The translations under genes were made by a program, and so were the position numbers. The notes beneath the pieces are model-generated. The model was not told the DNA's origin and did not search any database. It saw nothing but the letters and a program-made list of their open reading frames with translations. Below, piece by piece: positions 1 through 41,805 of a DNA stretch of 41,805 nt. The stretch spans positions 1 to 41,805 of the forward strand of contig JANNEA010000188.1 of assembly GCA_031388175.1 (NCBI GenBank), read 5' to 3'. How positions within the stretch are numbered: the stretch's first letter is position 1; each line of letters opens with the position of its first letter. This DNA comes from Gammaproteobacteria bacterium. GTDB lineage: Bacteria; Pseudomonadota; Gammaproteobacteria; Natronospirales; JANNEA01.

Positions 1-11
1 CCCGCAAACGG

Positions 12-134
12 ATGAAGAAACCCGTAAGCAAGGGCCCCAAGACCACTGCCTGGCGCGACATCGAGGACCTGCACGAAGCCCAGCGCTTGAAGCGCGCGTT
101 GTCCGAGTTCTACGACGACGACAAAGAGAAATGA
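12..134 (+). CDS. Small protein, DUF3545/PA3496-like (40 aa; may extend upstream of the window)
   Basis: Manual translation MKKPVSKGPKTTAWRDIEDLHEAQRLKRALSEFYDDDKEK*. The WRDIE...RLKRAL pattern resembles DUF3545-type small proteins. Host-like codon use. Below the ORF track cutoff. Confidence 0.55.
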   Translation: MKKPVSKGPKTTAWRDIEDLHEAQRLKRALSEFYDDDKEK

Positions 135-154
135 AGGGTTAGGTCTTGGAACTG

Positions 155-179
155 TCATGCCGCCCACTGGGCGGCATGA
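155..179. promoter_or_regulatory. Perfect 12-bp inverted repeat: terminator of the small ORF or TetR operator
   Basis: TCATGCCGCCCA-C-TGGGCGGCATGA, between the small ORF stop (134) and the TetR start (214). Confidence 0.5.
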
Positions 180-213
180 AACTTTAGGGACCTGACCCCT
201 TATCCTGTCCGGC

Positions 214-825
214 ATGCCTGCGGTCCCCGCCCGCCCCGCCACCCGCCTCCGGCCCCCAAAGCAGGTCCGCAGCCAGCGCACTCTCGAGCGTCTGCTGGCC
301 GCCGCCGAGTCGCTCCTGGCCGACCGGCCCTGGGACGAGATCGGTGTCGCCGAGCTCTGCGCCACGGCTGAGACCTCGGTCGGCGCGTTCTACACCCGGT
401 TCCCGGACAAGGATGCGCTGCTCGACCTGCTGGCCGAGCGCTACCGCGCCGACATGGCACGCTTCGCCGAGCAGCTCGGCGCGGCGGTGCGCGCAGCACC
501 CCAGCGCGACCGCGAGCAGGCGCTGCGCAATTTCATCAAGTCGCTGGTCAAAGCGCACCGCTCGCGTCGTGCGCTGCTGCGCGCGCTGGCCTTGCGCGCG
601 CTGCTGCGCGGCGCGCCGTTCCCGCAGCTGTCGGTCGGCGAGCTGGCCGAGCAGATCCGCTTCCCGGGCACCGACGCACGCAGCGCGGTGTTGTTCGTCG
701 AAGCTGCGGTCGCGCTGCTGCGGGGAAGGATCGTGTTCCCGGAACTGTGGGAAGCGGGTGGCGACGATGACGAGGCGCTGGTGGCGCAGCTGATGGCGCT
801 GGGCCGCGCGCTGCTCGGGACCTAG
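214..825 (+). CDS. TetR/AcrR family transcriptional regulator
   Basis: N-terminal HTH: QVRSQRTLERLLAAA...IGVAELCATAETSVGAFYTRFPDKDALL. Confidence 0.9.
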   Translation: MPAVPARPATRLRPPKQVRSQRTLERLLAAAESLLADRPWDEIGVAELCATAETSVGAFYTRFPDKDALLDLLAERYRADMARFAEQLGAAVRAAPQRDREQALRNFIKSLVKAHRSRRALLRALALRALLRGAPFPQLSVGELAEQIRFPGTDARSAVLFVEAAVALLRGRIVFPELWEAGGDDDEALVAQLMALGRALLGT

Positions 826-3800
826 TGGAAGTCGCGGCTGCGCGTGAGCAGCTTGCCGAGCAGCCGGGTCTGGTCCTCGAGCCTGCCCGCGATCAGATGC
901 ACCACCTGCTCCTGTCGCTGCAGCACGCCTGACACGACCATCAATCGCGCGCCGAGCAGCACCTTGCGGCTCCGCTCGGCCAGGTCGCGCCAGACGATGA
1001 CGTTGACGCTGCCGGTCTCGTCCTCGAGCGTCATGAAGGTCACGCCGCTCGCGGTGCCGGGCCGCTGGCGGTTGATCACGATGCCGGCGGCGCGCAGCGG
1101 CGTGCCATTGCGCGCGGCGTTGACCTCGGCGGCGGTGCGCACCGACAGGCGCATCAAGCGCTCACGCAACAGCGCCAGCGGGTGGCGGCCGAGCGTGAGC
1201 CCCAGCCGCGCGTAATCCTGGATGAGGTCCTCGCCCTCGGTCGGCTTGCTGAGCATGGGCACGCCCTCGGTGAAGGTCGGTGTGCCGAGCACCGGCAGCG
1301 CCTCCTCCACGCCGGCCACCGCCCAACGCGCGCGATGCCGGTGCCCGGCGAGGCTCGCGAGCGCACCGGCCGCGGCCAGGGCATCGAGCGCACCACGGTC
1401 GAGCGCGGCACGCGCCGCGAGATCGTCCACGCGGAGGTACGGCCCTTTGCTTCGCGCGGCGACAACACGCTGCCCGGCCTCGGCATCGAGCCCGCGCACC
1501 ATGCGCAACCCGAGGCGCAGCGCGGGCCCGGAAATCGGTATCAGAGTCGATTTCGGGGAAATCGACTCTGATACCGATTTCTCCGATTTCTCGCGACGCT
1601 CCAACGCGCAGTCCCAGCCGCTCGCGTTGGCATCGGCGGCGCGCACCTCCACCCCATGGCGCTGCGCGTCCTGCACCAATTGCGCCGGCGCATAGAACCC
1701 CATCGGCTGCGAGTCGAGCAAGCCGGCGGTGAACGCCGCCGGCTCATGGCGCTTGAGCCAGGCCGAGACGTAGACCAGCAGCGCGAACGACGCGGCATGC
1801 GATTCGGGGAAGCCGTACTCGCCGAAGCCCTGCAGCTGGTGGTAGAGCTGCTCGGCGAACCCGAGCGGGTAGCCGCGCGCGAGCATGCCGTCGATCAGCT
1901 TGGTGCGGAACGGTTCGATGCCGCCCTTGCGCTTCCAGGCCGCCATCGCACGCCGCAACTGGTCAGCCTCACCGCCGGTGAAGCCGGCTGCGACCACCGC
2001 GAGCTGCATCGCCTGCTCCTGGAAGATCGGCACGCCGAGCGTGCGCGCGAGCACTGCGCGCACCGCATCGCTCGGGTAGCTCACCGGCTCCTCGCCGGTG
2101 CGACGCCTGAGGTAGGGATGCACCATGTCGCCCTGGATCGGTCCCGGCCGGACAATCGCGACCTCGATCACCAGATCGTAGAAGCAGGCGGGCTTGAGCC
2201 GCGGCAGCATCGACATCTGCGCGCGTGATTCGATCTGGAACACGCCGACGGTGTCGGCGGCCTGGATCATCGCGTAGGTCGCCGGGTCCTCAGCCGGGAC
2301 CTCGGCCAGCCCCATGCGCCCACCGCGGAAGCGGTTGATGTGGTCGAAGGCGCGGCGGATCGCGGAGAGCATGCCGAGCGCAAGCACGTCGACCTTGAGC
2401 AGGCCCAAGGCATCGAGGTCGTCCTTGTCCCACTGGATCACGGTGCGCTCGTCCATCGCCGCGTTCTCGATCGGGACCAGTTCGCATAGCAGGCCGCGTG
2501 CGATGACGAAACCGCCGACGTGCTGTGACAGGTGGCGCGGGAAGCCGAGCAGTTGGCGCACCAACACCGCGAGGCGATGCACGATCGGGCTGTCGGGGGC
2601 CATGCCGGCCTCGGCCAGGCGCTCGGCGCTCATCTCCTTGCCGTCCCACCACTGGAAGGCGTTCGAAAGCCTGTCGACCTGGGCTGGATCGAGGCCGAGC
2701 GCGCGGCCGACATCGCGGATCGCGCTACGCGGGCGGTAGGAGATCACGGTGGCGGTCAGCGCGGTGCGCTCGCGGCCGTACTTGGCGTAGATGTACTGGA
2801 TCACCTCTTCGCGCCGCTCATGCTCGAAATCCACGTCGATGTCGGGCGGTTCGTTGCGCTCCTTCGAGATGAAGCGCTCGAACAGCATGCTCATGCGGGC
2901 AGGGTCCACCTCGGTGATGCCGAGGCAGTAGCAGACCGCGGAGTTCGCGGCCGAACCGCGGCCCTGGCACAGGATCCCCTGGCGTCGCGCGAAGGCCACC
3001 AGGTCATGGACAGTGAGGAAGTAGGCCTCGTAGCCGAGCTCGCCGATGAGGCGGAGCTCGTGCTCGATCTGGGTCACGACCTCGAGGGAGGCACCGAGCG
3101 GCCAGCGCGCGCGCAAGCCCGCTTCGGTCAGGCGTCGCAGGTGCGTGGCCGGCGTGCTGCCGGCGGGAACCAGTTCCTCGGGGTACTCGTAGCGCAGCTC
3201 GTCGAGCGAGAAACGGCAGCCCGCGGCGAGCGCGACGCTCTCGGCCATCAGCGCGGGCGGATGAAGGCGCGCCATGCGTTCGCGCCGCCGCAGGTGACGC
3301 TCGCCGTTCGGCATCAGCGCCAGGCCGCAGGCCGCGACCGGCAGCTTCAGTCGGATCGCGGTCAGCACGTCGTGCAGTGCGCGCCGGCCGCGGGCGTGCA
3401 TCACGGCGCCGCCGGTGGCGACGCAGCGCAACCCAAGCTCAACGCCGAGCGCGGTGAGCGCTGCCAGGCGCTCGCGTTCATCGCCGCTGGCGTGCAGCTC
3501 GACCGCCAGGCGCCCGGCGCCGCCGAACGCGCCCTTGAACCAACGCCCCCGTTCTCGTTCTTGATCTTCCCTTTCGTCTTTCCCCTCTCCTCTTTCCTCT
3601 TCCGGCACCCACAACGCATACACGCTCGCCCTCGGCACCCCTTCGAGGTCGGCGCGCGTGAGGTGGTAGCTGCCCTTCTCTGCCGCGCGCCGGCCGCGGG
3701 TGATCAGCTTGGCGAGCCAGGCGTAACCGGCGCGATCGCGTGCCAGCAACACCAGCCGCGTGCCGCAGTCGAGCGTGAACTCGCTGCCGATGATCAGTGC

Positions 3801-3995
3801 GAACGCCGCATCGCGCGCCGCGAGGTGGGCGCGCACCACGCCGGCCACCGAGCACTCGTCGGTGATCGCGAGTGCGGAGTAACCGAGCGCACGCGCGCGC
3901 GCGACAAGTTCCTCGGGTTGCGAGGCACCGCGCAGGAAACTGAAGCTCGAGATGCAATGCAGCTCGGCGTAATCGAGCGCCGCTGGCTTGTTCAT
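822..3995 (-). CDS. dnaE2: Error-prone DNA polymerase DnaE2 (ImuC)
   Basis: YAELHCISSFSFLRGAS PHP start, QGRGSAANSAVC, EPPDIDVDFEH, GFPESHAASFA, C-terminal SRDFH. Start placed at ATG 3995 (MNKPAALDY). Confidence 0.97.
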   Translation of the reverse strand: MNKPAALDYAELHCISSFSFLRGASQPEELVARARALGYSALAITDECSVAGVVRAHLAARDAAFALIIGSEFTLDCGTRLVLLARDRAGYAWLAKLITRGRRAAEKGSYHLTRADLEGVPRASVYALWVPEEERGEGKDEREDQERERGRWFKGAFGGAGRLAVELHASGDERERLAALTALGVELGLRCVATGGAVMHARGRRALHDVLTAIRLKLPVAACGLALMPNGERHLRRRERMARLHPPALMAESVALAAGCRFSLDELRYEYPEELVPAGSTPATHLRRLTEAGLRARWPLGASLEVVTQIEHELRLIGELGYEAYFLTVHDLVAFARRQGILCQGRGSAANSAVCYCLGITEVDPARMSMLFERFISKERNEPPDIDVDFEHERREEVIQYIYAKYGRERTALTATVISYRPRSAIRDVGRALGLDPAQVDRLSNAFQWWDGKEMSAERLAEAGMAPDSPIVHRLAVLVRQLLGFPRHLSQHVGGFVIARGLLCELVPIENAAMDERTVIQWDKDDLDALGLLKVDVLALGMLSAIRRAFDHINRFRGGRMGLAEVPAEDPATYAMIQAADTVGVFQIESRAQMSMLPRLKPACFYDLVIEVAIVRPGPIQGDMVHPYLRRRTGEEPVSYPSDAVRAVLARTLGVPIFQEQAMQLAVVAAGFTGGEADQLRRAMAAWKRKGGIEPFRTKLIDGMLARGYPLGFAEQLYHQLQGFGEYGFPESHAASFALLVYVSAWLKRHEPAAFTAGLLDSQPMGFYAPAQLVQDAQRHGVEVRAADANASGWDCALERREKSEKSVSESISPKSTLIPISGPALRLGLRMVRGLDAEAGQRVVAARSKGPYLRVDDLAARAALDRGALDALAAAGALASLAGHRHRARWAVAGVEEALPVLGTPTFTEGVPMLSKPTEGEDLIQDYARLGLTLGRHPLALLRERLMRLSVRTAAEVNAARNGTPLRAAGIVINRQRPGTASGVTFMTLEDETGSVNVIVWRDLAERSRKVLLGARLMVVSGVLQRQEQVVHLIAGRLEDQTRLLGKLLTRSRDFH
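1531..1581. repeat. REP-like perfect 24-bp hairpin inserted in frame in dnaE2
   Basis: GAAATCGGTATCAGAGTCGATTTC-GGG-GAAATCGACTCTGATACCGATTTC. Confidence 0.85.
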
Positions 3996-4005
3996 ACGAA
4001 CGGCG

Positions 4006-5607
4006 TCATGCGAACAGACCGTGCAGGAACCACGCCGCAGGTTTCTGCCGCGTGCGGAACACCCAGAGCCGCGCGCCGTCCGCGGCCTGCGCCTGATAGT
4101 AGTCGCGGGCGATGTCGGCACCGTCCCACCAGCCGGACTCGATGCGCTCGGGGCCCTGCATGAGCTCGAGCGACGCACCGCGCCAACGCGGTCGACCGCG
4201 CAGCGTGGCGAGCGGTTGCGGTTCGGCCAGCAACCAAGTCGGTCGGGCGGAAATAGGTATCAGAGTCAATTTCGCCAACGCTGCCGGTGGGCAGACCTCG
4301 GCCGTGACGAAATTGACTCTGATACCTATTTCCCGCCAGGAGTATTCGGGTCGGTGGTCGGCGATGCAGCTGAGGCCGTGCACGCGCTCGGGCCCGAGCC
4401 GGGCACGCAGCGCGTCGATCAGCGGCGCCGGATCCGCTGCGACGGCCGCGCCCGCTGCCTGGCGTGCATCGAACAACGCGAGCGGTGCCGCGGCGAGCGG
4501 TTCGACCTCGAGCGCCTCCAGCCGGAGCGCGCGCACCGGCCCAGCCAGCGGTGTGCGGGCCAGGTTCTCGTAGAGCAGGCGGTCGAGGTGGCGCGGATCG
4601 CGGGTCGGTGCGAGCAGGCCAAGCAGGACGATCGTGGGCGCCACCGCCTCGATGCCGACGCGGTGCTCGAGCGTGAGCAGGAGCCGGCGCACGCCGTGGC
4701 CACGGGTGGCCAGGCTGCCACAGAGCTCGGCGGTCAGGTGCGCAGCGGCGGCGGCAAGCGACCCCGAATCGCTGTATTCATAGACAAGTTCGAGCGCGCC
4801 GCAGAACCGCAGCGGCGCCACGAAGGCGGTACGCGGCTCAGGCAAGCGGCCCAGCGCGCGGTCGAGCTCGGCGCGCAGCCGCGAGCCATAGCGCCGGCCG
4901 AGGTCGCCGCGCGGCAGCCTGAGCGCGTCGCGCACCTGATGCACACCGATACCGGCGAGCGCGGCGACCAGCTTAGGGTCGAGACCAATCGCCGCGAGCG
5001 GCAGCGCGCCGAGCGCACCAGGCAGCGCGCTCGCGTCATCCAGCCGCTGATCGACGCCCGCGCGCGCGAACCAGAGCGCGGCGCGCGGGGTGGGCGCGAC
5101 CGCGAGTACCGCGCTGTAGCCGAGCGGTGTGAGCGCCACCTGCAGCCTGGCGATCAGCGCCGCCAGACCGCCGAACAATTTCAAACTGCCGCGCAGCTCG
5201 AGCAGCAGCGCATCGGGCGGCTCGAGGCTGACCAGCGGTGTGAACTGCTGCGACCAGGCAGCGAGTCGCGCCAGCGACGCGGCCTCGCGCTGAGGCGCGC
5301 GCGGCGCGAGCGCCAGCGTGGGGGCCAAGGCGAGCGCGGCGCTGATGCCATGCCCCGCACGCACTCCGAGCGCCGTGGCCGCGGCATTGGCCGCGACCAC
5401 CGTGCGCTGCGCGCCCTCGCCCACAATCACCGCGAACGGCGCGGTCGTTGGACCGAACACCTGCAGCGCGAAGACCGGCAGGCGGAGCGCGAGCCAGAGC
5501 GGTGGCGGCGATGGTGGGCGCCCCGAGGCGCTCGCGTCCTTGCGCGCGCGTGGCGCCGTGGACGGCGATGACGCGGGGGGTAGCGGTCGGCGACGAGCGA
5601 GCGCCAT
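4006..5607 (-). CDS. imuB: ImuB, Y-family polymerase-like protein
   Basis: LWLALRLP, FTPLVS..PDALLLELRGSLKLFGG, RPTWLL, GPERIESGWWDG..RDYY, WFLHGLFA. Lies between imuA and dnaE2. Start uncertain. Confidence 0.93.
   Translation of the reverse strand: MALARRRPLPPASSPSTAPRARKDASASGRPPSPPPLWLALRLPVFALQVFGPTTAPFAVIVGEGAQRTVVAANAAATALGVRAGHGISAALALAPTLALAPRAPQREAASLARLAAWSQQFTPLVSLEPPDALLLELRGSLKLFGGLAALIARLQVALTPLGYSAVLAVAPTPRAALWFARAGVDQRLDDASALPGALGALPLAAIGLDPKLVAALAGIGVHQVRDALRLPRGDLGRRYGSRLRAELDRALGRLPEPRTAFVAPLRFCGALELVYEYSDSGSLAAAAAHLTAELCGSLATRGHGVRRLLLTLEHRVGIEAVAPTIVLLGLLAPTRDPRHLDRLLYENLARTPLAGPVRALRLEALEVEPLAAAPLALFDARQAAGAAVAADPAPLIDALRARLGPERVHGLSCIADHRPEYSWREIGIRVNFVTAEVCPPAALAKLTLIPISARPTWLLAEPQPLATLRGRPRWRGASLELMQGPERIESGWWDGADIARDYYQAQAADGARLWVFRTRQKPAAWFLHGLFA
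4249..4333. repeat. REPIN-like element (26-bp perfect arms, 33-bp spacer) in frame in imuB
   Basis: GGAAATAGGTATCAGAGTCAATTTCG (4249-4274) pairs with CGAAATTGACTCTGATACCTATTTCC (4308-4333). The arm is 22/24 identical to the dnaE2 copy. Confidence 0.85.
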
Positions 5608-5634
5608 CGGGCGATGGGTCCAGCAACAGGCCGG

Positions 5635-6372
5635 CTAGCGCGATCGACGCTTCGTCGCACCCGACGGGGTGCGGATCCGTGCGGCGGCCAGGTCGTGCGA
5701 CGCTTCGTCGCGTCCCTGCGGACGCGACGAAACGTCGACCACGAACCTGCCCGCGCGGCCGCGACACTTGAGCACCGTGATGCGCAGGCCCGTGGTGCCG
5801 GGGCCGCGTCCCTGCGGACGCGCGGAAACCGCGAGCGCGAGCTTGAGCGCCGCCGGCGAGGCGCCGCTGCGTTCGCCCCAGCCGCGGAACACGACGCCGA
5901 AGCAGGCACTGGTCTCGGCCGCGAGCTGCAAGCGGCGCAGCGCGGCGAAGGAGACGCGTTGTTGATCGAGCCAGGCGACGACCGCGCCGCAACGGCCAGA
6001 GCGCAGCGATTGCTCCATCGCCCAGCAGCACTCGCGCGCGCTGGTGGCGCGCACGACGAGCAGTTGGGCGAGGTCGAGGCCCGCAGCGGCAAGCGCCGGG
6101 GCATAGGGGATGTGCGGGGGTGCGATCAGCGCGATCAGGCCCAAGCTGGCACGCGCAGCAAGGAGCGGCAGCAGGAGGCTGAGCTCACCGATGCCCGCGA
6201 TCGCGCAGTGGACCTCGGTCAGCGCGGCGTCGGGGAAGCCACCCTCAGGCAGCGCAACGTCGAGTGCAAGCATCTTGCTCGGCAGACCGCGCGAGGCGCC
6301 CGCAGCGGTGGTGCGCCGTCCGCGCCAGACCCTGGGGTCGGCGAGCACGGCATCCAGTTCCTGGGTCGACAC
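5635..6372 (-). CDS. imuA: ImuA, RecA/SulA-like translesion synthesis protein
   Basis: PRVWRG, LDVALPEGGFPDAALTE, GIGELSLLLP, PPHIPYAPAL, WAMEQSLRSG, LRRLQLAA, ASPAALKL. Probable GTG start at 6372. Confidence 0.92.
   Translation of the reverse strand: MSTQELDAVLADPRVWRGRRTTAAGASRGLPSKMLALDVALPEGGFPDAALTEVHCAIAGIGELSLLLPLLAARASLGLIALIAPPHIPYAPALAAAGLDLAQLLVVRATSARECCWAMEQSLRSGRCGAVVAWLDQQRVSFAALRRLQLAAETSACFGVVFRGWGERSGASPAALKLALAVSARPQGRGPGTTGLRITVLKCRGRAGRFVVDVSSRPQGRDEASHDLAAARIRTPSGATKRRSR
5645..5822. repeat. Short hairpin repeats in the 3' part of imuA
   Basis: CGCGTCCCTGCGGACGCG at 5709-5726 and 5805-5822; CGACGCTTCGTCGC at 5645-5658 and 5698-5711; hairpin CGCACCC-GACG-GGGTGCG at 5656-5673. 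Confidence 0.65.
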
Positions 6373-6533
6373 GCAGCACCATCCGTGGTTCGAAGAAGCA
6401 TCTGATCGAAAGCATCTGTCTGAAAGAGTTGCGTCGGTGATGGGGCGTCCTTGCCACATCAGTCCATTGAACGATCACCGAACGCATCCATCCCTGCCGC
6501 CGTCCACCTCCGGGCTTCCCTGCCCACGTATCC

Positions 6534-7214
6534 TTACTGCAACGTCCTGTCGCGAATCACGCCGACCACCACGCCCTCGATCACCATCGCGTCCTGCGCG
6601 AGGTCTAGGTGGATCGGTCTGAAGTCGGAATTCTCGGGCAGCAGCCAGACCTCACGGCCGACCTGCCGGTAGCGCTTGACCGTGACCTCGTCGTGGTTCA
6701 CCCGGGCGACGATGACCTGCCCGTTGCGGACCTCGGGCGTGCGGTGCACGGCCACCAGGTCGCCGTCGAGGATGCCGGCGTCGCGCATGCTCATGCCGGC
6801 GACGCGCAGCAGGTAGTGCGCGGAGGGGTGGAAGATCTTGGGGTCGATCGCGTAGCGCGACTCGACGTGCTCGACCGCCAGGATCGGCTGACCGGCGGCA
6901 ACGCGACCGACCACCGGCAGCGAGTGCAGCGGCGGGGGGATATCGTCGAGGAGGTTAGAAGTGCTGCCCGACGCCGACCTTCTTCCTAGTACCGGATTGG
7001 GAGGATCGGTGATTCGGATTCCGCGGGCGGCGCCGGGCAGCAACGTGATGATACCTTTGCGAGCCAGGGTCCGGAGATGCTCCTCGGCGGCGTTCGGGGA
7101 CTTGAACCCGAGCGTCCGGGCCAGTTCAGCGCGGGTCGGTGGAACGCCCTTTTCCTCGATAAGTGATTGAATCACCTCGAAAATCTGCTGCTGGCGTGCG
7201 GTGAGTGCTTTCAT
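6534..7214 (-). CDS. lexA: SOS repressor LexA
   Basis: [29 protein letters not shown], cleavage site VAAG, catalytic GMSM and VTVKR. Confidence 0.97.
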
Positions 7215-7220
7215 GGCTTG

Positions 7221-7254
7221 CTGTACCTATATCCAGTACTGATGATTTATACAG
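7221..7254 (-). promoter_or_regulatory. Two tandem SOS boxes upstream of lexA
   Basis: Minus strand CTGTATAAATCATCAG (7239-7254) and CTGGATATAGGTACAG (7221-7236), both matching CTG-N10-CAG. Confidence 0.88.
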
Positions 7255-9904
7255 TTGGTTTTGAGGGAATGCAAGTCCCCCCACGCGATATCCCTAGAGC
7301 CGTCCCCGGGAGGGGTTCCGGTCGCCCCACCGCCCAGCCCTGGGCGTAGTCCACCCCGAGATCCCTGAGCTGTTCGAGGCAGGCCTGGTTCTCAACGCAC
7401 TCGGCCACGGTGGCGACCCCGAGGGCTCCCGCGACCGCCTGGACCGCCCTGACCACCTCCCGGTCCACCCCGGCCGCCCCCACCCCTCGGACGAAGCTGC
7501 CGTCGACCTTCACGAAATCGAGCGGCAGGCGCTTGAGGTAGGTGAACGAGGCGAGCCCGGTGCCGAAGTCGTCCAGCGCCGTCCGGCAGCCCAGCCCCCG
7601 CAGACCACGCAGGAAGCGGGCCGCGGCGTCGAGGTCGGCGATGGCCGAGGTCTCGGTGATCTCGACGCAGAGCCGTTCCGGGGCCACCCCGGCGGTCGCC
7701 AGGGCCTCACGCACGAAGCCGTGGAAGCGCCGGTCGGCCAGAGCCTGACCCGAGAGGTTCACCGCGTACATCCCGGCCACCTCTGGCTGCGACGCGAGCC
7801 AGGCCAACGCCCGCGTCACCACCCAGCGGTCGAGCCGCGGCATCAGACCGTAGCGTTCGGCGGCGGCGACGAAGGCTGCTGGCGCGGTCAGCGTCCCGAT
7901 CGCGTCCAGGTGCCGCAGCAGCAGCTCATGGTGCGCTGCGCGAGCGCCCTGCAGCGATACGATCGGTTGGCGCAACAACACGAAGCGCTCGCCCGGGAGC
8001 GAGACGTGTGCCCGCTCGAGCGTGGCGTCGATGCGCCGCACCCACTCCATGTCCTGGCGCCGGCGCGCGAGCTCGACATCGCCGGCCGCGCTCGCGTGCA
8101 CCCGGTCCCGACCGGCGTCCTTGGCCGCGTAGCAGGCGGTGTCAGCGGCGGCGAGCACTTCGGCCGCTGACACCCGGTCCGTGCCGATCGCGACCGCACC
8201 GATGCTCACGCCGAAGCGGAATACGCGCCCGTCCCATTCGAAGCGCAATCCGGCCACCGCCGCGCGCAACTCCTCGGCGATGCGTGCGGCACGGCTGAAC
8301 TCGCAATCGGGCAGCAGCACGCCAAACTCGTCGCCGCCCAGCCGCGCGATCGTGGCCGCGGGCGGCACCGCCTCACGCAGCGTGGCGCCGAGCCGCATCA
8401 GCAGCGCATCGCCGGCGGCATGGCCACAGCTGTCGTTGAGGATCTTGAACTGGTCGAGGTCGAGATACAGGAAGGCGTGCGCGCGCCCGTCGCGCTTGGC
8501 GCTCGACACCGCACGGGCGAGACGCGCGTCGAGCTCACGACGATTGATCAGGCCGGTCAGCGGGTCGTGGCTGGCCTGATGCGCCAGGCGCTCGCGCAGT
8601 GCACGGGCTTCGCTCACGTCGCGGAACACGACCACCACGCCACTATCGTGCCCGTCATCGACGCTCGCGCTGCGCGCCGCGAGCGGCGCGACCGTGCCAG
8701 CGACGAAGCGCACGGCGCCACTACCCACGCAGCCGAGCGGCGCTTCCGCCAACGGCAGCGCACTGCCGAGCAGCACGCAGCGTTCGAGCGCACGACCGAG
8801 CGTGGCACCGAGCGGCACCACCTCCTCCACTGGCCGGCCGAGGCTCTGTGCTGCGGTGGCGCCTATCAAGCGTTCGGCCGCCGAGTTGAGGTACTCCACT
8901 CGGCCACTGCCATCCACCCTGACCACGCCCTCGGCGATCGCGGCGAGCGTGGTGCGCATGCGCGCATGTTCGGCGGCGAGCTCGGCCTCGACCCGTTGCT
9001 GCGCGCTCACGTCCAGCACGGTGCCGACTGCGCGCTTGAGCTGGCCCTGCTCGCCGCGCGAAGCCTGGAAGCGGACCCAGGCCCAGAAGCGGCTGCCGTC
9101 CTTGCGCCGTGCGCGGAAGGTCTCGTCGAAGTGGTCGGTGGCGCCGTCGAAGTGCGCCGATATCGCGCGTTCCACTTGGGTGAGATCAGCGGGATCCACG
9201 AGGTCGTGCCACAGCGCGGCTTCCGGCGGATCGCCGGCCTGATAACCGAACAACGCCCGCAGCCGCGGCGACCATTCGATGCGACCGGCTTCCAGGTCCC
9301 ATTCGAACCAGCCGGCAGCGGCGCCATGCACGGTGAGCGCCAGGCGTTCCTCGGCGCGGGCTGCGGCAGTGCGCGCAGCATCCAGCCGCCGTTCCGCGCC
9401 GATCCGCACCGCGGCCAGCGTGAGCAGCGCGCGTTCGGCCATGTCCGGGGCCGGCGCCGCGGCGTCGAGACAGAGCCCGAGCACCGTGGTGCGGGTCGAA
9501 TCCAGGGCGACCACCGTGAGCCGGCCGAGGCCTGAGCGGGCCAGCAGCACCCCATCCTCGGTGCTGTCGCCGCGGGCCACGCTGGCCAGCCCGCAGCGCC
9601 TTAGCTGGTGGGCAAGCTCCGGCAGCGCATCGGCCGACCATTGACGGGCGTCGAGCAGCGCACCTGCACCGCAGGCGCTCATGACCACGCGCCAGGCTGC
9701 GGCCGGCGCGTCCAGTTCAGCGATGAACGCCGTCTCAGCCTCACAGGCCAGCGCCACGGCGTGCAGCGCCTCGGCCTGGGTCGCGTCGTGCTTCAGCGCA
9801 TGCAGTCGCTGCGCCAGGCGCACGATGCGGGCGCGCCGCGGGCGCGGCAGTGCAGCGATGAGGGGTTCGGCCGCGAACGGCCGCGAGGCAGGCATCCTTG
9901 CCAT
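7247..9904 (-). CDS. PAS-PAS-GGDEF-EAL diguanylate cyclase/phosphodiesterase
   Basis: HDPLTGLINR, DLDQFK, RLGGDEF, ELLLR, EITET, DDFGTG, KVDGSF, QGW. AAGGAGG RBS upstream of the start. Confidence 0.93.
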   Translation of the reverse strand: MARMPASRPFAAEPLIAALPRPRRARIVRLAQRLHALKHDATQAEALHAVALACEAETAFIAELDAPAAAWRVVMSACGAGALLDARQWSADALPELAHQLRRCGLASVARGDSTEDGVLLARSGLGRLTVVALDSTRTTVLGLCLDAAAPAPDMAERALLTLAAVRIGAERRLDAARTAAARAEERLALTVHGAAAGWFEWDLEAGRIEWSPRLRALFGYQAGDPPEAALWHDLVDPADLTQVERAISAHFDGATDHFDETFRARRKDGSRFWAWVRFQASRGEQGQLKRAVGTVLDVSAQQRVEAELAAEHARMRTTLAAIAEGVVRVDGSGRVEYLNSAAERLIGATAAQSLGRPVEEVVPLGATLGRALERCVLLGSALPLAEAPLGCVGSGAVRFVAGTVAPLAARSASVDDGHDSGVVVVFRDVSEARALRERLAHQASHDPLTGLINRRELDARLARAVSSAKRDGRAHAFLYLDLDQFKILNDSCGHAAGDALLMRLGATLREAVPPAATIARLGGDEFGVLLPDCEFSRAARIAEELRAAVAGLRFEWDGRVFRFGVSIGAVAIGTDRVSAAEVLAAADTACYAAKDAGRDRVHASAAGDVELARRRQDMEWVRRIDATLERAHVSLPGERFVLLRQPIVSLQGARAAHHELLLRHLDAIGTLTAPAAFVAAAERYGLMPRLDRWVVTRALAWLASQPEVAGMYAVNLSGQALADRRFHGFVREALATAGVAPERLCVEITETSAIADLDAAARFLRGLRGLGCRTALDDFGTGLASFTYLKRLPLDFVKVDGSFVRGVGAAGVDREVVRAVQAVAGALGVATVAECVENQACLEQLRDLGVDYAQGWAVGRPEPLPGTALGISRGGTCIPSKPTV

Positions 9905-10028
9905 GGTGACCTCCTTGTCACGACGACGGTCTGAACCTACCTGCAGGCAGCGGTCGACCGCAAGGCCCTACTTCCGAAAGAGGGTACTGGATGAATCAGC
10001 AGGCTCTGGCCGCGATGACAGCCCGTGG

Positions 10029-11555
10029 CTACAACCCGAAGAAGCGCCGCACCCGGTTCAACAGGTCGCCCGCCGACGCGTCGACCGCGCCGGTGACGCC
10101 GCGGCTGGCGAGCGCGGTCGCGACCGTGCTGCGCCGGCTCTCGAGCACCGGTGCGATGTGCTCGGCGAGCTCGGGGCGCGCCTTGATGATGCGGCCGAAG
10201 GCCGCACGGTCGAGCCGGTAGCACTCACAGTCGGTGCGGGCGACCACGGTCGCCGCGCGCGGTGCGCCGGTCATCAGGCCCATCTCGCCGAAGAACGCCG
10301 GCGCGACCAGCCCGCCGATCGGCGTGCGCCCGCCGCCGTCGTGCTCGACGAACACCTCGGCCTCGCCGACCACCAGCAGATAGAGCCAATGCGCCTCGGC
10401 GCCCTGGCGGGTGATCGTGTCACCGGCAGCGAACGGCGCGAAGGTCAGGCCCTCGGCTGCCAATGCCAGCTCGGCGTCGTTCAGGGCGCGGAACAGGTCG
10501 ACGCCGTGCAGCGCGGCGAGCCGGCGCTCGGTCTCGCGGGCGCGCACCGCATCGCGATGGCTCTGGTCTTCGCTGACGGTGTGGACGTTGAACTCGGGCA
10601 CCGCGATCCGGATGCCCCCGCGCTGCAGCGCGGCCAGCACGTGGATGCGCACGCGGGTGTCGGTGCCGTCATCGGCCTCGATGTTGGTCAGGAAGTAGCG
10701 CAGCCCGTAGTGGCCCGACCCCGCCTCGAGGTCGAGCAGCACGCAGCTCGGCAGCGGGATGCGCGCGACGCCGTCGATCTCGGCCTCGGCCACCGCGCGC
10801 TCGGTGATCTCGATCACGCGGCTCGGCGGGTGCTCGTAGCCGATGCGGAAGTGGATCCAGCGCCGCCATTGCACCGACTGGTTGCGGCGCCGACCGATGA
10901 TGCTGAAGCGGGTCTTCACCAGCACGCCGTTGGGGATCGCCACGGTCTCCCAGTTGCGGGTCTCGACCTGGGTCGAGCGCCAGCCGATGTCGACCACGCG
11001 GCCCACCACGTCATCGATCTTTATCCAGTCGCCGACCTCGATCGAGCGGTCGGCCTGCAACGCCATGCCGCCGAGCACGTTGCCGAGCGTGTCCTGCATC
11101 GAGAACGCCAGGATCGCGGTGATCACCGCCGAGGTCGCGACCAGGCTGCCGAGGTCAAGCCCGGCGTAGCGCAGCCGCACCATCACCCAGGCGAGGTAGC
11201 CGATTGTGACGACCATGTCCTCGAGGAAGTGCGTCGTGTTGGTGCGCAGCAGCGGCAACAGCACGCGGAACAACACGAAGCCCCACAGCCGGATGATCGC
11301 AAGACCAGCGGCGAGCACCGCCGCCTCGCGCAGCATCTCCGGGCCGCGGGGCAGACCGAGCGCGTGGCCCACGCCGGCCGCGCACTGCGCAGCGAAGGCC
11401 AAGCCCCAGAAGATGAGCGTGTTGCGCACCTGCGGCCGCTCGCCGAGCGGCAGCTTGAGCCACAGCAGCAAGCTCAGGCCGGCAACCATCAGCACGGCGA
11501 AGCCGGTGCCGGCGGGCCAGGCGTGTTCGATCGCGGTGGCGAGGAAATCCTGCAT
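10029..11555 (-). CDS. MscS-family mechanosensitive channel with C-terminal cNMP-binding domain
   Basis: AFSMQDTLGNVLGG, GDWIKI, IGWRST, IPNG; C-terminal FFGEMGLMTGAPRAATV. Confidence 0.92.
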   Translation of the reverse strand: MQDFLATAIEHAWPAGTGFAVLMVAGLSLLLWLKLPLGERPQVRNTLIFWGLAFAAQCAAGVGHALGLPRGPEMLREAAVLAAGLAIIRLWGFVLFRVLLPLLRTNTTHFLEDMVVTIGYLAWVMVRLRYAGLDLGSLVATSAVITAILAFSMQDTLGNVLGGMALQADRSIEVGDWIKIDDVVGRVVDIGWRSTQVETRNWETVAIPNGVLVKTRFSIIGRRRNQSVQWRRWIHFRIGYEHPPSRVIEITERAVAEAEIDGVARIPLPSCVLLDLEAGSGHYGLRYFLTNIEADDGTDTRVRIHVLAALQRGGIRIAVPEFNVHTVSEDQSHRDAVRARETERRLAALHGVDLFRALNDAELALAAEGLTFAPFAAGDTITRQGAEAHWLYLLVVGEAEVFVEHDGGGRTPIGGLVAPAFFGEMGLMTGAPRAATVVARTDCECYRLDRAAFGRIIKARPELAEHIAPVLESRRSTVATALASRGVTGAVDASAGDLLNRVRRFFGL

Positions 11556-11583
11556 CGGCCCAGTCTACAGCCGGTCGACGGCC

Positions 11584-12267
11584 TCAGGCCCGCAGGATCC
11601 CGCCCCAACGACCGAGCGACAGCAGGGCCATCGCGGCACCGGCGACGTAGGTGAAGGCCGCCGCGCGCAGGATGCTGCGCGCTGCCGGGTAGTCCGCGGA
11701 TTTGAGGTCGCCGCCGGCCACCAGCAGCGGCAGCGCCTTGCCGAACGAGGCGTCGAGCTCGACCGGCAGGGTCGCGACATGGACCACGACCGCGAGCAGA
11801 AAGCCGAGCGCGCCGACGCCGGCCGCGACCAGCAGCACCATGGGCGAGCGCGCCACCAACGCCAGCAGCGGTGCAGCGATGAACAGCACGATGCCGGCAC
11901 GCTGCGCGACCAGCGCCAGTTTGGCGAGCTCGATGCGGAAGCCGAAGCCGACCTCTTGCGCCGCGTGCTGCATCGCGTGGCCGACCTCGTGGGCCGCGAC
12001 CACCACCGCGGTCAGCGACCGCGATTGCATGCGCTCGGGTGCCAGCCGCACCGCCTGTGCCAGCGGATCGTAGTGATCGCCCTCCGGACCGGCCTGCTCG
12101 ACCTTCACTGCCGGCAGACCGACGCGATCGAGGAAGCGGCGGGCCGCTTGTGCGCCGCTGATGCCGTAGGTCTGGTCGCGGCCGTGGCGCGCGAGCACGC
12201 GCCGCACCCACAGGCCGGGCAACCCGGCGGCCAGCAACAACAGGAGCAGGAACAGAGCCGCGCGCAT
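11584..12267 (-). CDS. Neutral zinc metallopeptidase (YugP/Zn_peptidase_2-like), membrane
   Basis: DHYDP, AAHEVGHAMQH, TLPVELDAS, AAAFTYVA. Confidence 0.9.
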   Translation of the reverse strand: MRAALFLLLLLLAAGLPGLWVRRVLARHGRDQTYGISGAQAARRFLDRVGLPAVKVEQAGPEGDHYDPLAQAVRLAPERMQSRSLTAVVVAAHEVGHAMQHAAQEVGFGFRIELAKLALVAQRAGIVLFIAAPLLALVARSPMVLLVAAGVGALGFLLAVVVHVATLPVELDASFGKALPLLVAGGDLKSADYPAARSILRAAAFTYVAGAAMALLSLGRWGGILRA

Positions 12268-12270
12268 CGC

Positions 12271-13536
12271 TCAGCGCCAGAGCTGGATCGCGTCGCGGAA
12301 CCGGGCAGCCGAGAAGCGGTTCTCGTCCGCGGTCGCGGCGTAAAGCGCATCGAGTGCGACGGTGCGCTTGGCGCAGGACAGGGTCGCCGCGTCGTTGCAC
12401 AGCAAGGCCAGGCCCAGCACCACCTGCTCGGCCAGCGCGTAGTCGGTCACGCCGCTCTGCAGCCCGAGGTCACGCAGCGCGCGCTCGAGCGCGATCACCT
12501 GCGTCGGCGTGACCGGCGCCACAGTGAAACGCGCGGTGCCGCGCTCGATGCGTTCAGCCAACGCTGCCGCAACCGCGCCAGCCTTGCGCCGATTTGCCTG
12601 ACTCGCGGCGTGCAGCTCGACGATGCCGTTGAGCAGCGCGCCACCTTCGCCAGGCTCGAGCGCACCGAACAGCGCGCGCGTCATCACCAGCGCCGAGTCG
12701 TCGATGCGCACGCGTCCCGGCGCGAGCAGCGTGAGCTCAGGCCTGGCGCGCGGCCGGTGGTCGTTCATCGGGTGATGGCAGGCCTGGCAGTCGAAGCTCG
12801 AGAGCTCCGGGAACGGCGCATCGCTCTCGGCGTCAGTCGCGAGGATGTCGAGCATGCGCACCGCTGCGGCCGCCTGGCCGATGAGCCAGTTGTTCACCGG
12901 TGACGTGATCGTCTTGCGCCTGGCGTAGGCCTCGTCCGGACGGTGGTGGTAGGGCTCGAGCACCATGAAGGTGTCGATCTCGAAGCTCAGGCGCGGATGC
13001 CCCGCCGCCATCATCGCGTGCGTCGCACGCCGGCTGTCATCGCCGCGATGGCAGTCGAGGCAGCGCTCCACGCGTTGGCGCGGGTCCACCATGTCGGCCA
13101 TGCCGGCGGCCAGGTTCGCCGCATGTGCCCGACCCGGCTGGGCATGGCTCTCGATCCAGCGGCTCGCGCCGCCATGGCAGGCCTCGCAGCCCACGCCATC
13201 GCTCAGCTGGAAGGTCGGGCCACGCTGCTCGGACGAAACGTTGTCGGTGTGGCAGTCGAGGCAGACCTTGGCCGTGGACGCGTCGGCCAAGCCCATCACC
13301 AGTGCCATCGCCTTCGCCTTGTCGCCAGCGAGCGTCTCGAAGGCCTTGGCGTGACGGTCGCGCGTGCTCCAGACCACATACTCGTTGAGCGGCACCGCCG
13401 GCGTGGGGTTCGCCACCACCGCGCCGTGGCAGACGCTGTTGGCGCAGCTGCCGACGCCGAGGTGGCGATCGACGGCCCCCGTCGCGCCGCGCGGAAGCGC
13501 GGCGAGCACCAGCACCAGGATCGTTGCGCGCATCAT
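12271..13536 (-). CDS. Periplasmic multiheme cytochrome c (c554-like N-terminus)
   Basis: Signal peptide; CANSVCH (CX4CH), CLDCH, CEACH, CLDCH, CQACH; ATGA overlap with the upstream gene. Confidence 0.88.
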   Translation of the reverse strand: MMRATILVLVLAALPRGATGAVDRHLGVGSCANSVCHGAVVANPTPAVPLNEYVVWSTRDRHAKAFETLAGDKAKAMALVMGLADASTAKVCLDCHTDNVSSEQRGPTFQLSDGVGCEACHGGASRWIESHAQPGRAHAANLAAGMADMVDPRQRVERCLDCHRGDDSRRATHAMMAAGHPRLSFEIDTFMVLEPYHHRPDEAYARRKTITSPVNNWLIGQAAAAVRMLDILATDAESDAPFPELSSFDCQACHHPMNDHRPRARPELTLLAPGRVRIDDSALVMTRALFGALEPGEGGALLNGIVELHAASQANRRKAGAVAAALAERIERGTARFTVAPVTPTQVIALERALRDLGLQSGVTDYALAEQVVLGLALLCNDAATLSCAKRTVALDALYAATADENRFSAARFRDAIQLWR

Positions 13537-16500
13537 TTGCCGCCGCCGGCGCTGCGTGCGCCCTTCGCCGGTGCTGGAGCGTCGTCGGTGAACCATGGCT
13601 TCATCATGCGATCGAGGTAGATGCGCCTCAACTCATCGCCGCGCAACGGCCGCGCGCCCAGGCGGCCGAACAGCGCGATCTGGTTGCCGGACTCATCCGC
13701 GCCGCGGTCGCGCTCGAGGCCCTCGGACAAGGCCAGCGCCGGATAGCGCGTCTTGCGCCAGGCGATGAGCTTAGGCGCAGGCGTGGGGCTGAAACCGTAG
13801 AAGTTGGGTTGCGTGTCGGGCGCCGTGAGCTGCAGCACCTTCAGGCCCGCCGCGCCGTCGGCGACGTAGGCGAAGGACGAGGCGTTGGTCGCGCCGAGCA
13901 CCACGTCGCGCACGTCCTTGAGCGCGCCGTCGGCGGTGTAGAGCGTGAGCAGCCGCATCTTGCGTGGCGTCTCGATATCCACGATCGCGAGTCCATCGGG
14001 TCCATCGGCGACGTAGGCGTAAGTGCGTGCAAGGTAGATGCGCCCAGCGTGGGCGAGCGGCACGCGCGCCTCGGGCACGAGCTGCGGGTTGCGCGGGTCG
14101 GTCACATCCACCAACGCCAGGCCCTTTGCGTCCGTCACCCACAGATAGCGGAACTGCAACGCGCTCGCGCGCGCATCGTCCATCGGCAGCGTCGCCACCA
14201 GCTTCGGCTGCAGCGGGTCATCGATGTCGAGCACCACCAGGCCGGCAGCGGCGGTGATGTAGAGGAAGCGGCCGCCGATCGTCAGATGCCGCGCACCCTT
14301 GAGCACGCCGCCCTCGTTCCAGGTCAGCGCGCGCTCGAGGACGTTGTTGCGGGGCTCGCCGTCGGCGAAAGCGTCGATGTCGACCAGGATGAGGCCTTCC
14401 TGGGCATCGGTGATGAACGCGTAGCTGAACAGCGGATGGAAGGGCTGCTCCTGGTTCGCGACGCGCATCAGGTCGCCCTGGTTGCGTGGCGGATGGATCG
14501 GCTGGGTGCTCGGCAGCACCACGCAGGTCGCCTCGCGGCTCTTGAGCCTGGAGTCGTGACCGATGCCGCTGAACGGCGCGGTGATGATCTTCTGCGCCAC
14601 GCCCTTGTTGTCGATCGAGGCCACGTCATAGACGCGCATCCCGCCCGCGCCTTCGGCCGCGAACAGGTACTCGCCTCTGAGCTGCAGGCAGCGCACCGGG
14701 CCGCCGGCGCCGTGGTCCTGCTCCACCTGCAGTTCCCGGCCGCGCGTCGCGTGCGCCGCGTACCAGTCGGGATAGGCGTAGCGATGCAGGTAGCTGCCGA
14801 TGACCGCCTGCGGTTCGTCCCATTCGGTCACCGCCACCGCCTGCAGGCCACCGTCGCCGCCGACCCAGGCGTGGCGGCCGATGAAGTTGATGTAGTTGGT
14901 CCCCTGCAGCAGCAGCTGGGCCATGATCGCGTTGTTGTCGTCAGCGCGTGACAGATGGCAGTCGCTGCAGGTCTTGGTCTCGGTCTTGCGCTCGGTGTGC
15001 GGGTAATGGGTGTTCAGCACCTGCGAGGAATAGCCGGCGGCCGAGATCGGTGCCTGCTGCACGTAGATCCGCTCGCGGTTGGCGTTGGTGGACGACAGCA
15101 CCAGCGCCGACGACGAGCGCACTGGCGCGACCTTGTTGCCCTGCGGCGTGCCGTTGATGCCGAGCATGAACATGTCGTCGCGCGCGACCTGCGGGTTGTA
15201 AGTGGCGAAATTGCGCGACTCGCCGCCCTCGTAATGGTGGCGCGCGGTCTTCCAGTTCGCCTCGATCGGCAAGTGGCAGCCGCCGCAACTGGTGGTCCAC
15301 GAGGTGTGGCAGGTGTAGCACTCGAGCTTCTCGTCGCTGTGGGCAAGCTCGGTCGGCGCCACGCCCTGGCCCCAGCCCTGCTTCGCGGTGTCCGTGCTCA
15401 TCAGCTTGGCGCGCGCGGCCTTGGCGTTGTAGCCGGGGCTCCTGGGGTCCACCGAGTCTTTCACCAGGCTCATGGTCCACTCGCGGCCGGGGTCCAGCAT
15501 CGAGCGCTGCACCAGCTTCGCGCCCAGCCACTCGAAGCGCCGGCGGCCATCCGGGTTGCGCAGCAGCGCGAGGTCGGTGCCACCCGCAGTCGCCGCGGTG
15601 CCGGAGCTGCGCAGCGTGGGGTACTTGTCCACGGTGCCGTGGCAGTCCTTGCAGTCGATCTCGACCGCGGCCGCGACCTCGCCGATGAGGTGGCCGTCGC
15701 CATGCGCGTCCAGTGAGAAATGGCAGTCCACGCAATGCATGCCGACGTCGACATGCACCGACGACAGGTGCACCGCCTTCTCGAACTTCTTCGGATCGTC
15801 GGCCGAGACCTTGGCGCCCTTGGCGTCGAGCAGCTCGCCCTTGCGGTCGCGCTTGAACACGCCGCGGAAGTTCCAGCCGTGGCCATGGTAGTCGGCGAAC
15901 TGTGTGTCGACCAACGTCGGGTTCATGTCGGCGACCGCCGACAGGAACTTGAGCTCACCCCACAGGCCGCGCGCCGCAGCCGCTTCAGGGTTGCGGTCGT
16001 TGATGCGGCGGACAGTGGCGTCGTCGGGGTAGCGCTGCTCGGCCGGCCACATCTTCGGCGCGTCGGACTCGTAGTCCCACATCGTGTAGCCGAGGAAAGT
16101 GTTCATGAACATGTTCGGCTGATGCATGTGGCAGATCATGCATTGGCTGGTCGGGATGGCGCGGGTGAAGGCGTGCTGCAACGGGTGGCCCGGCTGGTCG
16201 CGGGGGATCGTCGGATCGGACTGCGTGCTCAAGCCGCCGTGACCGCTCGCGGCGTAGGGCCCGGAGTGGCGCGGGTCGCGATCGTTCGCGTAGACCACAT
16301 GGCAGCCCGCGCAGCCCGAGGACCGGTAGTCGCCGGGCTGGTCGTTGGTGCCGAGGAACCACATGTTCGGGTCGTTGAGCCGGGTCTTGTGGATGTTCAG
16401 CACCGGGATCGCGACGCGCGCGCCGGTGCCCGGGCCGCGGATGCTCTGCTTGAGGTCCGGTCTTCCGGGTTCGTCGAGCCGCTGCAGCTGACCGCTCGAG

Positions 16501-17246
16501 TTCGGCAGGCCGGTCTCGGGAAAGCTGCTGCTGATCACGCGCCCGCCGCGTTCGAACACGCGGAAGATGTCGCCCGGCGGCACGGTCTCCCAGGCCGGCA
16601 GCGGCGCGAGCGAGGGCAACGCGCCGCGCGCGCGTGCCGCATCATCGAGCGGCAAGGCGGGCGTGAGCGCCGCGGGTTCGCCGTCGCGTGTATACGCCTC
16701 GCCGAGGATGTAGTTCTTGTACGGCAAGATGCCGTTCGCGTACGACGCACCACCCCAGAGCATCGCGCTGGTGGCCATCAAGCTGCGCTCGGCCTTGACG
16801 ATCGTGTCAAGGTGGCAGCTGCCACAGGCCTCGCGCGCCACGCGGTAATCCGAGGGGTTCATGAAGCGGATGAACTCCGGGCTCTCCTGGTTGATCGCCG
16901 CGTAGCTGCGCTCCGGGTTCGCGCCGCGGGTGGCGGCCCAGACCCCGGGATCGCGCGGCCACACGTGCGCCGCCTTGAGCGCCGCGTCGTAGCCCGGCGT
17001 ACCGGCCGCGGTGCCCGCGGCGCGCACCACGCCAGCGTCGCCGCCGTGGCAATCGGTACAGCCGAGTTGCACCGCCGGGTTGCGGTGCATGGACGGCGCG
17101 TCGGTCGGTGCATGGCAACTCACGCAGCCCACGCTCTTGGCCGCGGCCTCGGCCGGCATCTGGCTGTGCGGTGCGGGCGGCGCCGCCGCGCCTGCGCCGA
17201 CGGCGGTCGTCGCACAGAGGATCGCGATGAGGAGCGCGGCGCGCAT
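13533..17246 (-). CDS. Large decaheme cytochrome c with C-terminal LVIVD-repeat beta-propeller
   Basis: Signal peptide; 10 CXXCH; repeats such as GLVVLDIDDPLQP, GLALVDVTDPRNP and YAYVADGPDGLAIVD. Confidence 0.88.
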   Translation of the reverse strand: MRAALLIAILCATTAVGAGAAAPPAPHSQMPAEAAAKSVGCVSCHAPTDAPSMHRNPAVQLGCTDCHGGDAGVVRAAGTAAGTPGYDAALKAAHVWPRDPGVWAATRGANPERSYAAINQESPEFIRFMNPSDYRVAREACGSCHLDTIVKAERSLMATSAMLWGGASYANGILPYKNYILGEAYTRDGEPAALTPALPLDDAARARGALPSLAPLPAWETVPPGDIFRVFERGGRVISSSFPETGLPNSSGQLQRLDEPGRPDLKQSIRGPGTGARVAIPVLNIHKTRLNDPNMWFLGTNDQPGDYRSSGCAGCHVVYANDRDPRHSGPYAASGHGGLSTQSDPTIPRDQPGHPLQHAFTRAIPTSQCMICHMHQPNMFMNTFLGYTMWDYESDAPKMWPAEQRYPDDATVRRINDRNPEAAAARGLWGELKFLSAVADMNPTLVDTQFADYHGHGWNFRGVFKRDRKGELLDAKGAKVSADDPKKFEKAVHLSSVHVDVGMHCVDCHFSLDAHGDGHLIGEVAAAVEIDCKDCHGTVDKYPTLRSSGTAATAGGTDLALLRNPDGRRRFEWLGAKLVQRSMLDPGREWTMSLVKDSVDPRSPGYNAKAARAKLMSTDTAKQGWGQGVAPTELAHSDEKLECYTCHTSWTTSCGGCHLPIEANWKTARHHYEGGESRNFATYNPQVARDDMFMLGINGTPQGNKVAPVRSSSALVLSSTNANRERIYVQQAPISAAGYSSQVLNTHYPHTERKTETKTCSDCHLSRADDNNAIMAQLLLQGTNYINFIGRHAWVGGDGGLQAVAVTEWDEPQAVIGSYLHRYAYPDWYAAHATRGRELQVEQDHGAGGPVRCLQLRGEYLFAAEGAGGMRVYDVASIDNKGVAQKIITAPFSGIGHDSRLKSREATCVVLPSTQPIHPPRNQGDLMRVANQEQPFHPLFSYAFITDAQEGLILVDIDAFADGEPRNNVLERALTWNEGGVLKGARHLTIGGRFLYITAAAGLVVLDIDDPLQPKLVATLPMDDARASALQFRYLWVTDAKGLALVDVTDPRNPQLVPEARVPLAHAGRIYLARTYAYVADGPDGLAIVDIETPRKMRLLTLYTADGALKDVRDVVLGATNASSFAYVADGAAGLKVLQLTAPDTQPNFYGFSPTPAPKLIAWRKTRYPALALSEGLERDRGADESGNQIALFGRLGARPLRGDELRRIYLDRMMKPWFTDDAPAPAKGARSAGGGK

Positions 17247-17248
17247 GG

Positions 17249-19027
17249 TCAGTAGGTGAAGATCAGGTTGGCAAGCACGGAGAACGGGGTCTCATCCTCG
17301 TACAGCGCGGTGTAGCCGTCCCCCGGCAGCAGCGCCGCGGCGCTCAGGCGCAGCACGATGTTCTGGCTCATGAACGGCCGGTAGATCATCGCCACGGAGA
17401 CGTCCTCGCCGATGTGATCAGGGATGTTCGCCTGCGCCCGCGCCACCTCGAGCGTCGCGGTATCGTCGAACCATAGCGCGGACAGGTTCGCCGTGACGCG
17501 GAGTTTCGGCGTGAGGTCGAGATCGACGCCACCGCCGATCATCTTCAGGCCCGGGTTGGTGAAGTTCGACTGGCCGTGGTCCTTCGACGAACGCAGGTCG
17601 TTGAGGATGCCGTTGCGGCTGGACAGCGTGACCTTGCCGCCGCCGATTAGCGGCACCGCCTGCCGCACCCAGAAACTGGTGTCGGCGCCGGCCAGCAGCG
17701 GGTTCTCGAACACCGCGTCGTAGCCCTCGGCCTTGCCGTCGAAGGGATCGCCGTCGCCGGTCGCGTAGGCGCCGTGCAGGCGGTAGCGCACCCAGTCCGA
17801 GTCGTAGCTGAGCTCACCGGCGAGGAAGCCGGCCTGGATCTGCGACGGCGTGCCGGTGAATATCCCGGCAGTCTCGTCGCCGACGGCGACGTACGCGGAC
17901 ATGGTCAGGCCGAAGCGCCCGGCGCGGCCATCGCCGTTGTAACCGAGGTAGGTCACGTCGTAATCGCGCGGCCGCTGTTGTCCGAGCGCGACCGGCCGCT
18001 GCAGGAAGCCGTTCTCGTCGTAGAACGGATCGTCCGACTCGCGGTTCATGTCATGCAGCACGATGAATTGCGAGGTGAATCCCGGCGCGAGCGAATCCTG
18101 CCAGAAGAGGCTGGCGACGATCAGGTCCTCGTCACGCGGTTTGGCGCCGACGTCGTTGAGCCCGCTGTTGGTGTCCTTCTCGAGGCGGCGGAACCACGCA
18201 AGGTTGTACTGGACGCGGTTGTTGGCGCGCGTGCCGAACAGGCGGATACCGAACGGCGAGTCCTGGAACAGGAAGCCGCGGAAGTCAGCGTTGAACGGCT
18301 GGATGCCGACGCGCAGCGAATCGAAGTCGAAGCGCTCCGAGACGTTGCGCAGGTGCCAGTCGAAGAACAGCCCCTGCACGCCGAAGTGCTGGTCGCGACG
18401 GTAGGTGCCGGCGGCCGGGTCGGCGTTGAGCAGGCCGACCTCCTCCACCTCGGCGGTGTTGAGGTTGAGCACTGGGATGAAGCGGAACTCGAAGTCCGGC
18501 GGACGGAAGGTGGTGTCGCCCTCGAGCAAGGCGAACTCGAAGATCAGCGTGGTGCTGGTGACCAGCTGCTCGGCCGCGCCGAACACATCGTTCGCACCGG
18601 GCCCCGAACTGCTCGCGCCGCCGACCGGCGTTGGCAGCCGGCGCGGCTCGATCACCACGTCGGCAGTCGCGCCGAGCACCACGAACCACTCGTCGTGCAC
18701 CGGCCGGTCGCCTTTGAGCGTGTTCTGGTTGTAGGGGTCGTACCAGCGCTCGTTCACGCCGATCGACTCGACGATGCGCCAGCGGTCGGGCACCGGCATG
18801 GGCAGCGCGTCCTGCACCGGCGGACGCGGCGTGGGCGCGCACGGCGAAGGCACAGTCGGTGCTTTCGGCGCAGTCGGGCGACCCGGGCGACGGCGCGCGT
18901 CCTCGCTCTCGACCGCCACCGGCGCGCAGGTCGGATCGTTCGGCGGTGACGGAATAGGCGCCGGCGCCGCGGCCGCAAGCCCAGGCAGCAGCAGCATCAA
19001 CAGCAGTGCGCTGCGTTCACTTGCCAT
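17249..19027 (-). CDS. Outer-membrane beta-barrel (porin-like) protein
   Basis: Signal peptide, Pro-rich linker, alternating amphipathic strands, C-terminal aromatic residue (ANLIFTY). Confidence 0.75.
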   Translation of the reverse strand: MASERSALLLMLLLPGLAAAAPAPIPSPPNDPTCAPVAVESEDARRRPGRPTAPKAPTVPSPCAPTPRPPVQDALPMPVPDRWRIVESIGVNERWYDPYNQNTLKGDRPVHDEWFVVLGATADVVIEPRRLPTPVGGASSSGPGANDVFGAAEQLVTSTTLIFEFALLEGDTTFRPPDFEFRFIPVLNLNTAEVEEVGLLNADPAAGTYRRDQHFGVQGLFFDWHLRNVSERFDFDSLRVGIQPFNADFRGFLFQDSPFGIRLFGTRANNRVQYNLAWFRRLEKDTNSGLNDVGAKPRDEDLIVASLFWQDSLAPGFTSQFIVLHDMNRESDDPFYDENGFLQRPVALGQQRPRDYDVTYLGYNGDGRAGRFGLTMSAYVAVGDETAGIFTGTPSQIQAGFLAGELSYDSDWVRYRLHGAYATGDGDPFDGKAEGYDAVFENPLLAGADTSFWVRQAVPLIGGGKVTLSSRNGILNDLRSSKDHGQSNFTNPGLKMIGGGVDLDLTPKLRVTANLSALWFDDTATLEVARAQANIPDHIGEDVSVAMIYRPFMSQNIVLRLSAAALLPGDGYTALYEDETPFSVLANLIFTY

Positions 19028-20990
19028 CGCAGACCTGCTGTTCGTTGCTGGCGAGGAACGGGGTCTGCGGGCATTGCACGAAGCGCAGCCGCACGCCTTG
19101 CGGCGTCAAGTTGTCGCTGCGAATCGCCGTCGGTGCGTTGCCGAAGGTGCCGGGCGCGAGCGCCGCGGCGGTGTGCAAACCAAGGAAGGCGACCATGTCG
19201 TCCTGGTCCACGCCATCACCCGACACGCCGATCGCGCCGACCAGTTGGCCCGCGCGGTAGATCGGCACACCACCAGGGAAGACCTGCAGGCCATCGGCGA
19301 GCTGCGTCAGCCCGCCGCATTGGCGTGGTGTGTCGGGCGGGACGCCGGCCCCGATCACATGCACCACGTGCTGGATGATCTCGTTGTAGCTGAGGTCGAG
19401 CTGCAGGCCGGTGGCGAACGGGCTCCAGGTGGCGATCGGACGGCTCAGCGGCCCCGCGGCACCCGGGATGCCATCGGGATAATAAGGACGCGCTAGGTTG
19501 CCGATCGCGCGCGCGCTGTAGGCCACCGAACCATCGAGCCCGGTCGGCTGCGCGGTGAAGGATTGGAACGCGGTCACGTAGTCCGCGATCTGCACAGTGT
19601 CGGCGACCAACGTGCCGTCCGGCGTGAGGTGCTGCGCGTCGGGCGCGCCGTTCAGCAGCGTGGCGGCGTCGCTCCGTGCGAACAGCGCGGCGCTGCGTGC
19701 CTTCTGCACTGCGACGTCCACGCCGAACACGGGCGCATCACCGTTGCGCACCAGACCCAACAGGTTCCCCGCGCTGTCCACCACCGCGATGCTCACCTGT
19801 GCCCGGGTGCCGAGCGGCAGCCGGATCTGCGCGCGGGCGCGGGCGGCGATGCCCAACGCTTCGCTGAGGATTGAATCCACTTCCGGCGCAGTCAGCGCGA
19901 TCAGCGGCTCGCTGCCTGCGGCCGGCGGGTAGCGCGGTGCATCCACCGCATCGACCAGCACGAAGGCATCGAGACCGGGGAAGGTCACGGCATCGGCGCG
20001 CACGCCGGAGGCCGCAGTGCCGTAGGTGGTGCCGGCATGCACCAGACCGTCGGCGTAGCCAGCGACCACCTGCAGCGCGCCGTCGGCCGGTGTCAGGGTG
20101 GCGAACGCCGGCGCGGTGGCGGGGTCGCTGGCGAAGTCCGCGGCGCGCGCGTCGGTGAAACGCAGCGCGCGGCCATCCGCAGTGATGCGGTCGGCAACCC
20201 GCGCATCGGGCGCCGCGAACCCCGAGCTCGCGGCCAAGGCGACCTGCTCGTCGAGCGACTGATCGCGGTCGGTGACATCGAGGTCGAGACCGTAGACCGC
20301 GTCGGCAATCACGCCCACGCCGCCGACCACGACCCCACTCTTATAGAGGGGGAAGCCGCCGGGGTCCGCAGCCAGGCCGAGCGGCGAGCGCTTCGGTCCG
20401 ACCGTGCCGTCGACGTCGCGTGCCGACACATCGGAGCACGGCAGCGAGCTGAACTGCACGCCGAACAGCGGACCGGCCAGCGCGAAGGATTCCTGCGGGT
20501 TGAAGTGCTGCTGCACGATCTGCGAGGCGGTGCGCGTGCTGAACGCGTTGCCCTCGCTCGAGAGATAGGCTGCGGTGACTGCCTTGGCGATCGCGGCCAG
20601 CGCGTCGGGCACGATCTGCAGGCTGTCGAGGCCGGCATTCACCCCACGCCCGGAATCGATGGTGACCTGGGTGGCAGCGCCGCTCATGCGGTAGACCGCG
20701 AGCACGTTGCCCACGCGATCGACCACCGCGATGCTGCCATTGGCGCTGCGTGCATTCGCCTCGTGCACCGCCTGGGCGACGATCGTCTCGACCTCGGCGA
20801 CGCTGAGCGCCTGGCCGGTGAGGAAACAGCTGCCACTGCAGCTCGGCTGCGTGCTCGGCGGCGCGCCGCTGGCGAGCGGCTGGCCGTCGCCGCACGACAC
20901 GAGGACCACGATGGTGCACACGGACGCGCTCAACGACGCAAGACAGCGCGCCCTCGTCCGCCGCGAGCCACGCGCGCTCGTTACCTCCAA
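19017..20990 (-). CDS. GlcG/HbpS-like heme-binding lipoprotein with repeated domains
   Basis: Lipobox LVSC; IAVVDRVGNVL and IAVVDSAGNLL; GGFPLYK..VVGGVGV; GGVPIYR..VGAIGVSGDGVDQDD. TTG start is uncertain. Confidence 0.8.
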   Translation of the reverse strand: MEVTSARGSRRTRARCLASLSASVCTIVVLVSCGDGQPLASGAPPSTQPSCSGSCFLTGQALSVAEVETIVAQAVHEANARSANGSIAVVDRVGNVLAVYRMSGAATQVTIDSGRGVNAGLDSLQIVPDALAAIAKAVTAAYLSSEGNAFSTRTASQIVQQHFNPQESFALAGPLFGVQFSSLPCSDVSARDVDGTVGPKRSPLGLAADPGGFPLYKSGVVVGGVGVIADAVYGLDLDVTDRDQSLDEQVALAASSGFAAPDARVADRITADGRALRFTDARAADFASDPATAPAFATLTPADGALQVVAGYADGLVHAGTTYGTAASGVRADAVTFPGLDAFVLVDAVDAPRYPPAAGSEPLIALTAPEVDSILSEALGIAARARAQIRLPLGTRAQVSIAVVDSAGNLLGLVRNGDAPVFGVDVAVQKARSAALFARSDAATLLNGAPDAQHLTPDGTLVADTVQIADYVTAFQSFTAQPTGLDGSVAYSARAIGNLARPYYPDGIPGAAGPLSRPIATWSPFATGLQLDLSYNEIIQHVVHVIGAGVPPDTPRQCGGLTQLADGLQVFPGGVPIYRAGQLVGAIGVSGDGVDQDDMVAFLGLHTAAALAPGTFGNAPTAIRSDNLTPQGVRLRFVQCPQTPFLASNEQQVCDGK

Positions 20991-21077
20991 CGCATCTCTC
21001 CCCCCGAAATGACCGATGCGCCCGAGCGTAGGCTAAACTGCCCAAAGACGCACACGCAGCCCTGCCATCGGAACCCA

Positions 21078-23483
21078 ATGGCCGACGCCAAGCACGCCGA
21101 CTTCAAGATCGCGATCGTCGGCGCCGGACCCGGTGGCCTTTCGGCCGCAGCGCAAGCCGCGGCCGCCGGCATCCCGCACGTGCTGCTCGAGAGCACGCCG
21201 GCCCTCGCCAACACGATCCAGCGCTACCAGAAGGGCAAGCACGTGATGGCGGAGCCGTCGCGCCTGCCGCTGCGCAGCCCCTTGCCGTTCGAGGTCGGCA
21301 CGCGTGAGCGCGTGCTCGAGCGCTGGGCCGAGGGCGCCAAGAGCTCGAAGATGAACCTGCGCTACAAGGCCGAGGTCGCGGCGATCACCGGCGCCATCGG
21401 CGCCTTCCGTCTCGAGCTCAAGGGCAAGGAGACGATCACCGCCGAACGCGTGGTGCTCGCCATCGGCCTGCAGGGCAACCCGCGCAAGCTCGGCGTCCCC
21501 GGCGAAGAGCCGCGCACCGTCCACTACACGCTCGACGACCCCGCCGACCACAGCGGCGAGACCATCATCATCGTTGGTGCTGGCGACGCCGCGATCGAGA
21601 ACGCGTTGGCGCTGGCCGAGGCCAACAGCGTGGTGCTGGTGAATCGCAAGGACGAGTTCTCCCGCGCCAAGGAGGGCAACCTCACTGCGATCCTGCGCGC
21701 GATCGAGAAGCGCCAGATCGAATGCTTCTACAACGCCAGCGTGGCCAAGATCGTCAGCGGCCGGAACAGCAGCGGCAAGCCCTGCATCGTCACGCTCAAC
21801 ACCGCGCGCGGCGCCGCCGAGCTGCCCACCGATCTCATCATCGCCCGCCTCGGCGCGGTCGCGCCGCGGGCCTTCGTCGAGGCCTGCGGCATCCGCTTCC
21901 CCAACGACGAGCCGGATGCGATCCCGCTGCTCAAGCACAATTACGAGTCGAACGTGCCGGGGATCTACGTGATCGGCGCGCTCGGCGGCTATCCGCTGAT
22001 CAAGCAGTCGATGAACCAGGGCTACGAGGTGGTCGAGCACATCCGCGGCAACCGGGTGAAGCCGGCCGATCACGACCTGCTGGCCGAGAAGTTCGCGGTG
22101 CTCGGCGCCAACACCGAGGTCAACATCACGCTCGCCAACCTGCAGCGCGCGGTGCCGTTGTTCTCGCACGTGAATCCGCTGCAGTTCCGCGAGCTGATGC
22201 TCGAGAGCACGGTGCACCGGCCGGCCGCCGGCAGCGTGGTGTTCGAGCACAACGACTACACCAACACGCTGTACGCGATCTTCAGTGGCACGGTCGAGGT
22301 CAGCGCTGGGCCCAAGCGCATCCCGATCAAGCGCGGCAGCTTCTTCGGCGAGATGGGCCTGCTCAGCGGCCGGCGCCGCACTGCGACCGTGCTGGCCGGC
22401 GAGGATTGCGTGCTGGTCGAGGTGCCGCGCCGCACCATGAACAAGCTGATCGCGTCGAACACCCAGGTGAAGCGCCTGATCGACGAGGCCTTCATCGCCC
22501 GCGCGGTGCAGTCGCGGTTCGCGCCGAACACGCCCGACGCGGTGCTCAAGCAGGTGGTGGCCGGGGCCCAGCTGCACACCTACCCCGCCGGCGCGGTGGT
22601 GTTCAGCGAGGGCGACGACGGCGATCGCCTGCATCTGGTGCGCTCCGGCTCGCTCACCGTGTCGCGCCAGAGCCGCAACCGCGAGGTGGTGGTGTCGTAC
22701 GTGCCGGCCGGCAAGTACGTCGGCGAGATGGGCCTGCTCGGCGGCACCAAGCGCAGCGCGACGGTGCGGGCCGCGGTCGCGACCGAGACGGTCAGCATCG
22801 ATGCCGCCGGTTTCGCGCTGCTGATGCAGCACGAGCCGGGCCTGCGCGAGCAGATGCAGGCCGAGATGCGCCAGCGCCTGGCGGCCAACGCGCGGATGGA
22901 GGCCCAGCCCGACACCGGCGACATCCTCTCGTTCCTGATGGCGCAGGGGCTCGGCGAGGCCACTGACGTGCTGCTGATCGACGAATCGCTCTGCGTCCGC
23001 TGCGACAACTGCGAGACCGCCTGTGCCGAGACCCATCAGGGCACGTCGCGCCTCGACCGCGAGGCCGGCCCGACCTTCGCCAACGTGCACGTGCCGACCT
23101 CCTGCCGGCACTGCGAGCACCCGCACTGCATGAAGGAGTGCCCGCCGGACGCGATCCATCGCTCGCCCAACGGCGAGATCTTCATCGCCGACAACTGCAT
23201 CGGCTGCGGCAACTGCGAGCGCAACTGTCCCTACGGCGTGATCCAGATGGCCAGCGTCCCGGCGCCGCAGCCGCCCATCTGGCAGTGGCTGCTGTTCGGC
23301 CGCGGTCCGGGGCCCGGCGAGCACAAGGACCCGAACGCCGACCCGCTGGCGACGAAGAAGGCGGTGAAGTGCGACATGTGCAGCGGGCTAAAGGGTGGCC
23401 CGGCCTGCGTGCGCGCCTGCCCGACCGGCGCCGCGATCCGCATCCGACCCGAGCGCTTCCAGCAGCTCGGCGACGCCGACTGA
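21078..23483 (+). CDS. FAD/NAD(P)H oxidoreductase (TrxB-like) fused to two cNMP-binding domains and a 4x[4Fe-4S] DmsB/NrfC-like domain
   Basis: GAGPGG, GAGDAA; FFGEMGLLSGRRRTATV, YVGEMGLLGGTKRSATV; CVRCDNCETAC, CRHCEHPHCMKECP, CIGCGNCERNCP, CDMC..PACVRACP. Confidence 0.9.
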   Translation: MADAKHADFKIAIVGAGPGGLSAAAQAAAAGIPHVLLESTPALANTIQRYQKGKHVMAEPSRLPLRSPLPFEVGTRERVLERWAEGAKSSKMNLRYKAEVAAITGAIGAFRLELKGKETITAERVVLAIGLQGNPRKLGVPGEEPRTVHYTLDDPADHSGETIIIVGAGDAAIENALALAEANSVVLVNRKDEFSRAKEGNLTAILRAIEKRQIECFYNASVAKIVSGRNSSGKPCIVTLNTARGAAELPTDLIIARLGAVAPRAFVEACGIRFPNDEPDAIPLLKHNYESNVPGIYVIGALGGYPLIKQSMNQGYEVVEHIRGNRVKPADHDLLAEKFAVLGANTEVNITLANLQRAVPLFSHVNPLQFRELMLESTVHRPAAGSVVFEHNDYTNTLYAIFSGTVEVSAGPKRIPIKRGSFFGEMGLLSGRRRTATVLAGEDCVLVEVPRRTMNKLIASNTQVKRLIDEAFIARAVQSRFAPNTPDAVLKQVVAGAQLHTYPAGAVVFSEGDDGDRLHLVRSGSLTVSRQSRNREVVVSYVPAGKYVGEMGLLGGTKRSATVRAAVATETVSIDAAGFALLMQHEPGLREQMQAEMRQRLAANARMEAQPDTGDILSFLMAQGLGEATDVLLIDESLCVRCDNCETACAETHQGTSRLDREAGPTFANVHVPTSCRHCEHPHCMKECPPDAIHRSPNGEIFIADNCIGCGNCERNCPYGVIQMASVPAPQPPIWQWLLFGRGPGPGEHKDPNADPLATKKAVKCDMCSGLKGGPACVRACPTGAAIRIRPERFQQLGDAD

Positions 23484-24370
23484 TGCAGCGCCTGCACTTC
23501 TCCTTCCTCGAGTACCGCCGCAGCCGCTTCCTGTGGGTCGCGGTGCTGATCACCGTCGCGGCGCTGATCGCCTATGCGCGCGACGACGCCGGCGAGCCGC
23601 CGAGCGGCGGCACCACGCTCGGCTACGCGCTCGGCATCCTCGGCGCGCTGCTGATCCTCTGGCTGCTCGCCTATGGCCTGCGCCGTCGCAGCTACCACGC
23701 GAGCTGGACCACGGCGCAGGGCTGGCTCTCGGCCCACGTCTACCTCGGCCTCGCGTTGGTGGTCATCGTCACGCTGCACACCGGGTTCCAGTTCGGCTGG
23801 AACGTGCACACGTTCGCCTACGCGCTGCTGTTGCTGGTGGTGGCGAGCGGCTGCTGGGGCGTGTGGGCCTACCTGCAGCTGCCGCGACTCATCACCGACG
23901 CGCGCGGCGGCCTGACCCGCGCCGACATGGCGCAGCAGATCCTCGAGCTCGACCGCCGTGCGCTCACGCTTGCGCGCGCGGTGTCGATGGACGTGCACCG
24001 CTGGGTCTCGAGCGCGATCGAAGGCGCGCGCACCTCGGGCGGCGCCTGGGCCCAGCTGCGCGCCAAGGACATGTCGACCATGGTGATCGATCGCAACGGC
24101 ACCGCGGCGAGCGTGCCGAACGTGGACCAGTACACGCTCACCGAGCTGCTCGCCGACCTGACCTCGCGCGCCAGCGACGCCAAGCTCGCCAGCCAGCTGC
24201 AGGACCTGCTGGCGCTGGTCAGCGCGAAGGTCACGCTGATGCAGCGCATGCGCCGCGACCTCCGGCTGCAGGGCCTGGTCGAGATGTGGCTGCTGTTCCA
24301 TGTACCGCTGTCGCTGGCGCTGCTGGCAGCGCTGATCGCCCACGTGTTCGCCGTCCTCTACTACTGGTAG
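23483..24370 (+). CDS. Polytopic membrane protein, ferric-reductase-like, probable heme-b ligands
   Basis: TGATG coupling with the upstream gene; transmembrane helices with His in WLSAHVYLG, TLHTG, WLLFHVPLS and IAHV. Confidence 0.75.
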   Translation: MQRLHFSFLEYRRSRFLWVAVLITVAALIAYARDDAGEPPSGGTTLGYALGILGALLILWLLAYGLRRRSYHASWTTAQGWLSAHVYLGLALVVIVTLHTGFQFGWNVHTFAYALLLLVVASGCWGVWAYLQLPRLITDARGGLTRADMAQQILELDRRALTLARAVSMDVHRWVSSAIEGARTSGGAWAQLRAKDMSTMVIDRNGTAASVPNVDQYTLTELLADLTSRASDAKLASQLQDLLALVSAKVTLMQRMRRDLRLQGLVEMWLLFHVPLSLALLAALIAHVFAVLYYW

Positions 24371-24376
24371 CCCGGG

Positions 24377-26074
24377 ATGCGCGCACGCATACGCCACGTC
24401 ACGCGGGCCGCAGGCGGCGGGCTCGAACGTCGCGACATCGACACCACGCGCGACATCATCAGCATCGGCCGCGCCACCGACCAGACGATCTACCTCGCCG
24501 ACAAGCGGGTGGCGCTCAACCACGCCACCATCACCGCCCAGGCCGATGGACGGTTCCGCATCGAATCGCTCGCGTTCGGCGGCGTGAGCGTCAACGGCAA
24601 GATCAAGCGCGCCGCGGTGCTCGACGTCGGCGACCGCATCAGCATCGGCGGCTATGAGCTCACGATCGTGGGTGCGCCGGCCGGCTGGGACCTGGTGCTC
24701 ACCGTCGAGCAGGTCGACGTGGTCCAGATCTCGACCGGCAAGGAGAACGCCGGCTTGAGCACCACGGCCTGGAGCCGCCGCCGCCTGTCCTGGATCCTGT
24801 TCACCGGCACCCTGCTGTTCACGCTGGCGCTGCCGCTGCTGCAGCCGGGCAGCACGGGCCACGACGCGACCACGCGCATCGGGATGCCGAGCACCGCGGC
24901 CTGGTCGCCGGGGCCGCTGTTCCCGGCGCATTCGCTGCTGGCCAAGGACTGCGCTGCCTGCCACACCGAGCCGTTCGTGGCCGTCGCCGACGCCGCCTGC
25001 CTCGCCTGCCACGCGCAGGTCCCGGCCCACGTGCCCAAAGGCCATCCGACCACGCGCGAGCTCAGCGACGCGCGCTGCACCGATTGCCATCAGGAGCACA
25101 AGGAGCCGCGCCAGCTGGTGGATGCGCGCCAGCGCATCTGCGCCGAATGCCACGCAGACCTGAGCGCGCACCCCGGCATCAGCACCGCGCTGCGCGATGC
25201 CGCTGACTTCGGCAACGCACATCCCGCGTTCGCACTCACGCAGTGGGTACCGGACGGCCATGGCGAGGCGACGAAATGGCGCAGCGTGCGCGATCCGGAC
25301 GACACGGCCACGCCACGCGAGCGCTCGAACCTGAAGTTCACCCACAAGCTCCACCTTGCACCGACCGGGATCAAGGGACCGGATGGCAAGCCGAAGATCC
25401 TCGCCTGCGCCGACTGCCACCGCGGCGATCCCGCCGGTCGCCTGATGTTGCCGGTGCGGATGGAATCCGATTGTCGCGAGTGCCACAAACTGGTGTTCGA
25501 CGCCAACGCGCCAACCCGCGAGGTGCCGCATGGCTCGCCGGCACTGGTGCAGATGACGCTCGAGGAGTTCTACTCGCGCCAGTTCCTGAACGAGGCGATG
25601 GATGCGGTCGCCGGCGGCAAGGCCGCGCGCGACGCGCGCCGTCCGGGCCGCGCGATCGAGCTCACCCCTGCGCAGCGCGCACAGGCTGCTGACCGCGCGC
25701 ATCGTCAAGCGCAGACGGTAGCAGGCGACCTGTTCGAGCGTCGCGCCTGCGCGAACTGCCACGAGATCATCAAGACCGATGGCGCCGACGCCGACGGCCC
25801 GCGCTACGACGTGGAGCCAGTGCGGCTCACCACGCGCTGGATGCCGAAGGCGGCGTTCTCACACCTGACGCATCGTGACGCCGAGTGCGGCCTGTGCCAT
25901 CGCGCCGCCGGATCGGAGGTCGCACAGGACGTGCTGCTGCCGACGATCGAGGACTGCCGCGGCTGCCACGCCGGCGACACCGGCCTGGGTCGCAAGGGCC
26001 AGCGCATCGTCAGCGGTTGCATGATGTGCCACGGCTTCCACGTCACCGGCACCGGCGCGATGGCTGACCAGTAG
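24377..26074 (+). CDS. FHA domain - TM - decaheme cytochrome c3-like protein
   Basis: ISIGRA..VALNHA..GVSVNG..LDVGDRISIG (FHA); TM WILFTGTLLFTLALPL; 10 CXXCH. Confidence 0.88.
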   Translation: MRARIRHVTRAAGGGLERRDIDTTRDIISIGRATDQTIYLADKRVALNHATITAQADGRFRIESLAFGGVSVNGKIKRAAVLDVGDRISIGGYELTIVGAPAGWDLVLTVEQVDVVQISTGKENAGLSTTAWSRRRLSWILFTGTLLFTLALPLLQPGSTGHDATTRIGMPSTAAWSPGPLFPAHSLLAKDCAACHTEPFVAVADAACLACHAQVPAHVPKGHPTTRELSDARCTDCHQEHKEPRQLVDARQRICAECHADLSAHPGISTALRDAADFGNAHPAFALTQWVPDGHGEATKWRSVRDPDDTATPRERSNLKFTHKLHLAPTGIKGPDGKPKILACADCHRGDPAGRLMLPVRMESDCRECHKLVFDANAPTREVPHGSPALVQMTLEEFYSRQFLNEAMDAVAGGKAARDARRPGRAIELTPAQRAQAADRAHRQAQTVAGDLFERRACANCHEIIKTDGADADGPRYDVEPVRLTTRWMPKAAFSHLTHRDAECGLCHRAAGSEVAQDVLLPTIEDCRGCHAGDTGLGRKGQRIVSGCMMCHGFHVTGTGAMADQ

Positions 26075-26084
26075 CGTGGTCCGG

Positions 26085-26116
26085 AGAAAAGAGAAGGCCG
26101 GCTTGCGCCGGCCTTC
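26085..26116 (-). terminator. Rho-independent terminator (for the ialB-like gene; possibly bidirectional)
   Basis: GAAGGCCGGC-TTGC-GCCGGCCTTC stem (26093-26116), followed by TCTTTTCT on the minus strand. Confidence 0.8.
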
Positions 26117-26139
26117 ACATCGATCCCACTAGGCGTGGA

Positions 26140-26844
26140 TCACTTCTTGGGGGCGGGAGCCTTGGCAGCGGGCGCCGTGCCTGCCTTCTTCATGAGCGCG
26201 TCGAGGCCCTTGCTGAACCCCTTGAGCTCGAGCTGCATCGGCAGGTAGCCGTGTTGGACCTGCTTGTCCTGCGTGGTCTGACGCGCGCCGATCGAGATCG
26301 TGGCGCCCGGTGCCTTGGCATCCTTCGCGACCGCGGCCTCGGCCGCACGCGCAGCGTCGAGGAACTCCTTCTCGAGCGCCACCGGCAGCGTGTTGCAGCC
26401 CTGCTGGTTGCAGGTCAGGAACTGCACCACGACGTCCTTGTGGCCGGGGACCTTGATCATCGGCGCGGGCTGCAGGAACGCGCCCAACGGCGTGTGCATG
26501 ATCAGCACCGGGTTGTCGTTGTTCACGGGTTTGACGATGCCGACCGTCATCACCAGCTGCGGCTTGGCGGCGGGATCGGCCGGCTGACCCTCGGCGGGTT
26601 GCGGCCGGGTGACGAACACGTAGTCGAGCTCGCAGACCTCCTGCATTGCGCCGTCCGGCGTGCGGCAGTTGAGGCGCCAGTTGTCGAACTGGTTCGGGTC
26701 GGCAGCCTTCTCGTCCTTGGCCGCAGCCTTGGATCCCTTCTTCTCCTTCTCTGCCTTGTCCTTCGCGGGCGCGGCGGCCGCCGACAGCGCGCTGAGCGCG
26801 AGCGTTGCGGCGGCGAGGAGGGCCATCAAGTTCTTGATCTGCAT
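26140..26844 (-). CDS. Invasion associated locus B (IalB) family exported protein
   Basis: Signal peptide; FDNWRLNC..C, TPLGAFL, FLTCNQQGC, LKGFSKGLDAL. Confidence 0.8.
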   Translation of the reverse strand: MQIKNLMALLAAATLALSALSAAAAPAKDKAEKEKKGSKAAAKDEKAADPNQFDNWRLNCRTPDGAMQEVCELDYVFVTRPQPAEGQPADPAAKPQLVMTVGIVKPVNNDNPVLIMHTPLGAFLQPAPMIKVPGHKDVVVQFLTCNQQGCNTLPVALEKEFLDAARAAEAAVAKDAKAPGATISIGARQTTQDKQVQHGYLPMQLELKGFSKGLDALMKKAGTAPAAKAPAPKK

Positions 26845-26916
26845 CCGTATCTCTCCATGTCTCTAGGGGAATTCGAGGGGGGGGTTGAAGGGGCGTCACT
26901 CTAAACGATACCGGGG

Positions 26917-28281
<1,365 letters not shown>

Positions 28282-28341
28282 CGGCGCGCAGTATACGCGC
28301 CGCATCGCAGCGCCGGGTGTTGCCGACCGCTCATCTGGCCT

Positions 28342-28568
28342 GCCTCCCTAAGACGCGGGCGCGATACCGGTCGGCGGACCGATGCAAGGTCGGCATCCAT
28401 CGCTGCGGTCCATCGTGATGCTCTCGTTGAGGTCCGGGACCTGCATGGTTCGGCCGAAGCGGTATCGCGTCCGCGTCTTAGCAAGGCCGAAGCCATGCAG
28501 GGCCCGGACCTCACCGTGACTCAATCGCCGATGGAGAGCAGCGATGCGTTGCCGCCCACGGCAGCGGT
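28342..28568 (-). repeat. Gene-end hairpin element at the putA 3' end, plus an inverted extra core at 28342-28375
   Basis: Arms 28428-28455 and 28485-28513 nearly perfect; outer 28398-28415 is a 16/18 inverted match to putA 28529-28546; core GGCCTTGCTAAGACGCGGACGCGATACCGCTTCGGCC. Confidence 0.8.
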
Positions 28569-31500
28569 GTTGATCGTGATCGTCCGTTCCGTCGCGAAAC
28601 GGTGCATGTAGTAGGGACCGCCCGCTTTGGGTCCGGTGCCGGAAAGGCCCTGGCCACCGAACGGCTGCACGCCGACGACCGCGCCGATCATGTTGCGGTT
28701 GACGTAGATGTTGCCCACGCGCACGCGGCGCTGGATGTAATCCACCTGGCCGTCGATGCGCGAGTGGATGCCGAGCGTGAGACCGAAGCCGGTGCGGTTG
28801 ATCTGGGCGATGACCTCGTCGAGCTCGCTCGCCTTCCAGCGCACGATGTGCAGCACCGGACCGAACACTTCGCCCTTCAGGACATCGAGCGACGGGATCT
28901 CGACCGCGAGCGGCGCGACGAAGGTCCCATGCGCGCATTCGGCCGGCAGCGCGATCTCGTGCACCACTTTGCCCTGGGTCTTGATCCAGTCGCGGTGGGC
29001 GTCGAGACCCTCCTTCGCCGCCTTGTCGATGACGGGGCCGATGTCGGTCTCGAGCAGCGCCGGATCGCCGACCTTGAGCTGTTGCATGTAGCCCTTGAGC
29101 ACCTCGAGCGTGCGGTCGGCGATGTCCGCCTGCACGAACAGCACGCGCAGCGCCGAACAACGCTGGCCGGCGCTGTTGAACGACGACGCCACCACGTCGA
29201 GCACGACCTGCTCGGGCAGCGCCGAGGAATCGACCAGCATCGCGTTCTGACCGCCGGTCTCGGCGATCAGCGTGGCGATTGGGCCGCTCTCGCGTTCGGC
29301 GAGCGTGCGCTGGATGGTGCGGGCGGTCTCGTTGGAACCGGTGAAGCACACGCCGGCGACGCGCGGATCCGCGATCGCGGTGCGCCCCACCACCGAGCCG
29401 CGGCCCGGGATGAAGTTCAGCACGCCGCCCGGCACGCCGGCCTGGTGCAGCAATTGCACCGCGCGCGCACCGATGATCGAGGTCTGCTCGGCGGGCTTGG
29501 CCAGCACCGCGTTGCCGGCGGCGAGCGCCGCGGCCACCTGCCCCGTGAAGATCGCGAGCGGGAAGTTCCACGGGCTGATGCAGACGAACACGCCGCGGCC
29601 CTGGAGCCAGAGCTCGTTCGATTCGCCGGTCGGGCCCGGCATCTTCAAGCCCTGGCCGAAGTCGTGCTCGGCCTGCTGCGCGTAGTAGCGCAGGAAATCC
29701 ACCGCCTCGCGCACTTCGGCCACGCCATCCGCCAGCGACTTGCCGGCCTCGCGCGTGCACAGCGCCATCAGCTCGAAATAGTTCTCCTCGAACAGGTCCG
29801 CCGCGCGGCGCAGGATCTTCGCGCGCGCCGCGGCCGGCGTCATGTCCCAGGCCGGTTGCGCCGCGACCGCCGCGTCGACCGCCTGCTTGATCGTGTCGGC
29901 GTCGGCCTCGAGGATCATGCCGGCGATACGGCGGTTGTCGGTGGGGTCGAGCGAAGGCTTCTCCTTGCCGGAGAGCGTCTTGCCATCCACCACTGGCGCC
30001 GCCACCCACTTGCGCTGGAGCGCGCGCGTCATCGCCTCGCGTAGCGGCGCGAGCACCGCGGGATCGTTCAGGTTGATGCCACGGGAGTTCACGCGGTTCG
30101 CTCCGTAGAGGTTGATCGGCAGTGGGATGCGCGGGTGCGGCTTGATGCGGAGCGCCTCGACCTCGGCGACCGGGTCCGAAACGATCTCGTCCACCGGCAC
30201 GCGCTCATCGACGATGCGGTTCACGAACGACGTGTTGGCGCCGTTCTCGAGCAGGCGGCGCACCAGGTAGGGCAGCAGGTCCTCGTGGCTGCCCACTGGC
30301 GCGTAGATGCGGCAGGCGATGCCCAGGCGGCCTCCGTCGGATGGAGGGCCCACGACCTGGCCGTAGAGCTCCTCGCCCATGCCGTGCAGCCGCTGGAACT
30401 CGAAGTCGCGGCGAGCACCTGCCATCTCAACCACGCTCGCGAGCGTGTGCGCGTTGTGGGTCGCGAACATCGGATAGATGCTGCTGCCCGCGGCGAGCAG
30501 CGTGCGCGCGCAGGCCAGGTAGGAAACGTCGGTCGAGCACTTGCGCGTGAACACCGGGTAGGAGGCGAGACCGCGCTCCTGATGGCGCTTCACCTCGCTG
30601 TCCCAATAGGCGCCCTTCACCAGGCGCACCGGGATGCGACGACCGCCCTCCTTGCTCAGCGCGACCACCCACTCCACCGCGCCGATCCCACGCTTCAAGT
30701 AGGTCTGGATCGCGAGGCCGAGCCCGTCGTATCCGGCGAGGCTCGGCGAGCAGTAGACCTGCTCGAAGACTTCCAGGGAGATGTCGAGCCGCTCGGATTC
30801 CTCGGCATCCACGGTGAGACCGATGCCCGCGGCCTTGGCCCGCTCAGCGAGCATGCGCAGGCCCGGCACGAGCTCGGTCAGCACGCGCTCGCGCTGGGCG
30901 TAGTCGTAGCGCGGGTGCAGTGCCGAGAGCTTGACCGAGATGTTGGCGCGCTCGACCAGCTCACCACCGCCCGCTGCCTTGCCGATCGTGTCGATCGCGA
31001 CGGCATAGGCCTGCAGGTAGCGGTCAGCATCGGCTGCGGTGAGCGCGGCCTCGCCGAGCATGTCGTAGGAGTGGCGGTAACCGACCGCTTCCGCCTCGCG
31101 TGCGCGCTCGAGCGCCGACTCGATCGTGCGGCCCATCACGAACTGCTTCGCCATCAGGCCCATCGCCTGCTTGAGCGCGGTGCGGACCACCGGCTCGCCG
31201 ACCCGGGCGATGAACTTCTTCCCCAGCGCCGCCGGTTCGGCGGCGAAGGCCGGATCGAGCTGGACGAAGTGGCCGGTGATGAGCAGGCCCCAGGTCGAGA
31301 GGTTCACGAACAGCGACGGCGACTGGCCGCGGTGCTCGTTCCAGTCGCCCTTGACCAGCTTGTCCTCGATCAAGCGGTCCGCGGTCAGCGCATCAGGCAC
31401 GCGCAGCAGCGCCTCGGCCAGGCACATCAGCACCATGCCTTCGTGCGAGGACAGGTCGTACTCGCGCATCAGGGCATCCACACCCGAGCCCTTGACCCGT

Positions 31501-31694
31501 GCGGCACGGGTCTGGACCACGAGCCCCTCCGCCATCCGCATCACGCGCGCGGTCGCCGCCGCGTCCAGCTTGGCGATGCGCGTCAAGCGCTCGACACACG
31601 CGGTCTCGTCGGCGAGCCACAGCGCATCGAGCGCAGCACGCGTGCCGCTGAGCTCATGGACCGAGCTGCGCCAGACGAAGCTCTGTTCGCTCAT
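28521..31694 (-). CDS. putA: Bifunctional proline dehydrogenase / P5C dehydrogenase PutA (short form, no N-terminal DNA-binding domain evident)
   Basis: SYDMLGEAA, VRLVKGAYWDSE, FATHNAHT, EFQRLHGMGE, YLVRRLLENGANTSF, SAGQRCSALR, GTGPKAGGP. Confidence 0.97.
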   Translation of the reverse strand: MSEQSFVWRSSVHELSGTRAALDALWLADETACVERLTRIAKLDAAATARVMRMAEGLVVQTRAARVKGSGVDALMREYDLSSHEGMVLMCLAEALLRVPDALTADRLIEDKLVKGDWNEHRGQSPSLFVNLSTWGLLITGHFVQLDPAFAAEPAALGKKFIARVGEPVVRTALKQAMGLMAKQFVMGRTIESALERAREAEAVGYRHSYDMLGEAALTAADADRYLQAYAVAIDTIGKAAGGGELVERANISVKLSALHPRYDYAQRERVLTELVPGLRMLAERAKAAGIGLTVDAEESERLDISLEVFEQVYCSPSLAGYDGLGLAIQTYLKRGIGAVEWVVALSKEGGRRIPVRLVKGAYWDSEVKRHQERGLASYPVFTRKCSTDVSYLACARTLLAAGSSIYPMFATHNAHTLASVVEMAGARRDFEFQRLHGMGEELYGQVVGPPSDGGRLGIACRIYAPVGSHEDLLPYLVRRLLENGANTSFVNRIVDERVPVDEIVSDPVAEVEALRIKPHPRIPLPINLYGANRVNSRGINLNDPAVLAPLREAMTRALQRKWVAAPVVDGKTLSGKEKPSLDPTDNRRIAGMILEADADTIKQAVDAAVAAQPAWDMTPAAARAKILRRAADLFEENYFELMALCTREAGKSLADGVAEVREAVDFLRYYAQQAEHDFGQGLKMPGPTGESNELWLQGRGVFVCISPWNFPLAIFTGQVAAALAAGNAVLAKPAEQTSIIGARAVQLLHQAGVPGGVLNFIPGRGSVVGRTAIADPRVAGVCFTGSNETARTIQRTLAERESGPIATLIAETGGQNAMLVDSSALPEQVVLDVVASSFNSAGQRCSALRVLFVQADIADRTLEVLKGYMQQLKVGDPALLETDIGPVIDKAAKEGLDAHRDWIKTQGKVVHEIALPAECAHGTFVAPLAVEIPSLDVLKGEVFGPVLHIVRWKASELDEVIAQINRTGFGLTLGIHSRIDGQVDYIQRRVRVGNIYVNRNMIGAVVGVQPFGGQGLSGTGPKAGGPYYMHRFATERTITINTAAVGGNASLLSIGD

Positions 31695-31706
31695 CTAGAA
31701 GGACAT

Positions 31707-32948
<1,242 letters not shown>

Positions 32949-32952
32949 CGTG

Positions 32953-32977
32953 ACCTCCGGAAGGGGCCGCGATTATA
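32953..32977 (-). promoter_or_regulatory. icd -10 element and RBS
   Basis: TATAAT at 32972-32977 (minus strand, overlapping the upstream stop) and GGAGG before the ATG. Confidence 0.55.
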
Positions 32978-33896
32978 CCGGTGGCGTCGTTCCGCGTTCG
33001 GTGTCGACGATGGGACGGCCACCGACCCAACGGATCGGGAAACGCAACACGCGCCAGTTGCGGCCGCGGTCCGCAGATTCCTGCACGAACAGGTGATCGT
33101 TGCCGTCCGCGTCGCGGAACACCGACGGCGCGGCGCGTTCCAGCGGCACGCCGCCGGCACCGCTCACGTAGGGCAGCAACGGCTCCGACCCCAGCCGAGC
33201 CCAGCGCACGCCGTCGGTGCTCACCGCGCAGCCGATCTGCTGCGGCCGCGACCAATAGCCGCCACCGTAGAACATGTACCAGCGGCCGTCGTGCTCGATC
33301 AGCGACGGCGATTCGGTGCTCTCGTGCTCCCAGGGGAGCTCGGGCCCGAACAGTTCGCCGCTGCCGATCTGCTGCCAGGCTTCCGGGCCGAGATCGCTCG
33401 CGACCTTCGCCTCGGCCAGCACGATCGACTGGCGTGTCATCTCGGGATCACGGGTGCACAGGTACATGCGCCAACGGTCACCGACCCGCACCACGTGCGG
33501 CGAGATCGCGCGGCCGCAGTTCCACTCGCCGCGGGTGCGGAAGATGGGGTTGTGGGGATGCGGCGTGAACCAGAGGCCGTCGGTCGAAGTCGCGAGGCAT
33601 ACGGCATCGTTCGCGCCGCTGCCATAGGTGAAGTAGAAGAGGTGCACCTTGCCGTCGTGCACCAGCACGCTGCCGACGGCGATGCCGTTGTGCTCGCCGA
33701 GGTCGGACGGCTGGAGCTCGGCGACCTTCTCGAAACTGTCGAGGTCGCGGCTGGCGGCGATGCCGATGTGCCAGGGCTGGCGCTGGACGTTTTCGCCCGG
33801 TGCCAGCACGTAGTACATGAAGTAGCGATCGCCGAAGCGCACCACCTCCGGGTCCTCGGCGCCATCGAATCCCCGGCTGCGGTCGGAGTAGGTCAT
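32973..33896 (-). CDS. Five-bladed beta-propeller glycoside hydrolase (GH43/GH130-like)
   Basis: AEDPEVV..YFMYY, ESTESPSLIEHDGRWYMFYGG, IGCAVSTDGVRW. Confidence 0.75.
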   Translation of the reverse strand: MTYSDRSRGFDGAEDPEVVRFGDRYFMYYVLAPGENVQRQPWHIGIAASRDLDSFEKVAELQPSDLGEHNGIAVGSVLVHDGKVHLFYFTYGSGANDAVCLATSTDGLWFTPHPHNPIFRTRGEWNCGRAISPHVVRVGDRWRMYLCTRDPEMTRQSIVLAEAKVASDLGPEAWQQIGSGELFGPELPWEHESTESPSLIEHDGRWYMFYGGGYWSRPQQIGCAVSTDGVRWARLGSEPLLPYVSGAGGVPLERAAPSVFRDADGNDHLFVQESADRGRNWRVLRFPIRWVGGRPIVDTERGTTPPV

Positions 33897-33943
33897 CAGC
33901 GCGATGGTAGGACGCGCCCGACAGCGGCGGCGTCAACGGAAGG

Positions 33944-34315
33944 TCAACGTTTCGACGTCGCCTTCGGCGTGGATTTCGCCGTAGCGCGCGGACGCTTGAG
34001 CGGCACTGGCGGCCGCGCGGCGGCCTTCCGAGCCCACTTCAGCACCAGTTCCGGATCCTCGAGCACATCGGCCGGCACTTCCCAATAGGTGCCGAGCGTC
34101 TGGGTCCTGGAGGGCTTGAACTCGCAACTGCCGCGCGCGGCGTAGTGCACGCGGTCCGCCGGATCGGTGCGGAAGAACAGGCGACCGCGATGCACGATGG
34201 CGAAGAAGGCCTCGCCCCTGTAGATGCCGTGCCCGCCGAACATCCGCTTCACGCGCAACTCACCTAACGGCGCCAATTGCTCGCGCACGAACTCCAGGAA
34301 GCTGAGTTCGCTCAT
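33944..34315 (-). CDS. TfoX/Sxy N-terminal domain protein
   Basis: FLEFVREQL, VKRMFGGHGIY, FFAIV, YWEVPADVLED..L..WA. Confidence 0.88.
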   Translation of the reverse strand: MSELSFLEFVREQLAPLGELRVKRMFGGHGIYRGEAFFAIVHRGRLFFRTDPADRVHYAARGSCEFKPSRTQTLGTYWEVPADVLEDPELVLKWARKAAARPPVPLKRPRATAKSTPKATSKR

Positions 34316-34321
34316 GAGCTC

Positions 34322-34478
34322 AGCCTACGCCGCGAACTCCCATTGTCTTGCAGGCGTGGCTCGCATGGTCCGGCCGACGCGCCCTCTTGATAACAAGAGG
34401 GGCGTCCGCGTCTTAGCGAGGCCGGATCATGCGAGCCGCGCCTGCCCAACGACAATCAGGACCGCGCGCGGCGGCTGC
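34322..34478 (-). repeat. Gene-end hairpin element at the Nudix 3' end
   Basis: Arms 34350-34375 and 34420-34445 (24/26); core GGCCTCGCTAAGACGCGGACGC with inner hairpin CCCTCTTG-ATAA-CAAGAGGG; weaker pairing continues into the Nudix stop region. Confidence 0.78.
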
Positions 34479-34869
34479 GGTACTCCGCGAGGATCTGCGC
34501 GTGGTCGAACGCGAGCTCGGGCAATTCGCCCGCCGGGTCGAAAGCACGCGCGACCGCCGCATCGTCGCCGGCCCTGAGTTCGCCGCTGGCCTCGCCCACG
34601 TACACGATGCCGATGGTGTGGCCGCGGGGGTCACGATCCGGGTCGGAGTACACGCCGAGCAGCGCCTTGATGGTCACCGTGAGGCCGGTCTCTTCCTTGG
34701 CCTCGCGCGCCGCCGCCTCCTCCACCGTCTCGCCGAGCTCGACGAAGCCGCCTGGGATCGCCCAGCCCGGCGGCTCGTGGTTGCGCTCGATCAGCACGAT
34801 CGGTCGCCCGGGGCGGTCGATGAGCTCGATGATGCAATCGGCGGCGACCGGCGGTGTGATGGGACGCAT
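34456..34869 (-). CDS. Nudix hydrolase
   Basis: Nudix box [23 protein letters not shown]; YSDPDRDPR; LAFDH. Confidence 0.92.
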
Positions 34870-34978
34870 GCGCCGCACTATGCGCCCCGGTGCCAACACG
34901 GGCAACGGGTGTACAGCCAACACCGCTATAATCCCGCGCGCGTTCAGCATCGACCGTCCCTCACTTGGAGCCGCCGCG

Positions 34979-36175
34979 TTGCGCGAAAAGTTCCTCGAAC
35001 ACCTGCGCAGCGAACTGCGCGGCCTGCACGAAGCCGGCCTGTACAAGGACGAGCGGGTGCTGTCGTCGCCGCAAGCGGCGACGATCAAGACCACGCTCAC
35101 CGGCGAGGTCATCAACCTCTGCGCCAACAACTACCTCGGCCTGGCCGACGACGCGCAGGTGCTCGAGGAAGCGCACGCGGCGCTCGACCAACACGGCTAT
35201 GGCATGGCCTCGGTGCGCTTCATCTGCGGCACCCAGACCGTGCACAAGGAGCTGGAGCGCCGCCTGGCGCTGTTCCTCGGCACCGAGGACGCGATCCTCT
35301 ACGGCTCCTGCTTCGACGCCAACGGCGGCCTGTTCGAGACGCTGTTCGACGAGCGCGACGCGATTGTGTCCGACGCGCTGAACCACGCCTCGATCATCGA
35401 CGGCATCCGCCTGTGCAAGGCCAGGCGCTTCCGCTACACCAACAACGACCTCGGCGCGCTCGAAGCGCGGCTGCAGGAGGCCAAGGCGGCCGGCAGCCGC
35501 TACATCCTGGTCGCGACCGACGGCGTGTTCTCGATGGACGGCGTGGTCGCCGACCTCAAGGGCATCTGCGACCTGGCCGACCGCTACGGCGCGCTGACGA
35601 TGGTGGATGACTCGCACGCCGTCGGCGTGATGGGCACGCGCGGCCGCGGCACCCACGAGCACGCGGGCGTGATGGGCCGCGTGGACATCATCACCGGCAC
35701 GCTGGGCAAGGCACTGGGCGGCGCGTCCGGCGGATACACCGCTGGCAGGCGCGAGGTGGTGGATTGGCTGCGCAACCGCAGCCGGCCCTACCTGTTCTCG
35801 AACTCGTTGGCGCCGGTGATTGCCGCCGCGTCACTGCGCGTACTCGACCTGCTGGAGCGCGACGATTCGCTGCGCCGCCGGGTGCACGAGAACGCCCACT
35901 ACTTCCGCGAGAAGATGACCGCACTCGGTTTCACGCTCGTGGGCAGCGGCCACCCGATCATCCCGGTGATGCTCGGCGACGCCAAGCTCGCCAAGCAGTT
36001 CGCCGACGCGATGATGGATGAAGGTGTCTACGTGATCGGTTTCTCGTTCCCGGTGGTACCGCAAGGCCATGCCCGGATCCGCACCCAGATGTCGGCCAGG
36101 CTCACGCGCGAGCAACTGGACCGCGCGATCGCGGCGTTCGAGAAGGTCGGCAAGCGGCTGGGCGTGATCAAGTGA
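34979..36175 (+). CDS. kbl: 2-amino-3-ketobutyrate CoA ligase (glycine C-acetyltransferase)
   Basis: [37 protein letters not shown] start with GGAG RBS gives 398 aa. TATAAT at 34927-34932. Confidence 0.96.
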
Positions 36176-36185
36176 GAGCCATCCC

Positions 36186-37211
<1,026 letters not shown>

Positions 37212-37449
37212 GACCGGACCTGTCGAGGCTCGGCTTCGCTCCCGCACTCGAAGACTCGTGAAGTCGCTTCAGCCGACCTCGACAGGTCCGGTCTGAACCC
37301 GATCGGTCGAATCCCCTGACTTCCCCGACCGGAAGGGGTGTCGAACATTCGAAGCCGTGCGGTGCGGAAGCCGGTGCATCAACACTGGTGAGATGTCGAT
37401 GCGCTTGGTATTTGGTCGAGGACCACCTTGCCGAAGGGCGTGGTCATTA

Positions 37450-37596
37450 AAGACCTCGCGGCGGCCGTACGCGCGACGCTGAGCGCAGCCCGGTTCAAGG
37501 TCTGAAGCGACATCGCGAGTCCCCGAGCGCCGGAGCGAAGACCTTGAACCGGGCTGCGCTCAGCGCCGCGTGCGCGGCTTCAAACGCGCGGTCTTG
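37450..37596 (-). repeat. Gene-end hairpin element at the thioesterase 3' end
   Basis: 27-bp perfect stem 37477-37503 / 37539-37565 including the stop codon; degenerate pairing continues outward; core CTTCGCTCCGGCGCTCGGGGACTCGCGATGTCGCTTCAG. Confidence 0.85.
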
Positions 37597-38045
37597 GCTT
37601 CCTCCACGCCCTTCTCGAGCGGATCGAGGCGGTTCCGCAGATAGGTCGGCAATGGCACCTTGATGTGCTTGGTGTAGTCGTAGGCGACGATCACGCTGGC
37701 GCCCTCGGCCGCGACCTCGCCGAGCTTCTCGCTCACCACCCTATGCTCCATCGTCATGCGCTCGTCGGTGATCTCGGTGACACGCGCGCCGACGCGCAGG
37801 GTGTCCGGGTAGCCGAGCGGCCGGCGGAACCGGCACAGCACTGAATGCAGCACCGGTCCCACGACATTCATGGGCCCGTAGAGGAAACCGATCGAATCGA
37901 GGTAGGCGACGCGCGCGTCCTCGAACCACTTGAGGTAGACGGTGTTGTTCACGTGGCCGAAGGCGTCGCGGTCGCCCCAGGCGACGTTCTCGATCACCAC
38001 GATCGGGAAGCCGCGCAAGGGATCTGAGCTGCGTTTGGTCTCCAT
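37560..38045 (-). CDS. Acyl-CoA thioesterase (4HBT/YbgC hotdog family)
   Basis: VAWGDRDAFGHVNNTVYLKWFEDAR, FRRPLGYPD. Confidence 0.92.
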   Translation of the reverse strand: METKRSSDPLRGFPIVVIENVAWGDRDAFGHVNNTVYLKWFEDARVAYLDSIGFLYGPMNVVGPVLHSVLCRFRRPLGYPDTLRVGARVTEITDERMTMEHRVVSEKLGEVAAEGASVIVAYDYTKHIKVPLPTYLRNRLDPLEKGVEEAKTARLKPRTRR

Positions 38046-38101
38046 GCGGCCTACCCTAGCGCACCTTGTCCGCGCCGGACCTGCGGGGCTAGGCTCAGAC
38101 C

Positions 38102-39259
38102 ATGCGCACCCAAGCACTGCACGCCACCCTCCTCGTCCTCGCCGCCATGCTCACGAGCTGCGGCGTGAACCCCGTGACCGGTAAGCAAGAACTGCACCTG
38201 ATCTCGACCCAGGACGAGATCGCACAAGGCAAGCAGTACTACGCGCCGTCGCGCCAGGCCCAGGGCGGCGACCTGATCACCGACTCCGCGCTCACCGCCT
38301 ATGTGCAGTCGGTGGGCACCAAGCTCGGCGCGGTCAGCGACCGCAAGTTGCCCTACGAGTTCGTGGTGCTGGCGAGCGGCGTGCCGAACGCCTGGGCGCT
38401 GCCCGGCGGCAAGATCGCGGTGAACCGCGGCCTGCTGCTCGAACTCGACGATGAGGCCGAGCTCGCCGCGGTGCTCGGCCACGAGATCACCCACGCCGCC
38501 GCGCGCCACGGCGCGCAGGCCCAGGAACGGGCGATTGTCGCGCAGGTCGGAATGGTCGCGGCAGCGGTCGCGCTCGGCGATGACCAGAACGCGAACGCGG
38601 TGCTCGGCGCCGCGGCGCTCGGCACCGCGTTGATCACCACCAAGTACGGCCGCGATGCGGAGCTGCAATCCGACCGCTACGGCATCCGCTACATGGCCAA
38701 GGCCGGCTACGACCCGCAGGGTGCGGTCGCGCTGCAGGAGAAGTTCGTCGCGCTCAGCAAGGGCCGCAAGTCGAACTGGCTCGAGGGCATGTTCGCGAGC
38801 CACCCGCCCTCCGCGGAACGGGTGGTGGCAAACCAACGCAACGCGGCCAAGCTTCCCGCCGGCGGTGCGCGCGAACGCGAGGCCTACCAGAAGGCGACCG
38901 CGGCCATCCGCAAGACCAAGGACGCCTACGCGCTCCATGACGCAGGGCATGCCGCGCTCGCCAAGGGCGATGCGAAGGCCGCGCTCAGCGCGGCGCAGAA
39001 GGCGATCGTGGCTGAACCGCGCGAAGCGCTGTTCTATTCATTGGTCGGTGCAGCCGAGGCCAAGGCCGGCAACGTCAAAGCGGCGCGCGCAGCCTACGAC
39101 GCCGCGATCGAGCGCAATCCGGGCTTCTACGACTTCTGGCTGGAGCGCGGTCTGCTGCGCCAGGCCGCGGGCGACAAGCCCGGCGGCCGCAAGGACCTCG
39201 AGAAAGCGCACGCGCTGCTGCCGACGAAGGCGTCGCAGGACGCGCTGGCCCAGCCCTGA
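38102..39259 (+). CDS. M48 family metalloprotease lipoprotein with TPR (BepA/LoiP-like)
   Basis: Lipobox LTSC, PNAWALPGG, LGHEITH, ELQSD, SHPPS, C-terminal TPR-like helices. Confidence 0.92.
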   Translation: MRTQALHATLLVLAAMLTSCGVNPVTGKQELHLISTQDEIAQGKQYYAPSRQAQGGDLITDSALTAYVQSVGTKLGAVSDRKLPYEFVVLASGVPNAWALPGGKIAVNRGLLLELDDEAELAAVLGHEITHAAARHGAQAQERAIVAQVGMVAAAVALGDDQNANAVLGAAALGTALITTKYGRDAELQSDRYGIRYMAKAGYDPQGAVALQEKFVALSKGRKSNWLEGMFASHPPSAERVVANQRNAAKLPAGGAREREAYQKATAAIRKTKDAYALHDAGHAALAKGDAKAALSAAQKAIVAEPREALFYSLVGAAEAKAGNVKAARAAYDAAIERNPGFYDFWLERGLLRQAAGDKPGGRKDLEKAHALLPTKASQDALAQP

Positions 39260-39266
39260 CCGCGCC

Positions 39267-40169
39267 CTACTCACGGAGCTCGATCGGCGTCCCTTCGAAC
39301 AGCGTCGCGCAGGCGATGCCTGCCAGCACCAGCAGCGAGCCCATCCAGATAGTTGGCGGCAGGCGCTCGCCGTTCGCCAGATGCCCGAGCAGCAGCGCCG
39401 TCACCGGCGTGATCACCATGATCAGCGCCACCTTCGACGCCTGCATGTGCTTGAGCGCGTAGTAGAAGCAGAGGAACCCGATCACCGTCCCCATCACGCC
39501 GAGCCAGGTGACCGCGAGCAGGTCGCGCGTAGCGACCACGGCCGGCAGCTCGCCATCCACCAGCCACCAGGTGAGCACCAACGCCGGCGCGTTCAACCAG
39601 ACGCTGGCGGCAGTGAAGGACATCACCGGCAGGTCGCGCGCCACGCGCTTGAGGATGAGCATGTTCAGGCAGTTAAGCACCATCGAGGACGCCAGCAGAG
39701 CGAGGCCGAACAACGCGCCGGGTCCAAGGCTCGCGCCATCACCGAAGATCAGCGCGATGCCGCCGACGCCGAGCAGCACGCCCGCCGCCTTCGGCGCGGT
39801 CAGGCGTTCGCTGCGCCAAACGAACGCGGCGAGCAGCGCGGTGGTGAGCGGTGTGGCGCCATACACCACCGACATCAATCCCGAAGGCACGCTCGGCGCA
39901 CCGACGTAGAGCAGCAGCATGCTGGCGTAGGCGAAGGCGCCAGCGATGCCCGCCGCACGCCAAGTCTCGGGCCGATGGTCGAACTTGAGCCAGGGCGTGA
40001 GGAAGGCGAGCAGGAAGATCGCTGAGCCGATCAGCGTGCGACCGGCGATGCCTTCGATGGGGCCGAGTCCCTCCGCCGTCCACTTGATCGTGAGCGGCGT
40101 GGTGGTCCAGATCGCGACCACGCCGAACCAGGCGGCGAGCGCCCAGCCGCCGCTGTCAGCGCGGCTCAC
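39267..40169 (-). CDS. DMT/EamA family transporter
   Basis: IWTTTPLTIKW, VPSGLMSVVYG, about 10 hydrophobic helices. Probable GTG start overlapping the sppA end. Confidence 0.88.
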   Translation of the reverse strand: MSRADSGGWALAAWFGVVAIWTTTPLTIKWTAEGLGPIEGIAGRTLIGSAIFLLAFLTPWLKFDHRPETWRAAGIAGAFAYASMLLLYVGAPSVPSGLMSVVYGATPLTTALLAAFVWRSERLTAPKAAGVLLGVGGIALIFGDGASLGPGALFGLALLASSMVLNCLNMLILKRVARDLPVMSFTAASVWLNAPALVLTWWLVDGELPAVVATRDLLAVTWLGVMGTVIGFLCFYYALKHMQASKVALIMVITPVTALLLGHLANGERLPPTIWMGSLLVLAGIACATLFEGTPIELRE

Positions 40170-41805
40170 AGAAGCAGTAGGCGTAACGACCGGCCGGGTC
40201 GTTGAACCGGGCGAGCGATTCGATCTGGCGCTGGATGTCGGTCCACCCCTGCGGGTGCGCCGAAGCGGCGAGCGCCGCGAACTGCGGCATCCGGCCCGTC
40301 GCCAGATAGCCTTGCGGCACGACCGCGCGCAGCAGGGACTGCGCCGCATCACGCCCGAACATGTCGATGAACAGACGCTCGCCGAAGCTGAGTTCGCGCG
40401 TCGTCCAGTCGAGCTTGTAGTCGCCCTCCTCGAGCCCGGATGCGGTCGCCGCGGCGACCACCGCGTCGTTGAAGCTGCCGAGGTGATCGATCAGGCCGAG
40501 CTCGTGCGCCTTGCTGCCGATCCAGACCCGGCCGCGCGCGAGCTCATCGACCTTCGCCACCGGCATGTCGCGAGCGTTCGCCACGTTGCCGATGAACTCG
40601 GCATAGCCGTGCTCGATGCTGGCCTGGACCACCGCCTTGACCTCGTCGCGCATCGGCCGGTCGGGCCGGAAGGCGTCGGAGAACGGCGTGGTGCCCACGC
40701 CATCGCTGCGGATGCCGATCTTGCCCAAGCTGTTCTCGAAGGTCGGGAACATGCCGAAGATGCCGATCGAGCCGGTGATGGTGCTGGGCGAAGCCCAGAC
40801 CTCGTCGGCCGCGAGCGAGATCCAGTAGCCGCCGGAGGCGGCCACGCCGCTCATCGACACGATCACGGGTTTGCCGTCGCCGCGCGCGAGCTCAAGCTCG
40901 CGGCGGATCTGCTCGGAGGCGTACTGGCTGCCGCCGGGGCTATCCACGCGCAGCACGATCGCCTTGACCGAATCGTCGAAGCGCGCGTCGCGCACCAGCC
41001 TGGCGGTCGAATCACCGCCGACCGAGCCCGGCGGCTGGCTGCCATCGACGATGTCGCCCGCAGCGACGATCACCGCGATCTTGTCCGAGGGTCCGGGCTT
41101 GAGCGAGCGTTCGGCGCGGATGCCGTTCAGGTACTCGCCCACGCTGACCTGCTCGAAGGAATGGCTGTCATCGTCCTCGCCGACGATTTCGATGATGCGT
41201 TCGCGGGCCTCGTTGCGGGTCACCAGCTTGTCGACCAGCTTGGCCTCGAGCGCGATGGTCGCGAGGTCGCCCTGCTTCGCCACCGCCTCGGCGGCGTAGC
41301 TCGCGACGTAGCGCGCGATCGCGTCGGGCGCAAGCTTGCGCGCCGCGATCACGTCGGTCTGGTAGTTGGTCCACATCGCGTCGAGCCATTCCTTGTTGGC
41401 CAGCTGCGCCTCAGGCGACATGTTGGTGCGGGTGAAGGGCTCGACGAAGGACTTGTACTCGCCGACCCGAAACACGTTCCAGTTCACGCCGAGCTTGTCG
41501 ATCGCCTCCTTGTAATAGAGCTGCCAGCTGCCGTAGCCGTCGAGCAACACCAGGCCCATCGGGTCCATCAGGACCTCGTCGGCGTGGGCGGCGATCAGGT
41601 ACTGCTCCTGCGAGTAGCCGCCGGCGAAGGCGATCGCCGGCTTGCCGCTCGCGCGGAAGCGGTCGACCGCGCTGGCGAGCTCCTGCAGCTTGGGCAGGCT
41701 GCCCGACCACAGGCCGTCGAGGTCGAGCACCAGCGCCTCGATGCGATCGTCGTCGCGCGCGGTGTCGATTGCGTCGATCAGTTCGCGCAGCACCGCTTCG
41801 GGTTC
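40156..41805 (-). CDS. sppA: Signal peptide peptidase SppA, 67K type (5' end outside the window)
   Basis: RVGEYKSFVEPF, LRVDSPGGS, SMSGVAASGGYWIS, TITGSIGIFG, ARGRVWIG. Confidence 0.95.
   Translation of the reverse strand, partial: EPEAVLRELIDAIDTARDDDRIEALVLDLDGLWSGSLPKLQELASAVDRFRASGKPAIAFAGGYSQEQYLIAAHADEVLMDPMGLVLLDGYGSWQLYYKEAIDKLGVNWNVFRVGEYKSFVEPFTRTNMSPEAQLANKEWLDAMWTNYQTDVIAARKLAPDAIARYVASYAAEAVAKQGDLATIALEAKLVDKLVTRNEARERIIEIVGEDDDSHSFEQVSVGEYLNGIRAERSLKPGPSDKIAVIVAAGDIVDGSQPPGSVGGDSTARLVRDARFDDSVKAIVLRVDSPGGSQYASEQIRRELELARGDGKPVIVSMSGVAASGGYWISLAADEVWASPSTITGSIGIFGMFPTFENSLGKIGIRSDGVGTTPFSDAFRPDRPMRDEVKAVVQASIEHGYAEFIGNVANARDMPVAKVDELARGRVWIGSKAHELGLIDHLGSFNDAVVAAATASGLEEGDYKLDWTTRELSFGERLFIDMFGRDAAQSLLRAVVPQGYLATGRMPQFAALAASAHPQGWTDIQRQIESLARFNDPAGRYAYCFCEPR

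Follow-up and report, generated by a model that had tools for sequence, protein, structure and literature searches.

Closest described systems

Two described gene sets, both of unknown function, come closest to the locus analyzed here: the ptdABCDEFG operon of the marine Alphaproteobacteria UBA11136 (10.1101/2023.11.21.568154) and a gene trio of Ferrigenium straubiae encoding an FHA-nonaheme cytochrome, a protein with five transmembrane (TM) helices and a [4Fe-4S] protein (10.64898/2026.01.22.701106). As far as its description goes, the ptd operon shares with our locus a cNMP-binding iron-sulfur (FeS) protein, a "ferric reductase-like" membrane protein, a periplasmic decaheme cytochrome, an NAD(P)-flavoprotein, a c554-type multiheme cytochrome and a porin (the latter alike by description only). 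The TM, cNMP-FeS and decaheme proteins of one ptd-type locus (L089) were, judged by their sequences, detectably homologous to those of the window, i.e. the whole analyzed stretch of 41,805 nucleotides (E-values of 7.7e-10, 1.5e-38 and 3.5e-10, respectively). The flavoproteins differ: in the window a TrxR-like flavoprotein forms one polypeptide with the cNMP-FeS part, whereas the L089 trio lies beside a separate, unrelated FNR-type protein (NAD_binding_1 plus Fer2), so that one module appears to have two kinds of NAD(P)H flavoprotein as partners. The decaheme cytochrome carries an FHA domain in the window but none detectable by Pfam in L089; the decaheme-propeller and tandem HbpS-like proteins of the window are missing from the ptd description, and PtdA (pentaheme, beta-sandwich) has no counterpart in the window's cluster.

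The Ferrigenium trio, compared by description, resembles the window in the cytosolic FHA domain on a single-helix multiheme cytochrome, in the five-helix membrane protein, for which its authors report no known motifs, and in the cytosolic FeS protein; the FHA-multiheme combination had, according to the same authors, not been reported before (10.64898/2026.01.22.701106). It differs in heme number (nine versus ten) and in its neighbors, which are described as nirK and an SHP-like gene with no adjoining barrel, HbpS-like or propeller-decaheme genes; the electron flow proposed for it is inward, to quinone. For the gene set of the window itself, the literature yielded no characterized function but only these related modules, in line with the first-pass annotation of this DNA, which had known of none.

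Gene organization and conservation

The first-pass annotation was confirmed in the sequence at the coordinates given, for all seven genes as well as for their domains and the 25 c-type heme motifs (24 CxxCH plus 1 CxxxxCH) (Table 1). Two tightly coupled divergent operons had been proposed: the tight coupling holds, as neighboring genes within each arm overlap or are 2 to 6 nt apart, but the divergence is peculiar to the window, the genes of both arms being located on one strand in 80 of 80 other loci. A consensus scan of the region between the arms detected no sigma-70-like site; the hairpin that separates the right arm from a convergent IalB-like gene is likely a terminator. The left arm of the window continues, after a 3-nt gap, with genes for a Zn-peptidase and an MscS-cNMP channel, both of which lie outside the conserved set.

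Table 1. Location of the cluster genes and associated features in the window (nucleotide positions).
Feature	Position	Strand	Details
c554-like pentaheme cytochrome c, signal peptide	12271..13596	-	PF13435 (Cytochrome_C554), 48.2 bits; 4 CxxCH + 1 CxxxxCH
1237-aa secreted decaheme-LVIVD protein (decaheme-propeller)	13533..17246	-	10 CxxCH; PF08309, 63.4 bits
592-aa beta-barrel protein	17249..19027	-	AF2 model, pLDDT 79, pTM 0.79
657-aa tandem HbpS/GlcG-like (DUF336) protein	19017..20990	-	PF03928, 85.5 bits (cut-off 25), 3 stretches
Divergent intergenic region between arms	20991..21074		84 bp; only in the window's layout
802-aa cytoplasmic flavoprotein-cNMP-cNMP-FeS protein	21075..23483	+	Pyr_redox_2/3, 2 cNMP_binding, Fer4 domains
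295-aa inner-membrane protein, 5 TM helices	23483..24370	+	Start overlaps upstream stop (TGATG)
565-aa FHA-TM-decaheme protein	24377..26074	+	FHA 33.7 bits; Cytochrom_c3_2 48.6 bits
GC-rich hairpin, 10 pairs	26093..26116		Consensus scan only

The seven-gene set is conserved in hundreds of proteobacterial species, most of them aerobic, and is functionally uncharacterized. The decaheme-propeller gene occurs in at least 599 species genomes (599 of the 600 pattern matches listed encode a relative). Synteny was counted in the 51 loci whose sequence extends 9.3 kb or more upstream of this gene: the TM, FHA-decaheme, HbpS-like and barrel genes are located upstream on the same strand in 50 of them, and 47 of the 51 have the flavo-FeS gene. 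Of 401 sampled genomes, eight have the full decaheme-propeller gene, and the TM gene accompanied it in all eight. The co-occurrence that had been suggested as a check on the first-pass annotation is thus that of a conserved unit present in many genomes. The inner-membrane trio (FeS, TM and decaheme proteins) also stands alone in two loci (L087 and L088) and is an autonomous module. The c554-like cytochrome is an accessory member: among 69 loci with enough flanking sequence, 47 have its gene immediately downstream and 4 have it at another place, while in 18 it was not detected. In some lineages, genes for PP2C, a double-FHA protein and a kinase flank the cluster (13, 11 and 4 of 80 loci, respectively).

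Proposed cytoplasmic input and inner-membrane relay

The flavo-FeS gene starts at MADAKH, a longer open reading frame from 20037 being its upstream extension. Residues 1-335 of the product form a two-dinucleotide flavoprotein of the TrxR/YpdA/FNR-like type that lacks a CxxC motif; the domain matches the structures of TrxR, YpdA/Bdr and TrxR-type ferredoxin-NADP reductase, and 41 aligned sequences share no Cys pair in this part. It is followed by the cNMP-binding domains (~355-610) and a four-cluster ferredoxin domain (~630-795) with 16 Cys residues, all invariant in the 41 sequences. The Gly/Glu/Arg residues of the phosphate-binding cassette are kept in 41/41/41 sequences in one cNMP domain and in 41/37/41 in the other, so that both cassettes are intact. 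The proposed input from NAD(P)H via FAD to four [4Fe-4S] clusters agrees with these domains and ligands, all of which reside in a single cytoplasmic protein. In L087, where the locus was read through, the flavo-FeS and TM genes form one open reading frame of 1135 aa; the same FeS-TM fusion is suggested for two further genomes, by their frame lengths, and for P0222.

In the membrane protein, a cytoplasmic insert of ~110 residues separates TM4 from TM5, and two His pairs, each 14 residues apart, are located in TM3 (His85/His99) and TM5 (His273/His287). His85, His99 and His109 are invariant and His273 and His287 at least 90% conserved among 42 sequences, of which 39 match PF01292 (cytochrome b561) weakly (best E-value 2.9e-7) and 3 touch PF01794, again weakly. 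The two pairs are proposed to bind two bis-His hemes b, a pattern that fits a transmembrane relay of two hemes b. As the remote kin of this protein include quinone-reactive subunits of b561/FdnI type, a link to quinone is possible; on the other hand, the set contains no recognizable quinone-reactive module of the usual kinds (NrfD, NapC or another known quinol-oxidizing partner), and the quinone bypass suggested for the chain is plausible.

The third protein of the trio combines a cytoplasmic FHA domain (residues 28-91), one TM helix (~136-160) and a periplasmic decaheme domain (~185-555). Ten CxxCH motifs are found in 53 of 54 FHA-decahemes, and ten further His residues are invariant in 37 sequences; the protein thus looks like an inner-membrane-anchored bis-His wire, as expected of the periplasmic heme carrier that it had been taken for. 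Control through phospho-Thr binding by the FHA domain, in contrast, is doubtful: its Gly-Arg pair is kept, but the canonical Ser position is occupied by Ala in 31 and by Ser in only 3 of 47 aligned sequences; yet PP2C and double-FHA genes flank some of the loci. Taken at the level of sequence, the inner-membrane half of the chain is well supported.

Predicted components of the periplasm and outer membrane

The 1237-aa protein consists of a heme domain (~25-790) and a C-terminal LVIVD beta-propeller (~790-1180), preceded by a plain signal peptide without lipobox. Its ten CxxCH motifs are all invariant in each alignment of homologues (12 and 28 sequences); it shares 65-69% identity with its relatives in alpha-, beta- and gammaproteobacteria, and the mean column identity is 75%. 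Within the set its conservation is the highest (61-70% identity versus 30-46% for the FHA-decaheme wire), a pattern more in keeping with an enzyme than with a loose wire, and a terminal oxidoreductase is proposed. No catalytic site was identified in it, and its 15 invariant His residues outside the motifs are enough for ten bis-His hemes, as in a pure wire. Searches by sequence and profile returned no relative in the PDB; in the structural model the propeller (pLDDT ~90) matches generic propellers only, and the heme domain stays below 50. For the c554-like gene, position 13536 is the most likely start; the ATG there overlaps the upstream gene's stop codon (ATGA). The 4+1 pattern of heme motifs recurs in 47 of 47 homologues; as in the two decaheme proteins, such conservation shows that the motifs did not arise by chance.

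The HbpS-like protein carries two DUF336 domains and an LVSC lipobox, with a CxGxC motif following the anchor; among the N-termini compared, a lipobox is present on most gamma- and betaproteobacterial forms, whereas those of alphaproteobacteria begin with an ordinary signal peptide. Its gene overlaps the start codon of the barrel gene, and the protein is probably an outer-membrane lipoprotein partner of the barrel. The barrel itself matched no Pfam or NCBIfam family. Its model comprises ~18-20 strands (residues ~105-592), a Pro-rich disordered N-terminal extension of ~80 residues and an aromatic end (..IFTY). AlgE was the best Foldseek match (E-value 9e-18); VIA-align superimposed 362/410 residues on AlgE (Z 28.7, rmsd 2.8 Å) and gave Z 23-27 for OprD/Occ, and the Atlas neighbors of the barrel bear the automatic name alginate export. 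About 38 conserved polar residues are situated on faces that would line the lumen. On the basis of the model, the barrel is predicted to be a channel of AlgE/OprD type.

These results disagree with the outer half of MtrAB type claimed by the first-pass annotation. Membership of the barrel in MtrB/PioB was rejected for want of a model match, whereas the true MtrB of the host genome scores 320 bits; likewise, the large decaheme did not match OmcA/MtrC, whereas the true MtrC of the host scores 542 bits. Of the type II secretion components, GspD was above cut-off in 4 of 10 cluster-holding genomes and GspL was found in 1 of 5 tested, and four cluster-holding genomes of 100% completeness (G072, G180, G228 and G411) had neither GspD above cut-off nor GspL, so that surface display via the Mtr route is unlikely there. 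These genomes represent few independent cases, since they come from two families only (f57 and f59), and export routes other than type II secretion exist.

Proposed electron transfer and alternatives

As the outer half is not MtrAB-like (AlgE/OprD-type barrel; four genomes without type II secretion), we tentatively favor, with a probability of about 0.45, a regulated export of electrons from NAD(P)H to the periplasm that would end at a periplasmic decaheme-propeller protein. Of the complete wire from NAD(P)H to the surface that had been postulated, the inner-membrane half is retained, and the MtrAB-type outer half is not supported. NAD(P)H would reduce the FAD of the TrxR/FNR-like domain, four [4Fe-4S] clusters located on that polypeptide would relay the electrons, the two bis-His hemes b of the five-helix protein would carry them across the membrane, and the ten bis-His hemes of the anchored FHA-decaheme would serve as periplasmic wire. 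The terminal module would comprise the decaheme-propeller, the HbpS-like (lipo)protein with its tandem domains and, in the majority of lineages, the c554-like pentaheme cytochrome; it would be periplasmic, positioned against the inner side of the outer membrane, and the barrel would act as a channel for a substrate or product instead of a cytochrome sheath. Since such an export draws on NAD(P)H as well as on the membrane potential, gating of the flow is proposed for the pair of cNMP domains between flavin and FeS clusters, and the FHA domain may be a docking or regulatory module; the host genome contains four class III cyclase and eight protein kinase matches. If this is true, the set would carry cytoplasmic NAD(P)H electrons through the inner membrane to 25 envelope hemes.

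The main rival is a full trans-envelope wire, in which the barrel would hold part of a cytochrome (the tip of the FHA-decaheme, the N-terminal end of the large decaheme or the c554-like protein) and the decaheme-propeller protein would reduce minerals, humics or electrodes at the cell surface. It shares the inner-membrane evidence with periplasmic export, and the constant clustering of barrel, lipoprotein and two or three multiheme cytochromes is reminiscent of porin-cytochrome systems; since barrels of ~18-20 strands are proposed for those of Geobacter type, the size of the present barrel is compatible with a conduit, and the polar residues on its presumed lumen faces could equally represent a protein-protein interface. 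The organism of the window originates from freshwater sediment, which together with its own MtrCAB makes an extracellular redox lifestyle plausible; however, this canonical MtrCAB (on contig C132) and a NapC/NirT-type cytochrome are already present in the genome, and most named holders of the cluster belong to taxa regarded as aerobic heterotrophs, from which mineral respiration is not known. The missing relationship to MtrB/PioB and OmcA/MtrC, the plain signal peptide of the large decaheme and the four genomes mentioned above also argue against it. In favor of the wire, the ptd operon was read by its authors as encoding a putative porin-cytochrome complex (10.1101/2023.11.21.568154), and LVIVD repeats have been described as associated with the cell surface (10.1101/2022.05.06.490989). 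Overall, we consider such a wire rather unlikely.

Clearly improbable is an inward or quinone-coupled flow, by which a periplasmic substrate (e.g. Fe(II), reduced sulfur or a nitrogen compound) would be oxidized and the electrons passed via the heme b protein either to quinone or to the FeS-flavoprotein in the cytoplasm. Sulfate reducers possess membrane-spanning complexes (Hmc, Tmc) that connect cytochromes c of the periplasm with cytoplasmic FeS proteins, and the membrane protein is remotely related to b561/FdnI-type subunits; a flow from outer-membrane Fe(II) oxidases to quinone was proposed for the trio of Ferrigenium, an Fe(II) oxidizer (10.64898/2026.01.22.701106). The NAD(P)H-type flavoprotein partner, kept in two non-homologous forms, is more simply understood as donor, and the known quinol-oxidizing partners are missing from the set. 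Moreover, an inward transfer, which leads to the negative side of the membrane and uphill to NAD(P)+ (about -320 mV), would demand a donor of very low potential or an energy input. A role mainly as sensor, in which the envelope cytochromes would report the periplasmic or extracellular redox state via heme b to the cNMP/FHA-bearing cytoplasmic proteins for signaling to other targets, could account for the regulatory domains built into redox proteins and the flanking PP2C, double-FHA and kinase genes, and would suit the redox-sensing accessory protein HbpS of Streptomyces, but is highly improbable in view of the cost of 25 hemes c, two proposed hemes b, four FeS clusters and a flavin, the absence of an output domain (DNA-binding, kinase or cyclase) from the conserved set and an NAD(P)H-flavin domain without obvious role in a pure sensor.

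Comparison with known electron transfer and porin systems

The barrel shares fold class and size with AlgE and OprD/Occ, and its gene lies beside that of a lipoprotein, as algE lies beside the gene of the lipoprotein AlgK. It differs from both porin types by its low sequence identity (9-15%; no PF13372 match at E-values up to 0.01) and its long Pro-rich N-terminal extension, and from AlgE by its surroundings, with cytochromes as partners and no alginate genes nearby. MtrCAB of Shewanella type is likewise a single cluster in which an outer-membrane barrel occurs together with decaheme cytochromes and a lipoprotein, with the idea of a heme chain through the envelope. The barrel of the window is, however, AlgE-like in fold and outside the MtrB/PioB family, neither decaheme of the cluster belongs to DmsE/MtrA or OmcA/MtrC by curated models, and a NapC/NirT-type quinol dehydrogenase as input is replaced by the NAD(P)H-flavo-FeS protein and putative heme b.

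The proposed export from NAD(P)H-flavin to heme b resembles NADPH oxidases/ferric reductases and Fre-MsrQ, in which electrons pass from cytoplasmic NAD(P)H-flavin via two stacked bis-His hemes b to the outer face without quinone. Proteins of the NADPH oxidase/ferric reductase type possess six helices, compared with five in the window protein, whose family scarcely touches PF01794; furthermore, four FeS clusters would be interposed between flavin and heme b in the window, and the acceptor would be a decaheme wire in place of O2, Fe(III) or MsrP.

Gene content and organization

The genes, domains and 25 c-haem motifs reported in the first-pass annotation were all confirmed in the sequence of the window (contig C37), which has a GC content of about 70% and belongs to a genome of 2.08 Mb in 195 contigs, 95% complete by marker genes; its organism is present in freshwater-sediment metagenomes. 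Within each arm the genes overlap (ATGA, TGATG) or are separated by gaps of 2 to 6 nt, and the start of the c554-like gene is most likely at position 13536. Its stop codon is followed after 3 nt by a Zn_peptidase_2 gene and then by an MscS channel gene, both of which are probably co-transcribed with the left arm. The Zn-peptidase gene was found beside the cluster in none of the best 80 loci compared, and the MscS channel was rejected as a conserved neighbour, since its tblastn matches elsewhere fell on the flavo-FeS gene, whose cNMP domains cause cross-hits; curiously, it is a third cNMP-binding protein near the cluster. A promoter scan of positions 9900-26400, of a kind that is uninformative in DNA of 70% GC, returned no sigma-70-like sites. 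Contigs from RNA libraries (230-886 nt, 95-99% likeness; runs X11, X19 and X18 from two studies) matched all six core genes and give a weak hint of transcription, as they may be DNA carry-over and hold no strand or level information.

Features of the cluster and its surroundings in the window
Feature	Position	Strand	Characteristics
LexA, ImuB-like (IMS family), DnaE2-like error-prone polymerase cassette	822-7226	-	upstream of the cluster region
PAS-GGDEF-EAL protein	7247-9967	-	upstream of the cluster region
Zn_peptidase_2 and MscS channel genes	10029-12267	-	channel with C-terminal cNMP-binding domain
c554-like protein	12271-13596	-	Cytochrome_C554 domain; 4 CxxCH + 1 CxxxxCH
Decahaem-propeller protein, 1237 aa	13533-17246	-	10 CxxCH + LVIVD repeat
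Barrel, 592 aa	17249-19027	-	without family match
Tandem HbpS-like protein	19017-20990	-	PF03928, 85.5 bits; LVSC lipobox
Flavo-cNMP-FeS protein	21075-23483	+	Pyr_redox_2/3, then two cNMP_binding, then Fer4 domains
Membrane (TM) protein, 295 aa	23483-24370	+	five helices
FHA-decahaem ("wire")	24377-26074	+	FHA, one TM helix, then 10 CxxCH

Conservation and distribution

At least 7800 of 8000 scored candidates were relatives of the decahaem-propeller protein at E<=0.001. Among the 120 relatives listed, two showed 95% and 88% identity and the others 65-69%; the named holders were Alpha-, Beta- or Gammaproteobacteria, and the product names, where any were given, read only "hypothetical", "uncharacterized" or "LVIVD repeat-containing". 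When a single genome of each species was scanned, at least 600 stretches came up, and 599 of these proved to encode a relative. Across loci, identity is highest in the decahaem-propeller protein (61-70%), as against 48-59% in the barrel, 46-63% in the flavo-FeS protein, 35-46% in the TM protein and 30-46% in the wire.

Synteny was compared in the best 80 loci, 51 of them with at least 9.3 kb of upstream flank. The TM, FHA-decahaem, HbpS-like and barrel genes were located upstream on the same strand in 50 of these 51, and the flavo-FeS gene was present in 47 (36 upstream, 11 downstream); at three of the four loci missing it the contig stops just past the cluster. Co-occurrence of the genes elsewhere, a check that the first-pass annotation had called for, was thus borne out, and the cluster is a conserved unit. 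Of 69 loci, 47 have the c554-like gene next to the cluster and 4 have it at another place, while 18 yielded no such gene, which makes it an accessory member. The description as two divergent operons is true of the window itself; no other compared locus has its arms on opposite strands, and at L090, a locus from the same order as the window, the six core genes are collinear and the c554-like gene alone is divergent.

The decahaem-propeller gene is unevenly spread within the window's own order, with matches at E<=0.001 in 5 of 41 genomes, four of them strong and one (G020) weak and partial (E 3.3e-6). A FastTree phylogeny of the window protein and 63 full-length proteins from the loci (17 of the 80 were left out for short or interrupted frames) grouped the sequences by class, with 6 label changes versus 25 in shuffles, and placed the window among gammaproteobacterial rows with a support of 97. 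Two Acidobacteriota rows (L053, L065) clustered together with a support of 100, nested in a betaproteobacterial clade. These two, L082 (labelled Flavobacterium) and L035 (labelled Patescibacteria) are non-proteobacterial labels inside proteobacterial clades, reflecting either lateral transfer or mis-binned MAG contigs.

Several loci showed peculiarities. The decahaem-propeller gene of L003 / L090 (G039:C4, 14630-18184) contains one in-frame TGA, which may stem from a sequencing error, mark a pseudogene or code for selenocysteine. Genome G281 (L086, 13333-15222) carries about 1.9 kb extra between the FHA-decahaem and HbpS-like genes; as its contig stops just behind the barrel gene, the decahaem-propeller search missed it. 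Cytochrome c maturation genes (CcmC-like, CcmA/B, CcmH/CycH) lie directly upstream of the cluster at L062 (3-3093, minus strand), and Ccm genes are also found upstream at 8-10 other betaproteobacterial loci of Limnobacter and related Burkholderiales.

The inner-membrane module

The flavin domain of the flavo-cNMP-FeS protein resembles thioredoxin reductase, YpdA/Bdr and TrxR-type ferredoxin-NADP reductases. Thioredoxin reductase itself was rejected (TIGR01292: 67.6 bits versus a cut-off of 343), and a conserved Cys pair is absent from residues 1-620; by comparison with known families, this absence points to an enzyme of the pyridine-nucleotide:FeS type, not to a disulfide reductase. The C-terminal domain contains 16 invariant cysteines in four ferredoxin-type motifs, and its nearest kin are four-cluster proteins of the HycB/HydN/AegA type.

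Two stacked bis-His b haems are generally recognized by a His pair on each of two helices, with a spacing of about 13-14 residues within the pair. In 42 sequences of the membrane protein, His85/His99 (helix 3) are invariant and His273/His287 (helix 5) at least 90% conserved, each pair being 14 residues apart; with this classic signature, the protein is a putative two-haem transmembrane cytochrome b. Family matches were faint: cytochrome b561 was matched by 39 of the 42 members (best E 2.9e-7), DUF4405 by 9 and Ferric_reduct by 3, the window protein reached 17.7 bits for PF01292 (cytochrome b561 / Ni_hydr_CYTB) versus a gathering score of 30.1, and PDB searches returned only OprM matches at chance level. 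The family comprises 3662 cluster representatives at E<=0.001, 363 of them at E<=1e-30. In the FHA-decahaem, positively charged residues precede the single helix, and the 10 invariant CxxCH motifs are accompanied by exactly 10 further invariant histidines, the number expected if all haems of the wire were bis-His ligated.

That the cNMP-FeS protein, the TM protein and the multihaem cytochrome (the trio) belong together follows from two independent facts, a gene fusion and the autonomy of the module. At L087 (7380-10787, plus strand) the flavo-cNMP-FeS and membrane proteins are fused in one ORF of 1135 aa, frames of 1120-1146 aa span both parts in two further genomes, and a representative sequence of 1110 aa (P0222) ends in the TM part; the fusion type is listed for G222, G082 and P0222. 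The fusion gene at L087 is followed by an FHA-multihaem gene with 8 CxxCH, with PAS histidine kinases as neighbours. The trio stands alone at L087 and L088, no barrel or propeller genes being found near the L087 fusion, and at L089 it adjoins a non-homologous, FNR-type NAD_binding_1+Fer2 protein. A module that keeps either type of NAD(P)H flavoprotein would most simply be NAD(P)H-driven.

Electron export from NAD(P)H (about -320 mV) through FeS clusters and b haems to bis-His c haems would be downhill and assisted by the membrane potential. For electron flow from NAD(P)H to haems of the periplasm, we set the odds at roughly 0.7. Such export would dissipate both NAD(P)H and membrane potential, which would explain tight gating.

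Regulatory domains

An intact cNMP phosphate-binding cassette has the form Gly-Glu ... Arg-Ser/Thr-Ala. The cNMP-binding domains (PF00027, 120.6 bits) occupy two stretches, in a tandem order like that of PKA/PKG regulatory subunits, and both cassettes are intact: Gly425, Glu426 and Arg435 of the first are each kept in 41 of 41 sequences, as are Gly550 and Arg560 of the second, Glu551 being kept in 37. With both cassettes intact, and with the domains set between the flavin and FeS parts, control of the electron flow by cyclic nucleotides is plausible; class III cyclases have four matches in the host genome.

In the canonical FHA pocket for phospho-Thr, an Arg, a Ser and a His/Asn are conserved, the Ser contacting the phospho-Thr. 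The FHA domain proposed in the first-pass annotation as a phospho-Thr sensor is real (PF00498: 33.7 bits versus a cut-off of 20.7), yet its proposed function found less support: all 47 aligned sequences have Gly31, 41 have Arg32 and 37 have His49, but the canonical Ser is retained in only 3, its position being Ala in 31 and Pro in 7. Weak Yop-YscD_cpl and GltG matches hint at a possible docking role, as in components of secretion systems.

In some lineages the flanking genes provide a link to Ser/Thr signalling. The downstream flank holds a PP2C phosphatase in 13 and a double-FHA protein in 11 of the 80 loci (10 and 9, respectively, when only the 50 with 5 kb or more of flank are counted), mainly in Halieaceae, Alteromonadaceae and Nevskiaceae, and Ser/Thr kinases are near the cluster in 4 of 80; the genome of the window has 8 kinase-domain matches. 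PP2C, double-FHA and kinase genes adjoin the cluster at L041 (14874-17062 and 20085-21632), L066 (16886-22880) and 10 further loci, which belong to Halieaceae, Nevskiaceae and some other Gammaproteobacteria.

The outer half of the cluster

The 592-aa protein was modelled as a barrel of about 18-20 strands (pLDDT 79, pTM 0.79), in agreement with the AlgE/OprD fold class of 18-strand monomeric barrels. AlgE was the best structural match (VIA-align: Z 28.7, rmsd 2.8 A, 362/410 residues; Foldseek: E 9e-18), and OprD/Occ channels reached Z scores of 23-27 in VIA-align. The AlgE sequence family (PF13372) had no Pfam match to the barrel at E<=0.01; the atlas neighbours of the barrel are automatically named "alginate export", with PF13372 in only 21% of the members of one cluster. 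The solved MtrB barrel has 26 strands. MtrB was absent among the fold matches listed for the model, an absence that does not exclude it, and MtrB/PioB (TIGR03509, cut-off 240 bits) gave no NCBIfam match at E<=0.01. The host genome offers an internal control for such family tests: its contig C132 (L092, 11557-18291) encodes MtrC (542.5 bits), MtrA/DmsE (268.9 bits) and MtrB/PioB (320.2 bits), accompanied by a divergent dihaem cytochrome c and a NapC/NirT-type tetrahaem cytochrome (255 bits, under cut-off), so that this small sediment genome has a second, classical system for extracellular electron transfer. The "MtrAB type" comparison drawn in the first-pass annotation is thus not supported for this barrel.

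The cytochromes likewise fell outside the Mtr families. The decahaem-propeller protein has a plain signal peptide and no match to OmcA/MtrC (TIGR03507, cut-off 209 bits), and for DmsE/MtrA (TIGR03508, cut-off 192.2 bits) the FHA-decahaem scored 29.5 and the c554-like protein 28.2 bits. The match of the decahaem-propeller protein to Geobacter ExtM (NF040943, an 800-bit equivalog), with 62.5 bits over residues 495-665, is a partial homology, confined to a haem sub-domain. The c554-like protein scored 27.8 bits for Nitrosomonas cytochrome c554 (NF043010, a 400-bit equivalog) and matched only the Pfam domain PF13435 (48.2 bits, residues 71-142). In the AF2 model of the decahaem-propeller protein the propeller was good and the haem domain had a pLDDT below 50; Foldseek retrieved generic propellers alone, an atlas search with the haem domain only unnamed multihaem clusters, and PDB sequence and profile searches no solved relative (chance-level matches or none).

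In Shewanella, type II secretion brings MtrC to the cell surface. GspD was over cut-off in 4 of 10 cluster-holding genomes and GspL was present in 1 of 5 tested; G072, G180, G228 and G411, four genomes from two families that are 100% complete, lacked both. Taken together, barrel fold, family tests, the MtrCAB control, conservation of the decahaem-propeller protein and the distribution of type II secretion lead away from an Mtr-like sheath with a surface cytochrome and toward a periplasmic terminal module with its own outer-membrane channel, an arrangement that, with the inner-membrane flow included, we place slightly below even odds.

Competing interpretations and significance

Given the same inner-membrane flow, electrons could instead pass through the outer membrane in a full conduit. 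About 38 polar residues, among them 9 Asp, 7 Arg and 7 Asn, are at least 90% conserved on lumen faces inferred by a crude estimate from strand alternation; they would fit a specific channel and equally a conserved protein interface, as a conduit might have. Such a conduit is rather unlikely, as the missing MtrB/PioB match and the four complete genomes devoid of both secretion markers speak against it. In its boldest, unlikely form, the cluster would represent a third class of trans-envelope conduit, common in aerobic Proteobacteria: a cNMP-gated, quinone-independent "NADPH-oxidase-plus-wire", in which NAD(P)H electrons would be driven over FeS clusters, a pair of b haems and at least twenty c haems to a decahaem-propeller protein at the surface, on the way passing inside an AlgE-type barrel or beside it. 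If so, ordinary aerobes could unload reducing power onto acceptors outside the cell when signalled to do so. Inward or quinone-coupled flow is quite unlikely; to reach NAD(P)+ from the periplasm, electrons would have to come from a donor of very low potential or be helped by an energy input. A role as sensor is highly improbable, and iron or haem acquisition was set aside, the system itself needing an estimated 27 haems or so and 16 FeS irons.

Of the interpretation offered in the first-pass annotation, the inner half from NAD(P)H to the periplasm thus probably holds, and the Mtr-like sheath and surface cytochrome are disfavoured. If the chain from NAD(P)H to periplasmic haems works as proposed, it would be a widespread route for NAD(P)H electrons into the envelope that is free of the quinone pool and gated by a second messenger, present in 599 or more species genomes and in some 7800 protein clusters; it would bear on the redox balance of aerobes in sediments, biofilms and oxygen-deficient water and on the role of "orphan" multihaem cytochromes in non-metal-reducers. 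As the cluster is held by cultured organisms (Limnobacter alexandrii, Parahaliea maris, Sinimarinibacterium flocculans and Sediminihaliea albiluteola), the hypothesis is directly testable.

Comparison with known systems

We count the cluster among the transmembrane cytochrome redox complexes or putative porin-cytochrome clusters; it is widespread, highly conserved and uncharacterised. In a literature search that was thin on subscription journals, no paper was found on the combination of decahaem-propeller, HbpS-like protein and AlgE-like barrel, and, as the first-pass annotation had supposed, no characterised function came to light. No paper was found that joins alginate export and multiheme, the sole one on LVIVD and multiheme concerns an unrelated LVIVD protein, and the Methylobacter, MHCscan and Desulfuromonadia papers held nothing on this cluster.

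Two published modules are related. As far as the available part of the source describes it, the ptd operon occurs in nod-transcribing bacteria of oxygen-deficient zones, is transcribed there according to the authors and has a function that they call unknown (bioRxiv 10.1101/2023.11.21.568154). In the available part of a second source, nirK and an SHP-like gene flank the Ferrigenium trio, whose function is likewise called unknown (bioRxiv 10.64898/2026.01.22.701106). The N-oxide-related context of both is a lead on the substrate by analogy, not evidence. Among the compared loci, L089 (G245:C145, 2-8498) is of ptd type: in addition to the NAD_binding_1+Fer2 protein, it encodes an unannotated ORF of 481 aa, a c554-like tetrahaem protein, a protein with three cNMP domains and Fer4, a TM protein and an FHA-less decahaem of 709 aa. 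Judged by the accessible part of the ptd description, both clusters share a cNMP-FeS protein, a membrane protein and a periplasmic decahaem, and the trio of the window is homologous to that of L089. In contrast to the separate FAD/NAD(P) oxidoreductase PtdC, the flavoprotein of the window is fused and of TrxR type; in place of the tetrahaem PtdD and the pentahaem-beta-sandwich PtdA, the window has the c554-like pentahaem, the decahaem-propeller and the tandem HbpS-like proteins; and no gene like ptdA was detected in the window by Pfam and NCBIfam. A working chain in the window would bear on how the ptd operon and the Ferrigenium trio operate. As the inner-membrane trio is portable and pairs with varied periplasmic partners, one biochemical characterisation would explain several gene clusters.
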